Assembly (NCBI GenBank): GCA_043811375.1
Contig: JBDRNJ010000031.1
Location: forward strand, 1 to 64,000
Reading direction: 5' to 3'
From: a bacterium
GTDB lineage: Bacteria > Zixibacteria > MSB-5A5 > GN15 > FEB-12
Length of the DNA: 64,000 bases
Numbering within the stretch: position 1 is the stretch's first letter; every line of letters begins with the position of its first letter. The notes beneath the pieces are model-generated. The model saw only the letters and a list, made by a program, of their open reading frames with translations, had not been told where the DNA came from and did not search any database. The position numbers were made by a program, and so were the translations under genes. Shown piece after piece: positions 1 through 64,000 of the stretch.

Positions 1-156
1 TCCGACGAAGAGTCAGATTAATCGACTCTTTTCGGGATGAACAAAGCTGTGAAAGGATAGTATACACTCAGGTAATTGAACTGAACCAAAGACTCAGGGA
101 AAACCACATAACTCAATTTACACAATAATCCTTGCACTACCAATATCACTCCGGGC

Positions 157-185
157 TTGACAGCGTATAGCAGTTCGGGTATACT
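157..185 (+). promoter_or_regulatory. sigma-70-type promoter upstream of the cohesin-like gene
   Basis: TTGACA (157-162), 17-bp spacer, TATACT (180-185). Confidence 0.7.
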
Positions 186-282
186 GTGAGTGGTATTCCA
201 AGCTGGAATTCAGCCGTGAAGGAACGGGCAAGACACATACGTAAATATAGAGCCCATCACATTGTTTCAGGAGGAGAGGAGT

Positions 283-1167
283 ATGAGAGGTAGCAAACTT
301 TTCACAACAGTGCTGCTTTGTTTGTCGTTGCTGACGGTGTCGGCCAGCGCCAAGTACAAAGTGGAGATTGAGACTGTGCCGCAGGCCAATTTCGGGCAGA
401 GTATTGTGGTCGATGTCTCAATTGAACCCGAGGGTACCGCTACGGACCTGGGAGGGTTTGAACTCTGGGTGAGTTACGATCCGGGGAAACTGGAGTACGT
501 AAGCACTCAACAGGGTGATTTATTGACAGATTGCGCCTGGGAGATGTTCCAGGCTGGTCTTGAACCAGGTACCTTTTTACCCTGTTGTGTTGACTGCGAC
601 AATGTCAAGCTTGTCCAGTTTGTTTCAATAGCTGACATGAATAACGGGACGCCGCATCCCTCATGCTACGCGCCGACCGTGAAAACTTCCCTGGCGAAAA
701 TAACGTTTCAGGTCACCAGCGAGGAAGAAGTGTTCACCCCCATATATTTCTACTGGAGAACCGGCGAAGAATGCTCCGATAACTCGTTCTCCAACCAGTT
801 GGGCACGGCGTCGCTCATTGGCGACGGCGTCTATGACAACGGGCTGTTCAACTGCAGCGGCCCGGACCCCAGTTGCGAAAACCCACCCGGGGCCGTGGCC
901 GATATCGATTTCTACGGAGGCGGTGTCTACCTGGCCGGGTCCTTCCGCGGCGATGTCAACCGCAACGACATCCCGTACGATTTGGGTGACTATATGGTGT
1001 TCGAACAGTATTTTTTTAGTGGACTCTCTGCGTTTCGCATAAACATAGCCGAGCAGATTGCCGCCACCGACGTCAACTGCGACGGTTCTCCTTTGACTAT
1101 GGCTGACCTCATTCTGCTTCAGCGGATTATCGCGGAGATACAGGCGCCTCCGTCATGCGGGGAATAG
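283..1167 (+). CDS. Secreted cohesin-like domain protein with C-terminal dockerin-type (EF-hand-like) repeats
   Basis: ATG 283 after GAGGAG; signal peptide (LLCLSLLTVSASA); cohesin-like pattern (VDVSI..LGGFELWVSYDPGKLEYVS..LAKITFQV); paired GDVNRND / DVNCDG motifs. Confidence 0.65.
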   Translation: MRGSKLFTTVLLCLSLLTVSASAKYKVEIETVPQANFGQSIVVDVSIEPEGTATDLGGFELWVSYDPGKLEYVSTQQGDLLTDCAWEMFQAGLEPGTFLPCCVDCDNVKLVQFVSIADMNNGTPHPSCYAPTVKTSLAKITFQVTSEEEVFTPIYFYWRTGEECSDNSFSNQLGTASLIGDGVYDNGLFNCSGPDPSCENPPGAVADIDFYGGGVYLAGSFRGDVNRNDIPYDLGDYMVFEQYFFSGLSAFRINIAEQIAATDVNCDGSPLTMADLILLQRIIAEIQAPPSCGE

Positions 1168-1258
1168 CTATGGCTACTTTGGATAATCCGGCTCCGACAA
1201 GCGAGCGTAAGTATTCAACCAGGTTCCATGACAATAACCCCCGAAGGAGGATGGCAAT

Positions 1259-3553
1259 ATGAATGCGATAAAATTTCTTACCCTAATAACCCTTGGTCTG
1301 CTGGTGATGGCCGGCACATCCGGGGCGAAGTATAAGGTAGCGATCAGCGAAATATCTGATGCTGCCTACAATCAGGACGTCACCGTAGATGTTACTATCG
1401 AACCGGATGGGACCGTCGAAGCCCTGGGAGGTTTCGATCTGACTATCAGTTACGACCCACTGAAGCTTCAATTCGTAAGCGCCACCCAGGGCAGCTTTCT
1501 GACCGATTGTGGTTGGGAGTATTTCTCTGGTCAACACAAGGATAACTGGGTACCTGCCTGCTGCAGTGGCTGCACCGAGGTTAAGCGTATTCGCTTTCTC
1601 TCATTTGCTGACCAGAACAATGGTCCCTATCATCCATCCTGCTATGCACCGACCGGGTTGTCACAACTGGCCCAGGTAACGTTCCACGTGCTGAGTGCTC
1701 AGGATGAAGTTACACCAATTAATTTTAATTGGGAACCAAACGAGTACCCACGGAGCTGCGGTAAAAACGTTCTGGTTGATGTTTTGGGTGACGATCTCTT
1801 TGTGGCAGACAACATCTATAACAACGGAGACTACAATTGCAGCGGTCCTAATGAACTCTGTGCCACTGCCCGGACCTTCGCTGAAGTTGACTTCTACGGC
1901 GGTTCGGTGCACCTGAACTCTCCGGGAGAATTCTACAGTGACGGCGGCAGCGGTCAAATCATCGTCAGGGAACTGAAGGTTCAACACGAATTCGTTTTGG
2001 ACAATTTCTCCATTCTGGTCTCCACCGGCACTGATTTCGACATCACTGACGTGGCCCTCGAGGCGGGAGTGACAGCAGTAGAGGAAACCTGCGATCTGGA
2101 TATATCCTGTTGGCGTATTTCTGCTGACGGATCAATTTCATGGCCGGCCACCGCCGGCGGCTGGACGACTATTGCCACTATCACCTATGAGCTGGACCAC
2201 CCCTGTTACTGCAACCACACCTATACCGACGACGTGGTGTTCAGTGAGTACTACATGCTCGACCAGTACAGCAACCCGCGTAATGTGTCCGTCAACCAGC
2301 CGGAGATCACCAGTGGCTATTGCGGCAATTGTCCGGTGACCTCGTGTCCCGTATTGTATACCTGGGACGGAACCGATTTCGTTCAGGATAACCCGCTGTT
2401 GACTGCCTGTGAGGCGTCCGAGTATCAGGACGTTGTTGTCGACCATTATCAGGTCCAGGTTCCGGTTGTCGCGATTGATGGTAGTATCCGCTTCCAGTTG
2501 CGGGAGATGGAAGATGAGATCACTTATCTCGAAGCGGTGAAGCTCTACACTATCGATCATCCCATTGGCACAGATGTGGTATGTGACGTTGACGGATACA
2601 TATACATTTACGAGGAAATCGTCGAACCACTGAGTGTCGTGGACAATAACGGTACGGATCAACTCGACGCGGTGCGCGTCTCGGATGGTGAATGGTTCAT
2701 GGCTGACGAACCCGGATATTTGATAGTCACGTTTCCGAATGTTTTCGGCAAGCGATTCGGATACAGCCTTAGTGCCATCGATAAACCGCTGTGCCGGAAG
2801 ATCACCAAGGTGGGTGAAGGCGATTCCCAGGGGCCGGGCCGACTCACCGCCGAGATTCTGGATGACAACGGTAACTGGATTCAGGTCGCCAATATTCCGC
2901 CTCGAGAAAACCTGGTTTATGAGGTGGTTACTCCCGCTCCCTACCTGACCGCCGAACAGGAAGTTATCACACTCCGCATTTCCTGGACCAACGGTTATTC
3001 AACGGATGTCATTAACCAGTTTGTTCCTTCCTATGAGGAGCCCATCATAGAGGGCTGGGAGATGTCGAATTATTCGATAAGGACGGCCGGTTCATCGGAG
3101 AAAATCTGGAACGCAGACGATGCCTCGACGCCGTTGAAGATGGTAAAAGGGGACGTGTTGGATTTCAGGTTCGCGGTGGATGAGGTCGTTGATCCGACTG
3201 TCAGGCGCGAGTATGTGGTGCGTGCTGCGGGACGATATGAACCGGACTATGCCGCTCTCACCAATCTGGTACCGAATGGCTATCAGCTTCATAACGCCTA
3301 CCCCAATCCGTTCAACCCGACGACCACAATCAGCTACGATCTGCCCCGGGGTGCCCAGGTGAAGCTGGAAGTTTATAACATCATGGGCCAGCGAGTGACC
3401 ACCCTGGTTAATACATACCAGGATGCAGGACACTATGATGTACCCTGGACCGGAGAAGCTCACAATGGACAAGCCGTGGCCAGCGGTGTTTATTTCTACC
3501 GACTTGAGGCGGGCGAGTATGTGGAAAGCAAGAGGATGCTGCTACTGAAATAG
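1259..3553 (+). CDS. Secreted protein: N-terminal cohesin-like domain, C-terminal FlgD-Ig/T9SS-type sorting domain
   Basis: Signal peptide; first ~220 aa paralogous to 283-1167; SCPVLYTWDG motif; C-terminus YPNPFNPTTTISYDLP...SGVYFYRL...KRMLLLK. Confidence 0.75.
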   Translation: MNAIKFLTLITLGLLVMAGTSGAKYKVAISEISDAAYNQDVTVDVTIEPDGTVEALGGFDLTISYDPLKLQFVSATQGSFLTDCGWEYFSGQHKDNWVPACCSGCTEVKRIRFLSFADQNNGPYHPSCYAPTGLSQLAQVTFHVLSAQDEVTPINFNWEPNEYPRSCGKNVLVDVLGDDLFVADNIYNNGDYNCSGPNELCATARTFAEVDFYGGSVHLNSPGEFYSDGGSGQIIVRELKVQHEFVLDNFSILVSTGTDFDITDVALEAGVTAVEETCDLDISCWRISADGSISWPATAGGWTTIATITYELDHPCYCNHTYTDDVVFSEYYMLDQYSNPRNVSVNQPEITSGYCGNCPVTSCPVLYTWDGTDFVQDNPLLTACEASEYQDVVVDHYQVQVPVVAIDGSIRFQLREMEDEITYLEAVKLYTIDHPIGTDVVCDVDGYIYIYEEIVEPLSVVDNNGTDQLDAVRVSDGEWFMADEPGYLIVTFPNVFGKRFGYSLSAIDKPLCRKITKVGEGDSQGPGRLTAEILDDNGNWIQVANIPPRENLVYEVVTPAPYLTAEQEVITLRISWTNGYSTDVINQFVPSYEEPIIEGWEMSNYSIRTAGSSEKIWNADDASTPLKMVKGDVLDFRFAVDEVVDPTVRREYVVRAAGRYEPDYAALTNLVPNGYQLHNAYPNPFNPTTTISYDLPRGAQVKLEVYNIMGQRVTTLVNTYQDAGHYDVPWTGEAHNGQAVASGVYFYRLEAGEYVESKRMLLLK

Positions 3554-3577
3554 GAACCAATTCAGGAGACACAATAG

Positions 3578-3612
3578 GGGACAGGTCGACAAATCGACCT
3601 GTCCCATTTTTT
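3578..3612 (+). terminator. Intrinsic terminator between convergent genes
   Basis: GGGACAGGTCGA-caaa-TCGACCTGTCCC 12-bp stem followed by ATTTTTT. Confidence 0.8.
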
Positions 3613-3631
3613 GTCTCGTCGAACGCTTCAA

Positions 3632-4630
3632 TCATAATTGTACTTGATATAAGAACCGGCTATGCCTGACCGGATCAACCAGCTTCAAGAGTTTTTCGGA
3701 CTCCTGAATTCTGCCTCTGTATAAGTCAAGATTCCCTTCTGCTTCGAATTCTGATCTTAACTCTTCTGCGACATGCTTGCCCTTTTGCCAGAGTCGCTCC
3801 TCAAGTTCTGTGTAATCCCAGACTCGAAAACGGAGACCATGCTTCTTCAGGGCTTGAGCCAACCTGGTTTTCTCCGGAAGCAGAACCTCTCTGGATTCAT
3901 CAGGTTTAATCATCTGACTGTAAAACAACCCCATCTGTCCGCTTGGCCTCAGAATCTTTTTCATGTGCGATAACGTGACTTCCAGATCATCAACGAAGTA
4001 CAGAGTATCAATAGCAATGATCGTGTCGAATGAGTCAGACGGGTAATCCAGATCATTCATATCACCTTCCCGGAAGGACAGGCGGTCTCGTTTACTTCCC
4101 GTCCGTCTTAATGCCTGTTCAATTGCTCCCATCGCATAATCGATCCCGGTAAGGTGAGCTTGCGTTACATCGGAGATGTATTCGGTTATTGTCCCTGTAC
4201 CGCAACCTAGGTCAAGCACAAGACAGTTCTCGTCAAGGTGTAGAACGTCAAGAAGTTTGTTCAGTTGCTCCATATCCATCATGTTGAACTGACAAAGGTT
4301 CTTCCCAAATACACGCTCACAAAAAGTTCCGTAAGCTTTGCTCAATTCACTTCGTGTCAGGGTGTCGGCAAATCCCTGACTGAATTGCTCCCTCTGAGCT
4401 TCCTTCGCCTGAGCCTCACCCTCACTGGTTAACGAATAGACATCATCTCTTTGCTGCAACAATCCTTTTTCCGATAGGCTTTCAAATGCTTCGGCCCAGT
4501 CAACCAGTTCATCGTCAAACAGACGCTTTCCGTATCGCTCAAGGGCTTCATGATTCGCTGTTTCTTCTTTCTTGAGGATCATTCGAAGCGTCGACAGTAG
4601 TTGTCTTTCCGCTTGGGAAAACTCTATCAT
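3632..4630 (-). CDS. Class I SAM-dependent methyltransferase
   Basis: VLDLGCGTG motif I, TGIDY, GDM, FDTII. Confidence 0.85.
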   Translation of the reverse strand: MIEFSQAERQLLSTLRMILKKEETANHEALERYGKRLFDDELVDWAEAFESLSEKGLLQQRDDVYSLTSEGEAQAKEAQREQFSQGFADTLTRSELSKAYGTFCERVFGKNLCQFNMMDMEQLNKLLDVLHLDENCLVLDLGCGTGTITEYISDVTQAHLTGIDYAMGAIEQALRRTGSKRDRLSFREGDMNDLDYPSDSFDTIIAIDTLYFVDDLEVTLSHMKKILRPSGQMGLFYSQMIKPDESREVLLPEKTRLAQALKKHGLRFRVWDYTELEERLWQKGKHVAEELRSEFEAEGNLDLYRGRIQESEKLLKLVDPVRHSRFLYQVQL

Positions 4631-5013
4631 CGGTCTATTCTCCTTTCGCCAGAATCATAATTGTGACGTGAATGACTCCGGCTTTATCCATTTCTTTCGA
4701 CCATCTGGGATGGGAGTCCCCTCTTTAGTTACCTGATGGTCTATGACCGATTCAACCTTTTTCTTTCAGACTGGCCGTAGTTCCGGGGCCGGTTTGGTTG
4801 TGACCAGTTCAACTTCCTGCAGTGAATGGAGATCGCCACGCATAAAAGGGGCTTACCTCTTTGTGAAGAAGTAAAACGCAGGTTATTCAACGGGTACACT
4901 GTGGACTGTGCGAGTTCGAAAATCCACAGGGGGTAATCAAAGTAAGTCGCTGTTTCGCAGCCACATAGAAATAAACCGGAGTATCGGTTTATAGTATCTC
5001 GCACCAGGAATGG

Positions 5014-5027
5014 TTGCATTTCTGCAA
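5014..5027. promoter_or_regulatory. TTGC-N6-GCAA palindrome upstream of the sigma-54 activator gene (putative autoregulatory site)
   Basis: TTGCATTTCTGCAA; same motif at 6407 and 6439. Confidence 0.5.
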
Positions 5028-5071
5028 TGTAAGTCGTATCATGGATTAAGAGATTGTTATACTAAACGGAT

Positions 5072-6406
5072 ATGGCAAATACAAATTTAGATACCACCGG
5101 GATAATCCTCGACTCAATAGCCGATGGCGTGTTCACGGTTGATCGCGAATGGCGGATAACATCCTTTAACAATGCTGCGGAGAAGATAACCGGCATTCTG
5201 AGAGAGGAGGCCGTCGGCCAACGGTGCTGTGATGTGTTCCATGCCTCCATCTGCGAAACAAGTTGTGCCCTTAGAGAGACTTTCGAGTCCGGGAGACCTG
5301 TAATCAACCGCGCGGTATACGTTGTTGATGCTGGTGGCAACAGAATCCCGATCAGTATTTCAACAGCGGTCTTGAAAAACAAAAACGGGGATATCATCGG
5401 TGGCGTGGAAACATTCAGGGATTTAAGTACGATTGAGGAACTCCGGCTGGAACTGGAAAAGAAGTACTCTTTTCATGACATCATCAGCAAAAACAGCGAG
5501 ATGCTTCGGGTCTTTGACATTCTTCCGGGTGTCGCCGAGAGCGACAGTATCGTGCTTATCGAAGGTGAGACCGGAACCGGCAAAGAGTTGATCGCCCGTG
5601 CCCTGCACAATCTATCGCATCGGAAGGACAAGCCATTTGTTGCCGTCAACTGCGGTGCTCTTCCCGACACTCTTCTCGAATCGGAACTCTTCGGCTACAA
5701 AGCAGGAGCTTTCACTGATGCCCGCAGAGATAAACCGGGTCGCTTTGCAATCGCCGAAACCGGGACGATATTCCTCGATGAGATTGCCGATATCTCTCCC
5801 GCCCTGCAGGTGCGCCTGCTTCGGGTTGTTCAGGAGCGTATGTATGAACCGTTAGGTGCCACGAAACCGGTTCAGGCAGATGTCCGCATTATCGTCGCTT
5901 CGAACCGGGACCTCGGTGGGCTTGTAAAATCGGGAGAGTTTCGGGAAGATCTGTACTATCGCATCAATGTGATCCGCATCAAGTTGCCGCCGCTCCGTAG
6001 TCGCAAAGAAGATATTCCTTTATTGGTAGATCATTTCATTCGCCGCTTCAACAACCTCAAGAGAAAGCTTATCGCGGAAATTTCACCTGATGCTCTGGCT
6101 GCTTTGGTGAGTCATGACTATCCGGGCAATATCAGAGAACTCGAAAACGTCATCGAACATGCCTTCGTTCTCTGCCGGGGAACTACCATCAATGTTGATG
6201 ATCTGCCGGACAACGTCAGACCCTGGGATGGCAGCACTCCAGCCAGGTCGATGTCGATGGATGATCTCGAGGCTGTCTACATAAGCGAAGCACTGAGAAA
6301 AAACAACTGGAGCAGGAAAGAAACTGCCGACGAGCTTGGAATGCACAAAACGACACTCTGGCGCAAGATGAAGAAACTGGGAATCCGTCATCCAGCCGAA
6401 TCATAG
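5072..6406 (+). CDS. PAS-domain sigma-54-dependent transcriptional activator (AAA+, Fis-type HTH)
   Basis: GETGTGKE Walker A, ESELFG, GAFTDA loop, FLDEI Walker [17 protein letters not shown]-terminal HTH. Confidence 0.92.
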
Positions 6407-6452
6407 TTGCGTACATGCAACCCCACTTTCCTCGATAATTGCATAATTGCAA
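6407..6452. promoter_or_regulatory. Two TTGC-N6-GCAA palindromes, putative upstream activating sequences
   Basis: TTGCGTACATGCAA (6407-6420) and TTGCATAATTGCAA (6439-6452), 32 bp apart, 100-145 bp upstream of a sigma-54 promoter. Confidence 0.6.
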
Positions 6453-6497
6453 CCATCTGTTCTTCCTTACAATAGCAGGCAGGCCAACTCCCACCCG

Positions 6498-6510
6498 TAA
6501 GTCATTGATT
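6498..6510 (-). promoter_or_regulatory. IHF binding site
   Basis: Minus strand AATCAATGACTTA matches WATCAANNNNTTR, between UAS and promoter. Confidence 0.6.
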
Positions 6511-6550
6511 ACATTTGCATTAGAGTTGTGGTTTCGGGGCGTGATGATTC

Positions 6551-6567
6551 CGGCATGAATCGTGCTA
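6551..6567 (+). promoter_or_regulatory. sigma-54 -24/-12 promoter
   Basis: cGGcatgaatcgtGCta (GG-N10-GC), downstream of an enhancer-binding protein gene. Confidence 0.65.
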
Positions 6568-6584
6568 TAAAAGTGAACTGGATT

Positions 6585-6998
6585 ATGAAGACTGCAATTC
6601 CGATATGGAAAGGGCGTGTTTCACCAGTTATGGATACTGCGTGTCGTCTGCTTATTACTGAAACCGTAGATAGTAAGGAAATTTCACGTACAATCATTGA
6701 TATCCCTCAGGCGAATGTGTCCTACCGTGCTGGTTTTATTTCAGAGCTTGGTGTCGACGTTTTGATCTGTGGCGCCATATCGCACCAATTCGACCGGATG
6801 CTCACTGCTTTGGGAGTAAAAACAAATCCCTGGTTCCGCGGTGAAGTTGATGAAGTCATTGCCGCCCATTTGAAGGGGGTACTGCAGAATGATAATTTCT
6901 TGTTGCCCGGTTGCGGGCGGCGTCGCCGTCGGCAAAGGGGCCAGCATTGCGGACGACGCCCGGGATTCGGGGCGCGTAAACAGTTTAAGGAGGAGTGA
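6585..6998 (+). CDS. NifB/NifX family (dinitrogenase FeMo-cofactor-like) protein
   Basis: MKTAIPIWKGRVSPVMDTA...VDVLICGAIS pattern; ATG 6585 lies just downstream of the promoter. Confidence 0.75.
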   Translation: MKTAIPIWKGRVSPVMDTACRLLITETVDSKEISRTIIDIPQANVSYRAGFISELGVDVLICGAISHQFDRMLTALGVKTNPWFRGEVDEVIAAHLKGVLQNDNFLLPGCGRRRRRQRGQHCGRRPGFGARKQFKEE

Positions 6999-7360
6999 TG
7001 AGAATAGCGGTTTCATCTCAAGGATCTGATTTGACCAGCAAGGTTGACCCACGCTTCGGACGGGCACAATGCTTCCTGGTTTTTGATACAGATGACGAGA
7101 GCCTTGAAGTCGTCAATAACGACCAGAATGTGAATGCTGCACAAGGAGCCGGTATTCAGGCTGCTGAGAACGTCGTTAAGAAGAACGTGGATATTGTTGT
7201 GGCGGGCAATTTCGGTCCGAAGGCATTTCGAGCTCTTGGTGCGGCTGGTGTCAAGGTTGCGCTGTGGGCGGATGGGACGGTATCAGAGGCGATTGAACTG
7301 GCTCGGAACGATAAACTCGAGATATGCGACCAGGCCAATGTCGAGGGGCATTGGATGTAG
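6998..7360 (+). CDS. NifB/NifX family protein
   Basis: RIAVSSQG..VDPRFGRAQCF..GAGIQAA..GNFGPKAF. Confidence 0.85.
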   Translation: MRIAVSSQGSDLTSKVDPRFGRAQCFLVFDTDDESLEVVNNDQNVNAAQGAGIQAAENVVKKNVDIVVAGNFGPKAFRALGAAGVKVALWADGTVSEAIELARNDKLEICDQANVEGHWM

Positions 7361-7390
7361 TTTTCCGACTTTATCCGAAGAGGTATCATT

Positions 7391-7684
7391 ATGACACCAG
7401 GAAAACCAGATAGTGCCGGAACAGGTGCCGGTGGTCAGAGAGAGCGTAAGCGATCAAGGGGTATGTTCTCCGGCAAGGCCGGTAAGGCAATTGGTTTTAC
7501 GTCGATTGCGGCGCCTATTATCGGTTATGTCGTCAACGATCTCAAGAAACCCAACAGCATTGTCCGCAGGCTTATCGGAGGAATGGTTAGAAAGCTTCTA
7601 CCTGCGAAAACAGAAAAGGTGGAGGCGATTGATATCACCAACGAGGTTGAGATCCTCGAGGACGACAGCGACAAGAACAGTTAG
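7391..7684 (+). CDS. Hypothetical protein in the NifX operon
   Basis: GAGG RBS, co-directional, fills the operon gap. Confidence 0.55.
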   Translation: MTPGKPDSAGTGAGGQRERKRSRGMFSGKAGKAIGFTSIAAPIIGYVVNDLKKPNSIVRRLIGGMVRKLLPAKTEKVEAIDITNEVEILEDDSDKNS

Positions 7685-7719
7685 TACGACTTGGTAACCG
7701 AACACGAAAGGAGTTGAAA

Positions 7720-8151
7720 ATGCCGGGTGGAGACAGAACCGGACCCATGGGTGCCGGACCAATGACCGGACGAGGCGCCGGTATGTGCGCCGGCTACGAT
7801 GTGCCGGGATACATGAACCCTGCTTTCGGACGAGGGTTCGGAGGTGGTCGGGGACGAGGATTCGGCCACGGTTTTCAAGGCGGTGGTCGCGGTTGGCGCC
7901 ACCGTTACTACGCCACCGGATTGCCGGGATGGGCTCGTGGATACGCATATCCGCATCCTTTTCCAGCAGGATACGCGGTTGATCCCGGTGCAGCCACGAC
8001 CTCGAAATCGGCTCGGGAAGAGGAGCTTACTTATCTGAAAGATCAGGTACATCATTTCGAAGGAGTTCTTGACGATATCAGAGCGCGTGTCAATGAACTT
8101 CAGCAGCAATCGGCAGATTCAAGCAAGGTGCAGGAGAAAGAGAAGAAGTGA
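7720..8151 (+). CDS. DUF5320-like Gly/Arg-rich protein
   Basis: MPGGDRTGPMGAGPMTGRGAGMCAG N-terminus, RGG-rich middle, C-terminal coiled coil. Confidence 0.8.
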   Translation: MPGGDRTGPMGAGPMTGRGAGMCAGYDVPGYMNPAFGRGFGGGRGRGFGHGFQGGGRGWRHRYYATGLPGWARGYAYPHPFPAGYAVDPGAATTSKSAREEELTYLKDQVHHFEGVLDDIRARVNELQQQSADSSKVQEKEKK

Positions 8152-8453
8152 GAAGGGATACTTTGCCAGCAAGAAATAGTTCCGGTGGTGGTGGCGGTCA
8201 AGGTTCAGGGCAAGGACAAGGTGGTGGTCGTGGTCAAGGAGGCGGGCAAGGCTCCGGGCAAGGTCGGGGTGGTGGACAAGGTTCAGGACAGGGTCGCGGC
8301 GGTGGTCGAGGTATGGGTCGTGGTGGACGTGGTCTTGGCCCCAGTGGTGAATGCACTTGCCCTGACTGTGGTGCGACTGTTCCACATCAGCAAGGTCAGC
8401 CTTGTATTGAGGTAGACTGCCCGAAGTGTGGCCGGAAGATGACAAGGCAGTAG
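8148..8453 (+). CDS. Gly/Gln/Arg low-complexity protein with C-terminal Cys-rich Zn-ribbon-like domain
   Basis: GGGQGSGQG repeats followed by CxCPxCG...PC...CPKCG. Confidence 0.65.
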   Translation: MRRDTLPARNSSGGGGGQGSGQGQGGGRGQGGGQGSGQGRGGGQGSGQGRGGGRGMGRGGRGLGPSGECTCPDCGATVPHQQGQPCIEVDCPKCGRKMTRQ

Positions 8454-8472
8454 GGAACTGAAGAACCACACT

Positions 8473-9345
8473 CTGAAGATATCTGTCGCCAGCGGCAAGG
8501 GGGGCACGGGGAAAACCACGATTGCCACGAATCTGGCTGTTGCCGTTGCCCGGATGGGCAAGGACGTTGCCTACCTTGATTGTGATGTCGAGGAGCCGAA
8601 CGGTAGCATATTCTTAAAGCCGGAGATCAGGGAGCAATTCGATGTTACTGTTCCGGTTCCCCGGGTTGATCTCGATAAATGTACCCTCTGTGGTGAGTGT
8701 TCCGCCGCCTGCAAGTATCATGCCATTGCTGTCCTGGGAAAAACAGTGGAGGTCTTTTCTTTGCTCTGTCACGGCTGCGGGGGATGTACTGATGTCTGTC
8801 CGGAGGATGCCATTGAAGAGATCCCCAGAACCATCGGGCACATCAGTCGCGGAGCGGGGATGGGAGTCGAGTTCCTTGAGGGGCGTCTTAATGTTGGAGA
8901 AGCAGTGTCACCTCCCGTTACCAAGGCATTAAAGAAGCTCGCCATAAAGTCTGATGTTATTATTGTTGATGCTCCTCCCGGTACGTCATGTCCGGTCATC
9001 GAGGCGATCAGAGGCACCGATTTCGTTATCCTGGTAACTGAACCAACGCCGTTTGGACTGAATGATCTAAAGCTGGCCGTTGGCATGGTACGCGAGATCG
9101 ATCTGATGTTCGGCGTTGTGATCAATCGCTCGGATATCGGCGACAACAGGACCGATGAGTATTGTCACCGGGAAGAAATCGATATTTTGATGAAGATCCT
9201 CTTTGATCGCCAGGTCGCCGAGGCATACTCGCGGGGCGAGATGATGTTTGGGGTCGATTCCGAGTATGAGATAAGTCTCCGCAAGTTGTACGAAAACATC
9301 GTAGACAGGATCAACAATGACGGAATTAGTCATAGTCAGCGGTAA
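8473..9345 (+). CDS. MinD-superfamily P-loop ATPase with inserted 2x[4Fe-4S] ferredoxin (probable CTG start)
   Basis: KISVASGKGGTGKTT is in frame upstream of ATG 8554; DCDVEEPN, two CxxCxxC motifs, DAPPGTSCP, VTEPTPFG. Confidence 0.85.
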   Translation: MKISVASGKGGTGKTTIATNLAVAVARMGKDVAYLDCDVEEPNGSIFLKPEIREQFDVTVPVPRVDLDKCTLCGECSAACKYHAIAVLGKTVEVFSLLCHGCGGCTDVCPEDAIEEIPRTIGHISRGAGMGVEFLEGRLNVGEAVSPPVTKALKKLAIKSDVIIVDAPPGTSCPVIEAIRGTDFVILVTEPTPFGLNDLKLAVGMVREIDLMFGVVINRSDIGDNRTDEYCHREEIDILMKILFDRQVAEAYSRGEMMFGVDSEYEISLRKLYENIVDRINNDGISHSQR

Positions 9346-10210
9346 GGGCGGTACCGGCAAGACCAGCCTGGTTGGATCGCTCGCCGCTTTGTCACGGGAC
9401 AAAGTGCTGGTTGATGGCGATGTCGACGCTGCTGATCTTCATCTGATTCTGCAGAACAACATACGGAAAACATCTGAATTCACCGGTGGCAGGCAGGCGT
9501 TCATCATTGAAGAAGACTGCACGAATTGCGGTATCTGCCCGGAGTACTGCCGATTCGATGCGATTAAGCATGAGGTACCGACAACCAGCGCCGAAAAGGA
9601 GCGGTATTGGATAGACAAACATGCCTGTGATGGATGCGGGGTCTGTGTGTGTCACTGCCCGGAGCATGCAATTGATTTCAGAGAGGTGATCAGCGGTGAG
9701 TGGTACATCTCTGATACGCCGTATGGCCCTCTGGTGCATGCGCGCTTAGGTCTGGCGCAAGCCAATTCAGGCAAGCTGGTTTCACTGTTGCGTCAGCAGG
9801 CAAGGTTGTTGGCGGACAAGAGAGGGCTGGATTTGATAATTGTAGATGGCCCGCCTGGAATCGGCTGTCCCGTGATTGCCTCGATCACCGGGGCCGGGTA
9901 CGTTCTGATAGTCACTGAACCATCCATGTCGGCTATGCACGATATGGAACGAATGTTACAGTTAACCAAACATTTCAGAATTCCTACGGGAATATGTATT
10001 AACAAGTCAGATATCAACCTTGCTCTAACATCTCGAATTGAGGAGTTTGCCAGGGATCAGAAAATAAGGATACTGGGGCGAATTCCCTTCGACCCGGCAG
10101 TGACCGAAGCACAACTGGCGGGAACCACCGTTGTCGAACATTTTGCCAACGGTGCATCCCAAAGCCTCAAGTCCTTGTGGTCGAACCTGATTAAGGAACT
10201 CATTGAGTAG
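9317..10210 (+). CDS. Second MinD-superfamily ATPase with inserted ferredoxin
   Basis: SGKGGTGKT, DGDVDAADL, CTNCGIC/CDGCGVC, DGPPGIGCP. Confidence 0.88.
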   Translation: MTELVIVSGKGGTGKTSLVGSLAALSRDKVLVDGDVDAADLHLILQNNIRKTSEFTGGRQAFIIEEDCTNCGICPEYCRFDAIKHEVPTTSAEKERYWIDKHACDGCGVCVCHCPEHAIDFREVISGEWYISDTPYGPLVHARLGLAQANSGKLVSLLRQQARLLADKRGLDLIIVDGPPGIGCPVIASITGAGYVLIVTEPSMSAMHDMERMLQLTKHFRIPTGICINKSDINLALTSRIEEFARDQKIRILGRIPFDPAVTEAQLAGTTVVEHFANGASQSLKSLWSNLIKELIE

Positions 10211-10276
10211 AGCAATGATCCGATGCCAGAGTAGCAAATAATACGAACCAATGAAAAACAATATGGGGTTTGGACA

Positions 10277-10648
10277 ATGAAAATCGCCATTCCGACAGTA
10301 GATGGAGTATTGTGTCCGCATTTTGGTCACTGTCAGCAGTTTGCAATCCTTGATGTTGACCCTGAAACGAAGTCAATTAATGAAGTTGAGATGCTGACCC
10401 CACCCCCGCACGAGCCCGGTGTGCTTCCCGCATGGTTAAACCAGATGGGTTGTACGGTAATAATCGCCGGGGGAATGGGAGGGCGAGCCGTCGGTATCTT
10501 CCAGCAGAACGGTATCGAGGTTATTATGGGGGCACCGAATGGAAAGCCTGAGGAGATTGTGGCGGCTTATCTGAATAGTAAGCTTACAACCGGCGCCAAT
10601 CCGTGTGACGATCCTGCTTTTCACGGCGATAAACGTTGCGGGGAGTAG
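10277..10648 (+). CDS. NifB/NifX family protein
   Basis: MKIAIP..LCPHFGHC..PPHEPG..IAGGMG. Confidence 0.85.
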   Translation: MKIAIPTVDGVLCPHFGHCQQFAILDVDPETKSINEVEMLTPPPHEPGVLPAWLNQMGCTVIIAGGMGGRAVGIFQQNGIEVIMGAPNGKPEEIVAAYLNSKLTTGANPCDDPAFHGDKRCGE

Positions 10649-10955
10649 CCGCCCGAGTTAAAAGATGAACTTTGAACCGCCACAATCATGAGTTGCTGGA
10701 TTCGTGATCCCGGTTGATGTCTATTTCGGTCGATTAGTACGGATACAGGAAAGAAGAGAGCGAATCAAAGAACGAACGATGAAACAGAGGAAACGCAATC
10801 ACCCAAAAGCCATTACTGCCTGACAAACTGTATCTTGGATTGCAATACACCCTGTCCGGATTGTCTGATGACGTACATTCCCGGAAGTTGTAAGAGTAGA
10901 AAAAAGAAAAGCTGGCCATAGTGGACTATTTTAGAACTGCAGCGTGAGATCAGAA

Positions 10956-11009
10956 CGGGGTCTACGAGACGATTTCCGCAACTGGATTATGGAGAAACCT
11001 GCCGCGTAA
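10956..11009 (+). repeat. Junction A: att-like site encoding tail RGLRDDFRNWIMEKPAA*
   Basis: Near-identical to 22292-22345 (CTACGAGACGATTTCCGCAACTGG shared); left flank GCAGCGTGAGATCAGAA resembles the left flank of junction B. Confidence 0.75.
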
Positions 11010-11172
11010 GATTATTCTTGAGGATCACTTAGCCAAATTCCTCCGTTTATGCCTCACATGGAGACGGATCGTCGAAGAAGATGTAGCATACCACAAATGA
11101 TGCATTAGCGATGTTGGTACTGCCCTTGCAGTTAGCTTAGCCGCAAATATAAAAGGCAACGTGAACGGACGA

Positions 11173-12225
11173 TCACGCCAACCCGCGGCTTTCGCGGCGC
11201 ATCTTTTCCCAGGTTGGAAAATCTTTGGGCGGATGGACGATTTCATTCTCCGGTTTCAATCTCAATTCAATCGCTTCCTCCGGGCATCCGGTTACGCACA
11301 ATCCGCATCCGATACATTTTTCACGTACGACTACCGAAACATCATCCATCGTTTCAATCGCATTCACCTGGCATCTATCATGACAGGTCTGGCAATCGCT
11401 GCATTTATTGGAGTCGACAACAGCATAATAGTTGGCGTAGGCAACCGATCTATCTATGCCCCATTCGGTGACGCCCCGCAAAACGGCGCAACAGCATCCG
11501 CAACAATTGCAAATATACCCGATGCCGTCGGTGATGTTACTCACGCAGTGCACCAGTCCGACCTCTTCTGCCTCATCAAGAAGCGCCAATGCTTCTTCCT
11601 GCGATATCATATCAAATCCGGGCGTTCCGCTCCGTATATTAAATGCCAGACAATTTCTGACCGGAAAATCACATTTTTGTCCCAAATGCACTTTTTGAAC
11701 CCGACAAATGCAATCATGGTTGGCAAACGACTTCGCTCTCATAAGAATTTTCTTAACGTCATCATATGGGAGTACCCAATCTCCCGTGGCTGCGCCCCGA
11801 ACCGGTATTACACGATGAAGAGCCGGATCATATTTCATAATCCCCGCCGCTCCGCCGTCAGCAAGGTAATCATCCACTAATTGAGCCAGCTCTCTGTCCA
11901 TGCTATGTAGTTGTGCCTCATAAAACCCTACAACGAATGGAGCCAATCGGAATTTTATTTCGTTGGAGCTTTTATCGAACCACAACAACCCTCTCTGGGC
12001 CATTTCTTTTAATGCGGCCGCCACCTCGTCGACCGGAAGTCCGGCTCTATGCGCGATAGCTTCGGTCGGTTCCATTGTTCCAGTTAAATACCCCACCAGC
12101 TTAGCTTCTTCCTCCGAAAAGATCTTTTGCAACAATGTAATCTCAACATTGGAGGGAGTCCGCGGAAATCCGTTGGGTAATCTATCCAAAGCCTGCGCCA
12201 GTTTTTCATAAACTCCAGTATTCAT
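11173..12225 (-). CDS. 4Fe-4S dicluster binding protein with N-terminal winged-helix-like region
   Basis: CICR, CNCCGCCC, CSDCQTC...C and CIGCGLC...CP motifs. Confidence 0.85.
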   Translation of the reverse strand: MNTGVYEKLAQALDRLPNGFPRTPSNVEITLLQKIFSEEEAKLVGYLTGTMEPTEAIAHRAGLPVDEVAAALKEMAQRGLLWFDKSSNEIKFRLAPFVVGFYEAQLHSMDRELAQLVDDYLADGGAAGIMKYDPALHRVIPVRGAATGDWVLPYDDVKKILMRAKSFANHDCICRVQKVHLGQKCDFPVRNCLAFNIRSGTPGFDMISQEEALALLDEAEEVGLVHCVSNITDGIGYICNCCGCCCAVLRGVTEWGIDRSVAYANYYAVVDSNKCSDCQTCHDRCQVNAIETMDDVSVVVREKCIGCGLCVTGCPEEAIELRLKPENEIVHPPKDFPTWEKMRRESRGLA

Positions 12226-12411
12226 CTTTTTCCTATCCTCTTGTATTGGTCTACACTTATTCGTCCTTACCGGATTTTGCAGTTAATGATTGATGTCATA
12301 AAATAAGTGGAGTAGACCGGTTGAATCAACAGTTAATGTGATTAACGGGGGTTCTTTGCGTTAAGATACTTCCATGTGGCATAACTCATTGTGGGGCAGC
12401 GTGATATAAGA

Positions 12412-12516
12412 AAGCGGGGTGGGCCTCACTCTCCCCAAACTTCCGTGGAATTTAGGTTTTCGGTGAAAAGTAGCTATTCAACAGCAAATGGAAGGCGTTG
12501 GAAAACAATTACTTAA
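12412..12516 (+). repeat. Junction B: att-like site encoding tail KRGGPHSPQTSVEFRFSVKSSYSTANGRRWKTIT*
   Basis: Gap-free diverged direct repeat of 14399-14503. Confidence 0.75.
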
Positions 12517-12648
12517 TTGCGACGTATTATGCCAACGTGGTGACTCTAATCTTTCCCGTACGCTCCGATTGCGTGCCAATGCGAACCAACACGCCTCGGG
12601 ACGCGCTCGCAAGCTCGCGTGGGCAATCCACAAAAAACTATTTTTCAC

Positions 12649-12677
12649 TTGACATATATCCGCAACGGATATAGTAT
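12649..12677 (+). promoter_or_regulatory. sigma-70 promoter with embedded palindromic operator (probable PadR autoregulation, likely leaderless mRNA)
   Basis: TTGACA-17-TAGTAT; TATATCCG-caa-CGGATATA inverted repeat 12655-12673; ATG at 12684, 6 nt after the -10 box. Confidence 0.7.
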
Positions 12678-12683
12678 CTGATC

Positions 12684-13043
12684 ATGGTAAACAAAAAAGC
12701 AAAGCCCCTCACTCCGGCGGTGCTTCATATCCTCCTCGCACTCTCAACAAGAGAGCGGCATGGCTATGGAATCATGAAGCAGGTGGAAGCCGATTCGCAG
12801 GGAAAAGTGAACATGGGACCTGGTACGCTCTATGGTTCGCTGGGCCGCATGATTGATGCGGGGTTGATTCGCGAGAGCGACAAAAAAGTAGATCCCGATA
12901 TGGACGATGAACGGCGAGTCTATTACAAAATCACCGGCCTCGGCCAAAAAGCGCTAGCGGCGGAATTGGAGCGGTATCGTGGAGTCGTGGCGGTCGCCAG
13001 ACAAAAACGGCTCTCGCCGAGTACTTTAGCGTATGGCATATGA
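12684..13043 (+). CDS. PadR family transcriptional regulator
   Basis: ILLAL..RHGYGIMK..GPGTLYGSL..RRVYYKIT..G. Confidence 0.92.
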   Translation: MVNKKAKPLTPAVLHILLALSTRERHGYGIMKQVEADSQGKVNMGPGTLYGSLGRMIDAGLIRESDKKVDPDMDDERRVYYKITGLGQKALAAELERYRGVVAVARQKRLSPSTLAYGI

Positions 13044-13800
13044 ACACTCAATACGACGATGTCGGCACTGGTATGCAAAACTGCTTCGCCTCTATTCGAA
13101 GCCGTACTATGAGCGCTTCGGCGAGGGAATGGAGCAAACCTTCAACGATCTTCTCCGAGAGCGCGCAGAAGAAGAAAGAGGATTATTCGATTGCGCTCTC
13201 TGGATGTTCATCGAGACATCCGCAGGAATTATTAGAGAGAATATAAAATTTATCATTATGCAAAACAAAAACATTATCCGCATTACGCTCGCGACAGCGT
13301 TCATATTGCTACTGCCCTTGTTGGCGATGCAGTTCACCGATGAAGTGGTCTGGGACCTGGCCGATTTCGCTGTCGCCGGCGCCCTCCTGTTCGGCGCTGG
13401 TCTTACGTATGAGCTGGTAGCGAGGAAGGCGGGCAATATCGCGTACCGAGCCGCCGTCGGTGTTGCGGTGGCGGCAGCACTCATCCTCGTCTGGGTGAAC
13501 CTTGCCGTTGGGCTCATCGGGTCTGAGGACAACCCCGCCAACCTGATATATGTCGGGGTGCTCGCCGTCGGAATCATCGGTGCCATCATCGCGCGCTTAC
13601 AGTCACATGGAATGGCACGCGCGTTGTTCGCGACGGCGCTCGCTCAGGCGTTGGTCGCTGTGATCGCGCTTATCGCCGGGATGCACCAGTATCCTGGTAG
13701 CTCCGTGTCTGAGATTTTGAACGTGAATGGGTTCTTCGTCGCGCTGTTTGTCTTATCTGCGTTGTTGTTTCAACGCGCAAGCGCCACGGACCCGACGTAG
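13033..13800 (+). CDS. PadR-associated integral membrane protein
   Basis: YAKLLRLY..YERFGEGM N-terminus, about 6 hydrophobic helices, overlaps the padR stop. Confidence 0.75.
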   Translation: MAYEHSIRRCRHWYAKLLRLYSKPYYERFGEGMEQTFNDLLRERAEEERGLFDCALWMFIETSAGIIRENIKFIIMQNKNIIRITLATAFILLLPLLAMQFTDEVVWDLADFAVAGALLFGAGLTYELVARKAGNIAYRAAVGVAVAAALILVWVNLAVGLIGSEDNPANLIYVGVLAVGIIGAIIARLQSHGMARALFATALAQALVAVIALIAGMHQYPGSSVSEILNVNGFFVALFVLSALLFQRASATDPT

Positions 13801-13876
13801 AACCGACGGCTTGAGTGGCGGTTTTAGTAAGCCAAGTGCATAAAATGCTCTTGCCTGCGCTTTAGCGCAGACCGCA

Positions 13877-14221
13877 TTATCGCTGCCAGAGGCCGTGGTG
13901 GATGCCCCCCTGGATGTAGATGGCGAACGTACCGTGGCCGGGGATCTCCAAGGGTGGGTGGGCGACCTCGCCGCCGGCCTCCACCGCCGCAGCGACGGCC
14001 GCTTCTATGTCGTCCACCAGCCAGTAGGGCCGCACCACTGGCTCCTCCGCCTCGTGCATGGGCGCTCGTACGCCAACAAGCCCGCCTCCCGGCAGCGCGG
14101 CCGTCCGTGCGTTGCCGAGCCCGGCGTCCGGCTCACCGAACTGCGCCCCGTTCGCTCTGGCGTACGCGGCGCACACCGCGTCGACCTCCTTGGTCACGAT
14201 TTCAAGGTAGTGGATCTGCAT
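13877..14221 (-). CDS. VOC/glyoxalase family protein
   Basis: YLEIVT..PYWLVDDIEAAV..GGEV..IPGHGTFA; GGAGG RBS. Confidence 0.8.
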   Translation of the reverse strand: MQIHYLEIVTKEVDAVCAAYARANGAQFGEPDAGLGNARTAALPGGGLVGVRAPMHEAEEPVVRPYWLVDDIEAAVAAAVEAGGEVAHPPLEIPGHGTFAIYIQGGIHHGLWQR

Positions 14222-14398
14222 GTTTCGTTCACCTCCAGTTAGCGCGCTACGCCATCTTATTCCATTCGGACCGACGTTGCGTCACCGCATTCGTTGGGTT
14301 TTAGACGAATCAGGTCATGATTCAACTCAAATATCAGCCTGAAGAATATACGTGGACTCTTGGGGGAAACACAGACAATTATAGACTAGCTTAGTCTA

Positions 14399-14503
14399 TG
14401 GCGGGGTGGACCTCACTCTCCCAAAACTCTCATTGAATTAGTGTTTGAAGTGAAAATGGGTTATTCGACGGCAAACGGAACGCGTTGGAAGACAATCAGA
14501 TAG
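14399..14503 (+). repeat. Junction C: att-like site encoding tail WRGGPHSPKTLIELVFEVKMGYSTANGTRWKTIR*
   Basis: Gap-free diverged direct repeat of 12412-12516 with synonymous changes. Confidence 0.75.
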
Positions 14504-14535
14504 ATTCTATAGCAATCTACAATTGGTTGGCTCGA

Positions 14536-14566
14536 CAAAAGTCCGGGTGAGATTTCGCTCACCCGG
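14536..14566 (-). terminator. Intrinsic terminator after the czcA-like gene
   Basis: CCGGGTGAG-N6-CTCACCCGG stem, T-run on the minus strand. Confidence 0.65.
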
Positions 14567-14579
14567 CATTCTTATACAG

Positions 14580-17500
14580 TTACTGAGCTGCCGCTGATGT
14601 AGGCTGTTTGCGTCCCCATTTGATAAAAAGAGCGGGCACCACCACCAGATTCAAGAAGGTGGCGCTGATCAGACCGCCTAGAATCACGATTGCCATGGGC
14701 GCTTGGATTTCACTTCCGGGTTTATCCGCTGCAATCGCCAACGGGAGTAGAGCCAGTCCGGTGGTCAGGGCAGTCATAAGGATTGGACTCAGCCTTTCCA
14801 TCGAGCCCTGAATCACGGCCTCCATTATCGGCTTACCTTCTCTATCAATCAGGAAATTGTAATGCGACAACATCACGATGCCATTACGAACAGCAATTCC
14901 AAATAGCGTAATGAATCCCACAAGAGAAGCGATCGACATTATGCCGTCGGTAAGCAGGATGGCCAGTATTCCGCCGATCAAGGCTAACGGCAAGTTGACC
15001 ATCACGAGGATCGGATGGCGGAAATTGCCGAACAGCAGGTAGAGCAGCACCAGTATGGCCACAATGGACACAATACTGAAGAGAGTGACGGTCCGAGTGG
15101 CCTCGCGCTCACTCTCGAACTGTCCACCCATCTCCACAAAATATCCTTTGGGGAGATCAACATTATCGTCAATCAGTTGGCTGATTTCCTGAACTGCTCC
15201 GTGAAGATCGCGTTCCGCAACGTTGGCCTGAATGACAATCTTACGCTGAACGTTTTCGCGGCTGACATAATTGGGTCCCCGATCGACAGTGATATCAGCA
15301 ACCACTTCAAGTGGTATGGCCCCACCCGTCGGAACGTCAATCAAGCTCCTCTTGATCGCCTCCAGATCGCCTCGATGTTCAGGAGCGTACTGCACCTTGA
15401 GGTCGAAGCGTTGGTCGCCCTCATAGACTTGAGATGTCGTTACTCCCAAGAAGGCCACGTCAATCATTTCGTCCATGTCAGTCGGCCTGAGACCATAGAG
15501 AGCCATCTTCTCCCTGTTAGCTTGAACGCGTACCTGAGGAACGTCGGTCTGCTGATCTACGAAAATATCTACCAGTCCGTCGACCTCTTCCATTTCCTGC
15601 TTGATCTCCTCGGCGTATTGCCGCAATCCGTAAAGGTCAGGACCAAAGAGCTTCACGGCGATGGCGGCTCTCGTACCCGACAGCATGTGATCAATCCGGT
15701 GGGAGATGGGCTGACCGATTGTAATATTTGTGCCTTGGACAATAGACAACTGTGATCGTAATTCCTCGAGTAGTTGGGTCTTGGAAATGTTTGACAAGTC
15801 AATTTGCACTTCCATCTCATGAGCATGCGAACCGAGAGAGTGTTCATCAAGTTCTGTTCGACCAGTACGGCGAGCTGTAGAGATCACTGCGTCATGAGAA
15901 AGCAGGATCTTCTCCACCATTGAGCCAAGCTGATCCGATTGTTCAAGGGATGTCCCCGGAACAGTCGCCATCGAGATGTTAAAGGTACCTTCATTGAACT
16001 CAGGAAGGAAAGATCGACCAAGGAACGGCATCGTGGCCATTGCCGCGATTGTAAGCACCAGAGAAGCGCCGATGATCAATCCCCTGTGCTTTAGGAAGTA
16101 CCTGAGAAAGGGCTCGTATAGGTACTTCAGTTGCCGCACGAGCCAGCTTTCCTGGTGCTTTCCAGCTCCCACCTTCCGAAGGAGAATGGAACTGAGAACC
16201 GGAGTAACCGTTATGGCCACCAGCAACGAAGCTAGCACTGACACTACATAGGCTGCACCAAGGGGAATCAGCATCCTGCCCTCGACACCGCTTAGAAAGA
16301 ACAGTGGCACGAACACCACACTTACAATCGGTGTTGCCGTAGCCATTGGTCCGCGAATTTCCGAGGATGCCGCCTCAACGACCCGCATGAAAGGCCGTCG
16401 GTCTGACTCGAGCAATGCGGCATTTTCACGAATGCGCCGGTAGACATTCTCAACGTATATGATGCCATCATCCACCAAAATCCCAACAGCAATTGCCATC
16501 CCACCGAGCGTCATAGTGTTTACCGACAACCCCATGACTTTCAGTGTCAGGAAAGCCGTTACAAGAGAGAGCGGAATAGCCAAAACCGATATCACGGTAG
16601 TACGGAAATTCATCAAGAACGCAAAAAGCACCAGGGTAACAAGTATGGCGCCGTACTTCAGGGATTGAGTGACGTTTTCTATCGCGATCTCGATGAAATC
16701 AGACTGCTTAAATATCTCCGTATGCATCACAACATCGCTCGGAAGCGATGGTCGCAACTGCTCCAACCTGGTTAGAATCTGTTCGGTAAGGAGCAGGGTG
16801 TTGGCATCCGGCTGTTTGGCAATGATAAGCAAGGCTCCGTTTTCGTTGTTTATCGATGCCGTTCCGAGTTTGAAGGCCGAGGCTACGGTCACCTCCGCTA
16901 CGTCCTGAATCAAAACCGGGATTCGATTCTCGACCGTAATCACGGTCTTCTTGAGATCTTCGATATTCTGAATACGACCAAGGCCACGAATCAAGAACTC
17001 CTGACCGGATTCTACAAAGACTCCACCTGTGGCGTTAATGTTCGACTCTGCAACTGCCTTGAGGACATGATCAAGCGTCAAGCCACGTGCCGCCACCTTG
17101 TAGGGATCAACCTGAACCTGATACTGCTGAGTCTCTCCGCCGTAAACCAGAACCTGAGAGACTCCCGGAACAGATTGTATGCGTCTGGCGACCGCGAAAT
17201 CCGCCAATGTGCGAAGTTCCATCGGCGAAGTAGAATCGGCTGTCAATCCTACCAGCATGATCTCGCCCATTATCGATGTAATCGGCGCCATCATTGGTTG
17301 GTCGACGCCTTCTGGAAGCGCGTTTCCTACTATTTGTATCTTTTCGTTTACGATTTGACGCGCGATGTAGATGTCTACACCCCAGTCGAATTCGACCCAG
17401 ATAGTTGAGAGTCCTTGAATGGAATTAGATCGCACGCGTCTGACGCTAGACGCACCGTTGACAACCGTCTCGATGGGGAATGTAACGAGTTTCTCAACTT

Positions 17501-17678
17501 CCTCCGGAGCCATCCCATGGGCTTCCGTAAGAATCGTTACGGTTGGCGCTGTAAGGTCCGGGAATACATCGATAGGCATGTTTAGGGTGACTATCGTCCC
17601 CAGTATCAATAGGCCTGCTGCGGCAACCAGAACAATTAACCGGTTGTGTAAGCTGGCTTGCATGAGTTTGTCTAGCAT
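14580..17678 (-). CDS. CusA/CzcA family heavy-metal RND efflux permease
   Basis: 1032 aa; IDVFPDL, GILVDDGIIYVENV, RLSPILMT motifs. Confidence 0.92.
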   Translation of the reverse strand: MLDKLMQASLHNRLIVLVAAAGLLILGTIVTLNMPIDVFPDLTAPTVTILTEAHGMAPEEVEKLVTFPIETVVNGASSVRRVRSNSIQGLSTIWVEFDWGVDIYIARQIVNEKIQIVGNALPEGVDQPMMAPITSIMGEIMLVGLTADSTSPMELRTLADFAVARRIQSVPGVSQVLVYGGETQQYQVQVDPYKVAARGLTLDHVLKAVAESNINATGGVFVESGQEFLIRGLGRIQNIEDLKKTVITVENRIPVLIQDVAEVTVASAFKLGTASINNENGALLIIAKQPDANTLLLTEQILTRLEQLRPSLPSDVVMHTEIFKQSDFIEIAIENVTQSLKYGAILVTLVLFAFLMNFRTTVISVLAIPLSLVTAFLTLKVMGLSVNTMTLGGMAIAVGILVDDGIIYVENVYRRIRENAALLESDRRPFMRVVEAASSEIRGPMATATPIVSVVFVPLFFLSGVEGRMLIPLGAAYVVSVLASLLVAITVTPVLSSILLRKVGAGKHQESWLVRQLKYLYEPFLRYFLKHRGLIIGASLVLTIAAMATMPFLGRSFLPEFNEGTFNISMATVPGTSLEQSDQLGSMVEKILLSHDAVISTARRTGRTELDEHSLGSHAHEMEVQIDLSNISKTQLLEELRSQLSIVQGTNITIGQPISHRIDHMLSGTRAAIAVKLFGPDLYGLRQYAEEIKQEMEEVDGLVDIFVDQQTDVPQVRVQANREKMALYGLRPTDMDEMIDVAFLGVTTSQVYEGDQRFDLKVQYAPEHRGDLEAIKRSLIDVPTGGAIPLEVVADITVDRGPNYVSRENVQRKIVIQANVAERDLHGAVQEISQLIDDNVDLPKGYFVEMGGQFESEREATRTVTLFSIVSIVAILVLLYLLFGNFRHPILVMVNLPLALIGGILAILLTDGIMSIASLVGFITLFGIAVRNGIVMLSHYNFLIDREGKPIMEAVIQGSMERLSPILMTALTTGLALLPLAIAADKPGSEIQAPMAIVILGGLISATFLNLVVVPALFIKWGRKQPTSAAAQ

Positions 17679-17708
17679 TGCTTCACCTCTTTTTCGCCAT
17701 TTCTCGTC

Positions 17709-19238
17709 TTAATGTGCATGCCCATGTCCGATTTTGGCCGAAGTGGATGCGAGCTTGACATGATAACCGCCGGTCGTTACGACACGTTCGCCCGGCTCCA
17801 AGCCGTCAAGAATAGCTACATATCCCGCATAGTGCGGTCCTCTGCTGACTATTCTTTTTGTGAATGACTCCCCATCAGCCTGGACAAACACGACAGACAT
17901 GCCATTATCGTCGTAGAGGGCAGATGTGGGAACTGCGGTCGAAATGCTTCCTTCGCTGGAATACAATTCCACAGGAGAGGTTTCATTGATCCTCAAATAA
18001 TCATTCGTATTGCTCACTTCCAGGAGCACGGGAATGGTGCGCGTGGCCGGATCGAGGGCACCCCCGGTGGTGAGAACACGCATATCAGAGTTCGGGATGG
18101 CCCATCCTCCGGGCAGACCATCGGTCTTCACAAACGCTCCGACCGGACTTCCCAATTGATAGAAGTCTCTCTCATACACATTCACCTGTAACCACACTGT
18201 GGCGGGGTCTACGATGGACATCAGCTTGTCGCCAGAGCGAACTCGCTGTCCGGGACGAGCCTGCCACTCGACGATCTTTCCAGATATGGGTGCCTTAAGA
18301 GTTAGAGTGCCGTTTTTGCCACCGCTCGAAAGGGCCTCAAAGCCCGCTTTCATCGCCAAGTAATCGTCTCGAACGAGCTCAAACTCCCGTTCAGAGATAG
18401 CCTCGCGATCTTTGAGACGTTGCGCCCTCTCATAATCACGTTTCGCTTGCTCATACGCCAGATGCGAGGAGGCATATCCTGTGCCTTGTAATGGTGGTGT
18501 GATCGTAACCACGACGTCACCTCGTTTGACCAATGATCCCGGTAGCGCCAATTGGCTACCGTTACCCACATGCAAGATTCCATCGACAGGTGAAACTATC
18601 TCAACGTAGGAGTCGGGGCTGGGTAGCACTTCACCAATCGCCCACACCGATCGCTTGATCTCGCGGGTTTCAACCTCGCTAGTGGCAAAAGGAATTTTCC
18701 ACTGTTGCTCCATGAGGAAGCTTATCCCTCCACCAGTCTCACCCTCTTCCTGCGCAGGTATAGCGTCAATGGATGAATACACCTCAAAACCATCTATAAC
18801 GAACGAGTCGCGCGCGATTGGTCCCTCGTAAGTAAGATTGAGTCTGAGACTCTCGACATCCTTAAGTTCAACGGTTGGCGTGAAAATGCCTTCTCGAAGC
18901 AGATCAGTTTCCACTATTTCGAGCACGGATCGTGTTTCATTCATGAATGTTAGGGTGACTTTGCCTTCTCTGACAGGCTGAAAACCTTCAAGAATAGTAA
19001 GGTGAATAATAAACTTGCTCGGCTGGTTTGCCACCAGGAGAGGGTATTCCATGAACAATCCCATTTGGTCCGTAAATTCTGTCACCGAAACCGAGGGAGC
19101 CTCACCGTTATTCCCCTGGACGGCGGTTTCTGAGTTGTTCTGATCCGTCCTCCCTTCAGCAGGCTCACTACTTCCACTGGCAAAAGCCTGAGTTGCAAAG
19201 GCTAAAAGGAACAGAGCGATATATGCTGTAATCTTCAT
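17709..19238 (-). CDS. RND efflux periplasmic adaptor subunit (CzcB/CusB-like)
   Basis: Signal peptide, APISGKI, DPATRT, GLEPGERVVT, GHGHAH C-terminus. Confidence 0.88.
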   Translation of the reverse strand: MKITAYIALFLLAFATQAFASGSSEPAEGRTDQNNSETAVQGNNGEAPSVSVTEFTDQMGLFMEYPLLVANQPSKFIIHLTILEGFQPVREGKVTLTFMNETRSVLEIVETDLLREGIFTPTVELKDVESLRLNLTYEGPIARDSFVIDGFEVYSSIDAIPAQEEGETGGGISFLMEQQWKIPFATSEVETREIKRSVWAIGEVLPSPDSYVEIVSPVDGILHVGNGSQLALPGSLVKRGDVVVTITPPLQGTGYASSHLAYEQAKRDYERAQRLKDREAISEREFELVRDDYLAMKAGFEALSSGGKNGTLTLKAPISGKIVEWQARPGQRVRSGDKLMSIVDPATVWLQVNVYERDFYQLGSPVGAFVKTDGLPGGWAIPNSDMRVLTTGGALDPATRTIPVLLEVSNTNDYLRINETSPVELYSSEGSISTAVPTSALYDDNGMSVVFVQADGESFTKRIVSRGPHYAGYVAILDGLEPGERVVTTGGYHVKLASTSAKIGHGHAH

Positions 19239-19247
19239 CGTGTAATC

Positions 19248-20480
19248 CTATTCTTCAAAGTTCACGAGAGTCTCACCCGTGATTGTTTCCAATTGAAAAA
19301 GGTTCAGGTAGAATTGAGTCAACTGCCCGTAGTAGTGCTCAAGGCCGGCCACCTCTATTTGAATTGCGTTTAGGAGCTCATTAAGGGTCAACCAGCCTTC
19401 TTCATAGGAATACAAGAGATTGTTGAACTCCTCCGAATCCTCAAGGAAGTGTGGTGAAGCTAGTGCAAGAGATCCCTGCGAACCGGCAATCGATTCTGTA
19501 AGCGCCTGCACTTGACCAATGGCCTGAGTGCGGTTAAGTTGCATCTCGGTCCGAGCAATATCGCTCTCGATCCGGTACTTACGTGCCGTCGAACCGTTGC
19601 GATTGAAGAGCGGTAGGCTTAGTGAAACACCCGCCACATATCCGTCCACGTCCGGATCAATCTTCTTAAGTCCCGCATACACGTTGAGAGCCGGTATGAA
19701 CTTCCCCTTTTCAGCAGATGCGCGCTTGCGAAACGACTCTACCAAGAGCGACCTGGACATATAATCTGGCTGAGATTCTACCACCGCAGTGTAGTGCTCG
19801 ACCGGCTTCAAGTCGATCAATCCGAAACCGACCGGCGTGGCCAGTGTGACCACGTCATCGGGACCCAATCCCACATTGGCTCGCCAGAATGCTGAGAGCT
19901 CTTTTCTCTCCTGCAGAGCTGATTGGTGACTCGCGTTGAGAGATATTATCGCCATCTGGATGAGGTGTTCTTCTGCACCTGATAGATGCCCCTCGGAGTG
20001 TCTTGAGGTTGCCACATGTGAGGCATCCGAAAGGGCTTCTTTAAACCGCTCTAATCGCGAAAGATACTCATCAAGGAGTTGTAAGGCTACGTACCCGGAC
20101 TTCAACGTAGCCAAATGTGTTCGCCTGCTCTGCTCTTTCGTCAATTCAGCCGATTTGACGCGATCTTTCCAACTTGACCGCTTCTTTGAGTAGGCCCACG
20201 GTACCTCGACCTGTTTCCCAATTGTGATTTGGTATTCTTTGGCCTGGTCGACATCCTCACGATCATATGCGATTACTGGATTTGACCATTGCAGGTCTTC
20301 GTCTCGTTCGGCAAGAACCCTTTCGAACTCCTGCCCAATGATCTGGGCACGCGGGCTGTATTCCTGCGCGTGATTGTCCAGATCAGAAAATCTGATTGTC
20401 TTGGTCTCCGCCTGGGCGACTGAGATGAGAACACTCAGTATCAGCCCAGCGCGAAGAATCCATGATGCTCTGTCAAGCAT
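19248..20480 (-). CDS. TolC/CzcC family outer membrane efflux protein
   Basis: Signal peptide, GVSLSLPLFNRN, YEEG motif, operon position. Confidence 0.85.
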   Translation of the reverse strand: MLDRASWILRAGLILSVLISVAQAETKTIRFSDLDNHAQEYSPRAQIIGQEFERVLAERDEDLQWSNPVIAYDREDVDQAKEYQITIGKQVEVPWAYSKKRSSWKDRVKSAELTKEQSRRTHLATLKSGYVALQLLDEYLSRLERFKEALSDASHVATSRHSEGHLSGAEEHLIQMAIISLNASHQSALQERKELSAFWRANVGLGPDDVVTLATPVGFGLIDLKPVEHYTAVVESQPDYMSRSLLVESFRKRASAEKGKFIPALNVYAGLKKIDPDVDGYVAGVSLSLPLFNRNGSTARKYRIESDIARTEMQLNRTQAIGQVQALTESIAGSQGSLALASPHFLEDSEEFNNLLYSYEEGWLTLNELLNAIQIEVAGLEHYYGQLTQFYLNLFQLETITGETLVNFEE

Positions 20481-20535
20481 ACACGTTATCCTTGTTTAAG
20501 AATATTGATTGTTTTGTTTAGAAAAAGACTTAGGA

Positions 20536-20967
20536 TCAGGTCAGCTTAGGCGGACCACGACAGACGAATGTGTCTATGGAAACCGATTCTGGAAGCGAGT
20601 CTCCGTCGCACACGCTTGCTGAAGACCTTTGGCCGACATCGGAACCGTCGACTACTTCGCCACATACACCCAATACATTGACTGGTAATGAGGTGTTTCT
20701 ATCATACGAACGGGTTCTATGCCAGTAGTCGATACTTTGGTCGAATGTATGGTGATGATGCCCGTCCTCGTGATGATCCTCAATAGCGTCCGGATCTACA
20801 TCAACCGGGTGGAGACTTATCTCTATTGGGAATCCTTGGTCGTCGTGCGAATGGTGGAAATGGACATACGGATAGACTTGGCTGAAGTAAACCAATAAGA
20901 GCACCAAAGCCAGCTTTGGCCATCCGTAGCGCTTGTTTACGTTTGGCGAACTATCCATAGAAGGCAA
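20536..20967 (-). CDS. His-rich small protein with N-terminal hydrophobic segment and C-terminal RGPP motif (CzcI/DUF2946-like leader)
   Basis: LALVLLLVYF, HFHHSH, HHEDGHHHH, ...CRGPPKLT*; start may be ATG 20958. Confidence 0.65.
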   Translation of the reverse strand: MPSMDSSPNVNKRYGWPKLALVLLLVYFSQVYPYVHFHHSHDDQGFPIEISLHPVDVDPDAIEDHHEDGHHHHTFDQSIDYWHRTRSYDRNTSLPVNVLGVCGEVVDGSDVGQRSSASVCDGDSLPESVSIDTFVCRGPPKLT

Positions 20968-21114
20968 ATGTAGTCAAGTTTCTCAAATAGTCAAACAGAA
21001 TCCTACTCGTTATAAGGTTTGTAGCTCCCGTATGTGTCATATGTTCCAACATATTAGTTCGCACATAGTGAATTTGACCTTTTGAGTACCTTGACCATCT
21101 GGTATTATTGGTTC

Positions 21115-22182
21115 ATGGCTACTTCAGGTACTAAGACACGTGGTTCAGGTGCGTATGTAGTCTCGCTCGCTCTCGTCTCGGCAGCCTTGTTTGGGGCTGC
21201 CACCCCGGCAAGCAAGGCGGTGCTTGGAAACCTCACGGCATTCCAGTTAGCGGGATTACTTTACCTCGGTGCGGCCTTGGGGGTCCTAACTGTCATGATT
21301 CGAAAGCGGTCTTGGCGCCCGCCGTGGGCGATGACAGCCAAGAACCAACGAAATCTAATCGGAGCCGTCTTTTTCGGCGGCCTCCTCGGACCGGTGCTTC
21401 TACTTTTTGGCTTGCAAATGGCTTCAGCGACCTCCGTATCTATGTGGCTGAACCTCGAAATAGTTGCGACGGCGGTTCTGGGGAGGATGTTCTTTCACGA
21501 TCACTTAGGGCGTTACGGCTGGTTGGGCGTAGCAGGCATTGTGGCCACCGGAGCTTTGCTCAGTGTCGGAGAAGGTTTGGCTGGTCTTTGGGCTGGCCTT
21601 TTGGTTACGGCAGCTTGTACCTGCTGGGGGTTGGACAACCATTTTACTTCCCTCATCGACGGCATCACGCCCTCTCAAAGCACCTTCTGGAAAGGGCTTG
21701 TGGCAGGCTCAGTCAACCTGATATTAGGCCTCATTCTGCACTCTTACGATGCTTCTGTGACGATCACGGTGGGTGCGCTTGTTATCGGAGTGTTCTCGTA
21801 CGGTGCCAGCATTACACTGTACATCACCGCCGCTCAGGGAATGGGAGCCACTCGCGCACAGATGTTCTTCGCCAGTGCTCCATTCTTCGGAGTTGCTCTG
21901 TCGGCGATTGCTTTGGGGGAATCAATAACTGCTCTTCAATTGACCTCTGGCGTCTTGTTGGCCATATCACTGGCCGCTCTCTTTCGAGACAGGCACCATC
22001 ATGGGCATGTACATGACCCGATGGAGCATGAACACGCGCACCGTCATGATGACGAGCATCACGATCACGCTCATCCGGAACTCGCGTCGGGGACGCGTAA
22101 CTCTCACTGGCACGAGCATAATGTGGTCGAGCACGCCCACCCCCATTGGCCCGACCTTCACCACCGCCATCGGCACAGCTAA
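21115..22182 (+). CDS. DMT/EamA family transporter with His-rich C-terminal tail
   Basis: About 10 TM helices in two EamA repeats; HHHGHVH...HPHWPDLHHRHRHS. Confidence 0.85.
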   Translation: MATSGTKTRGSGAYVVSLALVSAALFGAATPASKAVLGNLTAFQLAGLLYLGAALGVLTVMIRKRSWRPPWAMTAKNQRNLIGAVFFGGLLGPVLLLFGLQMASATSVSMWLNLEIVATAVLGRMFFHDHLGRYGWLGVAGIVATGALLSVGEGLAGLWAGLLVTAACTCWGLDNHFTSLIDGITPSQSTFWKGLVAGSVNLILGLILHSYDASVTITVGALVIGVFSYGASITLYITAAQGMGATRAQMFFASAPFFGVALSAIALGESITALQLTSGVLLAISLAALFRDRHHHGHVHDPMEHEHAHRHDDEHHDHAHPELASGTRNSHWHEHNVVEHAHPHWPDLHHRHRHS

Positions 22183-22288
22183 ATCTTATTGGGACTTCAT
22201 AACTGGTTTGGCTGGGGGGAAAGTATGGTGAGAGTGAGGTTTGGTTCTGACACTGCTGTAAGCTATTCTCTGACAATAGAATATAAAA

Positions 22289-22345
22289 TGGCGGGGGCTA
22301 CGAGACGATTTCCGCAACTGGGTAATCGAGAATGTGGCTGCCTAG
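22289..22345 (+). repeat. Junction D: left att end of the autonomous island, encoding tail WRGLRDDFRNWVIENVAA*
   Basis: Repeat of 10956-11009; TGGC aligns with AAGC at the tRNA 3' end. Confidence 0.78.
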
Positions 22346-22351
22346 AGACTG

Positions 22352-24160
22352 TTAGGCTCTCTCCAACTGCAGGAAATGCACGTAACCTGAAGCACCGCCA
22401 ACGAGGATCGTGACGCCATCAGGGCAGACCGCACAGCAGTACAGACTTTCATCAATATCGAAATTCATCAGAATCTGCCCCGACTCCAGATCCCAAACCT
22501 TCAGGGTCTGATCAGAAGACCCGGAGATGACACGGCCGCCGTCGGGCGTCACCGCCAGGGCATTGACCCAACCCGTGTGCCCCTCCAGGGTGCGGATGAC
22601 TTGCCCCGACTCCAGATCCCAAACCTTCAGGGTATGGTCCCAAGACCCGGAGATGACACGGCCGCCGTCGGGCGTCACCGCCAGGGCATTGACCCCACCC
22701 GTGTGCCCCCTTAGACTCATTAACTCACTGCCCCCTGCCTGCGTGATGCTGGGGTGCAATAGGCGTAACCAAGCCTGTTTGGCCTCTGACGCCTGATCAC
22801 GAAGGTTAACGATGTCCGCTTCCCTGCTTGAAAAAAGACGCGCATAGAGCTGTTCGGCCAGTTGATCCTTGTCCGTCATGAGAATGTGAGCTGCCAGCCG
22901 CAGGGCCGATTGTATAAGGCGCAAAACAGAATCATCCGGGAAGAAGTCGTAGTCGGATATCAGGCTCTGTAAATCCGTGCTGTTCAGCTTTGCTTGCAGC
23001 CATTTGAAATTTTTCAATAAGCGCCGCAGGGTCTCTGCACGATTAGCGCCTTGGAGATGGTAGCCGACCCATTGACAGGCGTATTGGTTGGGAAGGTTGT
23101 AATGATCTTTCCAGGAATCCGCCAGTTTGCCGTGCACAGAGTGCCCATCCGCCATCTGTGAGATAAGATAGGTTCGAATAACATCGTGCGGGCGAAGAGT
23201 TTTCTTATTCAGGTCAAGATTCTGCAGCAAAGAAAGGTTGGCCAGCCGCAACGCTAAGTCTTCTGTGTCAAGCTCGTCCAATCCCCATAATTGACTCACT
23301 ACATCAAGCGGTACGTTTTCATCCTCAGGAAAGATACCCAGGTGCAGGTAGCGTTCACGTCCCTTGGCAGGCAACAGCTCCAAACTGGCACCGACAGTCA
23401 GATCGATTGCATCATTACGATGTTCAGGATTGTGGCGGTTGAAAGCATCAATCCCCCGCTTGTCGAGCGCCTTGTTGAGGTACGCCACCGCCTCGTCCGC
23501 GCTGACGCCTCGTACAATGCGTTCTTTCAGAGCACTACCAGCCAGGGAAAGTAAGAGCGGCCACTCTCCCATACGAGCTGACAACTCACGGTACGGCTGC
23601 AAATCATGGGGACGGCTTTTAAGCTGACCTACCAACATCTCCGTGGCCTCGTCTGAAGTCATCTCATCAACCGAGACCAGTGGCATTCCGGTAACCAGAT
23701 CGCTCCGCCGAGTCGTGACCATCACAGTGCAACCGCCTACCGCTCGCCTGAGACACTCCAACTCCCTGCGGTTCCAGATATCGTCCAGCACAACCAGGCA
23801 ATCCTTACCAGCCACCTTACCAGCCACGGTATTTATGGCATCCTCTTCGTCCACAAAGGGGGGACGCTCACCGGTCAGCGCCGCGTACAACTTCGCGAGT
23901 GTACCCACTACATCCGGCTTCTCACCAAGCGTGACCTAGAGAATACCATCATTGTAAGCAGTGATAACTTCTTCATTATGACAAAGTGCTGCCGCCAGGG
24001 TAGTCTTGCCGAATCCACCGGCACCATACAGAGCAGTTGTGATGACAACCGGATTCTCCCGATTTTTGTCCAATACTAAGCTAAGAAGCTGGTCGTACTC
24101 ATTTGGACGCTCCACAAAACCCTCCGGTGGCTCCGGAGCCATATAGGGTACAAGTCCCAC
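22352..24160 (-). pseudogene. Apaf-1-like NB-ARC/WD40 (STAND/NLR) protein interrupted by an in-frame TAG
   Basis: GAGGFGKT P-loop in 23936-24160; GIL*VTLG (TAG at 23936-23938 where W is expected); same frame continues with LVVLDDIW, helical domain and WD40 repeats. Confidence 0.8.
22476..22709. repeat. Near-identical 126-bp-period tandem repeat encoding WD40 units
   Basis: TGCCCCGACTCCAGATCCCAAACCTTCAGGGT at 22476 and 22602. Confidence 0.9.
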
Positions 24161-24386
24161 TCCGAAGACATATCAAGCTGTGCAGTGGTTATCAATAGGG
24201 CGCATTTACGGCCTTGCCAACTACCACCCCCGCACAGTATATTCTGGATCACAGTCAGGGATGGAGCGTACGGTCGATTATGGCACAGGTCACAATAGAG
24301 AACCCAATTCTAAACTCGCCGTTTGGTGAACCGAGTCGTTGTGTTGTATTCGCTAAGAACGTGACGTTCTGGGGAGTCGCATAGGT

Positions 24387-27300
24387 ATGCCTAAACACCC
24401 CGTCGAGACTTACCTCAGTGAGCTTCATGAAATTCGTGCCACCGGCGGTGGCTCGGCTGAAATATCTTACTATGGTGCTTTGGAAGCACTGCTAAACGAG
24501 GTGGGAAGGAAGCTTAAGCCCAAAGTTCGTTGCGTTCATAATCTGGTAAATACCGGTGCAGGGTTCCCCGACTTTGGGTTATATACGGCAAATCAATTCC
24601 AGAAAGCCAAGAATGCCGAACCCTTACCGGGTCAGCTGCCGGAACGCGGCGTGATTGAGGTCAAACCCACCGACGATGATTCCTGGCTCACGGCAAAGGG
24701 GACACAGGTCACCAAATACTGGGGGCGTTACGGACAGGTACTGGTCACCAACTACCGCGATTTCGTCTTTATCGGTCGAGATGAAAGAGACAAACCAGTG
24801 AAGCTGGAGACATTTCGCCTGGCCGACACGGAGAACGCCTTCTGGGCAGCTACAACTCACCCGCGAAAGACGGCACAGGATAAGGGTGACAGGCTGATTG
24901 AGTTCTTGTGTCGCATCATGCAGCACGCTGCTGCGATTACTGATCCGGAGGACTTAGCCTGGTTCCTGGCGTCGTACGCGCGTGAAGCTAAGGCACGGAT
25001 TGAAGCCGTGAGCGATCTGCCTGGTCTTGCTGCTTTGCGCGGAGGGCTGGAAGAGTCACTTGGCTTGAGATTCGAGGGCGAGGAAGGTGAACACTTCTTT
25101 CGTGCAACATTGATTCAAACCCTTTTCTACGGCGTCTTTTCATCCTGGGTCCTGTGGGCACGCGATAACGGCACCAAAGAAACTGACCGGTTCAACTGGC
25201 ATGAGGCGGCATGGAATCTCCATGTTCCTATGATTGCCGGCTTATTTCAGCAGATTGCCACACCGAATAAACTTAAGCCGCTGGGGTTGGATGAGATCCT
25301 CGATTGGACCGGCATGGCTCTTAACCGTATAGTACGAGACAAGTTCTTTGAGAAGTTTGAGGAGGAGCAGGCAGTCCAGTATTTCTACGAGCCGTTCTTG
25401 AAAGCCTACGATCCTGATCTGAGAAAAAAACTCGGCGTCTGGTACACGCCACAGGAGATTGTCAAGTACCAGGTTGCACGTGTGGATACTGTGCTCCGAG
25501 AGGAATTAGACATCGAAGACGGCCTGGCTGACCCCAGCGTCTATGTGCTCGATCCCTGCTGCGGTACGGGGGCGTATTTGGTGGAGGTGCTGCGCAGCAT
25601 TCACCGGACACTGAAGGAAAAAGGTGCTGATGCTTTGACCGCCCAGCAGCTCAAAAAGGCGGCAATGGAACGTGTCTTCGGATTTGAGATTCTCCCCGCG
25701 CCTTTTGTTGTGTCACACCTTCAACTGGGTCTTATGCTCAGGACTCTCGGAGCGCCCCTTTCTGAGAATGGTAAAGAGCGCGTCGGTGTCTATCTCACAA
25801 ACGCCCTGACAGGATGGGAGCCGCCCAAAAGCCCCAAGGACCAATTGGCCTTCCCGGAACTGCAGGAGGAACTCGAAGAGTCTGGAAAAGTCAAACGTGA
25901 AGTCCCGATCTTGGTAGTCCTCGGTAACCCACCCTACAACGCCTTTGCCGGAACAAGCCCTGCAGAGGAACGGGGCTTGGTCGAGTCTTTCAAGGATGGA
26001 CTCACTAAACCGGTCAAGGATGGCGGCTGGGGGATAAAGAAGTTCAACCTCGATGACCTCTATGTCCGCTTCTTCCGCATCGCCGAGCGGCGGATTGTCA
26101 AGAGTGGCATGGGAGTAGTCAGCTATATCTCGAACTTCTCTTACCTTGGCGACCCATCATTCGTGGTCATGCGCCAACGATTCCTTGATGAATTTGACAA
26201 GCTCTGGTTCGATTCCATGAACGGTGATAGTCGGGAGACTGGCAAGAAGACTCCTGACGGGAAACCCGATCCCAGCGTCTTCTCCACAGAGCAGAGCCGC
26301 GTAGGCATTCGAGTAGGCACGGCGATCTGCACAATGGTTCGCAGGCGCAAGCGTTCAAGAATGCCCACGGTTCGCTTCCGCCACTTTTGGGGAGCGACAA
26401 AGCGAGCAGATGTCCTGAACAGCTTGAAGGTTAAGAAGTTCAATAAGGACTACGACATCTCCGGTCCTAATACAGGAAACAGGTTTTCGTTTCGACCCCA
26501 GGTTGTCGACGCTCATTATCTGTCATGGCCAAAGCTTACTGCGCTGTGTGGCGAAGCACCCAGTAACGGCTTGATGGAGAAACGAGGCGGTAGCCTCATT
26601 GATGTGGAGAGACAGGCTCTTGAAAGGCGTGTGACGGCTTACTTCGATGCGAACCTTGATTGGGAGGGGTACAGGTCACTCGGCTACGGGCTTGAGAAAC
26701 CGAAGGCAGGTATTGATGATCCCGAGAAACTGAGGAAGAAAGCAATAGCAGCAGAACCATATAAGCCACAACATTTGGTCCGGTATTCGGTACGCCCCTT
26801 CGAAATACAGTGGGCTTATTACTGCGCCGTCCCAGGCGTTTGGAATCGTGCGCGACCGAACTACAAGGAGCAATGCTGGGAGGGAAACACATTCATCATA
26901 ACGCGTCCTGCCGGAGTTGCGAGTGTTGAAGGAACTCCGCTGTTTTTCACAAGCACCATCGGTGACAACGACTCCCTGCGGGGACATGCCTACTACTTCC
27001 CGGTGCAATTTCGCCCGGCCACCAGGAAACGAAGGGCAGACAGCGCCTCTGGCAGCTTGGCTCTCGAAATCAAGCCGCAACGGGCCGTGGCCGCCAACCT
27101 CTCGAACAACGCACGCGCATACCTGAAATCCTTCGGCATCTCCAACCCGGACATGAACGCAGAGACAGCGAGCCTCATCTGGATGCACGCGCTGGCCATC
27201 GGATACTCGCCTGCCTACCTTTCCGAAAATGCCGATGGCATCCGCCAGGACTGGCCGAGAATCCCGCTTCCTGACTCGAAGAAAGCACTCCTGGCCTCTG

Positions 27301-27881
27301 CCAAGCTCGGCAACCGGGTCGCAGCCTTGCTCGATACAGAGAGGGGCTTGTCCGGCGTCACATCTGGTAGGCTTCGCGCAGAACTAAAGACAATGGGGAT
27401 CGTCTCGCGTGTTGGTGGAGGTAGCTTGACTGCGGAGGAAGGCGGCTTCGGCTTGACCGCCGGTTGGGGACACGCTGGAAAAGCTGGCGTCACGATGCCC
27501 GGCAGGGGGAAGATCGAGGAGCGGGCCTATACGGGTGAGGAGCTTGAAGCGTTTAACGCTGGGGCAAAGGGACTCGGTCTTACATTGAAGCAAGTGCTTG
27601 AGCATCTTGGGAAGAACACGCTCGATGTTTATCTGAACGACATGGCGTACTGGAAGAACATTCCAGTCAACGTGTGGGACTACCATATAGGTGGCTACCA
27701 GGTCATCAAGAAGTGGCTCAGCTACCGTGAGAAAAGTCTTCTTGGACGCTCCCTGAAAATGGAAGAAGTCGAATATGTCACCGACACGACACGTCGCATC
27801 GCAGCGATCATCTTGTTGCAGCCAACCCTTGACACCAACTATGAAGCAGTGAAATCGGATACATACGTGTGGAGCGACTGA
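24387..27881 (+). CDS. Single-polypeptide restriction-modification enzyme (type IIG / type ISP-like N6-adenine methyltransferase)
   Basis: N-terminal PD-(D/E)xK-like FPDF...IEVK; DPCCGTG motif I; GNPPY motif IV; C-terminal type ISP-like specificity region (WDYHIGGYQVIKKWLSYR); no helicase motifs seen. Confidence 0.85.
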   Translation: MPKHPVETYLSELHEIRATGGGSAEISYYGALEALLNEVGRKLKPKVRCVHNLVNTGAGFPDFGLYTANQFQKAKNAEPLPGQLPERGVIEVKPTDDDSWLTAKGTQVTKYWGRYGQVLVTNYRDFVFIGRDERDKPVKLETFRLADTENAFWAATTHPRKTAQDKGDRLIEFLCRIMQHAAAITDPEDLAWFLASYAREAKARIEAVSDLPGLAALRGGLEESLGLRFEGEEGEHFFRATLIQTLFYGVFSSWVLWARDNGTKETDRFNWHEAAWNLHVPMIAGLFQQIATPNKLKPLGLDEILDWTGMALNRIVRDKFFEKFEEEQAVQYFYEPFLKAYDPDLRKKLGVWYTPQEIVKYQVARVDTVLREELDIEDGLADPSVYVLDPCCGTGAYLVEVLRSIHRTLKEKGADALTAQQLKKAAMERVFGFEILPAPFVVSHLQLGLMLRTLGAPLSENGKERVGVYLTNALTGWEPPKSPKDQLAFPELQEELEESGKVKREVPILVVLGNPPYNAFAGTSPAEERGLVESFKDGLTKPVKDGGWGIKKFNLDDLYVRFFRIAERRIVKSGMGVVSYISNFSYLGDPSFVVMRQRFLDEFDKLWFDSMNGDSRETGKKTPDGKPDPSVFSTEQSRVGIRVGTAICTMVRRRKRSRMPTVRFRHFWGATKRADVLNSLKVKKFNKDYDISGPNTGNRFSFRPQVVDAHYLSWPKLTALCGEAPSNGLMEKRGGSLIDVERQALERRVTAYFDANLDWEGYRSLGYGLEKPKAGIDDPEKLRKKAIAAEPYKPQHLVRYSVRPFEIQWAYYCAVPGVWNRARPNYKEQCWEGNTFIITRPAGVASVEGTPLFFTSTIGDNDSLRGHAYYFPVQFRPATRKRRADSASGSLALEIKPQRAVAANLSNNARAYLKSFGISNPDMNAETASLIWMHALAIGYSPAYLSENADGIRQDWPRIPLPDSKKALLASAKLGNRVAALLDTERGLSGVTSGRLRAELKTMGIVSRVGGGSLTAEEGGFGLTAGWGHAGKAGVTMPGRGKIEERAYTGEELEAFNAGAKGLGLTLKQVLEHLGKNTLDVYLNDMAYWKNIPVNVWDYHIGGYQVIKKWLSYREKSLLGRSLKMEEVEYVTDTTRRIAAIILLQPTLDTNYEAVKSDTYVWSD

Positions 27882-28107
27882 TTGAATGATGCCAAACTCG
27901 ATACCTCCGTTCATGAGCGCGCGTACTAAGGTTCTTCTTGTTTGAGACGAGCTACCGCCTGAGGGTGGTTTCTGGAAACTCAGTGGGTCAAAACTACTGG
28001 TGAGTTTAGGATTATGACTGCTTCTCCGCTCAGAATCAGATTGAGTGCTCGATTTGTGATTGTCAACCAACTGACAACCTGCTATTCCAGAGGTAGGAGG
28101 TAAGCGT

Positions 28108-28887
28108 ATGGGACATATCCGACTCGACCGACTACCGAAGACCAGGCGTTGGAAAGAGGTTATTGAGTTACTTCACCAGGGCAGGTCCATTGACGAGTTG
28201 GCGCGGGCAACATTCTACGCCGCTCAAACGGGTTTGTCTCGAATACCCATTGATGCCGGCTTCACTCAGACCCTTACCGTCATATTTGGTTTCATTGACG
28301 CTCTCCAATCCAAAACTCCAGTTACCAGTTTGCGTCAAAAAGGCTTTGCCGTGCCGACGGATGCTTCACTATTTGACTATGTCGGTAGCTTCAAGGCGCG
28401 AGCCGAGGACGCAGCAGCGGCTGTCCACGCGCGATCCGATATCGCTGAAATCGCACGGGATAGTTTCTCGCAAGTTCTGCTGAAATACGCCGGTTCATCG
28501 TTGCAGACTCTCTTCGGCGTCGATTCAACTGATGCGAAACAAGCTTTGCGATCCAACCTCAAGGGGAAGCCACTCGGCTCGACTATGCACGAGTTCTTCG
28601 CCACCTTCACTCAAAGGTATCTCAATTACTACTTGGGTCGCGAATTGCCTAATCACGTTGGGACCGGCAAGGCGTTTTCAAATGTGGATGGGCATTCGGA
28701 GTTCAACAAGGCGTTTGACCTCCATGTCAGGCAGACAGTGCGGATAGCCGACGAGTTCACTCCGGGTTGGTTTGGCAAGGCACGATATGAGGAGAGGCTC
28801 TCGCATAAGGACGTGTCTCGCTTTGCCCATACAGCCTTCAAGAAGATTCGTAGCGAATTTCGGCGAGGTGGAGAGGCTAATGGATGA
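28108..28887 (+). CDS. Hypothetical helical protein coupled to a QueC-like gene (starts MGHIRL)
   Basis: AGGAGG RBS; 259 aa; 8-nt overlap with the next gene. Confidence 0.8.
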   Translation: MGHIRLDRLPKTRRWKEVIELLHQGRSIDELARATFYAAQTGLSRIPIDAGFTQTLTVIFGFIDALQSKTPVTSLRQKGFAVPTDASLFDYVGSFKARAEDAAAAVHARSDIAEIARDSFSQVLLKYAGSSLQTLFGVDSTDAKQALRSNLKGKPLGSTMHEFFATFTQRYLNYYLGRELPNHVGTGKAFSNVDGHSEFNKAFDLHVRQTVRIADEFTPGWFGKARYEERLSHKDVSRFAHTAFKKIRSEFRRGGEANG

Positions 28888-30712
28888 ACCGGTGGACATC
28901 TGGTGCGGTCCGGAGTTACTGCCGAGAAGTTTCAGTCGAAGGCGCACAGTCCTCCTCAACACAGTCCCCGATTTCCACAACGTCAACCTCCGGATTAAGA
29001 ATATCACAAAGAAGCTCGCCAAGAATCTGTCTCCGGTAGTCCTCGATCTCCTCGAAATCGCCAGCTACGTTTATGCGGCGGATCAATCGGTCCGTCGCGG
29101 GGGTAGGACGCTACGGGGAGACGGCAAAGACTGGCGCAGGGAGTTTGTGTATCACATTCCGGTTCGGCGTCTTGACCTGTGGCAAAGCGAAGAAACATCT
29201 GAAGCTCTTGTCAATCTACTGACCTTCCTTTCAGATGATTTCTATGAGTTCAAGTTTCGAGAGTTGACCAGGGAAGTTGATCCTCAGACATACATTGATT
29301 TTGACGAAGGCAGACCGTGGTTTGATGCCAACAAGGTCATGCTGTTTTCAGGTGGACTCGACTCCCTGGCCGGTCTATGTGAGAGCGTGAAGGACGACAA
29401 TCAGAGAATCGTTCTTGTGAGTCATCGCCCGGCACCGCAAACAGACCATTTGCAGAGAAAACTACTGGCTGATTTCACAGGGTTGACCGAAAGCCAGAAG
29501 CGTCTGTTGCATGTGCCGGTCTGGATAAACAAAGCTGAGAAACTCACCAAGGACACGCACCAGCGAACCAGATCATTCCTGTATGCTTCATTGGCAGCCT
29601 CGCTGGCTCATATGCACAATCTGTCAAAGGTGTACTTCTACGAGAACGGGATTACCAGTTCGAACCTGGCTATTGCGCCATCGGCTCTTGGAGCTCGCAC
29701 CAGCAGAACCACGCATCCGCAAGTTCTCAAGGGCTTTAGCAGACTGCTGTCAGTAATCTTCAATCAAGATTTCTCTGTCGACAATCCGTTCTTCTGGAAG
29801 ACGAAGGCGGATATCGTCAAGATCATAAGGGATTGCGGAGCGAAGGATTTGATTCGTCACACGAGCAGTTGTAGTCATGTTAGATCAGGCAACCCATTGG
29901 GCAATCACTGCGGTGTTTGTTCCCAGTGCATAGGCAGACGGTTGGCGATTCTGCACAACTCCGCGGAAGCCGATGATCCGGAAGAAATGTATCGGGTCAG
30001 GATGCCTCTGGACCCAATAACCAAGGACATTGAGCGAGCCATGTTGGAGCTAATCATCAAAGCGGCGCGGGACTTCGAGAGTGCCGATGTGGTCAGTTTC
30101 TTCGGCCGTTACGGGCAGGCGATGGCGATTGTGACTGCGCTGGACATGAAATCGGACCCGGCCGCAAACAGGCTCTTGGAGCTGCACAAGCGCCACGGTC
30201 AGCAAGTGTGCCAGGTACTCCAGGACATCGTTGAAACCCACGGAGGACTGGTGGCGCGTGGAGGTGTCCCGGCGAACTCCATGCTAAGCATGATAGCTGA
30301 GCAACCAACCAAGACGCCCGCTGTGCCAAAAGGCTGTATGCCCATTTCCTTGCCGGAGGATACTGTCTGGGAAGACATCACCGTTGAAATTGTCGGCAAC
30401 GATGCGGCCAAGATATTCATCGGCGATCAGTATCATGCAGTAACGGCATTTGACATGGGATTCAAGGATCACAAGAAGAACTTACCCAACCGCATTTGGG
30501 ATCTTCTTTTTGACTTTGCTGAAGCTGGCGGGACCCTGGCATGGAGTTCGGAAGAAAGAACGGGGCACTGGTACCATAAGGACTTCCAAAGGCTCAGAAA
30601 CACCCTCAAAGCGTTCTTCGGTCTGACTGAGGACCCTCTGGCTCCATATGACAAAAAAGTAGGCTACCAAACGCGCTTCAGTATTCTTTACGACCGCACT
30701 GCAAAAACCTGA
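28880..30712 (+). CDS. QueC (7-cyano-7-deazaguanine synthase)-like / QatC-like PP-loop enzyme with N- and C-terminal extensions
   Basis: LFSGGLDS, QRTRSFLY, SRTTHP, NPFFWKTKADIV, SCSH...HCGVCSQC; ATG 28880 after GGAGAGG. Confidence 0.82.
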   Translation: MDEPVDIWCGPELLPRSFSRRRTVLLNTVPDFHNVNLRIKNITKKLAKNLSPVVLDLLEIASYVYAADQSVRRGGRTLRGDGKDWRREFVYHIPVRRLDLWQSEETSEALVNLLTFLSDDFYEFKFRELTREVDPQTYIDFDEGRPWFDANKVMLFSGGLDSLAGLCESVKDDNQRIVLVSHRPAPQTDHLQRKLLADFTGLTESQKRLLHVPVWINKAEKLTKDTHQRTRSFLYASLAASLAHMHNLSKVYFYENGITSSNLAIAPSALGARTSRTTHPQVLKGFSRLLSVIFNQDFSVDNPFFWKTKADIVKIIRDCGAKDLIRHTSSCSHVRSGNPLGNHCGVCSQCIGRRLAILHNSAEADDPEEMYRVRMPLDPITKDIERAMLELIIKAARDFESADVVSFFGRYGQAMAIVTALDMKSDPAANRLLELHKRHGQQVCQVLQDIVETHGGLVARGGVPANSMLSMIAEQPTKTPAVPKGCMPISLPEDTVWEDITVEIVGNDAAKIFIGDQYHAVTAFDMGFKDHKKNLPNRIWDLLFDFAEAGGTLAWSSEERTGHWYHKDFQRLRNTLKAFFGLTEDPLAPYDKKVGYQTRFSILYDRTAKT

Positions 30713-30895
30713 TCGCCGAAATATCGACGGATCACCGCAATCCACTCTGAAAAATAGTTAGCTCTCTAATCTCCCGTTGCACTGTGTAATACGGGAGACG
30801 TCTGTCCGATTCAGGTGTTTTTTCTCGCCTCAGCGAAATTTCGCCAAAGAAATACGAAGGACAAAATGATTGGCGAAAGCAAAACGGCATGACCC

Positions 30896-31165
30896 TTGTG
30901 GTCGAGGTCCGGAAGGTGCCTTCAACGCCAATCTGCCTTCCGGACCTTTTTTGCTTTGGAGCTGGATTTGGCACTTGTTTCCAAAGATTCGTGGCAAGAA
31001 GGGGAAGACCCGCCCCGGCCGGAGAAGAACCGTGTCGAGTTCGTGGCTTTTCAAGGTCGTCAGGTAACGCAGGTTGAATACGCGGAAATCTGCCGGAATC
31101 TGGCGGAGTACTTTGGCATCCTCCGAGCGTGGCTGGAAAAGGAACGTAGCGGTGAAGAAGAGTAG
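30896..31165 (+). CDS. Possible small hypothetical protein upstream of the integrase
   Basis: Plausible amphipathic C-terminal helix (YAEICRNLAEYFGILRAWL); start uncertain. Confidence 0.3.
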   Translation: MWSRSGRCLQRQSAFRTFFALELDLALVSKDSWQEGEDPPRPEKNRVEFVAFQGRQVTQVEYAEICRNLAEYFGILRAWLEKERSGEEE

Positions 31166-31217
31166 GACTTACTACAGGGGGACTCCCGTCCTATCTTAAA
31201 CACTGACTTCAGCGGAG

Positions 31218-32327
31218 GTGAAAACAGTGCAAGTGAATAGCAAAAATGAGAAGATCAAGAGGAAGTACTTCAGGTGGTTGAGGGAGGCAAACGGCCTGTC
31301 GGAGCTAACTGTCTGTGCTGTAGAGAAAGCGATCTGGCTGTACGAGGACTTCACCAATCACGGTGACTTCGCGGGATTCAACCAGAGCAAAGCTGTCAGG
31401 CTGAAGAAATGGCTGCTGAGCAGAACCTACAGAGGAAAGCCAGTCTCGATCACCACAGTATATCACTACCTGCGTCATCTTAAACGGTTTTTTGTCTGGT
31501 TGTCTGGCCAACCTGGCTACAAGTCGAGGATAAGTTTAGACAGCGTCTCGTACTTGTCGCTGGAGAAAAAGAAAGTACGAGAGGCAACCGCACCTAAGCG
31601 AGTGAAGTATCCTTCCTTGGAGTATGTCCGGAATCTTGCTGATTCTATCGATGTGAGAAACGAGATTGATCAGAGAGATCGAGCGCTGATTGCATTCCTG
31701 CTTCTGAGCGGAATGAGAGACAAGGCCGTCAGTACTCTCCCCATCGGTTGTTTTGATACCCAGACGCTGGAGATTCAGCAGGACCCGGTAGCAGGCGTTG
31801 ACACCAAGTTCGGGAAATCCTTCATAAGTGTTTTGTTCCGCTTTGATGACAAGCTTGTTGAGTATGTGATCAACTGGGTCAAGTACTTGACAGAGACGAA
31901 GCTGTTCGCCTCCACTGATCCACTGTTTCCGCGGAGCAGAGTGGAACAAGTAGAGGGTGGTTTGACTTTCATCTCGCGGCAGGTTGAGGGAGTGTACTGG
32001 AAAGGGGCTGGTAGCATCAGACAGATTCTGAAGGTTCGCTCGGCAAAAGCAGGCCTGAATTATTATCACCCTCACTCGTATCGCCATACGGCTGTGAGTC
32101 TGGCTATGAGGTACTGCCGTAACGCTGAGGAAATCAAGGCAGTAAGTCAGAACTTCGGTCATGACTACATCGGTACTACGATGGTCACCTACGGGACACT
32201 GGACGACTTCAGAGTAGAGGAGATCATTAGAGGAATGGATTTTTCAGCCGGTTGCTGCAAGGTGAACCAGAATCAGGTGATCGAGGATGTGCTGAGACAG
32301 CTTGAAAAACTGAAAAAGAACTCTTGA
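31218..32327 (+). CDS. Tyrosine recombinase/integrase
   Basis: RDRALI..SGMR, TKFGK, HPHSYRH, NFGH..MVTY catalytic pattern. Confidence 0.88.
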   Translation: MKTVQVNSKNEKIKRKYFRWLREANGLSELTVCAVEKAIWLYEDFTNHGDFAGFNQSKAVRLKKWLLSRTYRGKPVSITTVYHYLRHLKRFFVWLSGQPGYKSRISLDSVSYLSLEKKKVREATAPKRVKYPSLEYVRNLADSIDVRNEIDQRDRALIAFLLLSGMRDKAVSTLPIGCFDTQTLEIQQDPVAGVDTKFGKSFISVLFRFDDKLVEYVINWVKYLTETKLFASTDPLFPRSRVEQVEGGLTFISRQVEGVYWKGAGSIRQILKVRSAKAGLNYYHPHSYRHTAVSLAMRYCRNAEEIKAVSQNFGHDYIGTTMVTYGTLDDFRVEEIIRGMDFSAGCCKVNQNQVIEDVLRQLEKLKKNS

Positions 32328-32352
32328 CATAGGCGACATATGACGATATATT
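32324..32352 (+). promoter_or_regulatory. sigma-70 promoter for the HTH-serine recombinase operon
   Basis: TTGACA-17-TATATT. Confidence 0.55.
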
Positions 32353-32362
32353 GGGGTGTACA

Positions 32363-32557
32363 ATGGCTAAGAAGGATTTGATAACAAAGCTCGAAGAGTT
32401 TCGGTTGGAGAACAGGATCACTCAGACCGAACTGGCGGATATGATGGGAGTGGCATTCGTAACCGTCAATCGGTGGCTGAACGGTCATCAGTACCCGAAC
32501 CGGATTCAGGAGTACCACATCGAGAAGCTCCTATCTTCTAAGGGACGCAAGCGATGA
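32363..32557 (+). CDS. XRE-family helix-turn-helix protein
   Basis: ITQTELADMMGVAFVTVNRWLNG; ATGA overlap with the recombinase. Confidence 0.85.
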   Translation: MAKKDLITKLEEFRLENRITQTELADMMGVAFVTVNRWLNGHQYPNRIQEYHIEKLLSSKGRKR

Positions 32558-34104
32558 AGTGCGTGATCTATGCCAGGGTCTCGTCGAAAGAGCAGGAGCG
32601 CGAGGGCTTTTCAATTCCGTCACAACTGAAACTCGTGCGAAAATACGCCCGTGAGAACAACCTGGAAGTGGTGCAGGAGTACATCGACGTGGAAACAGCC
32701 AAGGCCACGGGGCGAACTGGATTCGGCGAAATGTTGGCATACATCAAGGCACCTATGCACGAGTGTCGCGTAATTCTGGTGGAGAAGACAGACCGCCTCT
32801 ACCGCAATATCAGGGACTGGGTCACTTTGGACGAGTATAATGTTGAGGTTCACTTCGTCAAAGAGAACTTCATTCTTTCAAAGGATTCAAAGTCGTCAGA
32901 GAAATTTCTTCACGGCATCAAGGTCCTGATGGCCAAGAACTACATCGACAACCTCTCGGAGGAAGTGAAGAAGGGAATGCGTGAGAAAGCCGAGCAGGGT
33001 GAATGGCCCAACAAAGCACCCTTGGGCTATCTGAACAACAAGGAAACCCACCTGCTTGAGGTTGATCCGGACCGTGCTCCAATAATCGCACAGCTTTTTG
33101 AATTGTACTCTACTGGACAGCATTCCATCACAACTTTACACCAAAGAGCAAAAGAGCTGGGCCTTAAGTACAGAAACTCGAACCGGTATTGCAGCCGAAG
33201 CAACATCGAGAGAGTTCTGAAGAACCCGATATATGCCGGTCGATTCGTATGGAAAGGCACCACCTTCCGGGGAATCCACGCACCGATAATATCTGAGACG
33301 CTGTTCGAAGAGGTCCGGGCGCGGTTCCGTAGGAGCGGCAAATCCAAGGCCAACACTCGGAAGTTTGCTTTCAAGGGACTGCTCACTTGTGGCTACTGTG
33401 GCTGTGCTATCACTGCCGAACTCAAGAAAGGGAAGTACGTCTACTATCGGTGCACTAACGGCAAGGGTAAGTGCAAGCAGCCGTACGTTCGCGAAGAGAA
33501 GCTTGCTGATACTCTTGCGGAAGTCGTTATTCGAGTGCGTATTAGCTCGTCCCAAGCAGGAGAGATAAGAGAGGCTCTGAGGGCCAGCTTCGAAACAGAA
33601 AAGGGATATCGGACGAAAGAAGTCGCCAGGCTGAAGCGTGAACAGGCGCGACTCCAAGGCCACCTTGATCAGACATACCTGGATAAGATTGAGGGACGAA
33701 TTGACACCGAGTTTTGGAGGAAGACGCACGATAGATGGATCAGTGAGCAGAACTTGGTATCAAGCAGGATGGAGGAATTGACGCGCGCCAACAAGAACTA
33801 CTACGAACAGGGCGTCGATTTCTTAGAACTCGCCCAAGCAGCCCCCTCGTTATACCTTAGCCAGACAATCGACGAAAAAGCCAAGCTGTTGCGTACGCTA
33901 CTTTCGAACTGCACGATGAAGGGGGCAACCCTTTGTCCCACATACAACAAACCCTTCAACTTGGTCGCTGAAGGGGGCGCAGGTGACAAAAAGCTGGGAG
34001 ACTGGGATTCGAACCCAGATTCTGCGGTCCAGAGCCGCATGCCCTGCCATTGGACTATCTCCCAGTACCTTAAGACAAATCGGCGACTGCCGCCAAATTC
34101 TTAG
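32554..34104 (+). CDS. Large serine recombinase (resolvase + recombinase + Zn-ribbon + coiled coil)
   Basis: YARVSS catalytic motif, DRLYR, APLGY, NPIYAG, HAPII, CGYCG..YYRC; last ~37 codons are the antisense of tRNA-Gln and flank. Confidence 0.93.
   Translation: MKCVIYARVSSKEQEREGFSIPSQLKLVRKYARENNLEVVQEYIDVETAKATGRTGFGEMLAYIKAPMHECRVILVEKTDRLYRNIRDWVTLDEYNVEVHFVKENFILSKDSKSSEKFLHGIKVLMAKNYIDNLSEEVKKGMREKAEQGEWPNKAPLGYLNNKETHLLEVDPDRAPIIAQLFELYSTGQHSITTLHQRAKELGLKYRNSNRYCSRSNIERVLKNPIYAGRFVWKGTTFRGIHAPIISETLFEEVRARFRRSGKSKANTRKFAFKGLLTCGYCGCAITAELKKGKYVYYRCTNGKGKCKQPYVREEKLADTLAEVVIRVRISSSQAGEIREALRASFETEKGYRTKEVARLKREQARLQGHLDQTYLDKIEGRIDTEFWRKTHDRWISEQNLVSSRMEELTRANKNYYEQGVDFLELAQAAPSLYLSQTIDEKAKLLRTLLSNCTMKGATLCPTYNKPFNLVAEGGAGDKKLGDWDSNPDSAVQSRMPCHWTISQYLKTNRRLPPNS
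33994..34064 (-). tRNA. tRNA-Gln(CTG), CCA not encoded
   Basis: TGGGAGA/TCTCCCA acceptor stem, TGCGG-CTCTGGA-CCGCA anticodon arm, CTGGG-TTCGAAT-CCCAG T arm. Confidence 0.95.
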
Positions 34105-34202
34105 CCCGGTCCAACCGACATTGTTTAGAGCCGGGGGCAGCGGCCGATTCGACAGGTCGAATATATAATATCCCGAGTCAATGTCAAGCTGCGTGCCATA
34201 AT

Positions 34203-34856
34203 CTAAACCGCCAGCAGTACCGACCAGTAGTAAGTTCCATAGTCCAGACGCTTGATGGAAAAGCATGGCGCCAGGATTGACTGCAACTGATCGCGGGTGA
34301 AATAGTTCTTCAGGATCACGAACTCGGTGCCATCCTGCAGTCGGCGGATCTTGAAACTGTTGCCGTGATTGTCGGTTCTGATGATATTCGTCTGCGGGCC
34401 TTCTGCCGGGGGGTTGTTGTCAATCATCCAGATCAGTCCGTTTTTCCTGAGTGGCCGTCGCATCTGTTGAAACAGCCGGTGGTAATCCTGACGAGGATGA
34501 TGGGAAAACCAGAAACCAAGCGTTACGATGTCGAAGCCGGCTTCGGCAATCGGCAGGCACTGCAAATCGGCTGTCAGAAAGTCTACCGGCCGGGCGTACT
34601 CTTTTTGGCGAGCCTCTGTCAGCATTTCCATAGAGATGTCCATAGCTGCGACATAAGCCGCAGTCCGGGAAATCACATGAGTCCAGTAGCCGGTGCCGCA
34701 GGCGATATCAACGACTTCCCGGCCATCGACCAGATCCATCAACCGGGCCGCATCCCGGTCAATTTCCCGCCTGCGATCCGGAACATCCCGATAGTATATC
34801 TGTTCGTATTCCGGTGCTCGCGCCCGGTAGTAATCTTCAGTGTTGGCATCATTCAT
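34203..34856 (-). CDS. Class I SAM-dependent methyltransferase
   Basis: YYRARAPEY, DIACGTGYW, FWFSH. Confidence 0.85.
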   Translation of the reverse strand: MNDANTEDYYRARAPEYEQIYYRDVPDRRREIDRDAARLMDLVDGREVVDIACGTGYWTHVISRTAAYVAAMDISMEMLTEARQKEYARPVDFLTADLQCLPIAEAGFDIVTLGFWFSHHPRQDYHRLFQQMRRPLRKNGLIWMIDNNPPAEGPQTNIIRTDNHGNSFKIRRLQDGTEFVILKNYFTRDQLQSILAPCFSIKRLDYGTYYWSVLLAV

Positions 34857-35469
34857 GTTTCTTGACTATTGCCTCCGCCAGCAGCCGCCCTATTTCGTCG
34901 GCTCGCTTCAAAGTGTCGGGGCAGTCGGCAGCGCTGCCCGATCTGGTGAACCGGGGTGAACTATAGGTGAGTACACCCTGGTTGTCTACCTCCACCCACT
35001 TGAAAAAACCGGCTACGACTCGTCTCGCTCCCTCGAACCATCCCCGTCGGCCGCCCACCAGCACCATGGCTCCGGGACGACTACGGTCAAGTATGCGGAT
35101 GAAATCATGTTGGGGGTCGACGTTGTTGAAATCGGGCGGACGGAAACAGTTACAACGATCGATAAACATCTTGGCCTGTGCTGACACCGTGTCAAAATAC
35201 ACGGGTGAGCCGAACAGAACGCAGTCGCAGGCGACTAACCTGGCATAGATATCGGTCAGGTCGTCCTCCAGAAAGCAGAACTTCGGAGTCGGCGCCTCGC
35301 CGCACGACTGACAGGGTGCGAAACGCAGTTCGTTCAGCTTCACAAAATCCGTGCTGATCCGATGTTTGCCGGCCAGGTTGTCCGTGACGGCAGTAGCCAG
35401 ACGATTGAGAAGAAGGTCGGTAGACGACCCTTCGACGGGAGATGCCGATATGGCCAGCAGCCTAATCAA
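34849..35469 (-). CDS. Iron-sulfur flavoprotein / flavodoxin-fold NADPH-dependent FMN reductase family
   Basis: SASP..SST, PCQSCG..C..DD, GSPVYF..AKMFIDR; TTG start overlapping the upstream stop. Confidence 0.85.
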   Translation of the reverse strand: MIRLLAISASPVEGSSTDLLLNRLATAVTDNLAGKHRISTDFVKLNELRFAPCQSCGEAPTPKFCFLEDDLTDIYARLVACDCVLFGSPVYFDTVSAQAKMFIDRCNCFRPPDFNNVDPQHDFIRILDRSRPGAMVLVGGRRGWFEGARRVVAGFFKWVEVDNQGVLTYSSPRFTRSGSAADCPDTLKRADEIGRLLAEAIVKKHE

Positions 35470-37345
35470 GGTTAGTCTTCTCCAGTTGTTCCAGCTTGGC
35501 GTAGAGATCAAGTATCATATCTTCCAGCTTCCGTTTGCGTGATGACGCCCGGTGAAGCTGCTCCCAGTCGTTGCGGGGGATGTCGGAGCGGATACCCTCA
35601 TCCAGTTGCCCCAGTTCCTTCTCCAGGTCGGCGATCTTCGACCTTGTCGACTGAACCCTTCGCTTGTGGCGTGACTGTCGTCGCGACTTCTCCTTGAAAG
35701 CCATATAAGCCGCCTTTTGAGATTTGTCGGTGGTCTTGGCCGGTGGAGTTGTCACGCTTGTTTTTCCCTTGAAGTAGGCATAGTTGCCGTCGAATATCTG
35801 CAACGAGGTGTTTTTCAGGTAGAAAATGCGGCTGATAACACGGTCCAGAAAATAGCGGTCGTGGCTGACGATCAGGCAACTGCCGTCGAATTCCACCAAT
35901 GCCTTCTCCAGTACTTCGCGGGAGTCCAGGTCCAGGTGATTGGTCGGTTCATCAAAGATCAGGAAGTTGGCCGGACGGTATAACAGCCGGGCCAGGGCCA
36001 GTTTGGTTCTTTCACCACCTGACAGCGCCGCTACCGGTTTGAGACTGTCATCGCCGCTGAAACCGAAACGACCCAGAAACGAGCGCATACGACCCATTTC
36101 GGCGGTGGGGTCAGCGGTCCAGACCGTATCCAGTACCGTCAACTCCGGGTCCAGGTCAGCCAGTTCCTGGTCGAAGTAGGCGACATCGACGTTGGTCCCC
36201 AGCCTGATATCACCGGAGATTGGCGCCAGCTCACCGCAAAGTGCCTTGAGAATCGTAGTCTTGCCCGATCCGTTGGGGCCGATCAGGCCGACCTTGTCGC
36301 CGCGATAGATGTCAAAGGAAGCCCCGGTGACAACCGCTGTGGAACCGTAACCGAGAGTAACATTCTCGACCGCCAGCACGTGAGCGAACGAACGACCGGA
36401 CAGATGCATAGGCAGGTTGGTAGCCTTGCCTTCTGACCGGGGCGGGGGCAGGCGCTTGATGCGATTGAGGTATTTCAGCTTGGACTGCGCCTGCTTGGTC
36501 TTTTGCCCGGCCATATTGCGCCGCACGAATTCCTCGATCTTTTTGATCTCCTGTTGCTGGTGTTTGTAGCGGTGTTCATGCAGTCGGCGGCGCTCATCTC
36601 TTTGTTTGAGGTAACCGGCAAAGCCGCCCGCATAGAAATCGACCTGTCCGTGGCTAATCTCCCATACCTGCTGTACCGTAGCCGTCAGGAAAGCGCGATC
36701 GTGCGATACAATCAGGTAACTCCTGTCGGTCTTGCTCAAGTATTCCTCCAGCCACATCGTGGACTCGATGTCCAGGTGGTTGGTGGGTTCATCCAGCAGC
36801 AGCAGGGTGCCGTTGCCGGCCAGGGCGCACGCCAGACCGGCTCGGTTCTTTTCACCACCTGAAAAATGGCGCAGTAGCTCGATGTGCCGATCAGGTTCAA
36901 AACCAAGCCCGGCCAGGATGATATGAACCTCACTCTCAAAGCCGAAGCCACCCTCCGCTTCAAAGCGGCTCTGCAATTGCCCCAGCCGAGTCAGCGTGGC
37001 CCCGTCGGTGGGGGTGACCGCCAGTTGCTGCTGCAGTGTCTGCATTTGCTGCCGGAGGGTCAGCAGGTCCTGTCTTGCTGAGGCTACGAACTCAAAAAGA
37101 CTCAGATCGAGATAACGGTTCAGGTCCTGCTCTACATAGTCGATACGACAGGCTTTGGCTCGAACTACGGTACCGCTATCGGGTCTGATGCGTCCGGTTA
37201 TGATCTCAAACAACGTGGTTTTGCCGCTGCCGTTTTTACCGACCAAGCCGACACGATCTTCGTCTCCGACTGTAATACAAATGTTCTCGAAGATTATCTG
37301 ATCGTCAAACTTCTTGGAGATTTTATCTGCGGTAAGAAGAGTCAC
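35462..37345 (-). CDS. ABC-F family ATP-binding protein
   Basis: Two ABC cassettes (GKNGSGKTT/FSGGE/LDEPTNHLD; GPNGSGKTT/LSGGE), no TM segments; GTG 37345 with AGGGAG RBS. Confidence 0.92.
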   Translation of the reverse strand: MTLLTADKISKKFDDQIIFENICITVGDEDRVGLVGKNGSGKTTLFEIITGRIRPDSGTVVRAKACRIDYVEQDLNRYLDLSLFEFVASARQDLLTLRQQMQTLQQQLAVTPTDGATLTRLGQLQSRFEAEGGFGFESEVHIILAGLGFEPDRHIELLRHFSGGEKNRAGLACALAGNGTLLLLDEPTNHLDIESTMWLEEYLSKTDRSYLIVSHDRAFLTATVQQVWEISHGQVDFYAGGFAGYLKQRDERRRLHEHRYKHQQQEIKKIEEFVRRNMAGQKTKQAQSKLKYLNRIKRLPPPRSEGKATNLPMHLSGRSFAHVLAVENVTLGYGSTAVVTGASFDIYRGDKVGLIGPNGSGKTTILKALCGELAPISGDIRLGTNVDVAYFDQELADLDPELTVLDTVWTADPTAEMGRMRSFLGRFGFSGDDSLKPVAALSGGERTKLALARLLYRPANFLIFDEPTNHLDLDSREVLEKALVEFDGSCLIVSHDRYFLDRVISRIFYLKNTSLQIFDGNYAYFKGKTSVTTPPAKTTDKSQKAAYMAFKEKSRRQSRHKRRVQSTRSKIADLEKELGQLDEGIRSDIPRNDWEQLHRASSRKRKLEDMILDLYAKLEQLEKTNLD

Positions 37346-37347
37346 GG

Positions 37348-39417
37348 CTACTCCCTGGCGCCGGCAGCCCTCGAAAGCAGCATCTCGGCGGCCAGAAGCA
37401 TGATTGCCGTCCACAAAAAGAGGGGCCAGAGTTCTTTACCGAAGCGGAGTTGGGCGATGGCAGCGGTCACATTCTCGCCGGTATCCAGCAGGCGATAGTC
37501 TCGGACGCCCAGGGCCGTGGCAAACTGGTCCACGTCGGCAGCCGTCAGGTCACCCTCGTCAGGATCGAGATTGACTGCAAACCGGTCAACCTCGTAACTC
37601 AGCGAGCTTATACGGTAGATACCGGGCAGGTCGGTCGGTTCGGGCGACAGCACCAGTACGCCCTGTTGTTCTTCGGGAGGGATGCTATAAACCCGGCCAT
37701 CGGGAGCGGTTAATTCATAAGCCGCCCCTACCGCACCCTTCACGATGAGATTGCGTCTGATGTGATCGTCGGTGAATAGATGCACGTCGTAACTGGACAG
37801 ATCGGAACTTAGGTACTCAACGGTTCTGGCCACCAATGGTACAAAAAAAGCCCGCGCCGCCAGATCAGTATACTCAGGTGCTAACGGAGCAATAAATGTC
37901 ACCACCCGCCCCTGGCTGAAATCGGCCTGGACCATCGCCGGTCGACCGCCGGTGAAGACGGCCACTGTCCGGGCCTGGCCGATGGTATGGGCTTTGGGCA
38001 GGGTGAAAAACTTAATCTCCGGTGGCGGCTCTTTCTCAAAGCCGAAGACCGTGAAGATGGGATGGTTCAGATCGAAAGTGTGAAAAGTGTAGTACCCGGC
38101 CCGGGTGAAGTCTTGCCGGATCGGTTCGTCAAACACAACTCCGGAGACCTCAGACCACTCCTGGTTGAAATAATCAATGTCGGTCCGGTCGCCGTATGTC
38201 AGCAGCAGGGACTTGCCGTTTTTGACAAAAGACTTGATACGATTGGCATACGACGCCGGCAGTTCGGGCGAGCCGGCCAGAATGATGACGTCGTAGTCGG
38301 AAAAACTCACCTGGGACAGTTCCTGCAGTCCGGCTCGTTTGACCGACCAGTAATGGTTGGCCGAGGCTGAAGGCACCAGGGCCAGGCCCAGCAACTGCCC
38401 GGTTCCGTCGCCGTCGATTATCAGCACGTTGAACGTCGGCGGGATGCGGAAGCTGAAATAGTAACGGTTGTCACCGGCGAAGCGATCGTCGGAGAGTTCG
38501 ACATAACCGGAATGGAACCCTCCGCGGGACAGATTCCGGGTGAATCGAGCAGTGGTTTCCTGTCCGGCGGCGACGGCGAGATCAACCTGAGCAACCCGCT
38601 GATCGTTTATAAACAGCGATGCAATGATGTCGGAACGGTCGTCAGCGCCGTAGTTTCTGACGGTAGCGGTAAGATCAAAGTCCTGTCCCGGCACCAACAA
38701 CTGGCCGCCAAACGCCATGCCGGTTATGCCGCAGTTGGCATGTCCCTCCAGAGGCAGGTCCACAATATAGACGTGAGCGTCAATTGACGCCGACACCTGG
38801 CTGTCCGGGAGCGAGCCTCTCTGACGGTCGCAGACAATGTATATTTCCTTGTTAAGATTGCCGGCATCGGCCAGCACACCGGCAGCGGCGGCCAGACCGC
38901 CTTCGAGGTCAGAGCGACCATGTCCGGCCGGTAAATCACGCAACTGTTGTGCGGCTATGGCCGGCGAACCCAGCCGGAGAATCGGCGCCGACAGCTTGCT
39001 GCGACATAAAGGCACCAGGGCCACTTCATCGGATTCGCCGAATGTTGCCAGCAGTCGTTCGGTTTGACGACGGGCGATTTCAAACAGATCACCATCAGCC
39101 GTCTGACGATTCATGGAAGCTGAGTTATCCATCAATACCACCGCCGACACCGTGGCATGAGCGCCGACACTGCCGCCGGTGCTGGTGGGACGGGCAAACG
39201 CCAGCACCACCATCAAAATGATAAGCATCCGCAAAAGCAACAGCAGCCATTGCCTGATCTTCAGGCGTCGCACCTGGCGTCGCTGCATCGCCTTGAGATG
39301 TTTCAGCGATGAAAACTCAACCACCTTGACCCGGCGACGAAAGAACAGGTGTATCAGCAGAGGGACCAGGGAAGCTACCGCCGCCAGCAGAATTGTCGAA
39401 TTCAGAAAACCAAACAT
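37348..39417 (-). CDS. BatA / vWA domain protein with CARDB-like and GATase-like regions
   Basis: FLN..PLLIHL..FSSL BatA N-terminus, DNSASM MIDAS motif, C-terminal TM. Confidence 0.82.
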   Translation of the reverse strand: MFGFLNSTILLAAVASLVPLLIHLFFRRRVKVVEFSSLKHLKAMQRRQVRRLKIRQWLLLLLRMLIILMVVLAFARPTSTGGSVGAHATVSAVVLMDNSASMNRQTADGDLFEIARRQTERLLATFGESDEVALVPLCRSKLSAPILRLGSPAIAAQQLRDLPAGHGRSDLEGGLAAAAGVLADAGNLNKEIYIVCDRQRGSLPDSQVSASIDAHVYIVDLPLEGHANCGITGMAFGGQLLVPGQDFDLTATVRNYGADDRSDIIASLFINDQRVAQVDLAVAAGQETTARFTRNLSRGGFHSGYVELSDDRFAGDNRYYFSFRIPPTFNVLIIDGDGTGQLLGLALVPSASANHYWSVKRAGLQELSQVSFSDYDVIILAGSPELPASYANRIKSFVKNGKSLLLTYGDRTDIDYFNQEWSEVSGVVFDEPIRQDFTRAGYYTFHTFDLNHPIFTVFGFEKEPPPEIKFFTLPKAHTIGQARTVAVFTGGRPAMVQADFSQGRVVTFIAPLAPEYTDLAARAFFVPLVARTVEYLSSDLSSYDVHLFTDDHIRRNLIVKGAVGAAYELTAPDGRVYSIPPEEQQGVLVLSPEPTDLPGIYRISSLSYEVDRFAVNLDPDEGDLTAADVDQFATALGVRDYRLLDTGENVTAAIAQLRFGKELWPLFLWTAIMLLAAEMLLSRAAGARE

Positions 39418-39426
39418 TTTGTGCGC

Positions 39427-41328
39427 CTATTGCCGGTACGGTGTGTCCAGGTATCGGCGAGCTTCTACCTGGTGGTAGTCGGCTGAAGCCAGAGACAAAA
39501 CGTGCCCGTAGAAATCACGTGCCGCCGAGCGATCACCCTGCAGATCGGCGGTCTTCCCCAGCCAGAGGTTGATCATTCCCTGATAGAAGGGTCGCGTCTC
39601 AAGGAATAAAGCCGTTCGCAAGTAATCACCGGCCATGCCGGTATCATCCAGCCCCAGAAATGCGATGCCGAGCCAGAGGTAAGCTGTGGGTGAAGCCTTG
39701 TGGGTTTGCAACTGCTGGTCATAGAAAGCCAGTGTTTCATTAAAATAGGTGATGGCCAGGGCGCGATCAGCCTTGTCGGCAGAGGCTCTGAGAATACCGG
39801 CCAACAAGACTCTGCTCTCGCCACTGCTGTACCGGGTGGGATTGTTAACCAGGTCCTGCAGTATCCGCCTGCCTTCTGTTTCTCTGCCTGTAAAGAGGTT
39901 GTTTAAGGCCAGGTTGAACCGGGTAAAATTATCGGTGGAGTCTGTCTCCAGCGCCTTGAGAAGGTCCGCGCGGGCTTCTTCATAATAACCGTTCATCATT
40001 TTGTACGCCCCCAGACCGGTCCAGTTTCTGGCTGTTTCTGCAGCCAGATTGGTCATTGCCGCCTGAGCCGTGGTGGCGGCATAGTAATCACCGGCGAAGA
40101 AGCAGGCTCTCTTGAGATGGTACAGCGCGCCCAGAGAGTCGCCGACCGTCGTCGCCTGCCGCACAAACGAGCGGGCATACTGCAACATCCGGGAGTAGTC
40201 ACGCATCTGTTCCGACCGCTCGATGTGGAAAGTGAACTCCTCGGCGGAGATCGTCACGGTATCAATGTAAGTGTGCCACTCCTGTTCCAGTTGCGACAGG
40301 CTGCGATCATATATCTGCTCAATAGCGGCGCCCAGATTGAGGTCATCAGCCGCTTTCCATAGTGACCTCACTCGTGCCAGCGAATACTGATCGACAAGGT
40401 ACTTAACAAATGAAGCCGAGGAACGATCAGCAATGAACGGATCGGCGTGGTAATACTGATCGCTGTTTAGCAGGAACGTCAGCGGTAGTGACCGTTCCTC
40501 CTGCAGCAACTCCTTCATGTCGAGTACCGCCGGTGTCAGGTAGGACGCCAGCCCTTCCGACAGAAACGGCGGTGCATATCCGAGGTTACGCAGCAAGGCT
40601 GTCTGCACAATAAGGAATGGGTCAGCGGAGTTGATGGACTGACTGTAGATAGCAAAGGCCGTACCGGAGGTGGGGTCGATCGCCATCCCGAACCGGTCAT
40701 CCCAAAGCACCGAAGAGAGCGGGCAGGGACACAGGAAAACGTGGTACTTGCCCGGCAGATTGAGATCAAGCAGGTTCTTAAACAGTCGGTAATCGTGTTC
40801 GAAGAGTTCCTTGACGGATCCAAAGTAGTAGTCACCGAGAGAGTTGGGCACGAAGTACAGATCCATGTGAGCCGTGGGATCAAACCGGAAGACACCGTCA
40901 TCGCGATGGCTGAGGGCGCACATGGAAGTGTCGACTGTGATCGCCGAGAGGGGCGTTATCACCAGTTCATAGATTGCCGCCCCCTTACCGGTAATAGGTT
41001 TGATCGCAGCCGGTAAACCGTATTCGACTCTGAAACTCCGCGAGATTACCTCGGCCGGTGGCCCCAGAGTTACCAGGTGCAGATCGAAAGCTGTCTGAGC
41101 ACTATCGACCAGATCGATTTTAACTTCCACCGAAAAGGCGGCCAGGAAGCCGTTGGCCGAAATCCCCCTGACCAGTCGGGCGGTGTCGGTGACAATCCGT
41201 ACGTTTTCCTGGCGAGTGGAATCATACTGGTAGACGTCGAAGGCAAACATAACGCCTTTATCGGCCCATGCTGCGGCACCGATAAGGACAGCAGCCAATA
41301 TCAGAAAAGAAACACGCTTCATCATCAT
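39427..41328 (-). CDS. Secreted TPR protein with peptidase MA-like central domain
   Basis: Signal peptide, PPFLSEGLASY, C-terminal TPR helices. Confidence 0.65.
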   Translation of the reverse strand: MMMKRVSFLILAAVLIGAAAWADKGVMFAFDVYQYDSTRQENVRIVTDTARLVRGISANGFLAAFSVEVKIDLVDSAQTAFDLHLVTLGPPAEVISRSFRVEYGLPAAIKPITGKGAAIYELVITPLSAITVDTSMCALSHRDDGVFRFDPTAHMDLYFVPNSLGDYYFGSVKELFEHDYRLFKNLLDLNLPGKYHVFLCPCPLSSVLWDDRFGMAIDPTSGTAFAIYSQSINSADPFLIVQTALLRNLGYAPPFLSEGLASYLTPAVLDMKELLQEERSLPLTFLLNSDQYYHADPFIADRSSASFVKYLVDQYSLARVRSLWKAADDLNLGAAIEQIYDRSLSQLEQEWHTYIDTVTISAEEFTFHIERSEQMRDYSRMLQYARSFVRQATTVGDSLGALYHLKRACFFAGDYYAATTAQAAMTNLAAETARNWTGLGAYKMMNGYYEEARADLLKALETDSTDNFTRFNLALNNLFTGRETEGRRILQDLVNNPTRYSSGESRVLLAGILRASADKADRALAITYFNETLAFYDQQLQTHKASPTAYLWLGIAFLGLDDTGMAGDYLRTALFLETRPFYQGMINLWLGKTADLQGDRSAARDFYGHVLSLASADYHQVEARRYLDTPYRQ

Positions 41329-41370
41329 ACCTTATACTGAGAGTCAGGGAAAACGTTGACGACAGGACAC

Positions 41371-42111
41371 TCAGTCGTCATCCGATTCCTTCGTTGTCAC
41401 CAGTTGCCCCTCCTTGAGAATGGGCAGAACCGGCATAGCATCGATGCTTGCCGCGATCTCACAATCCAAGTCGAATCCCAATTCAATCAGATGCCGGCCA
41501 TGTTCTCCCTGCTGGATCGTTTGCTTGATGGCTGTTCGGCTGGTCCGGTAAAGCAGCAGGGCCAGCGAGCCGGCATCGTTCAGAGTCGCCGGAAGGTGTC
41601 TCTGGTTGATCAGCCGATCGATCAGTATGCCGCCGCAGAGCGTGTCCTCAATAGAGAAGCCGCCGTCATGCCCGGAGCATACGATTATCAGGTCACGATC
41701 TCGCTCTGCTACCGCGTCCGCCACCCGTGATATATTAACCAGGGCGCAACAGATGACCAGGCCGGCATTGTTACATCGGTTGAATACGCCGGTCCCGTTG
41801 GATGTGGTCATAACCACAAACTTGTCGCCGACGCTGTCGCTGGTAAACTCGGTCGGCGAATTACCCAGCTTGAAGTTTTCGATTTTGACACAGTCCCGTT
41901 CACCGGCCAGGACCGCCATATCGGACCCCAGTTTGCCCCACATTTCGCCCGCCTCGCCGGGACCGATAGTCGGGATAACGCCCCTCGCGCCGGCCATCAG
42001 GGCGGCACAGGCGGAGGTGCAAAAACGCAGCACGTCGATAACCACTACCGTCTTGCCCTCAAGGCTGACCCGGGTCGAGGGCATCGGCGTCAGGTAAAGG
42101 CTGATTTTCAT
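41371..42111 (-). CDS. comB: 2-phosphosulfolactate phosphatase family
   Basis: VVIDVLR, LAGER, GNSP, TTSNGT, SIED motifs. Confidence 0.88.
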   Translation of the reverse strand: MKISLYLTPMPSTRVSLEGKTVVVIDVLRFCTSACAALMAGARGVIPTIGPGEAGEMWGKLGSDMAVLAGERDCVKIENFKLGNSPTEFTSDSVGDKFVVMTTSNGTGVFNRCNNAGLVICCALVNISRVADAVAERDRDLIIVCSGHDGGFSIEDTLCGGILIDRLINQRHLPATLNDAGSLALLLYRTSRTAIKQTIQQGEHGRHLIELGFDLDCEIAASIDAMPVLPILKEGQLVTTKESDDD

Positions 42112-42121
42112 GGGGAACGCC

Positions 42122-43219
42122 TCATCGGTGCGAAGCTTTCTTGTAAAAGGGTGGTTTGACCACTACGGCCGGGTGTCGCTTCCCCCTGATTTCAACAGTC
42201 ACGGTGGAGCCGGCTTTGGCTCGACTACGCGGTACATACCCCAGTGCTATCGGTTTTTTCAGCGACGGCGAAAATGTACCGGAGGTCACGTGGCCGACCA
42301 CTTCACCATCATCATAGATGTCATAGCCGTGCCGAGGAAACACCCGGCCCTCAAGTTCCAGGCAGACCAGACGCCGACTCGGCTTCCGGGCTTTCTGCCC
42401 GGCGATTACGTCGCGACCGATAAAATCCTTGTCGAGATGGACAATCCAGCTCAGACCGGCCTCAATCGGTGTCGTGGTTTCGTCGATGTCGTTGCCGTAA
42501 AGAGTCATCTTCATTTCCAGTCGCAGCGTGTCGCGGGCACCCAGTCCGATCAGTTGCAGATCGTGCTCCCGGCCGGCTTCGGTAATGGCCTGCCAAAGGG
42601 CGGCACAATGTTGTTGCGGAATATAGATCTCAAAACCGTCCTCGCCGGTGTAGCCGGTGCGGGAGAACAACAGCTTGATCCCGGCAATCTCGGCCACCAC
42701 CGATGTATAGTAGGCCATGCTGTTCAGATCATGGTCGGTTACTTTCTGCAACACCCGTTGAGCGTTGGGTCCCTGAATCGACAGCAGACCGGTTTCAGAT
42801 GAGACGTTAGTCAATTGAACGTCACCTGACAAATGTTTCTGCAGCCAGGCAAAATCCTTGTCGATATTGGCGGCGTTGACTACCAGCAGGTAGCCGTCGT
42901 CCAGCCGGTACACCAGCAAATCATCGACAATACCGCCCTCGGCGGTAGTCATGCACGCGTACTGTATCTGGCCGACATCCAGAGCCGCCACATTGTTGGT
43001 AGTCGTTTTCTGAAGGAACGCCAGAGCCTCGTCGCCACTGACCTCAAACTCACCCATATGGGACAGATCAAACAGCCCGACGTTGTGGCGCACCGCCAGG
43101 TGCTCGGCCGTAATCCCATGGTACTGAACCGGCATCTGGAAACCGGCGAAAGCAACCATTTTGGCGCCGGCGGCTACGTGAAAATCGTAAAACGGGGTTT
43201 TGACAGGTTCCTCGGTCAT
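42122..43219 (-). CDS. gcvT: Glycine cleavage system aminomethyltransferase T
   Basis: FDLSHMGE, VVNAAN, SRTGYTGEDGFE, GLGARDTLRLE. Confidence 0.96.
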   Translation of the reverse strand: MTEEPVKTPFYDFHVAAGAKMVAFAGFQMPVQYHGITAEHLAVRHNVGLFDLSHMGEFEVSGDEALAFLQKTTTNNVAALDVGQIQYACMTTAEGGIVDDLLVYRLDDGYLLVVNAANIDKDFAWLQKHLSGDVQLTNVSSETGLLSIQGPNAQRVLQKVTDHDLNSMAYYTSVVAEIAGIKLLFSRTGYTGEDGFEIYIPQQHCAALWQAITEAGREHDLQLIGLGARDTLRLEMKMTLYGNDIDETTTPIEAGLSWIVHLDKDFIGRDVIAGQKARKPSRRLVCLELEGRVFPRHGYDIYDDGEVVGHVTSGTFSPSLKKPIALGYVPRSRAKAGSTVTVEIRGKRHPAVVVKPPFYKKASHR

Positions 43220-43423
43220 ATTTACTGGTCCCGATCATCGAGTTATTGCGCTGAAGTAAAGCCCAATGCCTGTCAATGTCAACATCAGATCGGGTGGGTG
43301 ATTACTGATAGGGGGATATTGGTTGTAGGGCAGATTACCCCGAGACCTGCCGGAAAGAGAATCGGCAGGAGTCGGAGACTCCTACCCTGTATGAACTATA
43401 AGTCAAAACCCTTTATGACGGCC

Positions 43424-43454
43424 GGGTGGCACTCCCAAACTCGTTTGGGAGTGG
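43424..43454 (+). repeat. REP palindrome at the 3' side of the RAYT gene
   Basis: GGGTGGCACTCCCAAAC-tc-GTTTGGGAGTG. Confidence 0.75.
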
Positions 43455-43457
43455 TAC

Positions 43458-44006
43458 TTATGAAAATGGGATGTGACTTCTATCAATAGGAATGGGGCCA
43501 CACCTCAGATTGTGCCAATCGCCAAAACTTGACCACTTCCATTCTTCTGGTGACCTAACCAACCCTTTCCTTACCGGGTTGGCATGGATGTAATCAATGA
43601 CTTTGAGGAGCGTATGCCTGTTAGTGATATTTCTGTTATAGCCGCCACCGTCCTGCCAGAAACGATACTTCTTGGACGTCAATCCGGTCATGAACTGTTT
43701 GAGCCTGTCCGGATGATTCTTCCGTGTATCCAGCAAGACCCTTCGTGCAACGGACTGTTTGATGGTCAGTAGAATGCCAGCTACGGAATATTCCTCACTC
43801 TCCGGATAAAGTAGTAAGTGCACATGATCCGGCATAAAGACATAAGCCCATATACTGAGACAATGTTTTTTCCGTGCCATGTTCACGGCATCAACAAGAA
43901 ACAGACACGTTTGCTCATCACAAAGAGATTGCCGGTTCCGGTAGCATGAGAAGGTAAGTTCGTGCGCATGTCCCGGTGTATTGAAATGGATTTTCTTGCT
44001 GCTCAT
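43458..44006 (-). mobile_element. REP-associated tyrosine transposase (RAYT, IS200/Y1 family)
   Basis: LTFSC, YVFMPDHVHLL (HUH), FWQ, YIHANPVRKGL, WKWSS. Confidence 0.88.
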
Positions 44007-44017
44007 CTTGGTTGCTT

Positions 44018-44047
44018 CAACCCCAAACAAGTTTGGGGTTGCCACCC
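44018..44047 (-). repeat. REP palindrome at the 5' side of the RAYT gene (further copies at 44143-44165 and 49072-49101)
   Basis: CAACCCCAAAC-aa-GTTTGGGGTTG-CCACCC, inverted relative to the 43424 copy. Confidence 0.8.
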
Positions 44048-44076
44048 CAGCCGGAGACTCCTGCCCTGTATGAACT

Positions 44077-44101
44077 GGATTCCCGTTTTCACGGGAATGA
44101 C
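44077..44101. repeat. ATTCCC-N8-GGGAAT type palindromic repeat
   Basis: GGATTCCCGTTTTCACGGGAATGAC. Confidence 0.6.
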
Positions 44102-44171
44102 ATGCGAGAAAAACACGCAGCATGCTGTAGGGCAACCTGGCGCAAACAAGTTTGGGGTTGCCACCTGGTGC

Positions 44172-45461
44172 TCATGACCCGACTACTTGACGAATGATCG
44201 GAGGGACACTGATTTCCCTGAAGTATTGGCTACACCATTGCGCAGCGTTGGGATTCTCCGCAAGAACATCGCGCACTGCCAAGATCAGGGAATGGTCAGT
44301 CAACTCGGAAACGAGTTTGGCGTATACTTTGCCGACATAGTATCGATTATGTGAGCACCCGAGCACCGGCAGACGTCGTAAGATGATCGTTTTTACGTCA
44401 AAATCTTCAGTGCACCGGAATACCTTTCCGTAGAAGGTAGCAACAACGTCACAATATGAGAACGCAAGCGGCTCATCCACCTGTCGGTCGTAAGCCCTGA
44501 AAACCTGTCCAAATTGTACTGGATGGTTCTGTATAAGTGGAATCAGGATTGGGTCCGGAATGTTTGGAAAGACTTGAGTCAACATCTGATAATCATCTGC
44601 AGTCTCGCTAAGAAATCTCGCCAAAGATTCGATGGATTGAGTGTCAAAACGCTGATCTCTGATGAGGTTTTGTACCATTTGCAGGGCTAATTCGCCGGGC
44701 TTCTCGAAATCTTGTCCGCGTTTCGTCACCAAGACCACATCTTTGACCATATCGGCCACAGTCTGATAGCGATTATCCGGTTCTTCGGCAGTCGCCTTCT
44801 GGATGATGTAATGGAATTTCTGTGGGGTGGCTTCCAAATTGAGAGATGGATGTGGATTACGCCCGGTCAGAATTTCGTATAGAGTCTTGCCCAGCGAATA
44901 TACGTCGGCCCGTACGTCCGCATGCTTTGCATCTCCCCATTGTTCTGGAGCGGCGTAACCTATAGTACCCATTACAACATCGGAACCTGTAACAGCGGGC
45001 GAATCTCTGTCGACAAGCCGACCCAAACCAAAATCCGAGACTGCGGCGAACATATCTCCATCGGAATCATTGTATATGAGGATGTTCTCAGGCTTTATGT
45101 CACGATGGATGATACCATTATTGTGCGCATACTCGATACCTGTCGCTGTTTCGTGGAAAATCCAGAGATCCTCCACTCCGTGGCTCTGCTGTAAGTACAC
45201 TCGCAGATTTACGAGTGCTCTCGGCATAACGAACCACGGCGGGCTGACTGTGAGGTTCATTCCAGATATTGGCACTATGTTGGGATGGTCGAGCTGGGAT
45301 TGAAGTCGCACTTCCCTTTGGAATCTTAGCAAGTCCTCAGGTGTAGCGTCAGACTTAAGTTTTTTAACAACGCATTTCCAGTCGTCGTCCGTGCGGATAG
45401 CCTCGTGGACATCGCCGAAGCCTCCACCGCCCAGTACTTCACCGAATCGATATCTCGCCAT
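44172..45461 (-). CDS. Hanks-type Ser/Thr protein kinase with uncharacterised C-terminal domain
   Basis: GGGGFGDV, VKK, HRDIKPEN, DFG, APE, DVYSLG. Confidence 0.92.
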   Translation of the reverse strand: MARYRFGEVLGGGGFGDVHEAIRTDDDWKCVVKKLKSDATPEDLLRFQREVRLQSQLDHPNIVPISGMNLTVSPPWFVMPRALVNLRVYLQQSHGVEDLWIFHETATGIEYAHNNGIIHRDIKPENILIYNDSDGDMFAAVSDFGLGRLVDRDSPAVTGSDVVMGTIGYAAPEQWGDAKHADVRADVYSLGKTLYEILTGRNPHPSLNLEATPQKFHYIIQKATAEEPDNRYQTVADMVKDVVLVTKRGQDFEKPGELALQMVQNLIRDQRFDTQSIESLARFLSETADDYQMLTQVFPNIPDPILIPLIQNHPVQFGQVFRAYDRQVDEPLAFSYCDVVATFYGKVFRCTEDFDVKTIILRRLPVLGCSHNRYYVGKVYAKLVSELTDHSLILAVRDVLAENPNAAQWCSQYFREISVPPIIRQVVGS

Positions 45462-45534
45462 TTCTCTTTCCCAACAGCATGTGGTTCACCCAGTACAGTG
45501 CCAACTCATCACAGAACCAATAATCAGCAACCCC

Positions 45535-48216
45535 CTACCCCAGCATCTGGCGCAACACCATCTGTAAAATGCCTCCATGTCGATAATAGTCGACGTCGAT
45601 AGGAGTGTCAAGGCGGACGAGCATCTCAAACGTCTTCTCAGCGCCATCGGCGCCTTTGGCTCGTACCGTGACTTTCTGCTGGGGTTGCAAGTCGTTGGAG
45701 AGGCCTTCGATAGTGAACGTCTCCTGCCCGGTCAGGCCGAGTGATTCCCGCGATTCACCCTCCAGAAACTGCAACGGCAGCACGCCCATCCCCACCAGGT
45801 TGGAGCGGTGGATACGTTCGTAAGACTGTGCCATGACCGCCTGGATACCCAGCAGGTTGGTGCCTTTGGCGGCCCAGTCACGCGATGAACCCATGCCGTA
45901 CAGATTCCCCGCCAGCGCCACCAGCGGGACTGAGGCATCGTCTCTTTTATATTTTATTGCGGCATCATAGATGGACATCTGCTCTCCCGATGACAGATGA
46001 GTGGTGATACCGCCCTCGGTGCCGGGCGCCAGCAGGTTGCGCAGACGGATATTGGCAAAGGTGCCGCGCGTCATAACGCGGTCGTTGCCGCGCCGCGAAC
46101 CATAGGAGTTGAAGTCCTCGAACTTGACACCGTGTTCGACCAGGTACTTGCCGGCCGGGGAGTCGGCTTTGATAACACCCGCCGGTGAGATATGGTCGGT
46201 GGTGATCGAATCACCCAACATCACCAGGACGCGAGCGTCATTTATGGGCATAATATCGGCGGGATCTTTGGGCATGTCGACAAAGAACGGCGGCTCCTGG
46301 ATGTAGGTCGAGGATTCGTCCCATTCGAACAGATCACCGCCGGGGCTTTTGATCTTGTTCCACCGGTCGTTGGCGTCAAAGACCGAGGCGTACCGTTTAC
46401 GAAACGCTTCCGGTGTTACGGTAGCGGAGACAGTGTCGGTGATTTCCTGCTGCGACGGCCAGATGTCTTTAAGGAACACCGGCGCGCCCGATTTGTCCTT
46501 TCCCAGCGGTTCTTTGGTCAGGTCGATATTAACCGTTCCGGCCAGGGCGTAAGCAACGACCAGCGGGGGAGAGGCAAGATAGTTAGCCTTGGTGTGCGGG
46601 CTGACCCGGCCCTCGAAATTGCGATTACCCGAAAGCACCGCCGAGACGACGAGGTCGCCTTTATTGATGGCATCGACAACAGCATCTGAGAGAGGACCGG
46701 AGTTGCCGATACAGGTCGTGCAGCCGAATCCGACCGTATGGAAACCAAGCTGCTTCAGCGGCTCTATCAAACCTGCTTTCAGAAGATAATCGACCACCAC
46801 TTGTGAGCCGGGTGCCAGCGATGTCTTGACGTATGGCTTGACTTTCAGTCCGCGCTCGGCAGCTTTTTTCGCTACCAGTCCTGCGGCGATCAGCACATAC
46901 GGATCAGAGGTGTTGGTGCAGGAGGTGATAGCTGCTATCACGATTGCGCCATGACTGATCTCAGATTTGGAGCCGTCCTCGATAGTGACGCTCCGTCCGT
47001 GTTGTTTGACCGGCAACTCGAAACCACGCTCTTTGACTGGCTTGGACAGAGCGGACTGGAACTCGTTTTTCATGTGTGATAGAGCAATTCGATCGTGGGG
47101 ACGTTTCGGTCCGGCCAGTGACGGTTCCACTGTCGAGATGTCGAGCTCTAGACTGTCGGAGTAGCTGGGAGGGGCTGAGCCCCTTTCGCGGAAGAGCATC
47201 TGTTCTTTGGCGTAACGTTCAACCAGGTCGACTTCGTCGTCGCTGCGGCCGGTCATGCGCAGGTAAGCCAGGGTCGAGTCATCGAACGGGAAATAACCCA
47301 TAGTAGCGCCGTATTCGGGAGCCATGTTGGCCACCATCGCCTTGGTCGGCAGTGAGAGATCATCGAGTGCCGGTCCGTAGTATTCGACGAATTTGCCCAC
47401 CACGCCTTTTTGTCGCAACATCTGGGTGACCGTCAGCACCAGGTCGGTGCCGGTGGCGCCTTCGGCCAGCTTGCCGGTCAGTTTGAAACCGACCACTCCG
47501 GGTGTGAGCATGTAGATCGGCTGACCCAACATGGCCGCCTCGGCCTCGATACCGCCGACTCCCCAGCCGACCACGCCGAGACCGTTGGCCATAACGGTAT
47601 GGCTGTCGGTTCCCACCAGCGTGTCGGGAAAGGCTGCACCGTCGCGGATAAGGACACCCTTGGCCAGAAACTCAAGGTTGACCTGGTGACAGATGCCGGT
47701 GCCGGGAGGCACCACGCGGAAGTTGTCAAAAGCCTTCTGGCCCCAATGAAGAAACTCATACCGTTCCCGGTTGCGCTCGAATTCTTTGGCGGTGTTGATT
47801 CGTTCGGCATCATCGGAGGCGTAGGCATCGACCTGCACCGAGTGGTCGATCACCAGGTCGACCGGTACCAACGGGTTGATCTTTCGCGGATCGCCGCCCA
47901 TCCGTTTCATCGCCGACCGCAGCGCCGCCAGGTCGACCACGGCCGGGACGCCGGTGAAATCCTGCAGCAGCACCCGCGCCGGCTTAAACGGCAATTCCCG
48001 GTGGCCGATATTCTCCGCGCTGTAGGCGGCCAGGCTGGTGACATCCTCCTCGCGCACGGCCCGGCCGTCGACGTTGCGCAGAACGTTCTCCAGCAGGATT
48101 CTAATCGAGTAGGGCAAACGGTCAATCTGACCGTACTGCGACAGCTTATCCAGACGGAAGATATTGTAGCTGTTGTTTTTCGTTTTCAAAATGCCGACAG
48201 CACCAAACGGATCCAT
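45535..48216 (-). CDS. acnA: Aconitate hydratase A
   Basis: [58 protein letters not shown]. Confidence 0.97.
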
Positions 48217-48348
48217 GGTGGTCCTCCTTATGACCTGTGAATATAATCTGTCAATTGGTCAATTATACGCAAGAATCCGGGCCGGTGCAAGGTGGCAGGC
48301 TGCCGGGCACAATAGTGCTCGGTCAATTTGAATCAGCTGGTGTTCCTA

Positions 48349-49036
48349 TCAGTATATCTTAGGAATGAATTTCTTTGTATGTTCGGCGTATTCCGTAAAC
48401 TGGTCACCATACTTCTGAGCCAGGTGCTTATCCAGTGTCGGAATGATGAAAAATACGAAATTCAACGTCATTACCAGGGGGATGACAAGGATAGTGAAGC
48501 TATGAGCAATCAAAGAGAGTCCGATGAAAAGGACTATATCTCCGAAGTAATTGATGTGCATAGAGTGTCTGAACAACCCCTCAGTGTAGAGTCGCCCTTG
48601 ATTCGTTTTTTTTTTGTTTGAACATATGACGAGTGTACTCTGACCGGGTATTGAACCAGGAGCCGAACACGTACATTACAATGCCGATGATCTCTATAGC
48701 GCCTATTGCCAGTTCATTACCACCGCCGACACGCGCGTACATGTAGATAGCCAGAGATATTAGAAATGATGTAATAGTCGTTTCCGGCCAGGTCAACCGG
48801 CGCTTGAGAAAAACAAATGTGGTTATCAGCAGACGCAAAAGATAGATGATAAGGCAGGACAGAAGAACCACGCGGCGAAGGAAATCCCCCCGGAGCTCAT
48901 AGGTTCCGAACCAACTGCTGAGTTTACTTACATCGGCAAACATCAGCACGCCGGAGACAAGAACTGTCAGCGATACCACCACCATAAAGAAAAACTTCGG
49001 TCCCAGAGATGCAATATGTTCATTCTTGAATATCAT
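48349..49036 (-). pseudogene. DUF1295 / steroid 5-alpha-reductase-like membrane protein, frameshifted at an A10 run
   Basis: Removing one A from the run at 48606-48615 joins 48581-49036 to GRLYTEGLFRHSMHINYFGD...KYGDQFTEY..KKFIP. Confidence 0.8.
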
Positions 49037-49111
49037 AATTGTTTCCCATATTGACTGTGGACAAGATCGACGGGTGGCAACCCCAAACTTGTTCGGGGTT
49101 GGGTTCGCCGG

Positions 49112-50788
49112 TTACAGGTTCGTGTAATTCGGGCCTTCGCCCCCCTGGGGCGTGACCCAGCGGATCACCTGGTAAGGATCGGCGATGTCGCACGTCTTGC
49201 AATGGACGCAATTGGACGGCGTCAATTGCAGTTTCTGCTTTCCCTCGCGATCCGGGTCGTCGACCATCTCATATACCTGGGCCGGACAAAAATGTTGACA
49301 GGGGTTGCCGTACTCTTCGGTGCAGCGGTTGTTGCAGGTATCGTAATCGACTATGACCAGATGCGGGGGCTGATCCTCCTCGTGGGTGGAGCCGGATTTG
49401 TAGACATCGGTCAGCTTATCGAAAGTGTATTTGTTGTCGAGCTTGAGCACGGCCTTTTCCGGTGGGTGACCGAACCGATGCACGTAGTCCTCCACTTTGA
49501 GCATATACTTGTGGTCAGCCTTGTTTTCACGGCGATTGTACAAACCGCGTCCGCCGGTCACCATTTGAATAGCGCCGTGGAAGAGTCCGGCTTTCAGGCC
49601 GCCCTTGAAACCGGTGTGGAAATTGCGCGAACTATACAACTCTTTTTTCGCCCAGCTTTTCTCGAAACGTTGCGGGTAACCCTCCAGCACGCTAATAGAG
49701 TAATCCGAGTTCTTAATACACTCGAAGAGTGTCTCGGCCGCCATGATACCCGACTTGATGGCCAGATGGATTCCTTTGAGCCTGCGAGGGTTAAGGAACC
49801 CGGCCGAGTCGCCGCAGAGTATCAGGCCGTGGTGACACAGACGGGGCATCGAGTAGTAACCGGCATCCGGAATCGTCTTGGCTCCGTAGTGGAGCATGGC
49901 GCCGCCGTTCAGTATTCTCTTGACCAGGGGATGCGTTTTGTAGCGCTGGAACTTCAGATGGGGATCGTTGGTAGGGTCCGGCGAGTTCAATCCGACGGCA
50001 TAGCCGACCGAAACCATGGTGTCGGTCATGGCATAAATCCAGCCGCCGCCGTATTCATGCGATGGTTGCGGCCAGCCGATGCTGTGAATGACCTGGCCGG
50101 CTTTGATGCGACCTTCAGGTACTTCCCAGATTTCCTTGATACCGGTCAGGTACGATTGCGGCAGGCAGTCTTCGATCAACTGCGGTATTTTCTCGAAAGC
50201 CTGCCGGGTCAGCGAACCGTGAACACCCTCGCACAGAACCGTCACTTTGGCCTTCACAATCGAGCCCGGTTCGAAATTTGATTTTTTGTTGCCCTCTTTA
50301 TCCAGTCCCATGTCGACCGTCTGGACGCCGATCACGGCGCCGTCCTCGACCAGCAGGTCATATCCGGCCAGTCCGGCAAAGACATCGATCCCCTTGCTTT
50401 CCACCTGCTCGGCCATCCAGCCGGTAAACTTGTTGAGCGATACGATGTAGCTGCCGTGATTGTTAAGCGATGGCGGCATGAAGGGAAATTTGAATGAACC
50501 TCGGGGAGCCAGGTAGTGCAGTTCGTCGGCAATAACTTCAGTTTCCAGCGGTGCTCCCTTGGCGACGAAATCGGGAATCAGTTCGGCAATGCCCCGAGGA
50601 TCCATAACCGCCCCGGACAGAGAATGAGCACCGGCATAGCTGCCCTTTTCCATCAGCAGAATCTCCGGCATCTCCACCGAGTCATCAGTTTCCACCAGGC
50701 AGGCCAGCTTGTAGGCCAGCGCCAGTCCCGCCGGACCGGCTCCCACGATCAGTATGTCAGTGTCAAGAACTTCACGCGCAATATCCAT
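49112..50788 (-). CDS. Electron transfer flavoprotein-ubiquinone oxidoreductase
   Basis: GAGPAG, LSGA, GGGWIY, KGIHLAIKSG, HEEDQP, CPAQVYE, NCVHCKTCDI. Confidence 0.93.
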   Translation of the reverse strand: MDIAREVLDTDILIVGAGPAGLALAYKLACLVETDDSVEMPEILLMEKGSYAGAHSLSGAVMDPRGIAELIPDFVAKGAPLETEVIADELHYLAPRGSFKFPFMPPSLNNHGSYIVSLNKFTGWMAEQVESKGIDVFAGLAGYDLLVEDGAVIGVQTVDMGLDKEGNKKSNFEPGSIVKAKVTVLCEGVHGSLTRQAFEKIPQLIEDCLPQSYLTGIKEIWEVPEGRIKAGQVIHSIGWPQPSHEYGGGWIYAMTDTMVSVGYAVGLNSPDPTNDPHLKFQRYKTHPLVKRILNGGAMLHYGAKTIPDAGYYSMPRLCHHGLILCGDSAGFLNPRRLKGIHLAIKSGIMAAETLFECIKNSDYSISVLEGYPQRFEKSWAKKELYSSRNFHTGFKGGLKAGLFHGAIQMVTGGRGLYNRRENKADHKYMLKVEDYVHRFGHPPEKAVLKLDNKYTFDKLTDVYKSGSTHEEDQPPHLVIVDYDTCNNRCTEEYGNPCQHFCPAQVYEMVDDPDREGKQKLQLTPSNCVHCKTCDIADPYQVIRWVTPQGGEGPNYTNL

Positions 50789-50947
50789 AAACCTGTCCTC
50801 TTTCGATTTTGACTGCTGGAATATATAACTATTGAAAATGGAAGAAAAGAGTTAATGGTCGCGTGGCCTTATTGAAGCCAAAGCAGATTCCGTCTTTCAA
50901 GTCAATGCCGTATTTTGTGTACTGAACGGTTTTTTTGCAATCAGCCC

Positions 50948-51122
50948 GTAGGTCACGCCGACTCGCGGCGTGACAAAATGAATGTCAAGCCCCAAGTGGG
51001 TTTGACTACCGAGCTGCCCTACTAATGCATACCTCCACCCGGAGGGATTGTCCCGATAATCGGGGCGACACAAGGCCGCCCCCTACGCGAAGATTGTGGG
51101 CGGCAGATGTCCACATCTGCCG
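50948..51122. repeat. Cluster of GTAG-type REP/REPIN-like palindromes
   Basis: GTAGGTCACGCCG..CGGCGTGAC, GTCAAGCCC..GGGTTTGACTAC, GGGGCGAC..GCCGCCCCCTAC, CGGCAGATGTCCACATCTGCCG (related copy at 59186-59207). Confidence 0.6.
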
Positions 51123-51268
51123 CGTCTGAGCCGGAACGTGGTTGTTGGGTTTCTCGTTTCGTTTTGCCTTGCTTCACTCCACTCGGCCCCCCCTGCGGTT
51201 CCGACGTCTTTCTTGAAAATAACTCGTCGCCAATCGGGATGGCTGTCGAATCGGTTACTCGAACCCTG

Positions 51269-51775
51269 TCAGTTCGTTACTATCGCCTCGAAACCTGTTT
51301 TCAGTGTTTCGTAAGGCCTGGCGCCGACGAAGCGCATAACTTCGTGTCCATCCTTATCCAGGAAGATCGTGGTGGGCACACCTCTGGTGACACCGAACTT
51401 CAGAATGATATCCCGGCCGGCCATGAGCATAATCCATTTCATGCCGAAATTCCGGGTGAACGCATCTACCTTATCAGGGGTGTCTTTGACAGCCAGGCCA
51501 ATCATCTCAACACCTCGGGGCGAGTATTCTTCATAGAGGCGCACTAGGTCGGGAACCTCTTTGCGGCAGGGTCCGCACCAGGTGCCCCAGAAATTCAGTA
51601 CCACCGGCTGCTTGCCGATCCACTTGGCGGAGTTGTGAGATTGGCCCATTATGTCATAGGCTTCGAAATTAAACGCCGGGTTGGCCATCGTCTGTTTATT
51701 GTCACTGCTGCAACCGATGATTGTTACTGACAGCAATAGAGCCAGAAGGGGCATGTATCTTGGGGGCATTATCAA
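51269..51775 (-). CDS. TlpA family thiol-disulfide oxidoreductase lipoprotein
   Basis: Lipobox IIGC, NFWGTWCGPC, GVPTT. Confidence 0.9.
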   Translation of the reverse strand: MIMPPRYMPLLALLLSVTIIGCSSDNKQTMANPAFNFEAYDIMGQSHNSAKWIGKQPVVLNFWGTWCGPCRKEVPDLVRLYEEYSPRGVEMIGLAVKDTPDKVDAFTRNFGMKWIMLMAGRDIILKFGVTRGVPTTIFLDKDGHEVMRFVGARPYETLKTGFEAIVTN

Positions 51776-52010
51776 TCCTCTGGTGTCAAGTCATTTTGGC
51801 AGCATTATAGCAAATCAGCACCGGGATGCAAGCAGATTGTCTGGAGGACTTTCCTGAAAAATCTATGAATTGAACAGCCCGGTAGTCACGCCCACCTGGA
51901 GGCTGAGACAAAAGATTTTTCAACTGGACCCATGTTATAGATCAAGAAATTACTTTGGATAAATCCGCTGTTTTTTGCGTTATATTATATAGCAGCCATT
52001 ATTTGGAGGA

Positions 52011-52622
52011 TTGATGCACACTTTGTTACTGGCTACCTGGCTCTCTCTGCCCGCCTTCCCTCTTAATCCGGTCGTGCAGGATACTATGGCAGCTGCCAAT
52101 ATGCACTTCACGGTCGGGTTAAGCAGTCCCAATGGCCTGGCCGAGACCGGTCCGGAGTTCTCGTTCAAGTACGAGATCCGTATCGTCCATCCAATTCTTG
52201 TCCGGGCTGCCTTTGACTACCGAACCGGTAAGGTAAATTCGGTCGTCTACCCCCGGGGTACTCTGCACGGAGCTACTGTCTCGACTGATGTCCTGTACTA
52301 TCGTGGTACGCACAAACTGACCGGATACGTCGGTGTGGGTGCAGTTTACACCTTTCATCGTTTTGAGCTTGCTCCGGTGGCGGCCGATTCGTTGCGGAGC
52401 AAACACCAGATTGCCGATGTTGGCTTTGATCCCTCCCTGGGTTTCAGGATCACTATGGGCCTGCGTTTCCATCGGGCAGTATCGCTTGAAATTGCTGTTA
52501 CGGAAGCGCGACCCAATCTGACCTATGTGCGGCGCTATACTGACGAGAGCTACTCCCTGAGAAGGGAACGGATAAGACTCAGTGACGCCCGAATCACCCT
52601 GGGCTACATCTGGTCGATGTGA
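52011..52622 (+). CDS. Putative outer-membrane beta-barrel protein
   Basis: Alternating amphipathic beta strands, GYVGVGAVY, ends RITLGYIWSM. Confidence 0.6.
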   Translation: MMHTLLLATWLSLPAFPLNPVVQDTMAAANMHFTVGLSSPNGLAETGPEFSFKYEIRIVHPILVRAAFDYRTGKVNSVVYPRGTLHGATVSTDVLYYRGTHKLTGYVGVGAVYTFHRFELAPVAADSLRSKHQIADVGFDPSLGFRITMGLRFHRAVSLEIAVTEARPNLTYVRRYTDESYSLRRERIRLSDARITLGYIWSM

Positions 52623-52684
52623 GTGTTGTCACAGCCTCACCGGTGATCTTGTCATCTTTGTTCCGGAGATGATACGTCAAGTAG

Positions 52685-54310
52685 TTATCTGCCGTACCCG
52701 GTCGGGTCAGTAACGGCTGCGTTTAGTGCCGACGCCGCAGCGGTGGCTGCGGAGCAAAGGAAGACTTCCCGGCCTTCATCATCTGTGGGGCGATGACAAT
52801 CCCAGTCCGCGGTGGTCAGACAGCGTTCACCGGGAGCCAGCATTCCCCGGGCATCATCGCTGGAGATATTGTAACCGGGATTGGCCACCACGACACCGGC
52901 TTCCAGGAAGACCCGGATAAGTCCTTTCTTGAGAGCATCCAGATAAACTGATCGGGACGCCGGTACAATCATCACCCGGCAATCGGGATGAACTTTCTTT
53001 CCCCTGAGAATCTCCGCCGTTGCCCGCAGGTCGGAGAATCGACCGCCGTTACCGGATCCGATAATCACTTGCTGCACCGGGAGACCGTCCAGTTCGGCTG
53101 CGGCTCGGATATCGCCCGACCCCTCGGGACCGGCGATCTGCGGTAATAAACGACCGATGTTTATCTGGAACATCTCATCGTAGCGGGCGTCTTTGTCGGC
53201 GATCACCGCCGAATACTGCGGCACGGCTTGCCCGGACAGATACCGTCGCGTCACCGCTTCATAGGGGCAGATGGCCGCCTTGGCTCCCAGGTCCACCGAC
53301 AGCCCGGACAACGTGGCCCGATCAGCGATATTCATCTGGGATACTGCCGGGCCATAATACTCAATAGCCTTGTACTCAGCCCCGCCGGTGCCAAGGCGTT
53401 TGATAATGGCCAGTGCAATATCGCAAGCATGTACTCTTGGCGGCCTGCGGCCGGCGATGTCAATGCGCAGCGTGTAGGGTACTTTCAGCCAGGTCTGGCC
53501 GGTTGCCCACAGTGCTGCCATTTCCGGCACTTCGATACCCGTTCCGAATGCCCCCAGAGCGCCATGCAGCGTGCTCTGCCGATCGGTGCCGAGGCCGAGT
53601 TGTCCGGGAAGGATGCCACCGTTCTCAAGCACCAACTGATGAGAGTTCCCCTGGCCGATGTCGAAAAAACTCTTGATCCCCTGGCGTCGCACGAATTCGC
53701 GAATGACCTGGTGAGATCGGGCCAGTTTATTGGTGCCGTCGTTTCCGCGGCACGATAATGAAATCACAATTCGATTGGGATTGAAAACGTATTCGACACC
53801 AACCTGACGAAACATCTCGATTATGTCATAGGTATCGTCATGTGACATGACCAGGTCCGGCTGCACCATTACCAACTCACCGGCGGTAACCTTGTCGAGA
53901 CCGGCCGTACGCGCGATGATCTTCTCGACTACGGTTCGCTGGCCATACAGCGAAGTCGAACGACCGGCAGTCTTAAGGCCGGGGAAATTGAGTTCCAACT
54001 GCTCCAGTTTGAGAAAAGCCGGTTTTTCCCGCAATCCATAACGTCGCCGCCAGTTGTAGAACGCCGCTTTTGATATCCCCAACTCCAAACCGCAGCGGTC
54101 GTCGTCACCATACCGTTCCCACAGGTTGCGAACTTCACTCTCGGAGAACTTAGGCAGTGAATGCAGCGGCACACCTTTCTTGCGTCGCCAGTAAGCCACC
54201 AGGTAAGCCGGCACGCCGCCCAGCCGTTCGCCGATCTTTTCATCGGTGCGGTACAGCTTCTGAAGCTGGATCAGTTCGGCCTTGGTGGGCATTTTCCGGC
54301 GCGGTCTCAT
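52685..54310 (-). CDS. LeuC/aconitase-family large subunit homolog with N-terminal tandem HTH, lacking Fe-S cysteines
   Basis: TVVEKII, HQLVLE, GALGAFGTG, YKAIEYYG, AAASAL; IGSGNGG and PGYNIS replace the Cys motifs. Confidence 0.75.
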   Translation of the reverse strand: MRPRRKMPTKAELIQLQKLYRTDEKIGERLGGVPAYLVAYWRRKKGVPLHSLPKFSESEVRNLWERYGDDDRCGLELGISKAAFYNWRRRYGLREKPAFLKLEQLELNFPGLKTAGRSTSLYGQRTVVEKIIARTAGLDKVTAGELVMVQPDLVMSHDDTYDIIEMFRQVGVEYVFNPNRIVISLSCRGNDGTNKLARSHQVIREFVRRQGIKSFFDIGQGNSHQLVLENGGILPGQLGLGTDRQSTLHGALGAFGTGIEVPEMAALWATGQTWLKVPYTLRIDIAGRRPPRVHACDIALAIIKRLGTGGAEYKAIEYYGPAVSQMNIADRATLSGLSVDLGAKAAICPYEAVTRRYLSGQAVPQYSAVIADKDARYDEMFQINIGRLLPQIAGPEGSGDIRAAAELDGLPVQQVIIGSGNGGRFSDLRATAEILRGKKVHPDCRVMIVPASRSVYLDALKKGLIRVFLEAGVVVANPGYNISSDDARGMLAPGERCLTTADWDCHRPTDDEGREVFLCSAATAAASALNAAVTDPTGYGR

Positions 54311-54795
54311 AAGTTCTCGAAACCTTTCTTAAGAGCTTCCCAGAGCGGTTCCAGCGGTACCGAGACGACATTGGTTTTGCCGATCACCGGCATGAAGTTG
54401 GTGTCACCCTGCCAGCGCGGCACTACGTGCATATGCAGGTGCTCCGGAATACCGGCGCCCGATGTCTCGCCAAGATTCATGCCGATATTAAAAGAATGCG
54501 GATTAAACGCCTGCTTGGTGACCGTCACCGTACGCCGCGTCAATTCGAAAAATTCATTGGCTTCTTCGGTAGTCAGTTCCTCCAGGTGGGCTATATGCCG
54601 CATGGGGACGATCATCGAATGGCCGGAGTTGTAGGGGTATTTATTTAGAATAACGATATTCTTGCGGCCGCGGTGGACGATCAGGTTTTCGACGGTGTCT
54701 TCCATCTTGATGCGGTTGCAGAAGATACACCCCTGCTCTTTTTCACCGAGTATAAACCCCACCCGCCATGGTGCCCAGATAGTCTTGTCATCCAT
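54307..54795 (-). CDS. HIT family hydrolase (Ap4A phosphorylase-like)
   Basis: WAPWR, CIFC, NKYPYNSGH, HLHMHVVPRW. Confidence 0.92.
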   Translation of the reverse strand: MDDKTIWAPWRVGFILGEKEQGCIFCNRIKMEDTVENLIVHRGRKNIVILNKYPYNSGHSMIVPMRHIAHLEELTTEEANEFFELTRRTVTVTKQAFNPHSFNIGMNLGETSGAGIPEHLHMHVVPRWQGDTNFMPVIGKTNVVSVPLEPLWEALKKGFENL

Positions 54796-55027
54796 AACGA
54801 GTTAAGATAAGCAACCGGAAGCGATTAGCCAACAGCCCCGGTGATATTTTTTGTATAGTAATTGTAGCAAGTTGTGGGGCAGGGGGTTGTGCGGATGGAG
54901 AAAAACACATTCATCAGTTGGTTTACAGTTGCTCCCCGCCCCAGGCAGCAGGTCGGGTTCCGGTGGTTTCGCCACTCTTATGAGAAACCCGACACCTGCG
55001 CTGTGTTTAGTAGTGATCTATCTCCAC

Positions 55028-56641
55028 TTACCCCATAAACGGATACCGGTAGTCGGTTGGGGGCACGAAGTTCTCCTTGACCGAGCGGGGCGATGTCCAG
55101 CGCAGCATATTCTGGATGCCGCCCGCCTTGTCGTTGGTGCCCGATGCCCGACCGCCGCCGAACGGCTGCTGTCCGACCACAGCACCGGTTGGTTTGTCGT
55201 TGATATAGAAGTTGCCGGCGGCGTTGCGCAATGTCCTCTCGGCCAGGGCGACGGCGTTGCGGTCGGTGGCGAACACGGCCCCCGTCAGTGCGTATGGCGA
55301 GGTCTTGTCCAGCACGTGCAGCGTATTGGCGTATTCGTCATCGTCGTAAACATAGATAGTAACCACCGGGCCGAATATCTCCTCTTCCATCAATTTGAAA
55401 TGCGGGTCGGTGGTGACCACCACCGTCGGCTCGATAAACCAGCCTTTGGACTTGTCGTAGTTGCCGCCGCAGATAATCTCGCAGTCGCTTGATTGTTTGG
55501 CGTAATCGACGTACTCGACAATCGTGCGGTAGGCGGGTTCATCGATAACGGCATTGACGAAGGTGCTGAAATCTTCCGGATCGCCCATTTTCAGTTCGCC
55601 GACCATCGTTACCAGCTTGCCCTTGATCTCCGGCCACAGTGACTGCGGCAGGTAGCAGCGTGACGATGCTGAGCATTTCTGACCCTGGAACTCAAATGAA
55701 CCACGTACTATGGCTACCACCAGGGCATCAACGTTGCACGAATTATGAGCGACGATAAAGTCCTTGCCGCCGGTCTCACCGACAATGCGAGGATAAGAGC
55801 GGTAACCGGCAATGTTTGCCCCCACCGTGTTCCACATCGACTGAAAGACAGCCGTTGAGCCGGTGAAATGAATCCCGGCCAGATGTTCGTTTTTCAGCAC
55901 GGTATCACCGATTGCGGCGCCGCGGGCGAAAATGAGATTGACCACACCTTTGGGTAGTCCCGCCTCGATGAGAATCTTCATCAGGAAATGCGAGGTGTAC
56001 ACGGCGGTCGAGGCCGGTTTCCAGACAGATACGTTACCCATGATTGCGGGCGCTGTCGGCAGGTTGCCGTTGATGGAGACAAAGTTAAACGGCGTCACCG
56101 CAAACACGAATCCTTCCAGCGGTCGATGGTCAATGCGGTCCCAGATAGTGGGGGCGCTGAGCGGCTGGATGTCCATGATCTGCTGTGCGAAGTAGCAGTT
56201 GAAGCGCCAGAAATCGGCCAACTCACAAACAGCGTCAATTTCGGCCTGGTAGATCGTTTTGGAATGAGCCAGCATGGTAGCGGCGTTTATCAAGTGCCGG
56301 TAGGGTCCGGTCAGCAAATCGGCCGCTTTCAGAAAGATCGCCGACCGCTGTTCCCAGGGCATATGCGCCCAGGTCTTCTGCGCCTCGATAGCCGACTCCA
56401 CCGCCAGGGCAACTTCCTCGGTGCTGCCCTGGTGGTAATATCCCAGGACCCGGGAATGGTCATGCGGAGAACGGATTTCAACTCTTGTGTCGGGCCGGAT
56501 TTCCTCGCCGTTGATAATCATCGGGATCTGAATTGTTTGGCTCTTGAGTTCAGCCAGGGCCTGGTCCAGCTTGGCCCGTTCGGGTGATCCGGGGGCGTAA
56601 TTGAGAATCGGTTCATTCTTGGGAACTGGCACGCGGTACAT
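55028..56641 (-). CDS. pruA: L-glutamate gamma-semialdehyde (P5C) dehydrogenase
   Basis: NEPIL.YAPGS, PFNF, FTGST, GETGGK, FQGQKCSA, EEIFGP, SGTNDKAG. Confidence 0.95.
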   Translation of the reverse strand: MYRVPVPKNEPILNYAPGSPERAKLDQALAELKSQTIQIPMIINGEEIRPDTRVEIRSPHDHSRVLGYYHQGSTEEVALAVESAIEAQKTWAHMPWEQRSAIFLKAADLLTGPYRHLINAATMLAHSKTIYQAEIDAVCELADFWRFNCYFAQQIMDIQPLSAPTIWDRIDHRPLEGFVFAVTPFNFVSINGNLPTAPAIMGNVSVWKPASTAVYTSHFLMKILIEAGLPKGVVNLIFARGAAIGDTVLKNEHLAGIHFTGSTAVFQSMWNTVGANIAGYRSYPRIVGETGGKDFIVAHNSCNVDALVVAIVRGSFEFQGQKCSASSRCYLPQSLWPEIKGKLVTMVGELKMGDPEDFSTFVNAVIDEPAYRTIVEYVDYAKQSSDCEIICGGNYDKSKGWFIEPTVVVTTDPHFKLMEEEIFGPVVTIYVYDDDEYANTLHVLDKTSPYALTGAVFATDRNAVALAERTLRNAAGNFYINDKPTGAVVGQQPFGGGRASGTNDKAGGIQNMLRWTSPRSVKENFVPPTDYRYPFMG

Positions 56642-56913
56642 GTTTACCTCCTGTGTATCTCACAGCACAATGTCATATCTGTCTTGTTCTGTCCGCAGAC
56701 AGGTGGGTGGATGATAACTACAAACCGGCCATCCGGCAAGAGTCGCGAGGGAGCATTTTTCATGGGTTGCCAACACCGGCAGCCACTCTGACGTTGTCCT
56801 GCAAGCAAGTTTCTTAAGGCAGCAAAAATCGTCACCCTGTCCCGGGGACGTGAACATTGAGCTCTCGTACTCAGAAGAAAACCCACTCGCTGGGTGGAAT
56901 ACGGTGTTCTCTA

Positions 56914-57528
56914 CTATCCGCTTGTTAGCTTGTAGGGTTTCTTTAACTCACAATACGTCTTACGATTGTCAGTCCTGGCCGGGTGTCTAAACGGAATAAC
57001 CCAGACATCACCGGTTTTGTCTTTCACAGGTTCCTGCATTGGTCGATCCGGTTTTACGTTCAGTTCCAGCAGCCAGACCAGGATGTCAAATGTCCCGCAA
57101 GCGACAATCAACTCTGGTTTGATTTCACCGATTTGTTTTAGCAGCAGCTCTCTATCGCGGAAGGCATAGGCGTTGATAACAGACATATCAGAGGATGCTC
57201 CCCCCGTCGCTTTCTTGAGATTGATCGCAGCCACCCGGTGCAGAGACTCCGTTAGTTCTTCTCTTAACATGTTTTCATCAAAAGAGGGGAAGTCGTGTAG
57301 AATGCCGTGTGCCCATCTTGCCACAGCGTGCCACATCTGGAATCTGGGGCCGTTTTTTAACAGATTCTGCAGACCGCCCTTGTAGTCATTCGTTTCCTTT
57401 AGCACGAACAGTATTTTCTTTCCGGCAGCTTTGTACTTCTCGGCGTTTAGTTTGCCATCCCGGCATATCTTGCTGGCATCCAGACCGAGTTGTTTGTAAT
57501 GTTTTTCCCATTCTGAATTCAGGTACAT
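56914..57528 (-). CDS. Hypothetical protein, uracil-DNA glycosylase-like fold
   Basis: ILFVLKE, INLKK, QI..IKPELIVACG, HPAR pattern. Confidence 0.5.
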   Translation of the reverse strand: MYLNSEWEKHYKQLGLDASKICRDGKLNAEKYKAAGKKILFVLKETNDYKGGLQNLLKNGPRFQMWHAVARWAHGILHDFPSFDENMLREELTESLHRVAAINLKKATGGASSDMSVINAYAFRDRELLLKQIGEIKPELIVACGTFDILVWLLELNVKPDRPMQEPVKDKTGDVWVIPFRHPARTDNRKTYCELKKPYKLTSG

Positions 57529-57605
57529 GGGGTAACCTCCTTTCTAATGAACATCCTATCTCCGATTGCCATCCTCAAACCGGAGACTGACAGCCAGCGT
57601 CGCGG

Positions 57606-59144
57606 CTAAGAGCCTCCGGCGGCTGCATGCTCCCTACGGAATATCTGAAACCGCCTGTCGCCGTATACCTCTTCCCAATGTTCGGTCAGGACTTTGTGGA
57701 GAGGAAGAGACAGGTCGCCTTTAACGCGTCTGAACACGGCGACACGTATGCCGTACTTGTCGGCTATCCGCATCACCTGACCATAATCATCACTGTTTAC
57801 GACAGTGTTGTAATCGGCTTCCAGCTCCTGTGATATCTGAGTATTGAGCTGGAAGTACTCCATTGTTTTGTAGCACCCCAGCGCATGGGCAGTGGTTCTT
57901 GGCATCAGTGAATGCCAGTATGTTTTCTTTGTGCAGAAAATGTAATCGCCGGGTGAGATGTATCCATCCAGGTAACCGGAGAAGTAGCTCTCCTGCGACA
58001 GGAGATAGTGTGCGCTATGGTGCTGAGTCTGGACCCTGCTATATGAACTGTAGTAGTGATAGACAGAGAGTGCACAAATAACTGCCATTATGCCCCAGAT
58101 CAACGGTCTCGGGACCCTGAGCCTGGAGACATAATTCATGGCGACAGCGCCGGCAAATATCATCAGTATGAATTGGATACGTACGGCATACTGGAGGCTG
58201 AAGTGATAGAAAGTGAAGAGAAAAGCAATCGCGGCGACTGCGGCGAACCACGGGACTTTTCGGGTTCTGAATATACCCGTCAGTGCGGTGATTACAATAG
58301 CTACCGTAATCAGAGCGCCCACGCTCAACAGGTTACGCTCGTTTCCACCAAACAGTGTCACCACTAAGTCTGTCAACCAGGTCCCATCGGGAAAGCCTCG
58401 CCAGATCGCGAAGGCAGACGTACCCTGGAGGTTTTGAGAGTAGATAACATAGGCCTGGATATAAAACGGTATGATGCTCACCAGAAACGTCGCGGCTGAT
58501 ATGAAAAATCGCCTGTATTGTCTCACTATGGCCAATTGATATAGAAACCCAAAACCCAGAAGGAAAACGTAACCGGGGGATAAGAGGAAGGCAAAACCCC
58601 AGGCAAGGCCGGACAGCATGGCGAGCTTGTGTGTCTGAGCCGGGTGCATGAACAACCACAATCCGATCAGGTAGAAGGCAATAGAGAAGCTAAAGGAATC
58701 AGCCAGCAGCAGAACCCCATCGCCGATGTAGGCCATGATAAACGGCATCATCATACACGTCAGTACGGCAACATAGCTATCAAACGCTCGCGCAACGACC
58801 TTGTACACCATGAGAAAGGTCATAGTCATGTTGAAGACGAAAACCCAGAACAAGATCGTGCTGAAACTGAGCCCCAGTGCTTTGAATGGGGCTAATACGA
58901 TATGATACATGGGCGGGTGAAAAGTGGGATACCCGGTGACTGGATCGTTGAACAGCTTTCCATTCAGGGTGTAGAGGATTTTGGCTTTGACATACTGCAT
59001 GTCAGGCGAATAGAAGAAAGGCGCCTGGAGATAATACAGCGTTGGACCGAGCATAATGGCGACCACGACACCGATTATGATGGGGATCAAAAAACGTCCG
59101 TGATCTGCTTTTTGTGGGGACTTCTTTTTCCGTGACTTGGCCAT
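57606..59144 (-). CDS. Multi-TM GT-C-like glycosyltransferase, paralog 1
   Basis: About 11 TM helices, SPD..Y..DPVTG.PTFHPPMYH loop after TM1, soluble C-terminal domain. Confidence 0.6.
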   Translation of the reverse strand: MAKSRKKKSPQKADHGRFLIPIIIGVVVAIMLGPTLYYLQAPFFYSPDMQYVKAKILYTLNGKLFNDPVTGYPTFHPPMYHIVLAPFKALGLSFSTILFWVFVFNMTMTFLMVYKVVARAFDSYVAVLTCMMMPFIMAYIGDGVLLLADSFSFSIAFYLIGLWLFMHPAQTHKLAMLSGLAWGFAFLLSPGYVFLLGFGFLYQLAIVRQYRRFFISAATFLVSIIPFYIQAYVIYSQNLQGTSAFAIWRGFPDGTWLTDLVVTLFGGNERNLLSVGALITVAIVITALTGIFRTRKVPWFAAVAAIAFLFTFYHFSLQYAVRIQFILMIFAGAVAMNYVSRLRVPRPLIWGIMAVICALSVYHYYSSYSRVQTQHHSAHYLLSQESYFSGYLDGYISPGDYIFCTKKTYWHSLMPRTTAHALGCYKTMEYFQLNTQISQELEADYNTVVNSDDYGQVMRIADKYGIRVAVFRRVKGDLSLPLHKVLTEHWEEVYGDRRFQIFRREHAAAGGS

Positions 59145-59278
59145 AGGTTACTCTAATCGAAGGTTGCCGCTTCCGGACCTGTGACCGGCAGATGTCTATA
59201 TCTGCCGTAGGTCGCTGCGCATGTGGACATTCGCTGCGCACCATAACAACGTCGAGTTCCTCGATTGGTGAACAAGGT

Positions 59279-60829
59279 TTAGCCTCCTCCCTCGGAACCA
59301 GATCTGCTTGCAAGGTCTCGACTGAATATCTGAAACCGCCCGTCATCGTGGACCTTTTCCCAATGTTCGGTCAGGACTTTGTGGAGAGGAAGAGACAGGT
59401 CGCGTCTAATGTGTCTGAATACGGCGACACGTATACCGTATTTGTCGGCTATCTGCATCACCTGACTATAATCATTACTGTTTACGATAGTGTTGTAATC
59501 GGCTTCCAGTTCCTGTGATATCTCGGTCTTGAGCTGGAAGTACTCCATTGTCTTGTAGCACCCCAGAGCATGGGCAGTGGTTCTTGGCATCAGGAAATAA
59601 AGGTATGTGTATTTCGAGCAGAAAATGAAATCGCCTGGTGAGATATATCCATCCAGGCAACCGGGAAAGTAGTTCTCCTGCGACATGAGCCTGTGGGCAA
59701 CATGTTGACTAGACTGCCACGTGCTATATGAACTGTAGTAGCGATGGAAAGATAGAGCACAAATAACTGCTATTATTCCCCAGGTCAACAGTCTCGGGAC
59801 TCTGAGTTTGGAAACATAATTCATAGCGAGAGCACCGGCAAATATCATCAGTATGAACTGGACGCGTACGGCATACTGGTGGCTGAAATGATAGAAAGTG
59901 AAGAGAAAAGCAACCCCGGCGACTACGGCGAACCACGGGACTTTTCGGGTTTTGAACATACCCGTCAGTGCGGTGATTACAGTAGCTACCGTAATCAGAG
60001 CGCCCACGCTCAACAGGTTACGCTCGTTTCCGCCAAACAGTGTCACCACCAAATCTGTCAACCATGTCCCACCGGGAAAGCCTCGCCAGAACGCGAAAGC
60101 AGACGTACCCTGGAGGTTTTGAGAGTAGATAACATAGGTCTGGATGTAAAATGGTATGATGCTCACCAGAAACGTTACGGCGGATGCAAGAAACCGTTTG
60201 TATTGTCTCGCTATGGCTAATTGATACAAGAATCCAAAACCCAGCAGGAAAACGTGGCCGGGGGATAAGAGAAATGCAAACCCCCAGACAAGGCCGGACA
60301 GCACGGCGAACTTGTGTGTCTGAGCCGGGTGCATGAACAACCACAATCCGATCAGGTAGAAGGCAATGGAGAAACTGTAGGAGTCGGCCAACAACAGCGC
60401 CCCCTCGCCGATGTAGCTCATGATGAACGGCATCATGAAGCACGTCAGCATGGCAACGTAGCTATCAAACGCTCGCACAACGACCTTGTACACCATGAGA
60501 AAGGTCATAGTCATATTGAAGACGAAAACCCAGAACAAGATGGTGCTGAAACTGAGACCTATTGCTTTGAATGGGGCTAATACGATATGATACATGGGTG
60601 GGTGAAAAGTAGGATACCCGGTGACTGGGTCATTAAACAGCTTTCCACTCAGGACATAGAGGACTTTGGCTTTGACATACTGCATATCTGTAGAATAGAA
60701 GAAAGGTGCCTGGAGGTGATACAGAGATGGACCGAGCATAATGGCGGCCACGACACCGATTATAATGGGAATCACATACCGTCTGCGATCTGTTTTTCGT
60801 GGGGGCTTCTTTTTCCGTGACTTTGGCAT
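59279..60829 (-). CDS. Multi-TM GT-C-like glycosyltransferase, paralog 2 (tandem duplicate)
   Basis: Collinear and highly similar to 57606-59144 at DNA and protein level. Confidence 0.6.
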   Translation of the reverse strand: MPKSRKKKPPRKTDRRRYVIPIIIGVVAAIMLGPSLYHLQAPFFYSTDMQYVKAKVLYVLSGKLFNDPVTGYPTFHPPMYHIVLAPFKAIGLSFSTILFWVFVFNMTMTFLMVYKVVVRAFDSYVAMLTCFMMPFIMSYIGEGALLLADSYSFSIAFYLIGLWLFMHPAQTHKFAVLSGLVWGFAFLLSPGHVFLLGFGFLYQLAIARQYKRFLASAVTFLVSIIPFYIQTYVIYSQNLQGTSAFAFWRGFPGGTWLTDLVVTLFGGNERNLLSVGALITVATVITALTGMFKTRKVPWFAVVAGVAFLFTFYHFSHQYAVRVQFILMIFAGALAMNYVSKLRVPRLLTWGIIAVICALSFHRYYSSYSTWQSSQHVAHRLMSQENYFPGCLDGYISPGDFIFCSKYTYLYFLMPRTTAHALGCYKTMEYFQLKTEISQELEADYNTIVNSNDYSQVMQIADKYGIRVAVFRHIRRDLSLPLHKVLTEHWEKVHDDGRFQIFSRDLASRSGSEGGG

Positions 60830-60890
60830 AGGTCACTCAAATCGAAGGTTGCCGTTTCCGGCGAGTTGTATGGTCGTTCCGGCGAAGTGG

Positions 60891-62933
60891 CTACCAGCCC
60901 ATCTCTTCTTTCAACTGCGGGTACAACTCTGCAGTTTCTCGTACGTAGCTGCTATCCAGGCCCTTTTCCATAGCACGCCGATAGCCGTCAGCTGCAGCGG
61001 AGAAATCCCCCTTTGAAACCATATAGTCGCCGAGTTCTTTCAGCCACATCGGAGGTACATCAAGTCTGTTTGTGGCTCTCATCAAATACTGCCTATACAG
61101 AGCCTCCTGCTTAGTGATCCTATACAGCCTTATCAAGCCCACATAAGGACCTATACTGCTGGTGTCTATTTCCAGTGCTCTCCTAAATCCATCTTCCGCC
61201 TGGCCATATTTCCCCAGCCGCGTGTACGCACCCGCCCGGTTGGACAACATTCCGGCACTGTGAGGATTGTATCCCTCTGCGATGTCCAGAGCTGACAGCG
61301 CCTTATCAAACAGTCCCAATTCATAGTAGCAGCCTCCCAGAGATACCCATGCATTCCAGAATGAAGGATCGATCTTGCAGGCTCTATCAAAGGCGCTAAC
61401 GGCGGCGCTGAAGTTGCCTTCATTCATGGCATCAATTCCTACAAGCAACAGCCGGTCCTGCTCGTAAGTGCCTTTCCAGTGAGTTTGGCGAATCTGCTCA
61501 ATCCAGTGGTCACCGGTCAATGCATAGTATTCCTTCAATAGCCACTGTGCGTTTCTGCATTTGGCACTATCCAACTTCTTGTAGTTCAATACGTGTTGAA
61601 CGGCGGTTTCTGGAACATTTTGAGCATAGACCCTTGGAAAAAGAGACAGTGCACCCAACGTGATGGACAATATCACCGCGTCCCTGCGCAACCTGGTCTT
61701 GTCACTCCGTGATAACAGGAGGTAGTAAGAGGCCACACCGATAGGCACTCCCGAGAATGCAAACAAATCCCAATCTCTCGGCATGCCAAGCCTCGGATCG
61801 AATACAAAGACAGCACCCAACACCGACAAAACGAGGATGGCAGAGAACTTGAACCAAAACTCTCTGACCAGGCTCTTGTGCCATAGTAACCAGGCTGCAG
61901 AGGCCATTATCGGAAGACCCGGTAGCAAGAGCAGATTCAGATTAAGGTAGTCAAGCAAGTGCTTTGACGAGAACAGCGTGTAACCCTCAATGGTGAATTT
62001 GTCTGATACGACCGGAACGAGTGCAAAGCGGAAGAAATACGACGTAGTATAGTAGTGGTAGAATATCACAGCAAGTAAAACGCACGCAAGGCCGACGATG
62101 AGCGCTTTCGTTCTTCGGAAGGAGCGACGCCATTTGCCCCCCACCCTGGTGGATGACAAAATAAGGTATGCCGCGCTCGGTAGCAGGACAACGCCGAATA
62201 TATGGAAGAAGATAGCAGCTGCAACTGGTATAAGAATCAGCCAGGTCGCCACCCGGCTCTCTGCCGCCAGAATCCCAACCATGGTATAGACACCAACCGC
62301 TGTTAGGAACAGAGAATAATTCTCCACATAACCGAAGTAGAGCAGCATGTATCCTCCGGAACAGACTCCGAGAACGAATAGTACCCTCGGCGTACTTATC
62401 GGGAACAGTCTTGTTGAGATAATGACAGTTGCTGCTACGAATACGAATCCGGATAGAATAGAGATAATCTGATAGCTGAGCAACGCTGAACCAATGTCAC
62501 TTCCGGGGAGTATATCCTTTAGCCAAATGTGTGCGAGTGATTCGCCGATTTCTCGCACCTTCAGAGCAGTAGCATGGTCTGCTGCGAGCGATGTGAGCAA
62601 AGTGTAGCCATCCCCAAGGAAATGAGTCTTAACACGGAGGATATAGAAAAGCGCTCCAAATAGTAACGGCGCAGATATGGCGAAGATACCAAATGCGTGT
62701 CCCCTGCTGGCTGCCTTGCGCTCGTCAGCCTCGTACTGACGAGACCAGCGCGTCACCAGAGCGAATGCTGGAGCGACGGCGCCGATTCCAAACAGCCCCC
62801 ACTGAATCCCGTCCGGATAGTATGCCCACCAGTTGAATCCCCAAATACGAATTTCTGGAAAGAATGCCCCGCAAAGGTACGTCAGCAGCACTACATAGTA
62901 CAGACCGAATGGAAAAAGTCTTCTTTTACCCAT
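60891..62933 (-). CDS. Multi-TM membrane protein with C-terminal TPR repeats (GT-C/TMTC-like)
   Basis: FLGDG, YFGYVENY, RDWDLF motifs; TPR helices. Confidence 0.7.
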   Translation of the reverse strand: MGKRRLFPFGLYYVVLLTYLCGAFFPEIRIWGFNWWAYYPDGIQWGLFGIGAVAPAFALVTRWSRQYEADERKAASRGHAFGIFAISAPLLFGALFYILRVKTHFLGDGYTLLTSLAADHATALKVREIGESLAHIWLKDILPGSDIGSALLSYQIISILSGFVFVAATVIISTRLFPISTPRVLFVLGVCSGGYMLLYFGYVENYSLFLTAVGVYTMVGILAAESRVATWLILIPVAAAIFFHIFGVVLLPSAAYLILSSTRVGGKWRRSFRRTKALIVGLACVLLAVIFYHYYTTSYFFRFALVPVVSDKFTIEGYTLFSSKHLLDYLNLNLLLLPGLPIMASAAWLLWHKSLVREFWFKFSAILVLSVLGAVFVFDPRLGMPRDWDLFAFSGVPIGVASYYLLLSRSDKTRLRRDAVILSITLGALSLFPRVYAQNVPETAVQHVLNYKKLDSAKCRNAQWLLKEYYALTGDHWIEQIRQTHWKGTYEQDRLLLVGIDAMNEGNFSAAVSAFDRACKIDPSFWNAWVSLGGCYYELGLFDKALSALDIAEGYNPHSAGMLSNRAGAYTRLGKYGQAEDGFRRALEIDTSSIGPYVGLIRLYRITKQEALYRQYLMRATNRLDVPPMWLKELGDYMVSKGDFSAAADGYRRAMEKGLDSSYVRETAELYPQLKEEMGW

Positions 62934-63083
62934 ACTCCAAGAATAAAGGTATATGTGCCCTGTTCAGCAAGTAGTCTCTTCGGCGGCACGGTAGGTGAGA
63001 GTACCGGATGTTCAACTGCATCGTAGGTCCAGACCGCGGTAGTCACGACAATCGAACGCGCTCGGGAGTGCCGCCAAGTTTAT

Positions 63084-63163
63084 TCTGCGATCTGTTTTTC
63101 GTGGGGGCTTCTTTTTCCGTGACTTTGGCATAGGTCACTCTAATCGAAGGTTGCCGTCTCCGG
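63084..63163 (-). repeat. Third, truncated copy of the leader and first 16 codons of the GT paralogs
   Basis: Near-identical to 60782-60861. Confidence 0.85.
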
Positions 63164-63243
63164 TTTCGACAAGACTACTGCTCTCATCGGCAAAACCACA
63201 AGGGGTTTTGCCCTACCAATACTGCGGGTCAGTTTACCGCCCC

Positions 63244-64000
63244 TCAATACCCACTTATATCCACCCGGGTGATTTGCTCGATCACTTCACCCAGGAACCT
63301 GCCGGCTACCTGTGAGAATTTTTCGGGAACGTCACTGACAAAGAACTTGTGCTGGCCAGTAGCTTCAACGTCCGTACCGGCCGGACTGAGCAGGTCGCAT
63401 GCGGCAAGTTGCTGTTGGGCTACTTTGGCTGTTTCTGCGCCACTGTCAATAAGAGTGACGTTGTCACCCATGACGTCAGCGATGACGTGCCTGAGCAGCG
63501 GGTAATGGGTACAGCCTAACACCAGGGTGTCGATTTTGACGTCGTGCATCGTCTGCAGGTAATCGCGGGCGATCAGGTTGGCGGCTTCTTTGTCGACATA
63601 ACCCTCTTCGGCCAGCGGCACGAACAGGGGACAGGCCAGCGAGAATACTTTTGTCTGCGGATCAAGATCGTGGATGATGCGTGCGTAGGCGTTAGAGCCG
63701 ATTGTGGCGTTAGTGCCGATAACGCCGATCCGTCCATTCTTTGTCTGCTCCACCGCCGCCCGGGCGCCCGGTTCGATAACGCCGATGATCTCCACGTCGT
63801 AGTTATTCTTGATCTGATCGAGCGCCACCGAAGATGCCGAGTTGCAGGCACAGATGATGAACTTGACGTGGTGTTCCAGCAGAAAGGTAATGTCCTGGAT
63901 AGTGAAGCGGGTGATAATCTCCCGGGAGCGCCCGCCGTACGGGTAACGGCCGACATCGCCGAAGTAAACAACCGCTTCCTGCGGCAGCATTTGAAATACT
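63244..64000 (-). CDS. murI: Glutamate racemase (5' end beyond the window)
   Basis: YFGD..RYPYG, ACNSAS, GVIEPG, LGCTHYP; N-terminal FDSG motif not in the window. Confidence 0.95.
   Translation of the reverse strand, partial: VFQMLPQEAVVYFGDVGRYPYGGRSREIITRFTIQDITFLLEHHVKFIICACNSASSVALDQIKNNYDVEIIGVIEPGARAAVEQTKNGRIGVIGTNATIGSNAYARIIHDLDPQTKVFSLACPLFVPLAEEGYVDKEAANLIARDYLQTMHDVKIDTLVLGCTHYPLLRHVIADVMGDNVTLIDSGAETAKVAQQQLAACDLLSPAGTDVEATGQHKFFVSDVPEKFSQVAGRFLGEVIEQITRVDISGY

Follow-up and report, generated by a model that had tools for sequence, protein, structure and literature searches.

A tandem array of integrative-element units at a bacterial tRNA-Gln gene, probably made by large serine recombinases with attP inside their own 3′ coding end

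Introduction

On contig JBDRNJ010000031.1 of a Zixibacteria genome (GenBank assembly GCA_043811375.1), several gene blocks separated by repeats are lined up to the left of a tRNA-Gln gene, which raises the question of which enzyme placed them there and how they arrived. A first-pass annotation of the window (the whole 64,000-nt stretch analyzed here, positions 1 to 64,000 of the contig) described the region as an integron-like cassette array built by a large serine recombinase (LSR) and as a potentially new kind of gene-capture platform. The repeats, the recombinases encoded beside the tRNA gene and related loci in other genomes were compared. With a probability of roughly 0.7, we read positions ~10.9–34.0 kb as integrative-element units lined up in tandem at the tRNA-Gln(CUG) 3′ end, made by an LSR clade with attP inside the 3′ coding end of the LSR gene.

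Results

Repeats and units beside tRNA-Gln

The five junction and site strings listed in the first-pass annotation were all found where it had placed them, and its four upstream sites, here called A to D, fall into two families as it had described (Table 1). Site A (10956) matches site D (22292) with 90% identity over 41 nt (blastn E = 2e-10), and site B (12414) matches site C (14401) with 78% identity over 96 nt (E = 3e-20), the repeats being ~54 nt long for A and D and ~100 nt for B and C. The likeness between the flanks left of A and left of B was also upheld and extends past the 17 nt noted at first to ~45 nt with gaps, a local alignment score that was reached by 3 of 2000 shuffles. The claim that the tRNA junction aligns with all four sites was not confirmed: blastn gave no similarity between this junction and sites A–D, the 12-nt match was no better than chance, and 548 of 2000 shuffles scored equally to the alignment with D. 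What the junction and D do share is a GC dinucleotide with a G-run after it. Sites A–D all lie between genes and, together with two degenerate copies, form the junctions of the array, all on the + strand and left of tRNA-Gln. Within the assembly, strong copies of the repeats are confined to the window's contig and one further array on contig C64, rather than being spread genome-wide.

Table 1. Features of the array and of the adjoining recombinase genes, with positions in the window
Feature	Position	Strand	Description
Tentative outermost scar (Q tail)	10911..10947	+	Degenerate short tail, reads LAIVDYFRTAA, then stop
Site A	10956..11009	+	Putative orphan 17-residue LSR tail RGLRDDFRNWIMEKPAA, stop; nhmmer E = 7e-14
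Unit 1 cargo	11173..12225	-	4Fe-4S dicluster protein, 350 aa
Remnant left of B	12372..12404	+	Putative degenerate tail remnant, homologous to A's left flank; ends ..CGAA, then stop
Site B	12414..12516	+	Putative orphan 33-residue LSR tail, second type; RGGPHSPQT..YSTANGRRWKTIT, stop
Unit 2 cargo, whole	12684..14304	+	PadR regulator, 255-aa protein, small ORFs without assignment
Unit 2	12684-13043	+	PadR regulator
Unit 2	13033-13800	+	255-aa protein, no family match
Site C	14401..14503	+	Putative orphan 33-residue LSR tail, second type; RGGPHSPKT..YSTANGTRWKTIR, stop
Unit 3 cargo, whole	14580..22182	both	RND efflux system, 143-aa ORF, EamA transporter
Unit 3	14580-17678	-	AcrB-family protein of RND efflux system
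Unit 3	17709-19238	-	Membrane-fusion protein of RND system
Unit 3	19248-20480	-	Outer-membrane factor of RND system
Unit 3			143-aa ORF without assigned family
Unit 3	21082-22182	+	EamA transporter
Site D	22291..22345	+	Putative orphan 17-residue LSR tail RGLRDDFRNWVIENVAA, stop; nhmmer E = 4e-16
Unit 4 cargo, whole	22352..30712		Defence-type genes
Unit 4	22352-23908	-	WD40/APAF-1-helical protein
Unit 4	24387-27881		Type IIG/ISP restriction-methylase
Unit 4			259-aa ORF without assigned family
Unit 4	28772-30712		QatC-like protein
Tyrosine recombinase	31218..32327	+	Weakly Xer-like
LSR	32554..34104	+	Large serine recombinase, 516 aa
tRNA-Gln(CUG)	33993..34064	-	Proposed host target (B′ arm), with a candidate attR at its 3′ end

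The units between the sites measure 1.4–11.7 kb and carry 1 to 6 or more genes each, on both strands. Among the module labels proposed earlier, the 4Fe-4S protein and the PadR regulator stood, VOC had no Pfam support in any of the three candidate ORFs at 13877-14304, and the block labeled metal efflux is an AcrB/MFP/OEP system for which metal as the substrate is unproven. Ordered, co-oriented units with recombination sites between them and a recombinase at one end are also what integrons show. The integron label was nevertheless rejected: DNA folding of A–D on both strands gave z-scores of -0.72 to +1.18 against shuffles, with no attC-like hairpin, none of the dedicated integron-integrase models matched and no IntI was found, the units are multi-gene and in both orientations, against the largely one-gene, promoterless and uniformly oriented cassettes of integrons, and the enzyme is a serine rather than a tyrosine recombinase.

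The repeats as C-terminal tails of an LSR

On translation, A and D give a C-terminal tail of 17 residues (RGLRDDFRNW..AA, then stop) and B and C one of 33. Both tail types lie in the reading frame of the LSR at 32554-34104, and the shared GC has its C at the first codon position in the LSR ORF (33994) as well as in tail D (22292). In the A/D family, conservation sets in abruptly ~12 nt ahead of the motif, with an information content that rises from 0.09 bits (left flank) to 1.1 bits over the 9 nt preceding the search pattern and is 0.75 bits over the 18 nt that follow it, the 24-nt core itself having been selected by that pattern. A stop at codon 14–20 is present in 43 of 50 distinct A/D copies (29 of these 43 tails end in -AA and 10 in -A), and 8 of 10 B/C copies keep the 33-codon ORF and stop at the same place. 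Elsewhere, the tails are still attached to enzymes: a full-length LSR on an Acidobacteriota contig (L111) ends in ..WLAALDDFRNYLIREAA, and full-length LSRs in G011 and G118 continue straight into the 33-residue tail. An LSR 3′ remnant is still continuous with four to five of 57 orphan tails (control frequency, 0.2–0.3%), and the left flank carries no LSR remnant in 52 of the 57. In a cyanobacterial MAG (L130) with a single island, the orphan tail lies upstream at a distance of 7.4 kb from the LSR, which reads ..LDSN.., and a 9-nt core is common to both junctions. Taken at the level of sequence, these comparisons show the tails to be coding, in frame and members of this LSR family; since homologues elsewhere have them as true C-termini, attP would lie inside the LSR gene. 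The start of the A/D tail agrees with the tRNA-Asp 3′ end at 16 of 18 positions, which is the look that would be expected of a half-site that mimics its target.

The repeats are intergenic and conserved, as might also be true of a motif arising by chance, an RNA structure or a regulatory sequence without any role in recombination, and we regard such an origin as having next to no probability. An Rfam search of the repeats returned no match even at E ≤ 1, their folding equals that of shuffles on both strands, their conservation is of the coding type with the stop position kept, and the copies share one orientation and group around tRNA and LSR loci.

A and B each lie directly to the right of what reads as a further degenerate tail remnant, and the array probably has its outer boundary close to 10911, not at 10955. 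The outermost remnant, the Q tail, opens with AAAAGCTGG, a 9-mer that is also present at the tRNA junction (33988-33996). The first-pass annotation had missed these remnants and the boundary near 10911, as well as the apparent nature of the repeats as displaced coding tails of the recombinase.

If 10911-33993 were instead a single LSR island that arrived whole, its true attL would be the degenerate tail at 10911, and A–D would be internal relics of arrays assembled in earlier hosts. The 9-mer shared with the tRNA junction, the ending of the short in-frame tail in -AA before its stop, the A/D tails' mimicry of tRNA-Asp and not tRNA-Gln, and the reach of host synteny (to ~10620) and of further conserved sequence (to ~10885), as seen with relatives that are all of other genera, would agree with such a history. 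We consider it improbable: the 9-mer match is weak (score reached by 118 of 2000 shuffles), no copies of the Q tail were found in relatives, including the other tRNA-Gln LSR loci, and D is intact and of precisely the canonical tail type of the family.

The recombinases at the tRNA-proximal end

Both recombinases are encoded in the tRNA-proximal unit only, as reported at first; tblastn of the two against the whole contig gave matches at 31218-34104 and nowhere else. The LSR unites a resolvase catalytic domain, a recombinase domain and a zinc ribbon in one protein (PF00239, E = 3e-24; PF07508, E = 6e-17; PF13408, E = 1e-12). Its coding sequence from codon 480 (33991) onward runs antisense through tRNA-Gln and into the sequence past that gene, and its predicted C-terminus is a swapped tail; homologues with 66–86% identity also read into tRNA antisense. 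Among NCBIfam models, the LSR comes closest to XisF/CcrA/CcrB, with scores far under their cut-offs (45–91 bits for the CcrA, CcrB and CcrC models vs cut-offs of 700–900). The tRNA-Gln is a host gene, because it is also present in G010, beside the same right-flank genes and with no LSR.

The neighboring tyrosine recombinase scored 48.9 bits with its best model (cut-off 335) and 48.5 bits with the XerA model, named 'tyrosine recombinase/integron integrase' (cut-off 220). It could itself have been the builder, as in classical tRNA islands, which carry the tRNA 3′ end as a direct repeat on either side; such an enzyme adjoins the LSR in the window and in G029, G079, G038 and G011, and the resemblance of the A/D tail start to the tRNA-Asp 3′ end would fit as well. 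This is very improbable in view of its adjacency in only 6 of 80 LSR loci, vs 60 of 80 located at a tRNA. None was found near the genome's two other LSR copies, though both are near a contig end, and the repeat shares the LSR's reading frame and represents its true C-terminus. Moreover, the core common to the tRNA-Gln junction and D is too short for a tyrosine recombinase, and none of 45 family loci carries the tRNA 3′ 17-mer a second time upstream, with up to 3 mismatches allowed. A classical tyrosine-integrase tRNA island was rejected, since no displaced repeat of the tRNA-Gln 3′ end was found on the contig. The sites are best taken as recombination junctions tied to the LSR and not to its tyrosine neighbor, in agreement with the first-pass annotation.

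Recurrence of the arrays in other genomes

The A/D core, with up to 2 mismatches allowed, was identified in 59 of 160 genomes of the order, and a reversed-pattern control gave 0. Wherever a contig held at least two A/D copies within 50 kb, the copies were co-oriented (23 of 23). Nine arrays were examined, of which seven point to tRNA-Asp or tRNA-Gln and the other two are truncated where their contigs end; within each array the copies face one way, and the arrays are tRNA-anchored. A full LSR is present in three of the seven (window, G079 and G038) and an LSR remnant in G018, and many arrays have no LSR at all (e.g., G015, G134 and G072). The division of the DNA beside tRNA-Gln into units, proposed from the window, recurs as the same architecture at tRNA-Asp and tRNA-Gln in relatives, with a window-like layout in G079, G015, G134, G072, G018 and G038. 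The G018 array is, after that of the window, a second one at tRNA-Gln with Asp-like tails.

The LSR clade is large, with 6742 matches at E ≤ 1e-30 among 8000 candidates scored. A convergent tRNA 3′ end is located at the LSR end in 60 of 80 LSR loci from many phyla, and the LSR reads into the antisense of the tRNA T-loop in 62 of the 120 best homologues. The genome-level tie between tails and the LSR clade is weak, an LSR being found in 23 of 59 tail-bearing vs 25 of 101 tail-free genomes, where related genomes are not independent.

Proposed origin of the units

Under the reading that we favor, the builders would be LSRs aimed at tRNA 3′ ends, with the attP crossover inside the 3′ part of their own coding sequence. 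An LSR ORF in the free element (attP form) would end in the 17-residue ..RGLRD[DEA]FRNWVIEN.AA and a stop, or in the 33-residue tail. Integration at the GC beside the tRNA 3′ end would split the LSR gene, after which the LSR would read into antisense tRNA (attR) and the native tail, which would also serve as the P′ half-site, would stay behind, orphaned, at the element's distal end (attL). The resident 11.7-kb defence island would have site D as its attL (P′ arm), and A, B, C and the degenerate remnants left of A and B would be attL scars of earlier, now recombinase-free elements. We infer that the junctions here are the work of this very LSR, that crossover took place at the GC, and that units accreted in the order and by the mechanism just outlined. 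The LSR of a tRNA-Gln would here be using an Asp-like P′ arm, a view helped by the tRNA-Gln array with such tails in G018. As in LSR integrative elements, the candidate attL and attR share a short core only, with no long target repeat; as in tandem accretion, co-oriented att-type junctions stand beside one target, and recombinase-free units accompany one unit with recombinases.

Simple insertion beside the tRNA followed by decay predicts far more recombinase remnants than the remnant-free flanks of 52 of 57 orphan tails allow, and recombination of attP with attR or with attL is not favored by LSR chemistry. The LSR-free units might, as the first-pass annotation suggested, be non-autonomous cassettes that are captured and moved in trans by the resident LSR, in the manner of pseudo-SCC by Ccr, and that would need only a tail (the P′ half-site) and an AT-rich end. 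The left flanks of orphan tails are AT-rich only in their last ~6 nt, so a minimal left half-site is conceivable; a conserved right-end motif of the units was not found, and to our knowledge the LSRs described so far require two half-sites in attP. Arrays in G015 and G134, from different families, have a 1.6-kb unit in common with 80% nucleotide identity, between flanking genes that are 66–69% identical, and the similarity starts and stops at the junction cores. In L056 and L057, from one genus, the left flank is 89.5% identical and divergence begins immediately past the tail. The unit of G015 and G134 is the single clear common one, and a composite element passed on whole would explain it equally well. 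The window's own units are without tail-flanked counterparts elsewhere: homologues of its 4Fe-4S and EamA genes in relatives have no flanking tails, those of the 4Fe-4S gene in three relatives (61–70% identity) having none within ~4–8 kb in the loci as fetched. Mobilization of recombinase-free SCC-like cassettes by Ccr has been demonstrated experimentally, as described in PMC11470126, and many arrays lack an LSR. On balance, we hold movement in trans to be unlikely for the array in the window.

Discussion

Island growth by tandem accretion is already known, and a recombinase gene that splits itself would be the unusual part. The suggestion that the locus is a new kind of platform was accordingly not borne out, as LSR tandem arrays with recombinase-free units are described in PMC3146451 and PMC11470126. 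According to the former (McMurdie et al. 2011), the Dehalococcoides ssrA islands, with the CcrB-like LSR DsiB, lie in tandem downstream of one stable-RNA gene, and 15 units without an integration module were read as cis-mobilizable remnants built by accretion. The array shares with them co-oriented junction repeats, an LSR at the target-side edge and recombinase-free units. It differs, as far as the account in PMC3146451 goes, in its target (the tRNA-Gln/tRNA-Asp 3′ end instead of the tmRNA T-loop), in its repeat (a 54–100-nt piece of recombinase coding sequence instead of a 20-bp target copy) and in that a small DsiA-like partner was not seen here.

SCC/SCCmec elements at rlmH in staphylococci (CcrAB/CcrC) are, by the description in PMC11470126, likewise LSR-driven tandem cassettes beside one conserved gene, with one recombinase set per array and recombinase-free, defence-gene-enriched cassettes. 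Their target is the 3′ end of a protein gene, with short common att cores, unlike the tRNA gene here, and a split of the recombinase gene itself is not known to have been reported for them. SCC elements proper were rejected as an assignment for the array, its LSR scoring far under the Ccr cut-offs and its target being a tRNA gene, not rlmH.

In Streptococcus thermophilus, att-flanked remnants without recombination genes (CIMEs) pile up beside an active element much as proposed here. ICESt1 and ICESt3 use a tyrosine integrase, target the fda gene and are linked to conjugation; the builder here would be an LSR.

If the favored reading holds, an orphan in-frame recombinase tail would be a sequence signature that marks island boundaries to the base across a cross-phylum, tRNA-targeting LSR clade, on whose islands direct-repeat methods of the ordinary kind fail. 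The defence and efflux genes of this lineage would sit in an SCC-like accretion zone.

It is also possible, though we advance it as speculation, that the splitting of the recombinase gene acts as an inbuilt switch, with the scars serving as docks that can be used again. The tail of the free-element LSR would end in -AA and resemble an ssrA-type degradation signal, and integration would swap it for tRNA-antisense-encoded residues, changing stability or directionality without a separate factor; any regulatory role of the -AA ending is purely hypothetical. Orphan tails that mimic a tRNA 3′ end may act as secondary landing sites, and LSR-free gene blocks could then be captured and exchanged on a tRNA-anchored cassette platform in many bacterial phyla. 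Were the tail swap to regulate the enzyme, it would couple recombinase activity to integration state in a new way and would provide natural attP/attB pairs for conserved tRNA genes, which are of interest for genome engineering. A precedent is outlined in PMC9262239 for integration-dependent immunity in mycobacteriophages, where attP lies inside the repressor gene and integration at a tRNA gene removes an ssrA-like -LAA tag. In both cases, integration at a tRNA gene would cut a gene at attP and alter the C-terminus of its product, the split gene in the phages encoding the repressor, with a tyrosine integrase, and the one in the array encoding the recombinase itself.

Repeated junctions in the window

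The five sequence strings quoted in the first-pass annotation were all recovered at their positions, and two repeat families were confirmed among sites A to D, the repeated junctions that separate the gene blocks of the window (see table). Site A matches site D (90% over 41 nt; blastn E=2e-10), site B matches site C (78% over 96 nt; blastn E=3e-20), and a stretch of ~45 nt left of A is homologous to the left flank of B, with a score reached in 3/2000 shuffles. The proposed alignment of the tRNA junction with all four sites was not upheld: the junction has no significant similarity to any of them, and its score against D was reached in 548/2000 shuffles, which is chance level. All four sites were confirmed as intergenic, and recombinase genes as confined to the tRNA-proximal unit (tblastn, window's contig). 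Among the module labels, "VOC" is without Pfam support, and the "metal efflux" system is of the AcrB/MFP/OEP type, with metal as a putative substrate.

Features of the window and their coordinates
Feature	Position	Strand	Remarks
Conserved segment	10685-10885		between Nitro_FeMo-Co gene and array
Stop-to-stop ORF	10718-10921	+	in the region of the conserved segment
Degenerate remnant plus start of A	10911-10960		stacked tail
Site A	10956	+	A/D type
Degenerate remnant plus start of B	12372-12420		stacked tail
Site B	12414	+	B/C type
Site C	14401	+	B/C type
Inverted partial copy of B/C tail start	22219-22240		versus 14410-14431; just left of D
Site D	22292	+	A/D type
Resident island, 11.7 kb	D to tRNA-Gln		WD40/APAF-like protein, Type IIG/ISP restriction-methylase, QatC-like protein, tyrosine recombinase, LSR
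259-aa ORF and QatC-like gene	28108-30712		adjoining; ORF of unknown type
Tyrosine recombinase	31218-32327		accompanies LSR in tRNA-proximal unit
Large serine recombinase (LSR), 516 aa ORF	32554-34104		strand opposite tRNA-Gln, running through tRNA
tRNA-Gln(CUG)	33993-34064	-	sole tRNA gene of window
Palindromic repeats	43430-49101		CAACCCCAAAC..GTTTGGGGTTG
Inverted arms	44018-44047 / 49072-49101		97% complementary, enclosing ~5 kb
Long repeats	57624-63163		80-300 nt, 88-98% identical

Repeats as coding tails

In the window's own assembly, the A/D repeat is confined to the window's contig and to a further cluster on C64, with 5 strong copies and 2 weak ones; on each contig the copies share one strand. 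C64 also holds the third copy of the B/C repeat. The 24-nt A/D core (<=2 mismatches) was found in 59/160 genomes of the same order, and a reversed-pattern control gave 0. Alignment of 35 A/D copies revealed an abrupt left edge, a third-codon-position change pattern and a stop at fixed distance. The repeat encodes RGLRD[DEA]FRNWVIEN.AA and then a stop, which falls at codon 14-20 in 43/50 distinct copies; 29 of those 43 end in -AA and 10 in -A. The B/C repeat is coding in the same phase, giving a 33-residue tail with a stop conserved in 8/10 copies. A long ORF is present upstream of hardly any copy; the copies are orphan 3' ends of a gene. A search of known RNA families returned no match for the repeats at gathering threshold or E<=1, and hairpin or attC-like folding of the sites was not above that of shuffles. 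A tRNA fragment, a Tn3-type inverted repeat, a group II intron end and XerCD/dif were also considered, none of which was compatible once the coding frame had been recognised. Because a partial copy of the B/C tail start lies inverted just left of D (82% over 22 nt), the efflux unit (unit 3) has inverted copies on either side.

The recombinase gene as source of the tails

The LSR is conserved among homologues up to ..AEGGAGDKK and reads antisense through the tRNA from codon 480. The LSR ORF and tail D share a GC whose codon phase is identical in the two, its C (33994 and 22292, respectively) being codon position 1 in both. An LSR 3' end was found left of 4-5/57 orphan tails versus 0.2-0.3% in controls, and tails still continuous in frame with what is left of an LSR 3' end (..PTY.KPFDILA.G...) occur, for example, at loci L041, L048 and L050 and in genome G015. 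An Acidobacteriota full-length LSR (L111) ends in ..WLAALDDFRNYLIREAA, so that the A/D-type tail is its true C-terminus, and the full-length LSRs of genomes G011 and G118 (compare homologue P0101) continue directly into the 33-residue tail. A cyanobacterial MAG (L130) carries a clean single island, with an orphan tail 7.4 kb upstream of an LSR reading ..LDSN.. and a 9-nt core common to both junctions. These findings indicate that attP is situated inside the 3' coding end of the LSR itself. Integration would then exchange the LSR tail, and the orphan tail would be the P' arm left at attL. The A/D tail start (GCGGGGTCTACGAGAC) is identical to the tRNA-Asp 3' end at 16/18 positions, which suggests that the P' arm mimics a tRNA-Asp target.

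The intact 33-residue tails of G011 (C24, L162) and G118 (C4, L161) lie on long chromosomal contigs without an adjoining tRNA, and these attP-like junctions are unrecombined and chromosomal. The window's own genome encodes LSR paralogues elsewhere. One (C32:174-1523) is without the first ~35 residues, and its end falls at a tRNA-Asp-like fragment of 110 nt (1502), a second copy of which lies 16 kb further at 17852; contigs C27 and C28 carry the genuine tRNA-Asp genes. A third paralogue (C6:115704-117212; 52% identity) is convergent beside tRNA-Arg(UCU) and stops just after the PTY motif.

Distribution of the recombinase family

Among 8000 candidates scored, 6742 LSR relatives were found at E<=1e-30, and C-terminus classes were counted on the 120 best homologues. 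Sixty-two of these read into the tRNA T-loop antisense (..DSNP..) and 39 stop shortly past the crossover; A/D-type tails were found in 4, a B/C-type tail in 1 and other classes in 6, while the anchor motif is absent from 8. A convergent tRNA 3' end is present at the LSR end in 60/80 loci from many phyla (Asn 25, Gln 17, Asp 5, Ser 5, Glu 3, Ile 2, Ala 1, His 1, Pro 1), and a tyrosine integrase adjoins the LSR in only 6/80. No upstream copy of the tRNA 3' 17-mer was detected in the 45 testable LSR loci (controls gave 2 hits), which fits serine, not tyrosine, chemistry. Of the 80 cross-phylum loci scanned with the A/D and B/C profiles, L111 and L130 each gave a convincing partial A/D match; L111 also gave a weak minus-strand A/D match, and there was a single weak B/C match.

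Reading of the array at tRNA-Gln

The tRNA-Gln is a host gene, as genome G010 has it with the same right-hand methyltransferase, FMN-reductase and ABC-F genes and without an LSR. G010 was rejected as an empty site by synteny, its left flank being unrelated. LSR 3' fragments stand alone beside tRNA-Gln in G008, G026 and G018, and G029 carries the tyrosine integrase and LSR pair (57% and 67% identity). It is well supported that units have accreted in tandem beside tRNA-Gln in the window, and that the junctions of this array are coding tails displaced from a tRNA-targeting LSR. Site D would be the attL of the resident island, and A, B and C would be orphan tails of earlier elements. Degenerate tails end 8-9 nt left of A (..TAA stop) and of B (..GAA stop). 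The one left of A starts with AAAAGCTGG, the 9-mer at the tRNA junction (score reached in 118/2000 shuffles), and may, tentatively, be the outermost scar. In relatives, the GCTGGCCAT matches to this putative scar all fall inside sequences unrelated to it and were judged fortuitous, and it has no counterpart elsewhere.

Host synteny with relatives reaches ~10620, with further conserved sequence to ~10885. The conserved segment beside the array has matches (~74%) in G029, in G012, on own-genome contig C57 and at at least 6 places in G026 (two at contig ends). Within the segment lies a Cys-rich frame (..HYCLTNCILDCNTPCPDCLMTYIPGSC..); the stop of this frame and the putative outermost scar overlap. 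Within the resident island, the adjoining 259-aa ORF and QatC-like gene recur as a pair in G026 (C47, L020; 48% identity each) beside an LSR remnant at tRNA-Gln, and may form a defence module that is conserved in such islands.

Arrays and possible unit exchange in related genomes

On all 23 of the 23 contigs with at least two A/D copies within 50 kb, the copies lie on one strand. Nine arrays were examined (see table). The clade LSR is present in 23/59 tail-bearing genomes versus 25/101 others, these related genomes not being independent.

Tail arrays and the genes toward which they point
Array	Tails	Points to
Window	2 A/D + 2 B/C	tyrosine integrase + LSR + tRNA-Gln
G079	7 A/D over 46 kb	tyrosine integrase + LSR + tRNA-Asp
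G038	3 A/D	tyrosine integrase + LSR + tRNA-Asp
G015	6 A/D	tRNA-Asp, without LSR
G134	4 A/D + 3 B/C	tRNA-Asp, without LSR
G072	2 A/D + 2 B/C	tRNA-Asp, without LSR
G018	2 A/D	tRNA-Gln with LSR remnant
G029, C30	3 A/D	ends at contig edge
Own genome, C64	5 A/D (+2 weak) + 1 B/C	ends at contig edge

Tails are often stacked at 54-60 nt spacing, one tail with its stop being followed after 6-10 nt by the next tail start, as in the remnants beside A and B, at L039 and in the common A/D-then-B/C arrangement. In the G079, G015 and G018 arrays, a sequence like the tRNA-Arg 3' end (CCCCGGCAGGAC..TCGAAC) follows several A/D tails within ~10-36 nt, as though these tails carried another target-like site behind them.

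Had each new element simply been inserted either into an old attL or between the tRNA and an older element, a recombinase 3' end would be expected before each internal tail, and it precedes only the 4-5 of 57 tails. The remaining left flanks have ~6 AT-rich nt in common and nothing else; in the left flanks as a whole, the motif G[AT]CAA is not enriched (5/57 versus 4% in controls). A 1.6-kb unit is common to the arrays of two families (G015, G134; 80% identity), its similarity beginning and stopping at the cores, and loci L056 and L057, from two genomes of one genus, are 89.5% identical in the left flank and diverge just past the tail. The shared unit and this break offer some sequence evidence for unit-level exchange. 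No tail-flanked homologues of the window's cargo were found; homologues of its 4Fe-4S and EamA genes occur in relatives without flanking tails, which speaks against the window's own units being mobile. The RND system on C64 was rejected as the same cassette, being 29% identical to that of the window.

Comparison with known systems

The analogy with integrons, drawn in the first-pass annotation, failed in the strict sense on every point tested. IntI is absent, the tyrosine recombinase beside the LSR not being of that type, attC-like folding is absent at the window's sites, and the units, unlike integron cassettes, comprise several genes running in both directions. The array is not an integron analogue in that sense; accretion arrays as a type are already known, and the variant is new. 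The closest described systems are the Dehalococcoides ssrA islands, which stand in tandem, have their CcrB-like LSR at the edge and include 15 units that lack the module and are interpreted as cis-mobilisable (PMC3146451), and SCC composite islands, in which tandem defence-rich cassettes are mobilised by Ccr recombinases (PMC11470126). Integration in tRNA genes is usually by tyrosine integrases, according to the Islander report (PMC4383910). Mycobacteriophage repressors are a known case of a gene split at attP, with loss of a C-terminal tag (PMC9262239); no description of a serine recombinase at a tRNA whose own gene contains attP was found in the open-access literature searched.

Repeats right of the array

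The palindromic repeats and the inverted arms among them are possibly another mobile element. The long repeats further right are spaced at 1685 nt and 2302 nt.

Follow-up and report, generated by a model that had tools for sequence, protein, structure and literature searches.

A divergent stand-alone QatBC gene pair from a Zixibacteria bacterium, probably a mobile anti-phage module with a putative Gly2-tagging enzyme

The reference for the QatBC core is the QatABCD system of E. coli and P. aeruginosa (PDB 9y01/9y02, 9vlk and 9zee; PMC13279940, PMC13376578 and PMC13639016). According to PMC13279940, QatBC alone can defend. An N-terminal QatB peptide modified with 7-amido-7-deazaguanine (NDG) has been reported by LC-MS/MS from the co-expressed E. 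coli QatBCD complex (PMC13639016), and two groups found that QatC neither bound CDG nor showed activity that depended on it (PMC13279940, PMC13639016). The questions left open in these accounts and in PMC13376578 are which group QatC places on QatB and how this arrests the phage.

Here we describe a gene pair, A and B, in a 64,000-nucleotide stretch of a Zixibacteria genome (contig JBDRNJ010000031.1, positions 1 to 64,000; hereafter the window). The pair is a divergent stand-alone QatBC core, a natural two-gene variant without QatA and QatD. Such a form takes QatA and QatD out of the Qat problem, and it bears on both of the Qat unknowns, the tag that QatC places on QatB and how the phage is stopped. 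The pair and its signals are as follows.

28095-28100, + strand: AGGAGG ribosome-binding site of gene A, read from the sequence, 7 nt 5' of the ATG at 28108
28108-28887, + strand: gene A (P0001), 259 aa, all-helical QatB-like partner and putative substrate, starting MGHIRLDRLPKTRRW
28108-28152, + strand: N-terminal tail of A, conserved over residues 1-15 with the family pattern M-G-H-x-R-L-x-x-L-P-x-T/S-x-x-W
28880-30712, + strand: gene B (P0002), ATG at 28880, 610 aa, QatC-family PP-loop enzyme with an additional C-terminal domain
30906-30950, + strand: terminator-like hairpin 3' of gene B, an 11-bp GC-rich stem followed by TTTTTT, read from the sequence

Coordinates and translation agree with the initial annotation, which had described a 259-aa protein beginning MGHIRL and a 610-aa protein whose genes overlap by 8 nt. 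The junction reads ATGGATGA, with GGAGAGG immediately 5' of it. The hairpin was not picked up by our consensus scan because its loop exceeds the length that the scan allows; the number of promoter and terminator sites returned by that scan was not above that for shuffled sequence.

The pairing of A and B, which the initial annotation had put forward for checking, is far above chance. The two genes are co-inherited, with B directly 3' of A in 74 of 80 related genomic loci from many phyla, and no conserved third gene was found among 81 loci. About 145 matches to the family occur in 185,579 species genomes, and metagenomes hold thousands of relatives of the enzyme. This family is widespread among environmental bacteria. 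Public records call the enzyme 7-cyano-7-deazaguanine synthase or a hypothetical protein, and neither protein reaches the curated cut-offs for QatB and QatC.

Protein A has the globular ten-helix fold of solved QatB. Gly2, which the initial annotation had proposed as the substrate residue, proved invariant among the A-family members that keep their N-terminus (72/72), and the surrounding tail is also well conserved (H3 in 70/72, R5 in 63/72, P10 in 65/72 and W15 in 69/72). Residues 1-10 are disordered in the structure model. This disordered tail spans no more than about 10-12 residues, whereas the acceptor Gly2 of QatB lies in MGTS on a disordered tail of 30-90 aa. The MGH start of the A family (70/72) likewise differs from the MGTS that begins canonical QatB in loci L088 and L089. 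At the level of sequence models the relation to QatB is not visible: A matches no Pfam, PADLOC or NCBIfam model at E<=1, no PHROG and no PDB sequence, and a search of the host genome with the QatB model NF041924 gave no hit. Precomputed Pfam assignments place PF28083 on QatB relatives and no family on A relatives. An hhalign comparison of the A-family profile with a QatB alignment was not significant (probability 6%, E 0.006), the QatB alignment being narrow (17 rows, 15 of which share 69% identity or more with the first row, with one at 27%).

Protein B has the QatC-type N- and C-terminal extensions on either side of a QueC core, and its features map to the following positions.

29348-29365, + strand: B residues 157-162, SGGLDS, the PP-loop motif that binds the pyrophosphate of ATP
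29699-29719, + strand: loop T-S-R-T-T-H-P, B residues 274-280, with S275/T277 as the counterparts of T278/T280, two threonines that are invariant in QatC
29870-29929, + strand: four-cysteine zinc motif C331, C344, C347 and C350 followed by R353-R354, the cysteines being invariant in the B alignment
30026-30298, + strand: B residues 383-473, the helical extension at the C-terminal end of the QatC fold, which aligns with its counterpart in solved QatC and on which A is predicted mainly to dock
30368-30709, + strand: additional distal domain, B residues about 497-610, absent from canonical QatC, modelled at a pLDDT of about 82-93 as three strands, a pair of helices and a hairpin

The motifs quoted in the initial annotation are all present (SGGLDS at 157-162, RTRSF at 229-233, SRTTHP at 275-280 and CSH..CGVCSQC at 331-350), and its description of B as QatC-like holds for the extensions, the QatC-specific motifs and the Ser/Thr pair. 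PMC13329287, in which QatC is 'Cluster 2' of PF06508, lists the QatC motifs as SGGxDS plus D..R..WxR, DxW/YxxxF, RxRxxxF/Y, ExG, HP, P(x)4TK and a Cys4 zinc site followed by RR. All of the QatC-specific ones are found in B (D68, R73, W85, R87, DFYEFKF, R229, R231, Y235, E255-N256-G257, H279-P280, PFFWKTK, Cys4 and R353-R354), where most of these residues are invariant across 54 sequences and the spacers are unlike the E. coli pattern; the Cys4-RR arrangement matches the CGxCxxC..RR motif of that paper. S157, G158, G159, D161 and S162 of the PP-loop are invariant in all 54 aligned family members, as are R276, H279 and P280. Position 275 is S in 29/54 and T in 25/54, position 277 is T in 36/54 and S in 18/54, and none of the sequences has Tyr or Asp there; the equivalence of S275/T277 to P. 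aeruginosa T278/T280 comes from a phmmer alignment to 9zee_B. B thus has two hydroxyl residues where QueC and Cap9 have the Tyr/Asp pair that binds deazaguanine (PMC13279940).

Against the NCBIfam QatC model NF041925, B scores 187.6 bits (E 3.3e-55), which is under the cut-off of 280, while the canonical QatC proteins of L088 and L089 score 472 and 313 bits. The PADLOC QatC model PDLC02214, which has no curated cut-off, matches B at 1.6e-49. The Pfam QueC match (5.8e-9) and the synthase name given to relatives in public sources would suit a canonical QueC making 7-cyano-7-deazaguanine, but this identity is effectively refuted: B scores 34.4 bits against the canonical model TIGR00364, whose cut-off is 150.3, it carries the QatC-specific motifs and extensions, its pairing with A is kept, and neither QueD nor QueE is there in the host to provide its substrate. 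In addition, QatC did not complement an E. coli queC deletion (PMC13329287).

Structure prediction places the N-terminal residues of A on B beside the catalytic loop. The predicted complex has an ipSAE of 0.89, with 0.00 for the best control, and its interface includes A residues 1-11 and, on the side of B, residues 258-277 (of which 273-275 and 277 contact A), 383-433 and 461-475. The initial annotation had suggested looking for the N-terminus of A in the active site; as a prediction, the model puts residues 1-11 near the catalytic loop.

In the whole host assembly (95% complete), we found no match to QueC, QueD, QueE (two models), QueF or YhhQ, and no SMODS (CD-NTase) match, which extends to the genome what the initial annotation had noted for queD, queE and CD-NTase in the window. 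Its statement that tgt, a KAP NTPase and TatD are also missing from the window is correct, the sole host matches lying on other contigs (C4, C90 and C78, respectively); the TGT match scores 510 bits to the housekeeping family. Since QueC, QueD, QueE and QueF are absent, the host has no evident source of 7-carboxy-7-deazaguanine, and the presence of Tgt and QueA without de novo or YhhQ genes points to salvage. Judged from its gene content, the host apparently cannot make the deazaguanine that has been proposed as the tag.

These data bear on the proposal that B uses cellular 7-carboxy-7-deazaguanine to place NDG on Gly2 of A, in the manner of Cap9 with CD-NTases. We consider this unlikely. It draws on the membership of B in the QueC superfamily, on the modified QatB peptide of PMC13639016, and on the presence of QueD in 37 of 50 carrier genomes. 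However, among the 13 carriers without QueD, QueC is absent in 11 and any QueE-like match in 10, and two cultured isolates (L054 and L077) lack all three. At least ten carriers besides this host share its lack of QueC, QueD, QueE and QueF. The Ser/Thr residues that replace the Tyr/Asp pair and the negative CDG results of the two groups cited above also argue against it. The 'deazaguanylation' label of the initial annotation is weakened by this same QatC-type pocket and by the missing host genes. Because the pair occurs in hosts without the pathway, including the two isolates, the deazaguanine-tag question is directly testable.

The distal domain of B has no Pfam match at E<=0.1 and no PHROG match, and its look-alikes in the structure atlas are unnamed clusters. 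It is a promiscuous, mostly C-terminal module, with 1599 cluster representatives at E<=1e-3; in 133 of 148 proteins that carry it, at most 30 residues follow, and Pfam finds almost no partner domains in these 148 (QueC in 4, TPR in 2, Response_reg in 1 and transglutaminase in 1). An hhalign comparison with the Trans_reg_C-type tails of L035 and L063 gave a weak match (probability 17.6%, E 0.0014, 46 columns) that serves as a lead only. Across lineages, the C-terminal domain of B is this unnamed domain, an OmpR-type winged helix (DNA-binding) or a DpnII/MboI-type nuclease. The fusion of the enzyme to DNA-directed domains in some lineages points to the site of output action.

The surroundings of the pair are those of a mobile island with defence genes. 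Two neighbours in the window confirm the R-M and NLR context reported in the initial annotation.

22352-23908, - strand: NB-ARC/WD40 NLR-like gene, cut off from its P-loop by an in-frame stop
24387-27881: Type IIG restriction-methylase (PADLOC 4.3e-85; Pfam N6_Mtase and Type_ISP_C)

The window also encodes a tyrosine integrase and a serine recombinase, both 3' of the pair. As for the island boundaries, neither a second copy of the 3' part of tRNA-Gln (up to 3 mismatches allowed) nor a convincing flanking direct repeat was found. Within its defence and mobile island the pair is self-contained, with no QatA, QatD or CD-NTase, as had been suggested. Genes for recombinases or integrases border the pair in 32 and 17 of the 81 loci, and primase, AAA_24, ParB-like methylase and sigma/HTH genes recur as neighbours. 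Together with the DNA-binding winged helix at the end of some B variants, these neighbours would fit a pair that does not act against phage but serves its carrier element by way of a regulator protein that is modified, for instance to maintain the element, exclude competing ones or control excision. Defence systems are typically cargo of mobile elements, so the mobile-element context does not discriminate between the two. Known defence genes lie near the pair in 10 of the 14 loci scanned, and the closest characterised relatives are defence proteins (PMC13279940). A role confined to the element seems improbable to us.

Our preferred interpretation, which we regard as rather likely, is that A and B form a self-contained, mobile QatBC-type anti-phage module in which B tags Gly2 of A. 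The folds, motifs, conserved pairing, genomic context and predicted complex are in silico results. The scheme below adds what we infer, namely the catalysis, the modification, what the distal domain does and protection against phage. By analogy with QueC, Cap9 and QatC, B would act as a PP-loop ATP pyrophosphatase that adenylates a carboxylate donor. Removal of the initiator Met would expose the Gly2 amine of A, which would attack the adenylate to give an N-terminal amide adduct on A. The helical body of A would dock on B at the loop specific to QatC and at the C-terminal helices, while the conserved tail of A, GHxRLxxLPxxxxW, threads toward the catalytic pocket. In this host the donor is probably not 7-carboxy-7-deazaguanine. 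The distal domain, replaced elsewhere by a winged helix or a DpnII/MboI-type nuclease, probably ties the module to nucleic acid and so would substitute for the missing QatA and QatD.

A bolder version, which we offer tentatively, is that in the MGH family two proteins suffice for a complete immune system, which places a non-deazaguanine acyl tag on Gly2 and uses its swappable C-terminal module (unnamed wHTH-like, OmpR-type winged helix or DpnII/MboI-type nuclease) as a DNA sensor or effector in place of QatA and QatD. The tag would be an acyl group other than deazaguanine because many hosts cannot make CDG. If true, this version would reveal the true chemistry of the donor and also how Qat-type defence produces its output, a step long unknown. 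In the main texts of the papers covered by our full-text literature search, we found no description of a stand-alone MGH/long-QatC family.

Among known systems, canonical QueC has the Rossmann-like PP-loop core, SGGxDS and four-Cys zinc site in common with B. However, B lacks the QueC catalytic signature and has added N- and C-terminal extensions, and its host lacks the upstream pathway genes. Type IV CBASS (bioRxiv 10.1101/2025.04.06.647259; PDB 9nto) resembles A-B in combining a QueC-superfamily PP-loop enzyme, Cap9, with a partner that has a proposed or proven N-terminal Gly acceptor. There, however, the CD-NTase substrate, the TGT-like Cap10 and an effector lie beside the QueC-like gene, and neither a CD-NTase nor a TGT-like gene accompanies A-B. 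The separation from CBASS that the initial annotation had drawn thus stands, while the PADLOC check that it suggested returned the QatC model for B and nothing for A. Its further claim of a minimal system distinct from Qat is contradicted: since the fold of A is that of QatB and B corresponds to QatC over its full length, the pair counts as a divergent QatBC. In QatABCD, the KAP NTPase QatA and the TatD nuclease QatD belong to the operon (A-B-C-D order in the canonical loci L088 and L089), whereas both are missing from the A-B locus. The pair is also often on integrative elements, some of its hosts have no de novo queuosine pathway, A is not recognised by QatB models, and B falls under the NCBIfam QatC cut-off and ends in a lineage-variable C-terminal domain. 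Like QatBC, the pair has its partner gene 5' of the enzyme gene and translationally coupled to it. A shares with QatB the ten-helix fold and the invariant Met-Gly start. B shares with QatC the full architecture of N-extension, QueC core, Zn site and C-extension, and it keeps the PP-loop, the QatC-specific motifs and the hydroxyl residues in place of the Tyr/Asp pair. In the predicted A-B complex, the contacts on B fall on the QatC loop and C-terminal helices that also form the QatBC interface.

The pair consists of gene A, the upstream gene for a QatB-like partner, and gene B, the downstream gene for a QatC-like PP-loop enzyme, with the following features in the sequence.

7 nt 5' of the ATG of gene A, forward strand: AGGAGG site
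28108-28887, forward strand: gene A, 259 residues, begins MGHIRLDRLPKTRRW
28880-30712, forward strand: gene B, from the ATG at 28880, 610 residues
30906-30950, 3' of gene B: GC-rich hairpin, then a T-run

The A/B junction, ATGGATGA, agrees with the 8-nt overlap claimed in the initial annotation, and GGAGAGG stands immediately 5' of it. The motifs claimed there for B are all found as well, namely SGGLDS (residues 157-162), RTRSF (229-233), SRTTHP (275-280), and CSH..CGVCSQC (331-350).

We compared B to models of both QatC and canonical QueC. B matches the PADLOC QatC model (1.6e-49, residues 44-366) and the NCBIfam QatC model NF041925 (3.3e-55; 187.6 bits, under the model cut-off of 280), and among PDB sequences it comes closest to two chains of QatC, 9vlk_A (1.1e-23) and 9zee_B (2e-21). 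Its match to Pfam QueC is weak (5.8e-9), and it scores 34.4 bits against the QueC equivalog TIGR00364, for which the cut-off is 150.3. QatC-specific motifs, as listed in PMC13329287, are found in B and are mostly invariant over 54 family sequences. According to PMC13279940, QueC and Cap9, the QueC-like enzyme of type IV CBASS, hold the deazaguanine through a Tyr/Asp pair, in place of which canonical QatC has invariant threonines. The corresponding positions of B are S275 and T277, and across the 54 sequences these columns hold Ser or Thr only (29 Ser and 25 Thr at 275; 36 Thr and 18 Ser at 277). Given the model and PDB matches, the QatC motifs, and these Ser/Thr columns, B is a complete QatC with about 115 additional C-terminal residues. 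The enzyme search returned 5018 relatives at E<=1e-5; of the best 120, nearly all have 600-660 residues, and the source records call them 7-cyano-7-deazaguanine synthase or hypothetical protein. One further locus, L092 (G072:C39), encodes a 455-aa QatC-like ORF (129 bits against NF041925, no SGGxDS match) whose neighbours differ (180-aa ORF on the upstream side, 389-aa HTH-like ORF on the downstream side) and that may represent another QatC-derived module.

Sequence searches with A gave no match in Pfam, PADLOC, NCBIfam, PHROGs, or PDB sequences, and the QatB model NF041924 has no match anywhere in the host genome. The structural model of A (pLDDT 83.5, pTM 0.83) comprises ten helices, with residues 1-10 forming a disordered tail. 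Its best Foldseek match in the PDB is QatB, 9y01_A (probability 1.00, TM 0.55/0.64). For helical proteins, the tool cautions, a Z score as high as that of A may arise by chance. The gap to the next match (every other PDB row has TM <0.3), the full coverage, and the identity of the top match as the known partner of QatC argue that the predicted likeness is real. Kinship of A and QatB is undetectable by sequence, since hhalign of the family profiles, with the QatB alignment built from canonical loci, gives a probability of 6% and an E value of 0.006.

The initial annotation proposed Gly2 of A as the substrate of B and named its invariance and the co-inheritance of the genes as checks; both are consistent with the proposal. 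Relatives of A number 82 in a word-indexed protein search and 145 in a scan of 185,579 species genomes, and 80 loci were kept from the latter. When these and the window's own A (81 ORFs) were aligned to the family profile, 72 retained the N-terminus, the other nine being truncated or cut by contig ends. Position 2 is Gly in all 72, preceded by Met in 71 and by a Val-coded start in one; His3 (70), Arg5 (63), Pro10 (65), and Trp15 (69) also recur. A B-like ORF lies directly 3' of A in 74 of the 80 loci, usually with an overlap of 4-14 nt. Among the six loci lacking B, less than 450 nt of contig remains in L006 and L038 and 775 nt in L066, A is truncated in L073 and L079, and L080 has no B despite 2.5 kb of room. 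Pairwise identities of A and B correlate (Spearman rho 0.65; 58 complete pairs, 1653 comparisons), a value reached by none of 200 label permutations. Carriers include Ignavibacteria, Zixibacteria, Acidobacteriota, Planctomycetota, Alphaproteobacteria, Verrucomicrobia, Dehalococcoidia, Omnitrophica, and others.

Prediction of the A-B complex, a further check named at the outset, likewise favours an interaction. With each protein given its own alignment, three runs gave ipSAE values of 0.89, 0.90, and 0.89, compared to 0.00 in three of three controls; of 157 solved complexes 116 reach the mark for this score, as do 2 of 215 mismatched pairs. The runs share 92% or more of their contacts, and partner pLDDT is at least 80. 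The confident interface is predicted to comprise residues 1-11 and the helices around 86-140 and 170-197 of A, and residues 76-88, 115-121, 227, 258-277 (S275 and T277 included), 332, 348-352, 383-433, and 461-475 of B. This mirrors the QatBC interface described in PMC13279940, where QatC engages through loop N265-H282 together with its C-terminal helices. Likeness to the solved QatBC structures, to which identity is 10-23%, may account for part of the score.

The additional C-terminal residues of B form a distal domain.

30347-30709 (residues 490-610 of B): distal domain; residues about 497-610 modelled as three strands, two helices, and a hairpin; pLDDT about 82-93

BLAST divides the distal parts of the B proteins into distinct groups with 25, 23, and 6 loci, the last of which includes the window, and further small groups. 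Two Planctomycetota loci (L035, L063) carry Trans_reg_C, an OmpR-type winged helix, above the Pfam cut-off. A DpnII-MboI restriction-nuclease-like domain is found in the Verrucomicrobiae MAG locus L026 (20.9 bits, under the cut-off of 27) and the Dehalococcoidia MAG locus L068 (30.7 bits). The window's distal domain is a promiscuous unnamed module, matching 1599 cluster representatives at E<=1e-3, a number that falls to 154 at E<=1e-10. It is mostly C-terminal, with at most 30 residues following it in 133 of 148 proteins (P0323-P0470). Proteins that contain it are 86-632 aa long, and their N-terminal partners are mostly unannotated, the others being QueC (4), TPR (2), response-regulator receiver (1), and transglutaminase (1). 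Some Atlas clusters of these proteins have phage members. We regard a winged helix as a lead and not a finding for this domain; the hints are that its profile weakly matches the Trans_reg_C-type tails (probability 17.6%, E 0.0014) and that its secondary-structure elements come in a suggestive order.

Which adduct the enzyme would attach was addressed through the deazaguanine pathway of the hosts. In the host assembly (completeness 95%, contamination 0.6%) there is no canonical QueC, the best PF06508 match being B itself, and no QueD, QueF, or YhhQ; QueE is also missing by two models, both of which detect it in 9-10 of 14 control genomes. Tgt and QueA are kept (contigs C4 and C60). By this gene content, the host looks like a queuosine-precursor salvager without a source of 7-carboxy-7-deazaguanine (CDG). 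QueD is absent from 13 of 50 other carrier genomes, of which 11 lack QueC above the cut-off and 10 lack a QueE-like match (the remaining three have partial matches of 20-23 bits), absences that are soft in MAGs since the completeness of carrier genomes is unreported. QueC, QueD, and QueE are all missing in two cultured isolates, Aquamicrobium soli (L054) and Flavimaricola marinus (L077). PMC13279940 and PMC13639016 describe failed attempts to see CDG binding or CDG-dependent activity of QatC. The missing pathway, the Ser/Thr pocket, and these failures argue against CDG as the donor in this family, and they disfavour the deazaguanine first proposed as the tag on Gly2. Counter-evidence comes from co-expressed E. 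coli QatBCD, for which PMC13639016 reports a QatB peptide modified with a 7-amido-7-deazaguanine (NDG) adduct by LC-MS/MS; intact-mass analysis reported there showed no NDG modification.

The neighbourhood of the pair contains the following features.

14580-20480, reverse strand: RND efflux operon (AcrB-family pump, HlyD-type adaptor, outer-membrane factor)
21082-22182: EamA transporter
22352-23908 (region to 24150), reverse strand: interrupted NB-ARC/APAF1_C/WD40 NLR-like gene, 518-aa ORF
24387-27881, forward strand: Type IIG restriction-methylase, 1164 aa (PADLOC REase_MTase_IIG, 4.3e-85; Pfam N6_Mtase, Type_ISP_C)
31218-32327, downstream of the pair: tyrosine integrase
32554-34104, downstream of the pair: large serine recombinase
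33993-34064, strand opposite to the recombinase ORF: tRNA-Gln(CTG)

The proposed island with R-M and NLR genes stands as to the Type IIG gene, which ends 226 nt 5' of gene A on the same strand, an adjacency not kept in other loci. The NLR-like gene is present and interrupted: one in-frame stop cuts the 518-aa ORF off from its P-loop, GAGGFGKTT, which is encoded further upstream without a change of frame. The cause is a pseudogene or, alternatively, an error of assembly. Over 108 nt, two of its WD40 repeat units (22476-22583 and 22602-22709, at a spacing of 126 nt) share 95% identity. The RND operon and the EamA transporter are the apparent left chromosomal flank. Since the integrase and recombinase follow the pair and the recombinase ORF runs over the tRNA gene, an element integrated beside tRNA-Gln is suggested; a second copy of the tRNA end was not found within the window.

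When all ORFs from the 81 loci were clustered, no third gene proved to be conserved. Apart from A, B, and shadow ORFs, serine recombinases are the most frequent neighbours (32 loci) and tyrosine integrases the next (17 loci), the window's own included in both counts; then come primase/helicase, AAA_24, ParB-like methylase, and sigma/HTH genes. PADLOC was run on 93 neighbouring proteins from 14 loci, the first 14 of the 35 loci of at least 16 kb; in this uncontrolled count, 10 have a match at E<=1e-10 within about 6 kb and 4 have none. The matches include Cas I-E and type III methylases (two loci each), HmaA/HmaB, ZacA/ZacB with a methylase and a DrmD fragment, a DRT UG13 reverse transcriptase with HEC-05, and PDC-S41; pVip-like (L018) and RecD-like (L029) matches are weaker and ambiguous.

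The most useful new points are the absence of the deazaguanine pathway from many carrier genomes, cultured isolates included, the DNA-directed C-terminal domains on B in some lineages, and the confidently predicted complex of enzyme and putative substrate. On the predicted structures, the pair is a member of the QatBC-core group and, by analogy, would presumably work as that core does. The claim of a system distinct from QatABCD thus gives way, since A has the predicted QatB fold and B is a complete QatC. The absence of QatA, QatD, and a CD-NTase beside the pair was noted correctly: the host's single KAP NTPase match (884-aa ORF at G000:C90:1143-2351, 145 bits) and single TatD match lie on other contigs, and no CD-NTase is found genome-wide. 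A full-text literature search found no description of this natural two-gene MGH family. Unlike the canonical proteins, the pair fails the curated sequence cut-offs for QatB and QatC and comes without QatA and QatD; the MGH tail of A is short, and B gains a variable C-terminal domain. As reported in PMC13279940, engineered QatBC alone protects against lambda-vir, and as reported in PMC13329287, qatA or qatD adjoins only about a third of QatC-cluster genes.

Follow-up and report, generated by a model that had tools for sequence, protein, structure and literature searches.

Described systems

Large serine integrases act at short att sites that have a 2-bp core and little other shared sequence, and for excision they need a directionality factor. 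In the serine integrases of the streptococcal rumA ICEs the C-terminus and the length of the protein change on integration, and in the cited portion of that work the authors propose a functional difference between the two forms (PMC4701971). The locus considered here is alike in that a large serine integrase has its att site inside its own gene and exchanges its 3' end, but the targets are tRNA 3' ends of ten amino-acid types, whereas the rumA elements use the protein gene rumA; the latter are conjugative, and the cited portion of their description contains no degron (PMC4701971). A second precedent is Mx8 IntP, in which attP also lies inside the integrase gene and integration replaces the C-terminus, there with a change in activity (PMC6070905, PMC4701971). 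IntP, however, is a tyrosine recombinase and not a member of the serine family, it exchanges 112 residues for 13 where here 11 are replaced by 36, and the effect is described, in the parts of those sources cited, as one on activity and not on proteolysis (PMC6070905, PMC4701971). The archaeal SSV1/pTN3 "suicidal" integrases likewise contain the recombination site within the integrase gene, but they are tyrosine enzymes that are split into inactive halves, whereas all domains of the present recombinase lie upstream of the crossover (PMC8371274). As in the tRNA islands treated in the Islander work, the island stands at a tRNA gene, leaves the tRNA intact and has counterparts in tandem arrays; those islands duplicate a tRNA fragment, whereas the block shared here is only 2-10 bp (PMC4383910). 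According to the cited part of the 2014 Islander paper, no serine recombinase is known to use a tRNA gene as its target, a statement that the tRNA-targeting family described below contradicts (PMC4383910).

The recombinase and its target

The window, by which is meant the whole stretch of 64,000 nucleotides that was analysed, carries at 32554..34104 (+ strand) an open reading frame for a 516-aa protein with the domain set of large serine recombinases (LSRs), namely Resolvase (PF00239, aa 4-151), Recombinase (PF07508, aa 172-259) and zinc ribbon (PF13408, aa 273-325). The gene runs into tRNA-Gln(CTG) (33993..34064, - strand), the single copy of this anticodon in the assembly. No stop codon precedes the crossover: the GC core of the right junction (33993..33994, +), which is the antisense of the discriminator G and the first C, lies inside codons 480/481, at the same position as in homologs, and 36 further codons (481-516, 33994-34101) continue through the antisense tRNA-Gln and its flank. 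Translation of the tail matches the peptide that the initial annotation had assigned to the antisense of the tRNA. The integrated form of the protein is thus a 480-aa body, with all three domains (aa 4-325) upstream of the crossover at aa 480, followed by a 36-aa tail that is spelled by the target.

The family to which the recombinase belongs is large, 6762 of 8000 scored candidates matching at E<=0.001, although not all are of the same subfamily. Those nearest to it bear Zixiibacteriota labels, and the host probably belongs to this phylum. Among 116 loci, an antisense tRNA was found within 100 nt of 88 of 106 LSR 3' ends, and the targets comprise ten amino-acid types (Asn 31, Gln 23, Asp 13, Ser 9 and others 12). 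The reading frame is open into the tRNA in all 88, with tails of between 2 and 170 codons. When three duplicate loci are removed and the window's own recombinase is added, 86 tRNA-abutting LSRs remain; every one is open into the tRNA and none of the 86 integrated tails ends in Ala-Ala. Tails spelled by the target were also seen among 120 protein homologs. The integrated tail is whatever the target spells, and therefore holds no conserved information.

The left end of the island

Five half-site-like arms, all on the + strand, were found in the window. The first (10911..10947) reads GC, 11 nt and then GAC TAT TTT AGA ACT GCA GCG TGA, and in the recombinase frame it encodes the 11-residue tail LAIVDYFRTAA. 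Behind it lies an Asp-type P' arm with an AC core (10955..11009; junction A), with the tail RGLRDDFRNWIMEKPAA. At 12414..12516 there is a class II P' arm, with a 33-residue tail that has no Ala-Ala end and of a kind that L334/P0101 has in natural fusion with a recombinase of the Asp clade, and a second class II arm at 14401..14503 is 78% identical to it. The fifth, at 22291..22345, is again an Asp-type P' arm, with the tail RGLRDDFRNWVIENVAA, and was the left end chosen in the initial annotation. A comparison of the arms suggests that the left end, and hence the cognate P' half-site, is probably 10911, which would give an island of about 23 kb (10911-33994), close to the 23.4 kb in G159.

The att features of the locus are the GC core and a 9-bp block shared between 10911 and the tRNA junction, with which 22291 and 14401 each have 2 bp in common; in seven pairs of left and right ends from relatives the shared block measures 4-10 bp. 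Starting at the core, 10911 copies 5 nt from the tRNA side, and the P' arm copies 4-8 nt from the GC core in all seven relative pairs, whereas 22291 copies GC only. Among 2192 GC sites the 9-bp block is equalled at two others, both of which are without the motif. The DNA upstream of related LSRs was examined in 36 stretches, 30 of which have an LSR, and in a tree of 33 LSRs the window recombinase falls in a clade of nine rows with support of 100/100. A left arm on the same contig could be assigned in three of its eight clade relatives (LAVVDYFRTAG, RAIVDYLRNVA and RAIVDYFRTAA, each followed by a stop), and all three are of the 10911 type; three more of the eight have an arm of this type on another contig, and no match was obtained in the remaining two, whose contigs end 7-8 kb upstream. 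Arms with the tail motif RGLRD(D/E)FRNW, such as 22291 and junction A, accompany the tRNA-Asp LSRs L321, L328 and L338, which form a separate clade of 13 rows (100/99), and the L334 recombinase to which the 12414/14401 arm type is naturally fused stands in the 13-row tRNA-Asp clade too. The arms at 22291, 14401 and junction A resemble those of tRNA-Asp-type elements.

The sequence details given in the initial annotation hold, with TG before the GC at 22291 and 14401, AC at junction A, and a 22291 crossover product that would be a 497-aa protein with a 17-residue tail from 22292-22342. Its choice of 22291 as the partner site is not supported by the clade distribution of the arm types, 10911 being the type of the recombinase's own clade, and junction A, which had been taken for a possibly "locked" site of the island, is better described as an arm of Asp type that stands in a stack with the cognate arm, 44 nt behind it. 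The rival possibility that the excising unit is 22291-33994, or that any of the five GC/AC junctions serves in a modular excision, with a gain of CCA by the tRNA, draws on the position of 22291 as the arm nearest to the recombinase, with GC core and spacing intact and an in-frame Ala-Ala tail, and on the related motif common to all the arms. Given the number of copied nucleotides and the association of such arms with the recombinases of another clade, it is regarded as unlikely.

The empty site (attB) was not seen, as the NifB/NifX-like neighbour had no tRNA within 1.5 kb in the best 30 of 91 matches; because such a gene lies downstream of a 10911-type arm in the genome G097, the NifB/NifX-like gene may itself be older cargo. 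The inverted symmetry of the att arms amounted to 3-10 matches in 30, in a test of little information.

The CCA end of the tRNA

As noted in the initial annotation, the tRNA-Gln ends G-C-TT and CCA is absent. The accompanying claim that excision would restore an encoded CCA fares less well. The flank of 10911 on the tRNA strand reads G-C-TTTTC, and excision there yields no CCA; if 10911 is the left end the tRNA lacks CCA in both states, and for this reason the CCA switch falls. Nor is an encoded CCA the rule in this organism. ARAGORN called 51 host tRNAs, of which 16 end in CCA, but in two of these the letters are the CC of the stem plus the discriminator, so that 14 of 51 encode it and 37 do not. 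Among relatives, 13 of 16 tRNA-Gln(CTG) genes end G-C without CCA, and two of the three that bear it are LSR junctions at which the TGG is a Trp codon of the recombinase, as it is at 62 of 86 tRNA junctions. The host genome has a gene of the PolyA_pol/CCA-adding family. A difference in CCA between the flanks, with TG in the left and none in the right, was found in two of the seven relative pairs, which counts in favour of excision at 22291 and implies that such a change is possible, yet it is not conserved, and even a real gain at 22291 would be incidental in a host in which most tRNA calls are without CCA. The change of CCA on excision is thus probably not real; the function of the tRNA would be unaltered by the island and CCA addition would be needed in either state.

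The Ala-Ala ending of the excised-state tail

Whilst the integrated tail is dictated by the target, the tail encoded by the P' arm has a recurrent ending. A metagenome scan with the Asp/Acidobacteria-type motif yielded at least 124 loci with 123 distinct sites, and among the matches listed Ala-Ala precedes the first stop in the LSR frame at 67 of the 110 sites where a stop could be seen, compared with 2 of 110 and 5 of 106 in the other two frames, counts that, like those that follow, include sites related by descent and are not independent. The 43 sites without this ending include some chance coding matches, again among the matches listed. At 49 sites in loci from the phylum, the tail ends in Ala-Ala in 26 of 46 cases and in Ala in 39 of 46, against 0/48 and 1/48 in the other frames. 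Arms of the cognate type were found at 30 sites in 23 of 285 genomes; 22 have short tails, 16 of which end in Ala-Ala, and most of the eight with long tails look like chance coding matches. In the whole genome only 10 of 2219 long reading frames (0.45%) have this ending.

The pattern of variation within the cognate-type tails is informative. In the 17 tails of 11 codons, the GTG, GAC and TAT of the half-site proper are each present 17 times, and this invariance of codons 4-6 as DNA is as expected of a binding site, whereas codons 10 and 11 make use of all four Ala codons and are followed by all three forms of stop. The Ala-Ala end is kept, moreover, in tails of 11, 15-17 and 23 residues. Because the Ala codons and the stop vary synonymously and their distance from the crossover floats between 11 and 23 codons, the last two residues look to be under selection at the level of the protein. 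It might be argued that there is no regulation at all, that the gene merely overlaps its att site and that GCN-GCN-stop reflects a DNA motif or has simply been carried along by descent; the integrated tails are indeed unconstrained, and several arm families are without Ala-Ala, namely class II (12414, 14401 and that of L334) and the arms in L343 and L347. The synonymous variation, the floating distance and the rarity of the ending among the frames of the genome all speak against this explanation, which appears very improbable.

Recombinase ends naturally fused to such tails were found in L052, where two LSR ends are followed by in-frame Ala-Ala tails, and in L027, with one tail of 23 residues. 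A profile search returned 11 proteins ending in Ala-Ala among the best 150, against 0 of 47 with tRNA-type ends, a count that is biased since Ala-Ala tails went into the profile. No recombinase was found in the 80 metagenome loci tested (of at least 124) within at most 2.5 kb on each side, nor any LSR within 1.5 kb of 60 arm loci from the phylum, and what ties arm to enzyme is for this reason the evidence of the paired loci and of the fusions. A protein search with the C-terminal region of L052 gave 21 matches, with an Ala-Ala tail in none of the 11 examined, and a loose motif scan of L021-L100 produced mostly chance matches. Viral contigs matched the Asp-type pattern 8 times and the cognate-type pattern 9 times; in none of these matches is a recombinase end fused to an arm, most have the look of ordinary coding sequence, and one, L105, resembles a true arm.

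A possible stability switch

The Ala-Ala end of the excised tails resembles the host tmRNA tag, GEYNYAMAA, and the host genome has a ClpX zinc-finger gene. In the cited part of an E. coli degron screen, terminal Ala-Ala marks ClpXP degrons and is present in 91% of the top 100, with the consensus [L/F/Y/W]-[L/A/R]-L-A-A, but Ala-Ala alone is insufficient, 39% of the tags ending in it being weak, and short polar residues are disfavoured at position 3 (bioRxiv 10.1101/2024.01.29.576913). The end of the cognate tail, F-R-T-A-A, fits this consensus at four of the five places, with Thr at the disfavoured position 3. That recombination adds and removes a ClpXP-type degron on the recombinase, and so constitutes a stability switch, is on the comparative evidence the somewhat more probable interpretation. 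It is in keeping with the suggestion of the initial annotation that integrated and excised isoforms differ and might control stability, in that the C-termini do differ and the terminal Ala-Ala of the excised tail looks selected.

Under the proposed stability switch, a recombinase that crosses over in its own last codons would have placed the island (10911-33994) at the 3' end of tRNA-Gln(CTG), with the result that the integrated gene ends in antisense-tRNA sequence and the chromosomal recombinase would be untagged. Excision would join the 10911 tail to residue 480, and the recombinase made from the circle would carry an ssrA-like ClpXP degron and be short-lived. A short-lived circle integrase would limit immediate re-integration as well as stray or off-target recombination at the many tRNA ends that read G-C, and integration would be tied to the state of the host protease, with stability changed and not catalysis. 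The stable chromosomal form may be held down by transcriptional control, through the promoter of the HTH-recombinase pair and the convergent promoter of the tRNA.

There is a competing explanation, modelled on Mx8, in which the tail encoded by P' would form a structural helix and alter synapsis or catalysis, the excised isoform integrating and the integrated one behaving differently, as a switch of activity or directionality. Many tails retain the D-x-F-R-(N/T) motif, but it sits in the DNA half-site with near-invariant codons, and in the metagenome set it is the search pattern itself. In the AlphaFold model of the natural fusion L052 a helix spans residues 480-492, but with a pLDDT of about 55 and from a thin alignment. 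The swapped integrase of Mx8 was, according to the cited part of the source, less active (PMC4701971). Set against this, the cognate tail is without the W-containing part yet has retained Ala-Ala, and integrated tails of 2-170 codons are tolerated, so that an activity switch seems rather unlikely.

A wider version of the degron proposal can be put forward only as speculation, its two parts being taken jointly and considered doubtful. Serine integrases at tRNA ends across phyla would write and erase their own protease tag, and this alone, without a directionality factor, would bias direction, since the stable chromosomal enzyme would excise and the tagged enzyme of the circle would hardly undo it; in addition, a single tRNA-side recombinase would serve recombinase-less cassettes headed by one or several stacked half-sites, in a manner that is integron-like on serine chemistry.

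The recombinase neighbourhood and cargo

A 64-aa XRE HTH_3 gene (32363..32557, +), the stop of which overlaps the recombinase ATG, precedes 21 of 30 related recombinases. Two sigma-70-like promoters are predicted by consensus match alone, each with 11 of 12 matches, one in front of the HTH-recombinase pair (32324..32352, +) and the other in front of the tRNA (34160..34187, -), convergent with the recombinase. Given the placing of the HTH gene in an operon behind a strong predicted promoter, a role as autorepressor would be at least as likely as one as directionality factor. The KPF..EG codons near the end of the recombinase double as a terminator-like hairpin with a U-run for the tRNA (33952..33975, -), placed to end its transcript. 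In 49 of 86 homologs the fold of this stretch surpasses that of almost every synonymous recoding, compared with 23 of 86 for a control 200 nt upstream, from which it follows that the hairpin probably does end the tRNA transcript.

A tyrosine recombinase (31218..32327, +), assigned from Pfam and from the loci of relatives, belongs to a conserved module beside the serine recombinase (window 28108-33993 and L313-L348), in which two recombinases of different chemistry stand side by side; the tyrosine recombinase and the XRE HTH gene precede the recombinase in 21 of 30 relatives, whatever tRNA is targeted, and in 11 of 30 the module has an unnamed 259-aa gene and a QueC/QatC-like gene. The cargo (11173..30712) comprises an Fe-S protein, PadR, an RND efflux trio, EamA, WD40/NB-ARC pieces, a type IIG restriction-modification-like enzyme and a QueC/QatC-like pair. 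Between 14580 and 20480 (-) the RND trio (AcrB-family, HlyD and OEP), a small His-rich protein and a His-tailed EamA transporter probably represent metal efflux. An NB-ARC/APAF1-helical/WD40 gene is in two pieces at 22352-24160 (-) and is adjoined by the type IIG restriction-modification-like gene (24387-27881), a probable defence cargo. Among those island reading frames that were scanned with Pfam, no conjugation family and no phage structural family was detected.

Half-site arrays and other repeats

Arrays of P' half-sites and cargo with no recombinase of their own are found in the window (10911-22345), in L263, L268, L273, L277, L278 and L280, and at G061:C9 and G029:C44, and the interval from an arm to a tRNA in the right orientation is free of LSR matches in 6 of 20 stretches. 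L266 does not count among them, since its tRNA points the wrong way. Such arrays may be either cassettes moved in trans or islands from which the recombinase module has been lost. In the genome G061 five arms stand before one LSR. Half-sites of different clades can be stacked, and of 23 cognate-type arms, the window included, 5 are immediately followed by one of Asp type; examples within tens of bases are 10911-11009 of the window, L358, L359, L365 and L377, and in L268, L277 and L279 arms of other types come after those of Asp type. The window's own genome has four more arms at C64:87410-134900, a related recombinase at tRNA-Arg(TCT) with a stop just short of its 3' end (C6:115704-117212), and related recombinase ends at tRNA-Asp-like junctions (C32:174-1520 and C28:16960-17574). 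Three tRNA-Pro(TGG) calls that share one 3' end fall within 9 kb at C19:38951-47404, which probably reflects a different kind of tandem island array. Other repeats in the window are, at 57606-60861 and 63084-63163, two gene copies (1685-bp period, 89% identity over 300 nt) and an 80-nt element repeated three times, and a short intergenic repeat in direct and inverted copies (43423-43454, 44018-44165 and 49059-49102).

Comparison with known systems

The swap of a C-terminus is already known from the rumA integrases and Mx8, and the removal of a degron from the BPs repressor; the combination with a tRNA-targeting serine integrase was not found in the literature, as far as the cited parts of these sources go. 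The search, from which subscription journals were largely absent and which does not establish absence from print, returned no tRNA-targeting serine integrase with an attP-encoded degron, and the arrangement is not described in PMC12424338 or in the cited parts of PMC12884075, PMC13626063 or PMC6507118. There are practical consequences. Since database proteins of this large family carry tRNA-derived C-termini, integrases mined from genomes are annotated in the integrated form, and their excised form may be unstable in E. coli. A comparison of tails ending in AA and DD would bear directly on the reason for which an integrase gene extends across its own att site, a matter on which, for serine integrases, a proposal was made and, in the cited portion of the rumA ICE paper, left untested (PMC4701971).

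The nearest parallel to the proposed degron is in the mycobacteriophages BPs, Brujita and Charlie, which lose by recombination a C-terminal degradation tag that is present only in the extrachromosomal state (PMC3694055). The present locus has a sequence signature of such a tag. In BPs attP is inside the repressor gene, while here the crossover is in the recombinase gene and an intact HTH gene lies 1.4 kb upstream; unlike BPs-type immunity, there is no evident phage switch (PMC3694055). In the cited account of BPs it is the repressor whose tag is switched, Int having a tag in either state, whereas here the recombinase would toggle its own tag (PMC3694055), and if this is true the locus represents a minimal self-regulating switch in which one recombination event alters the half-life of its own enzyme.
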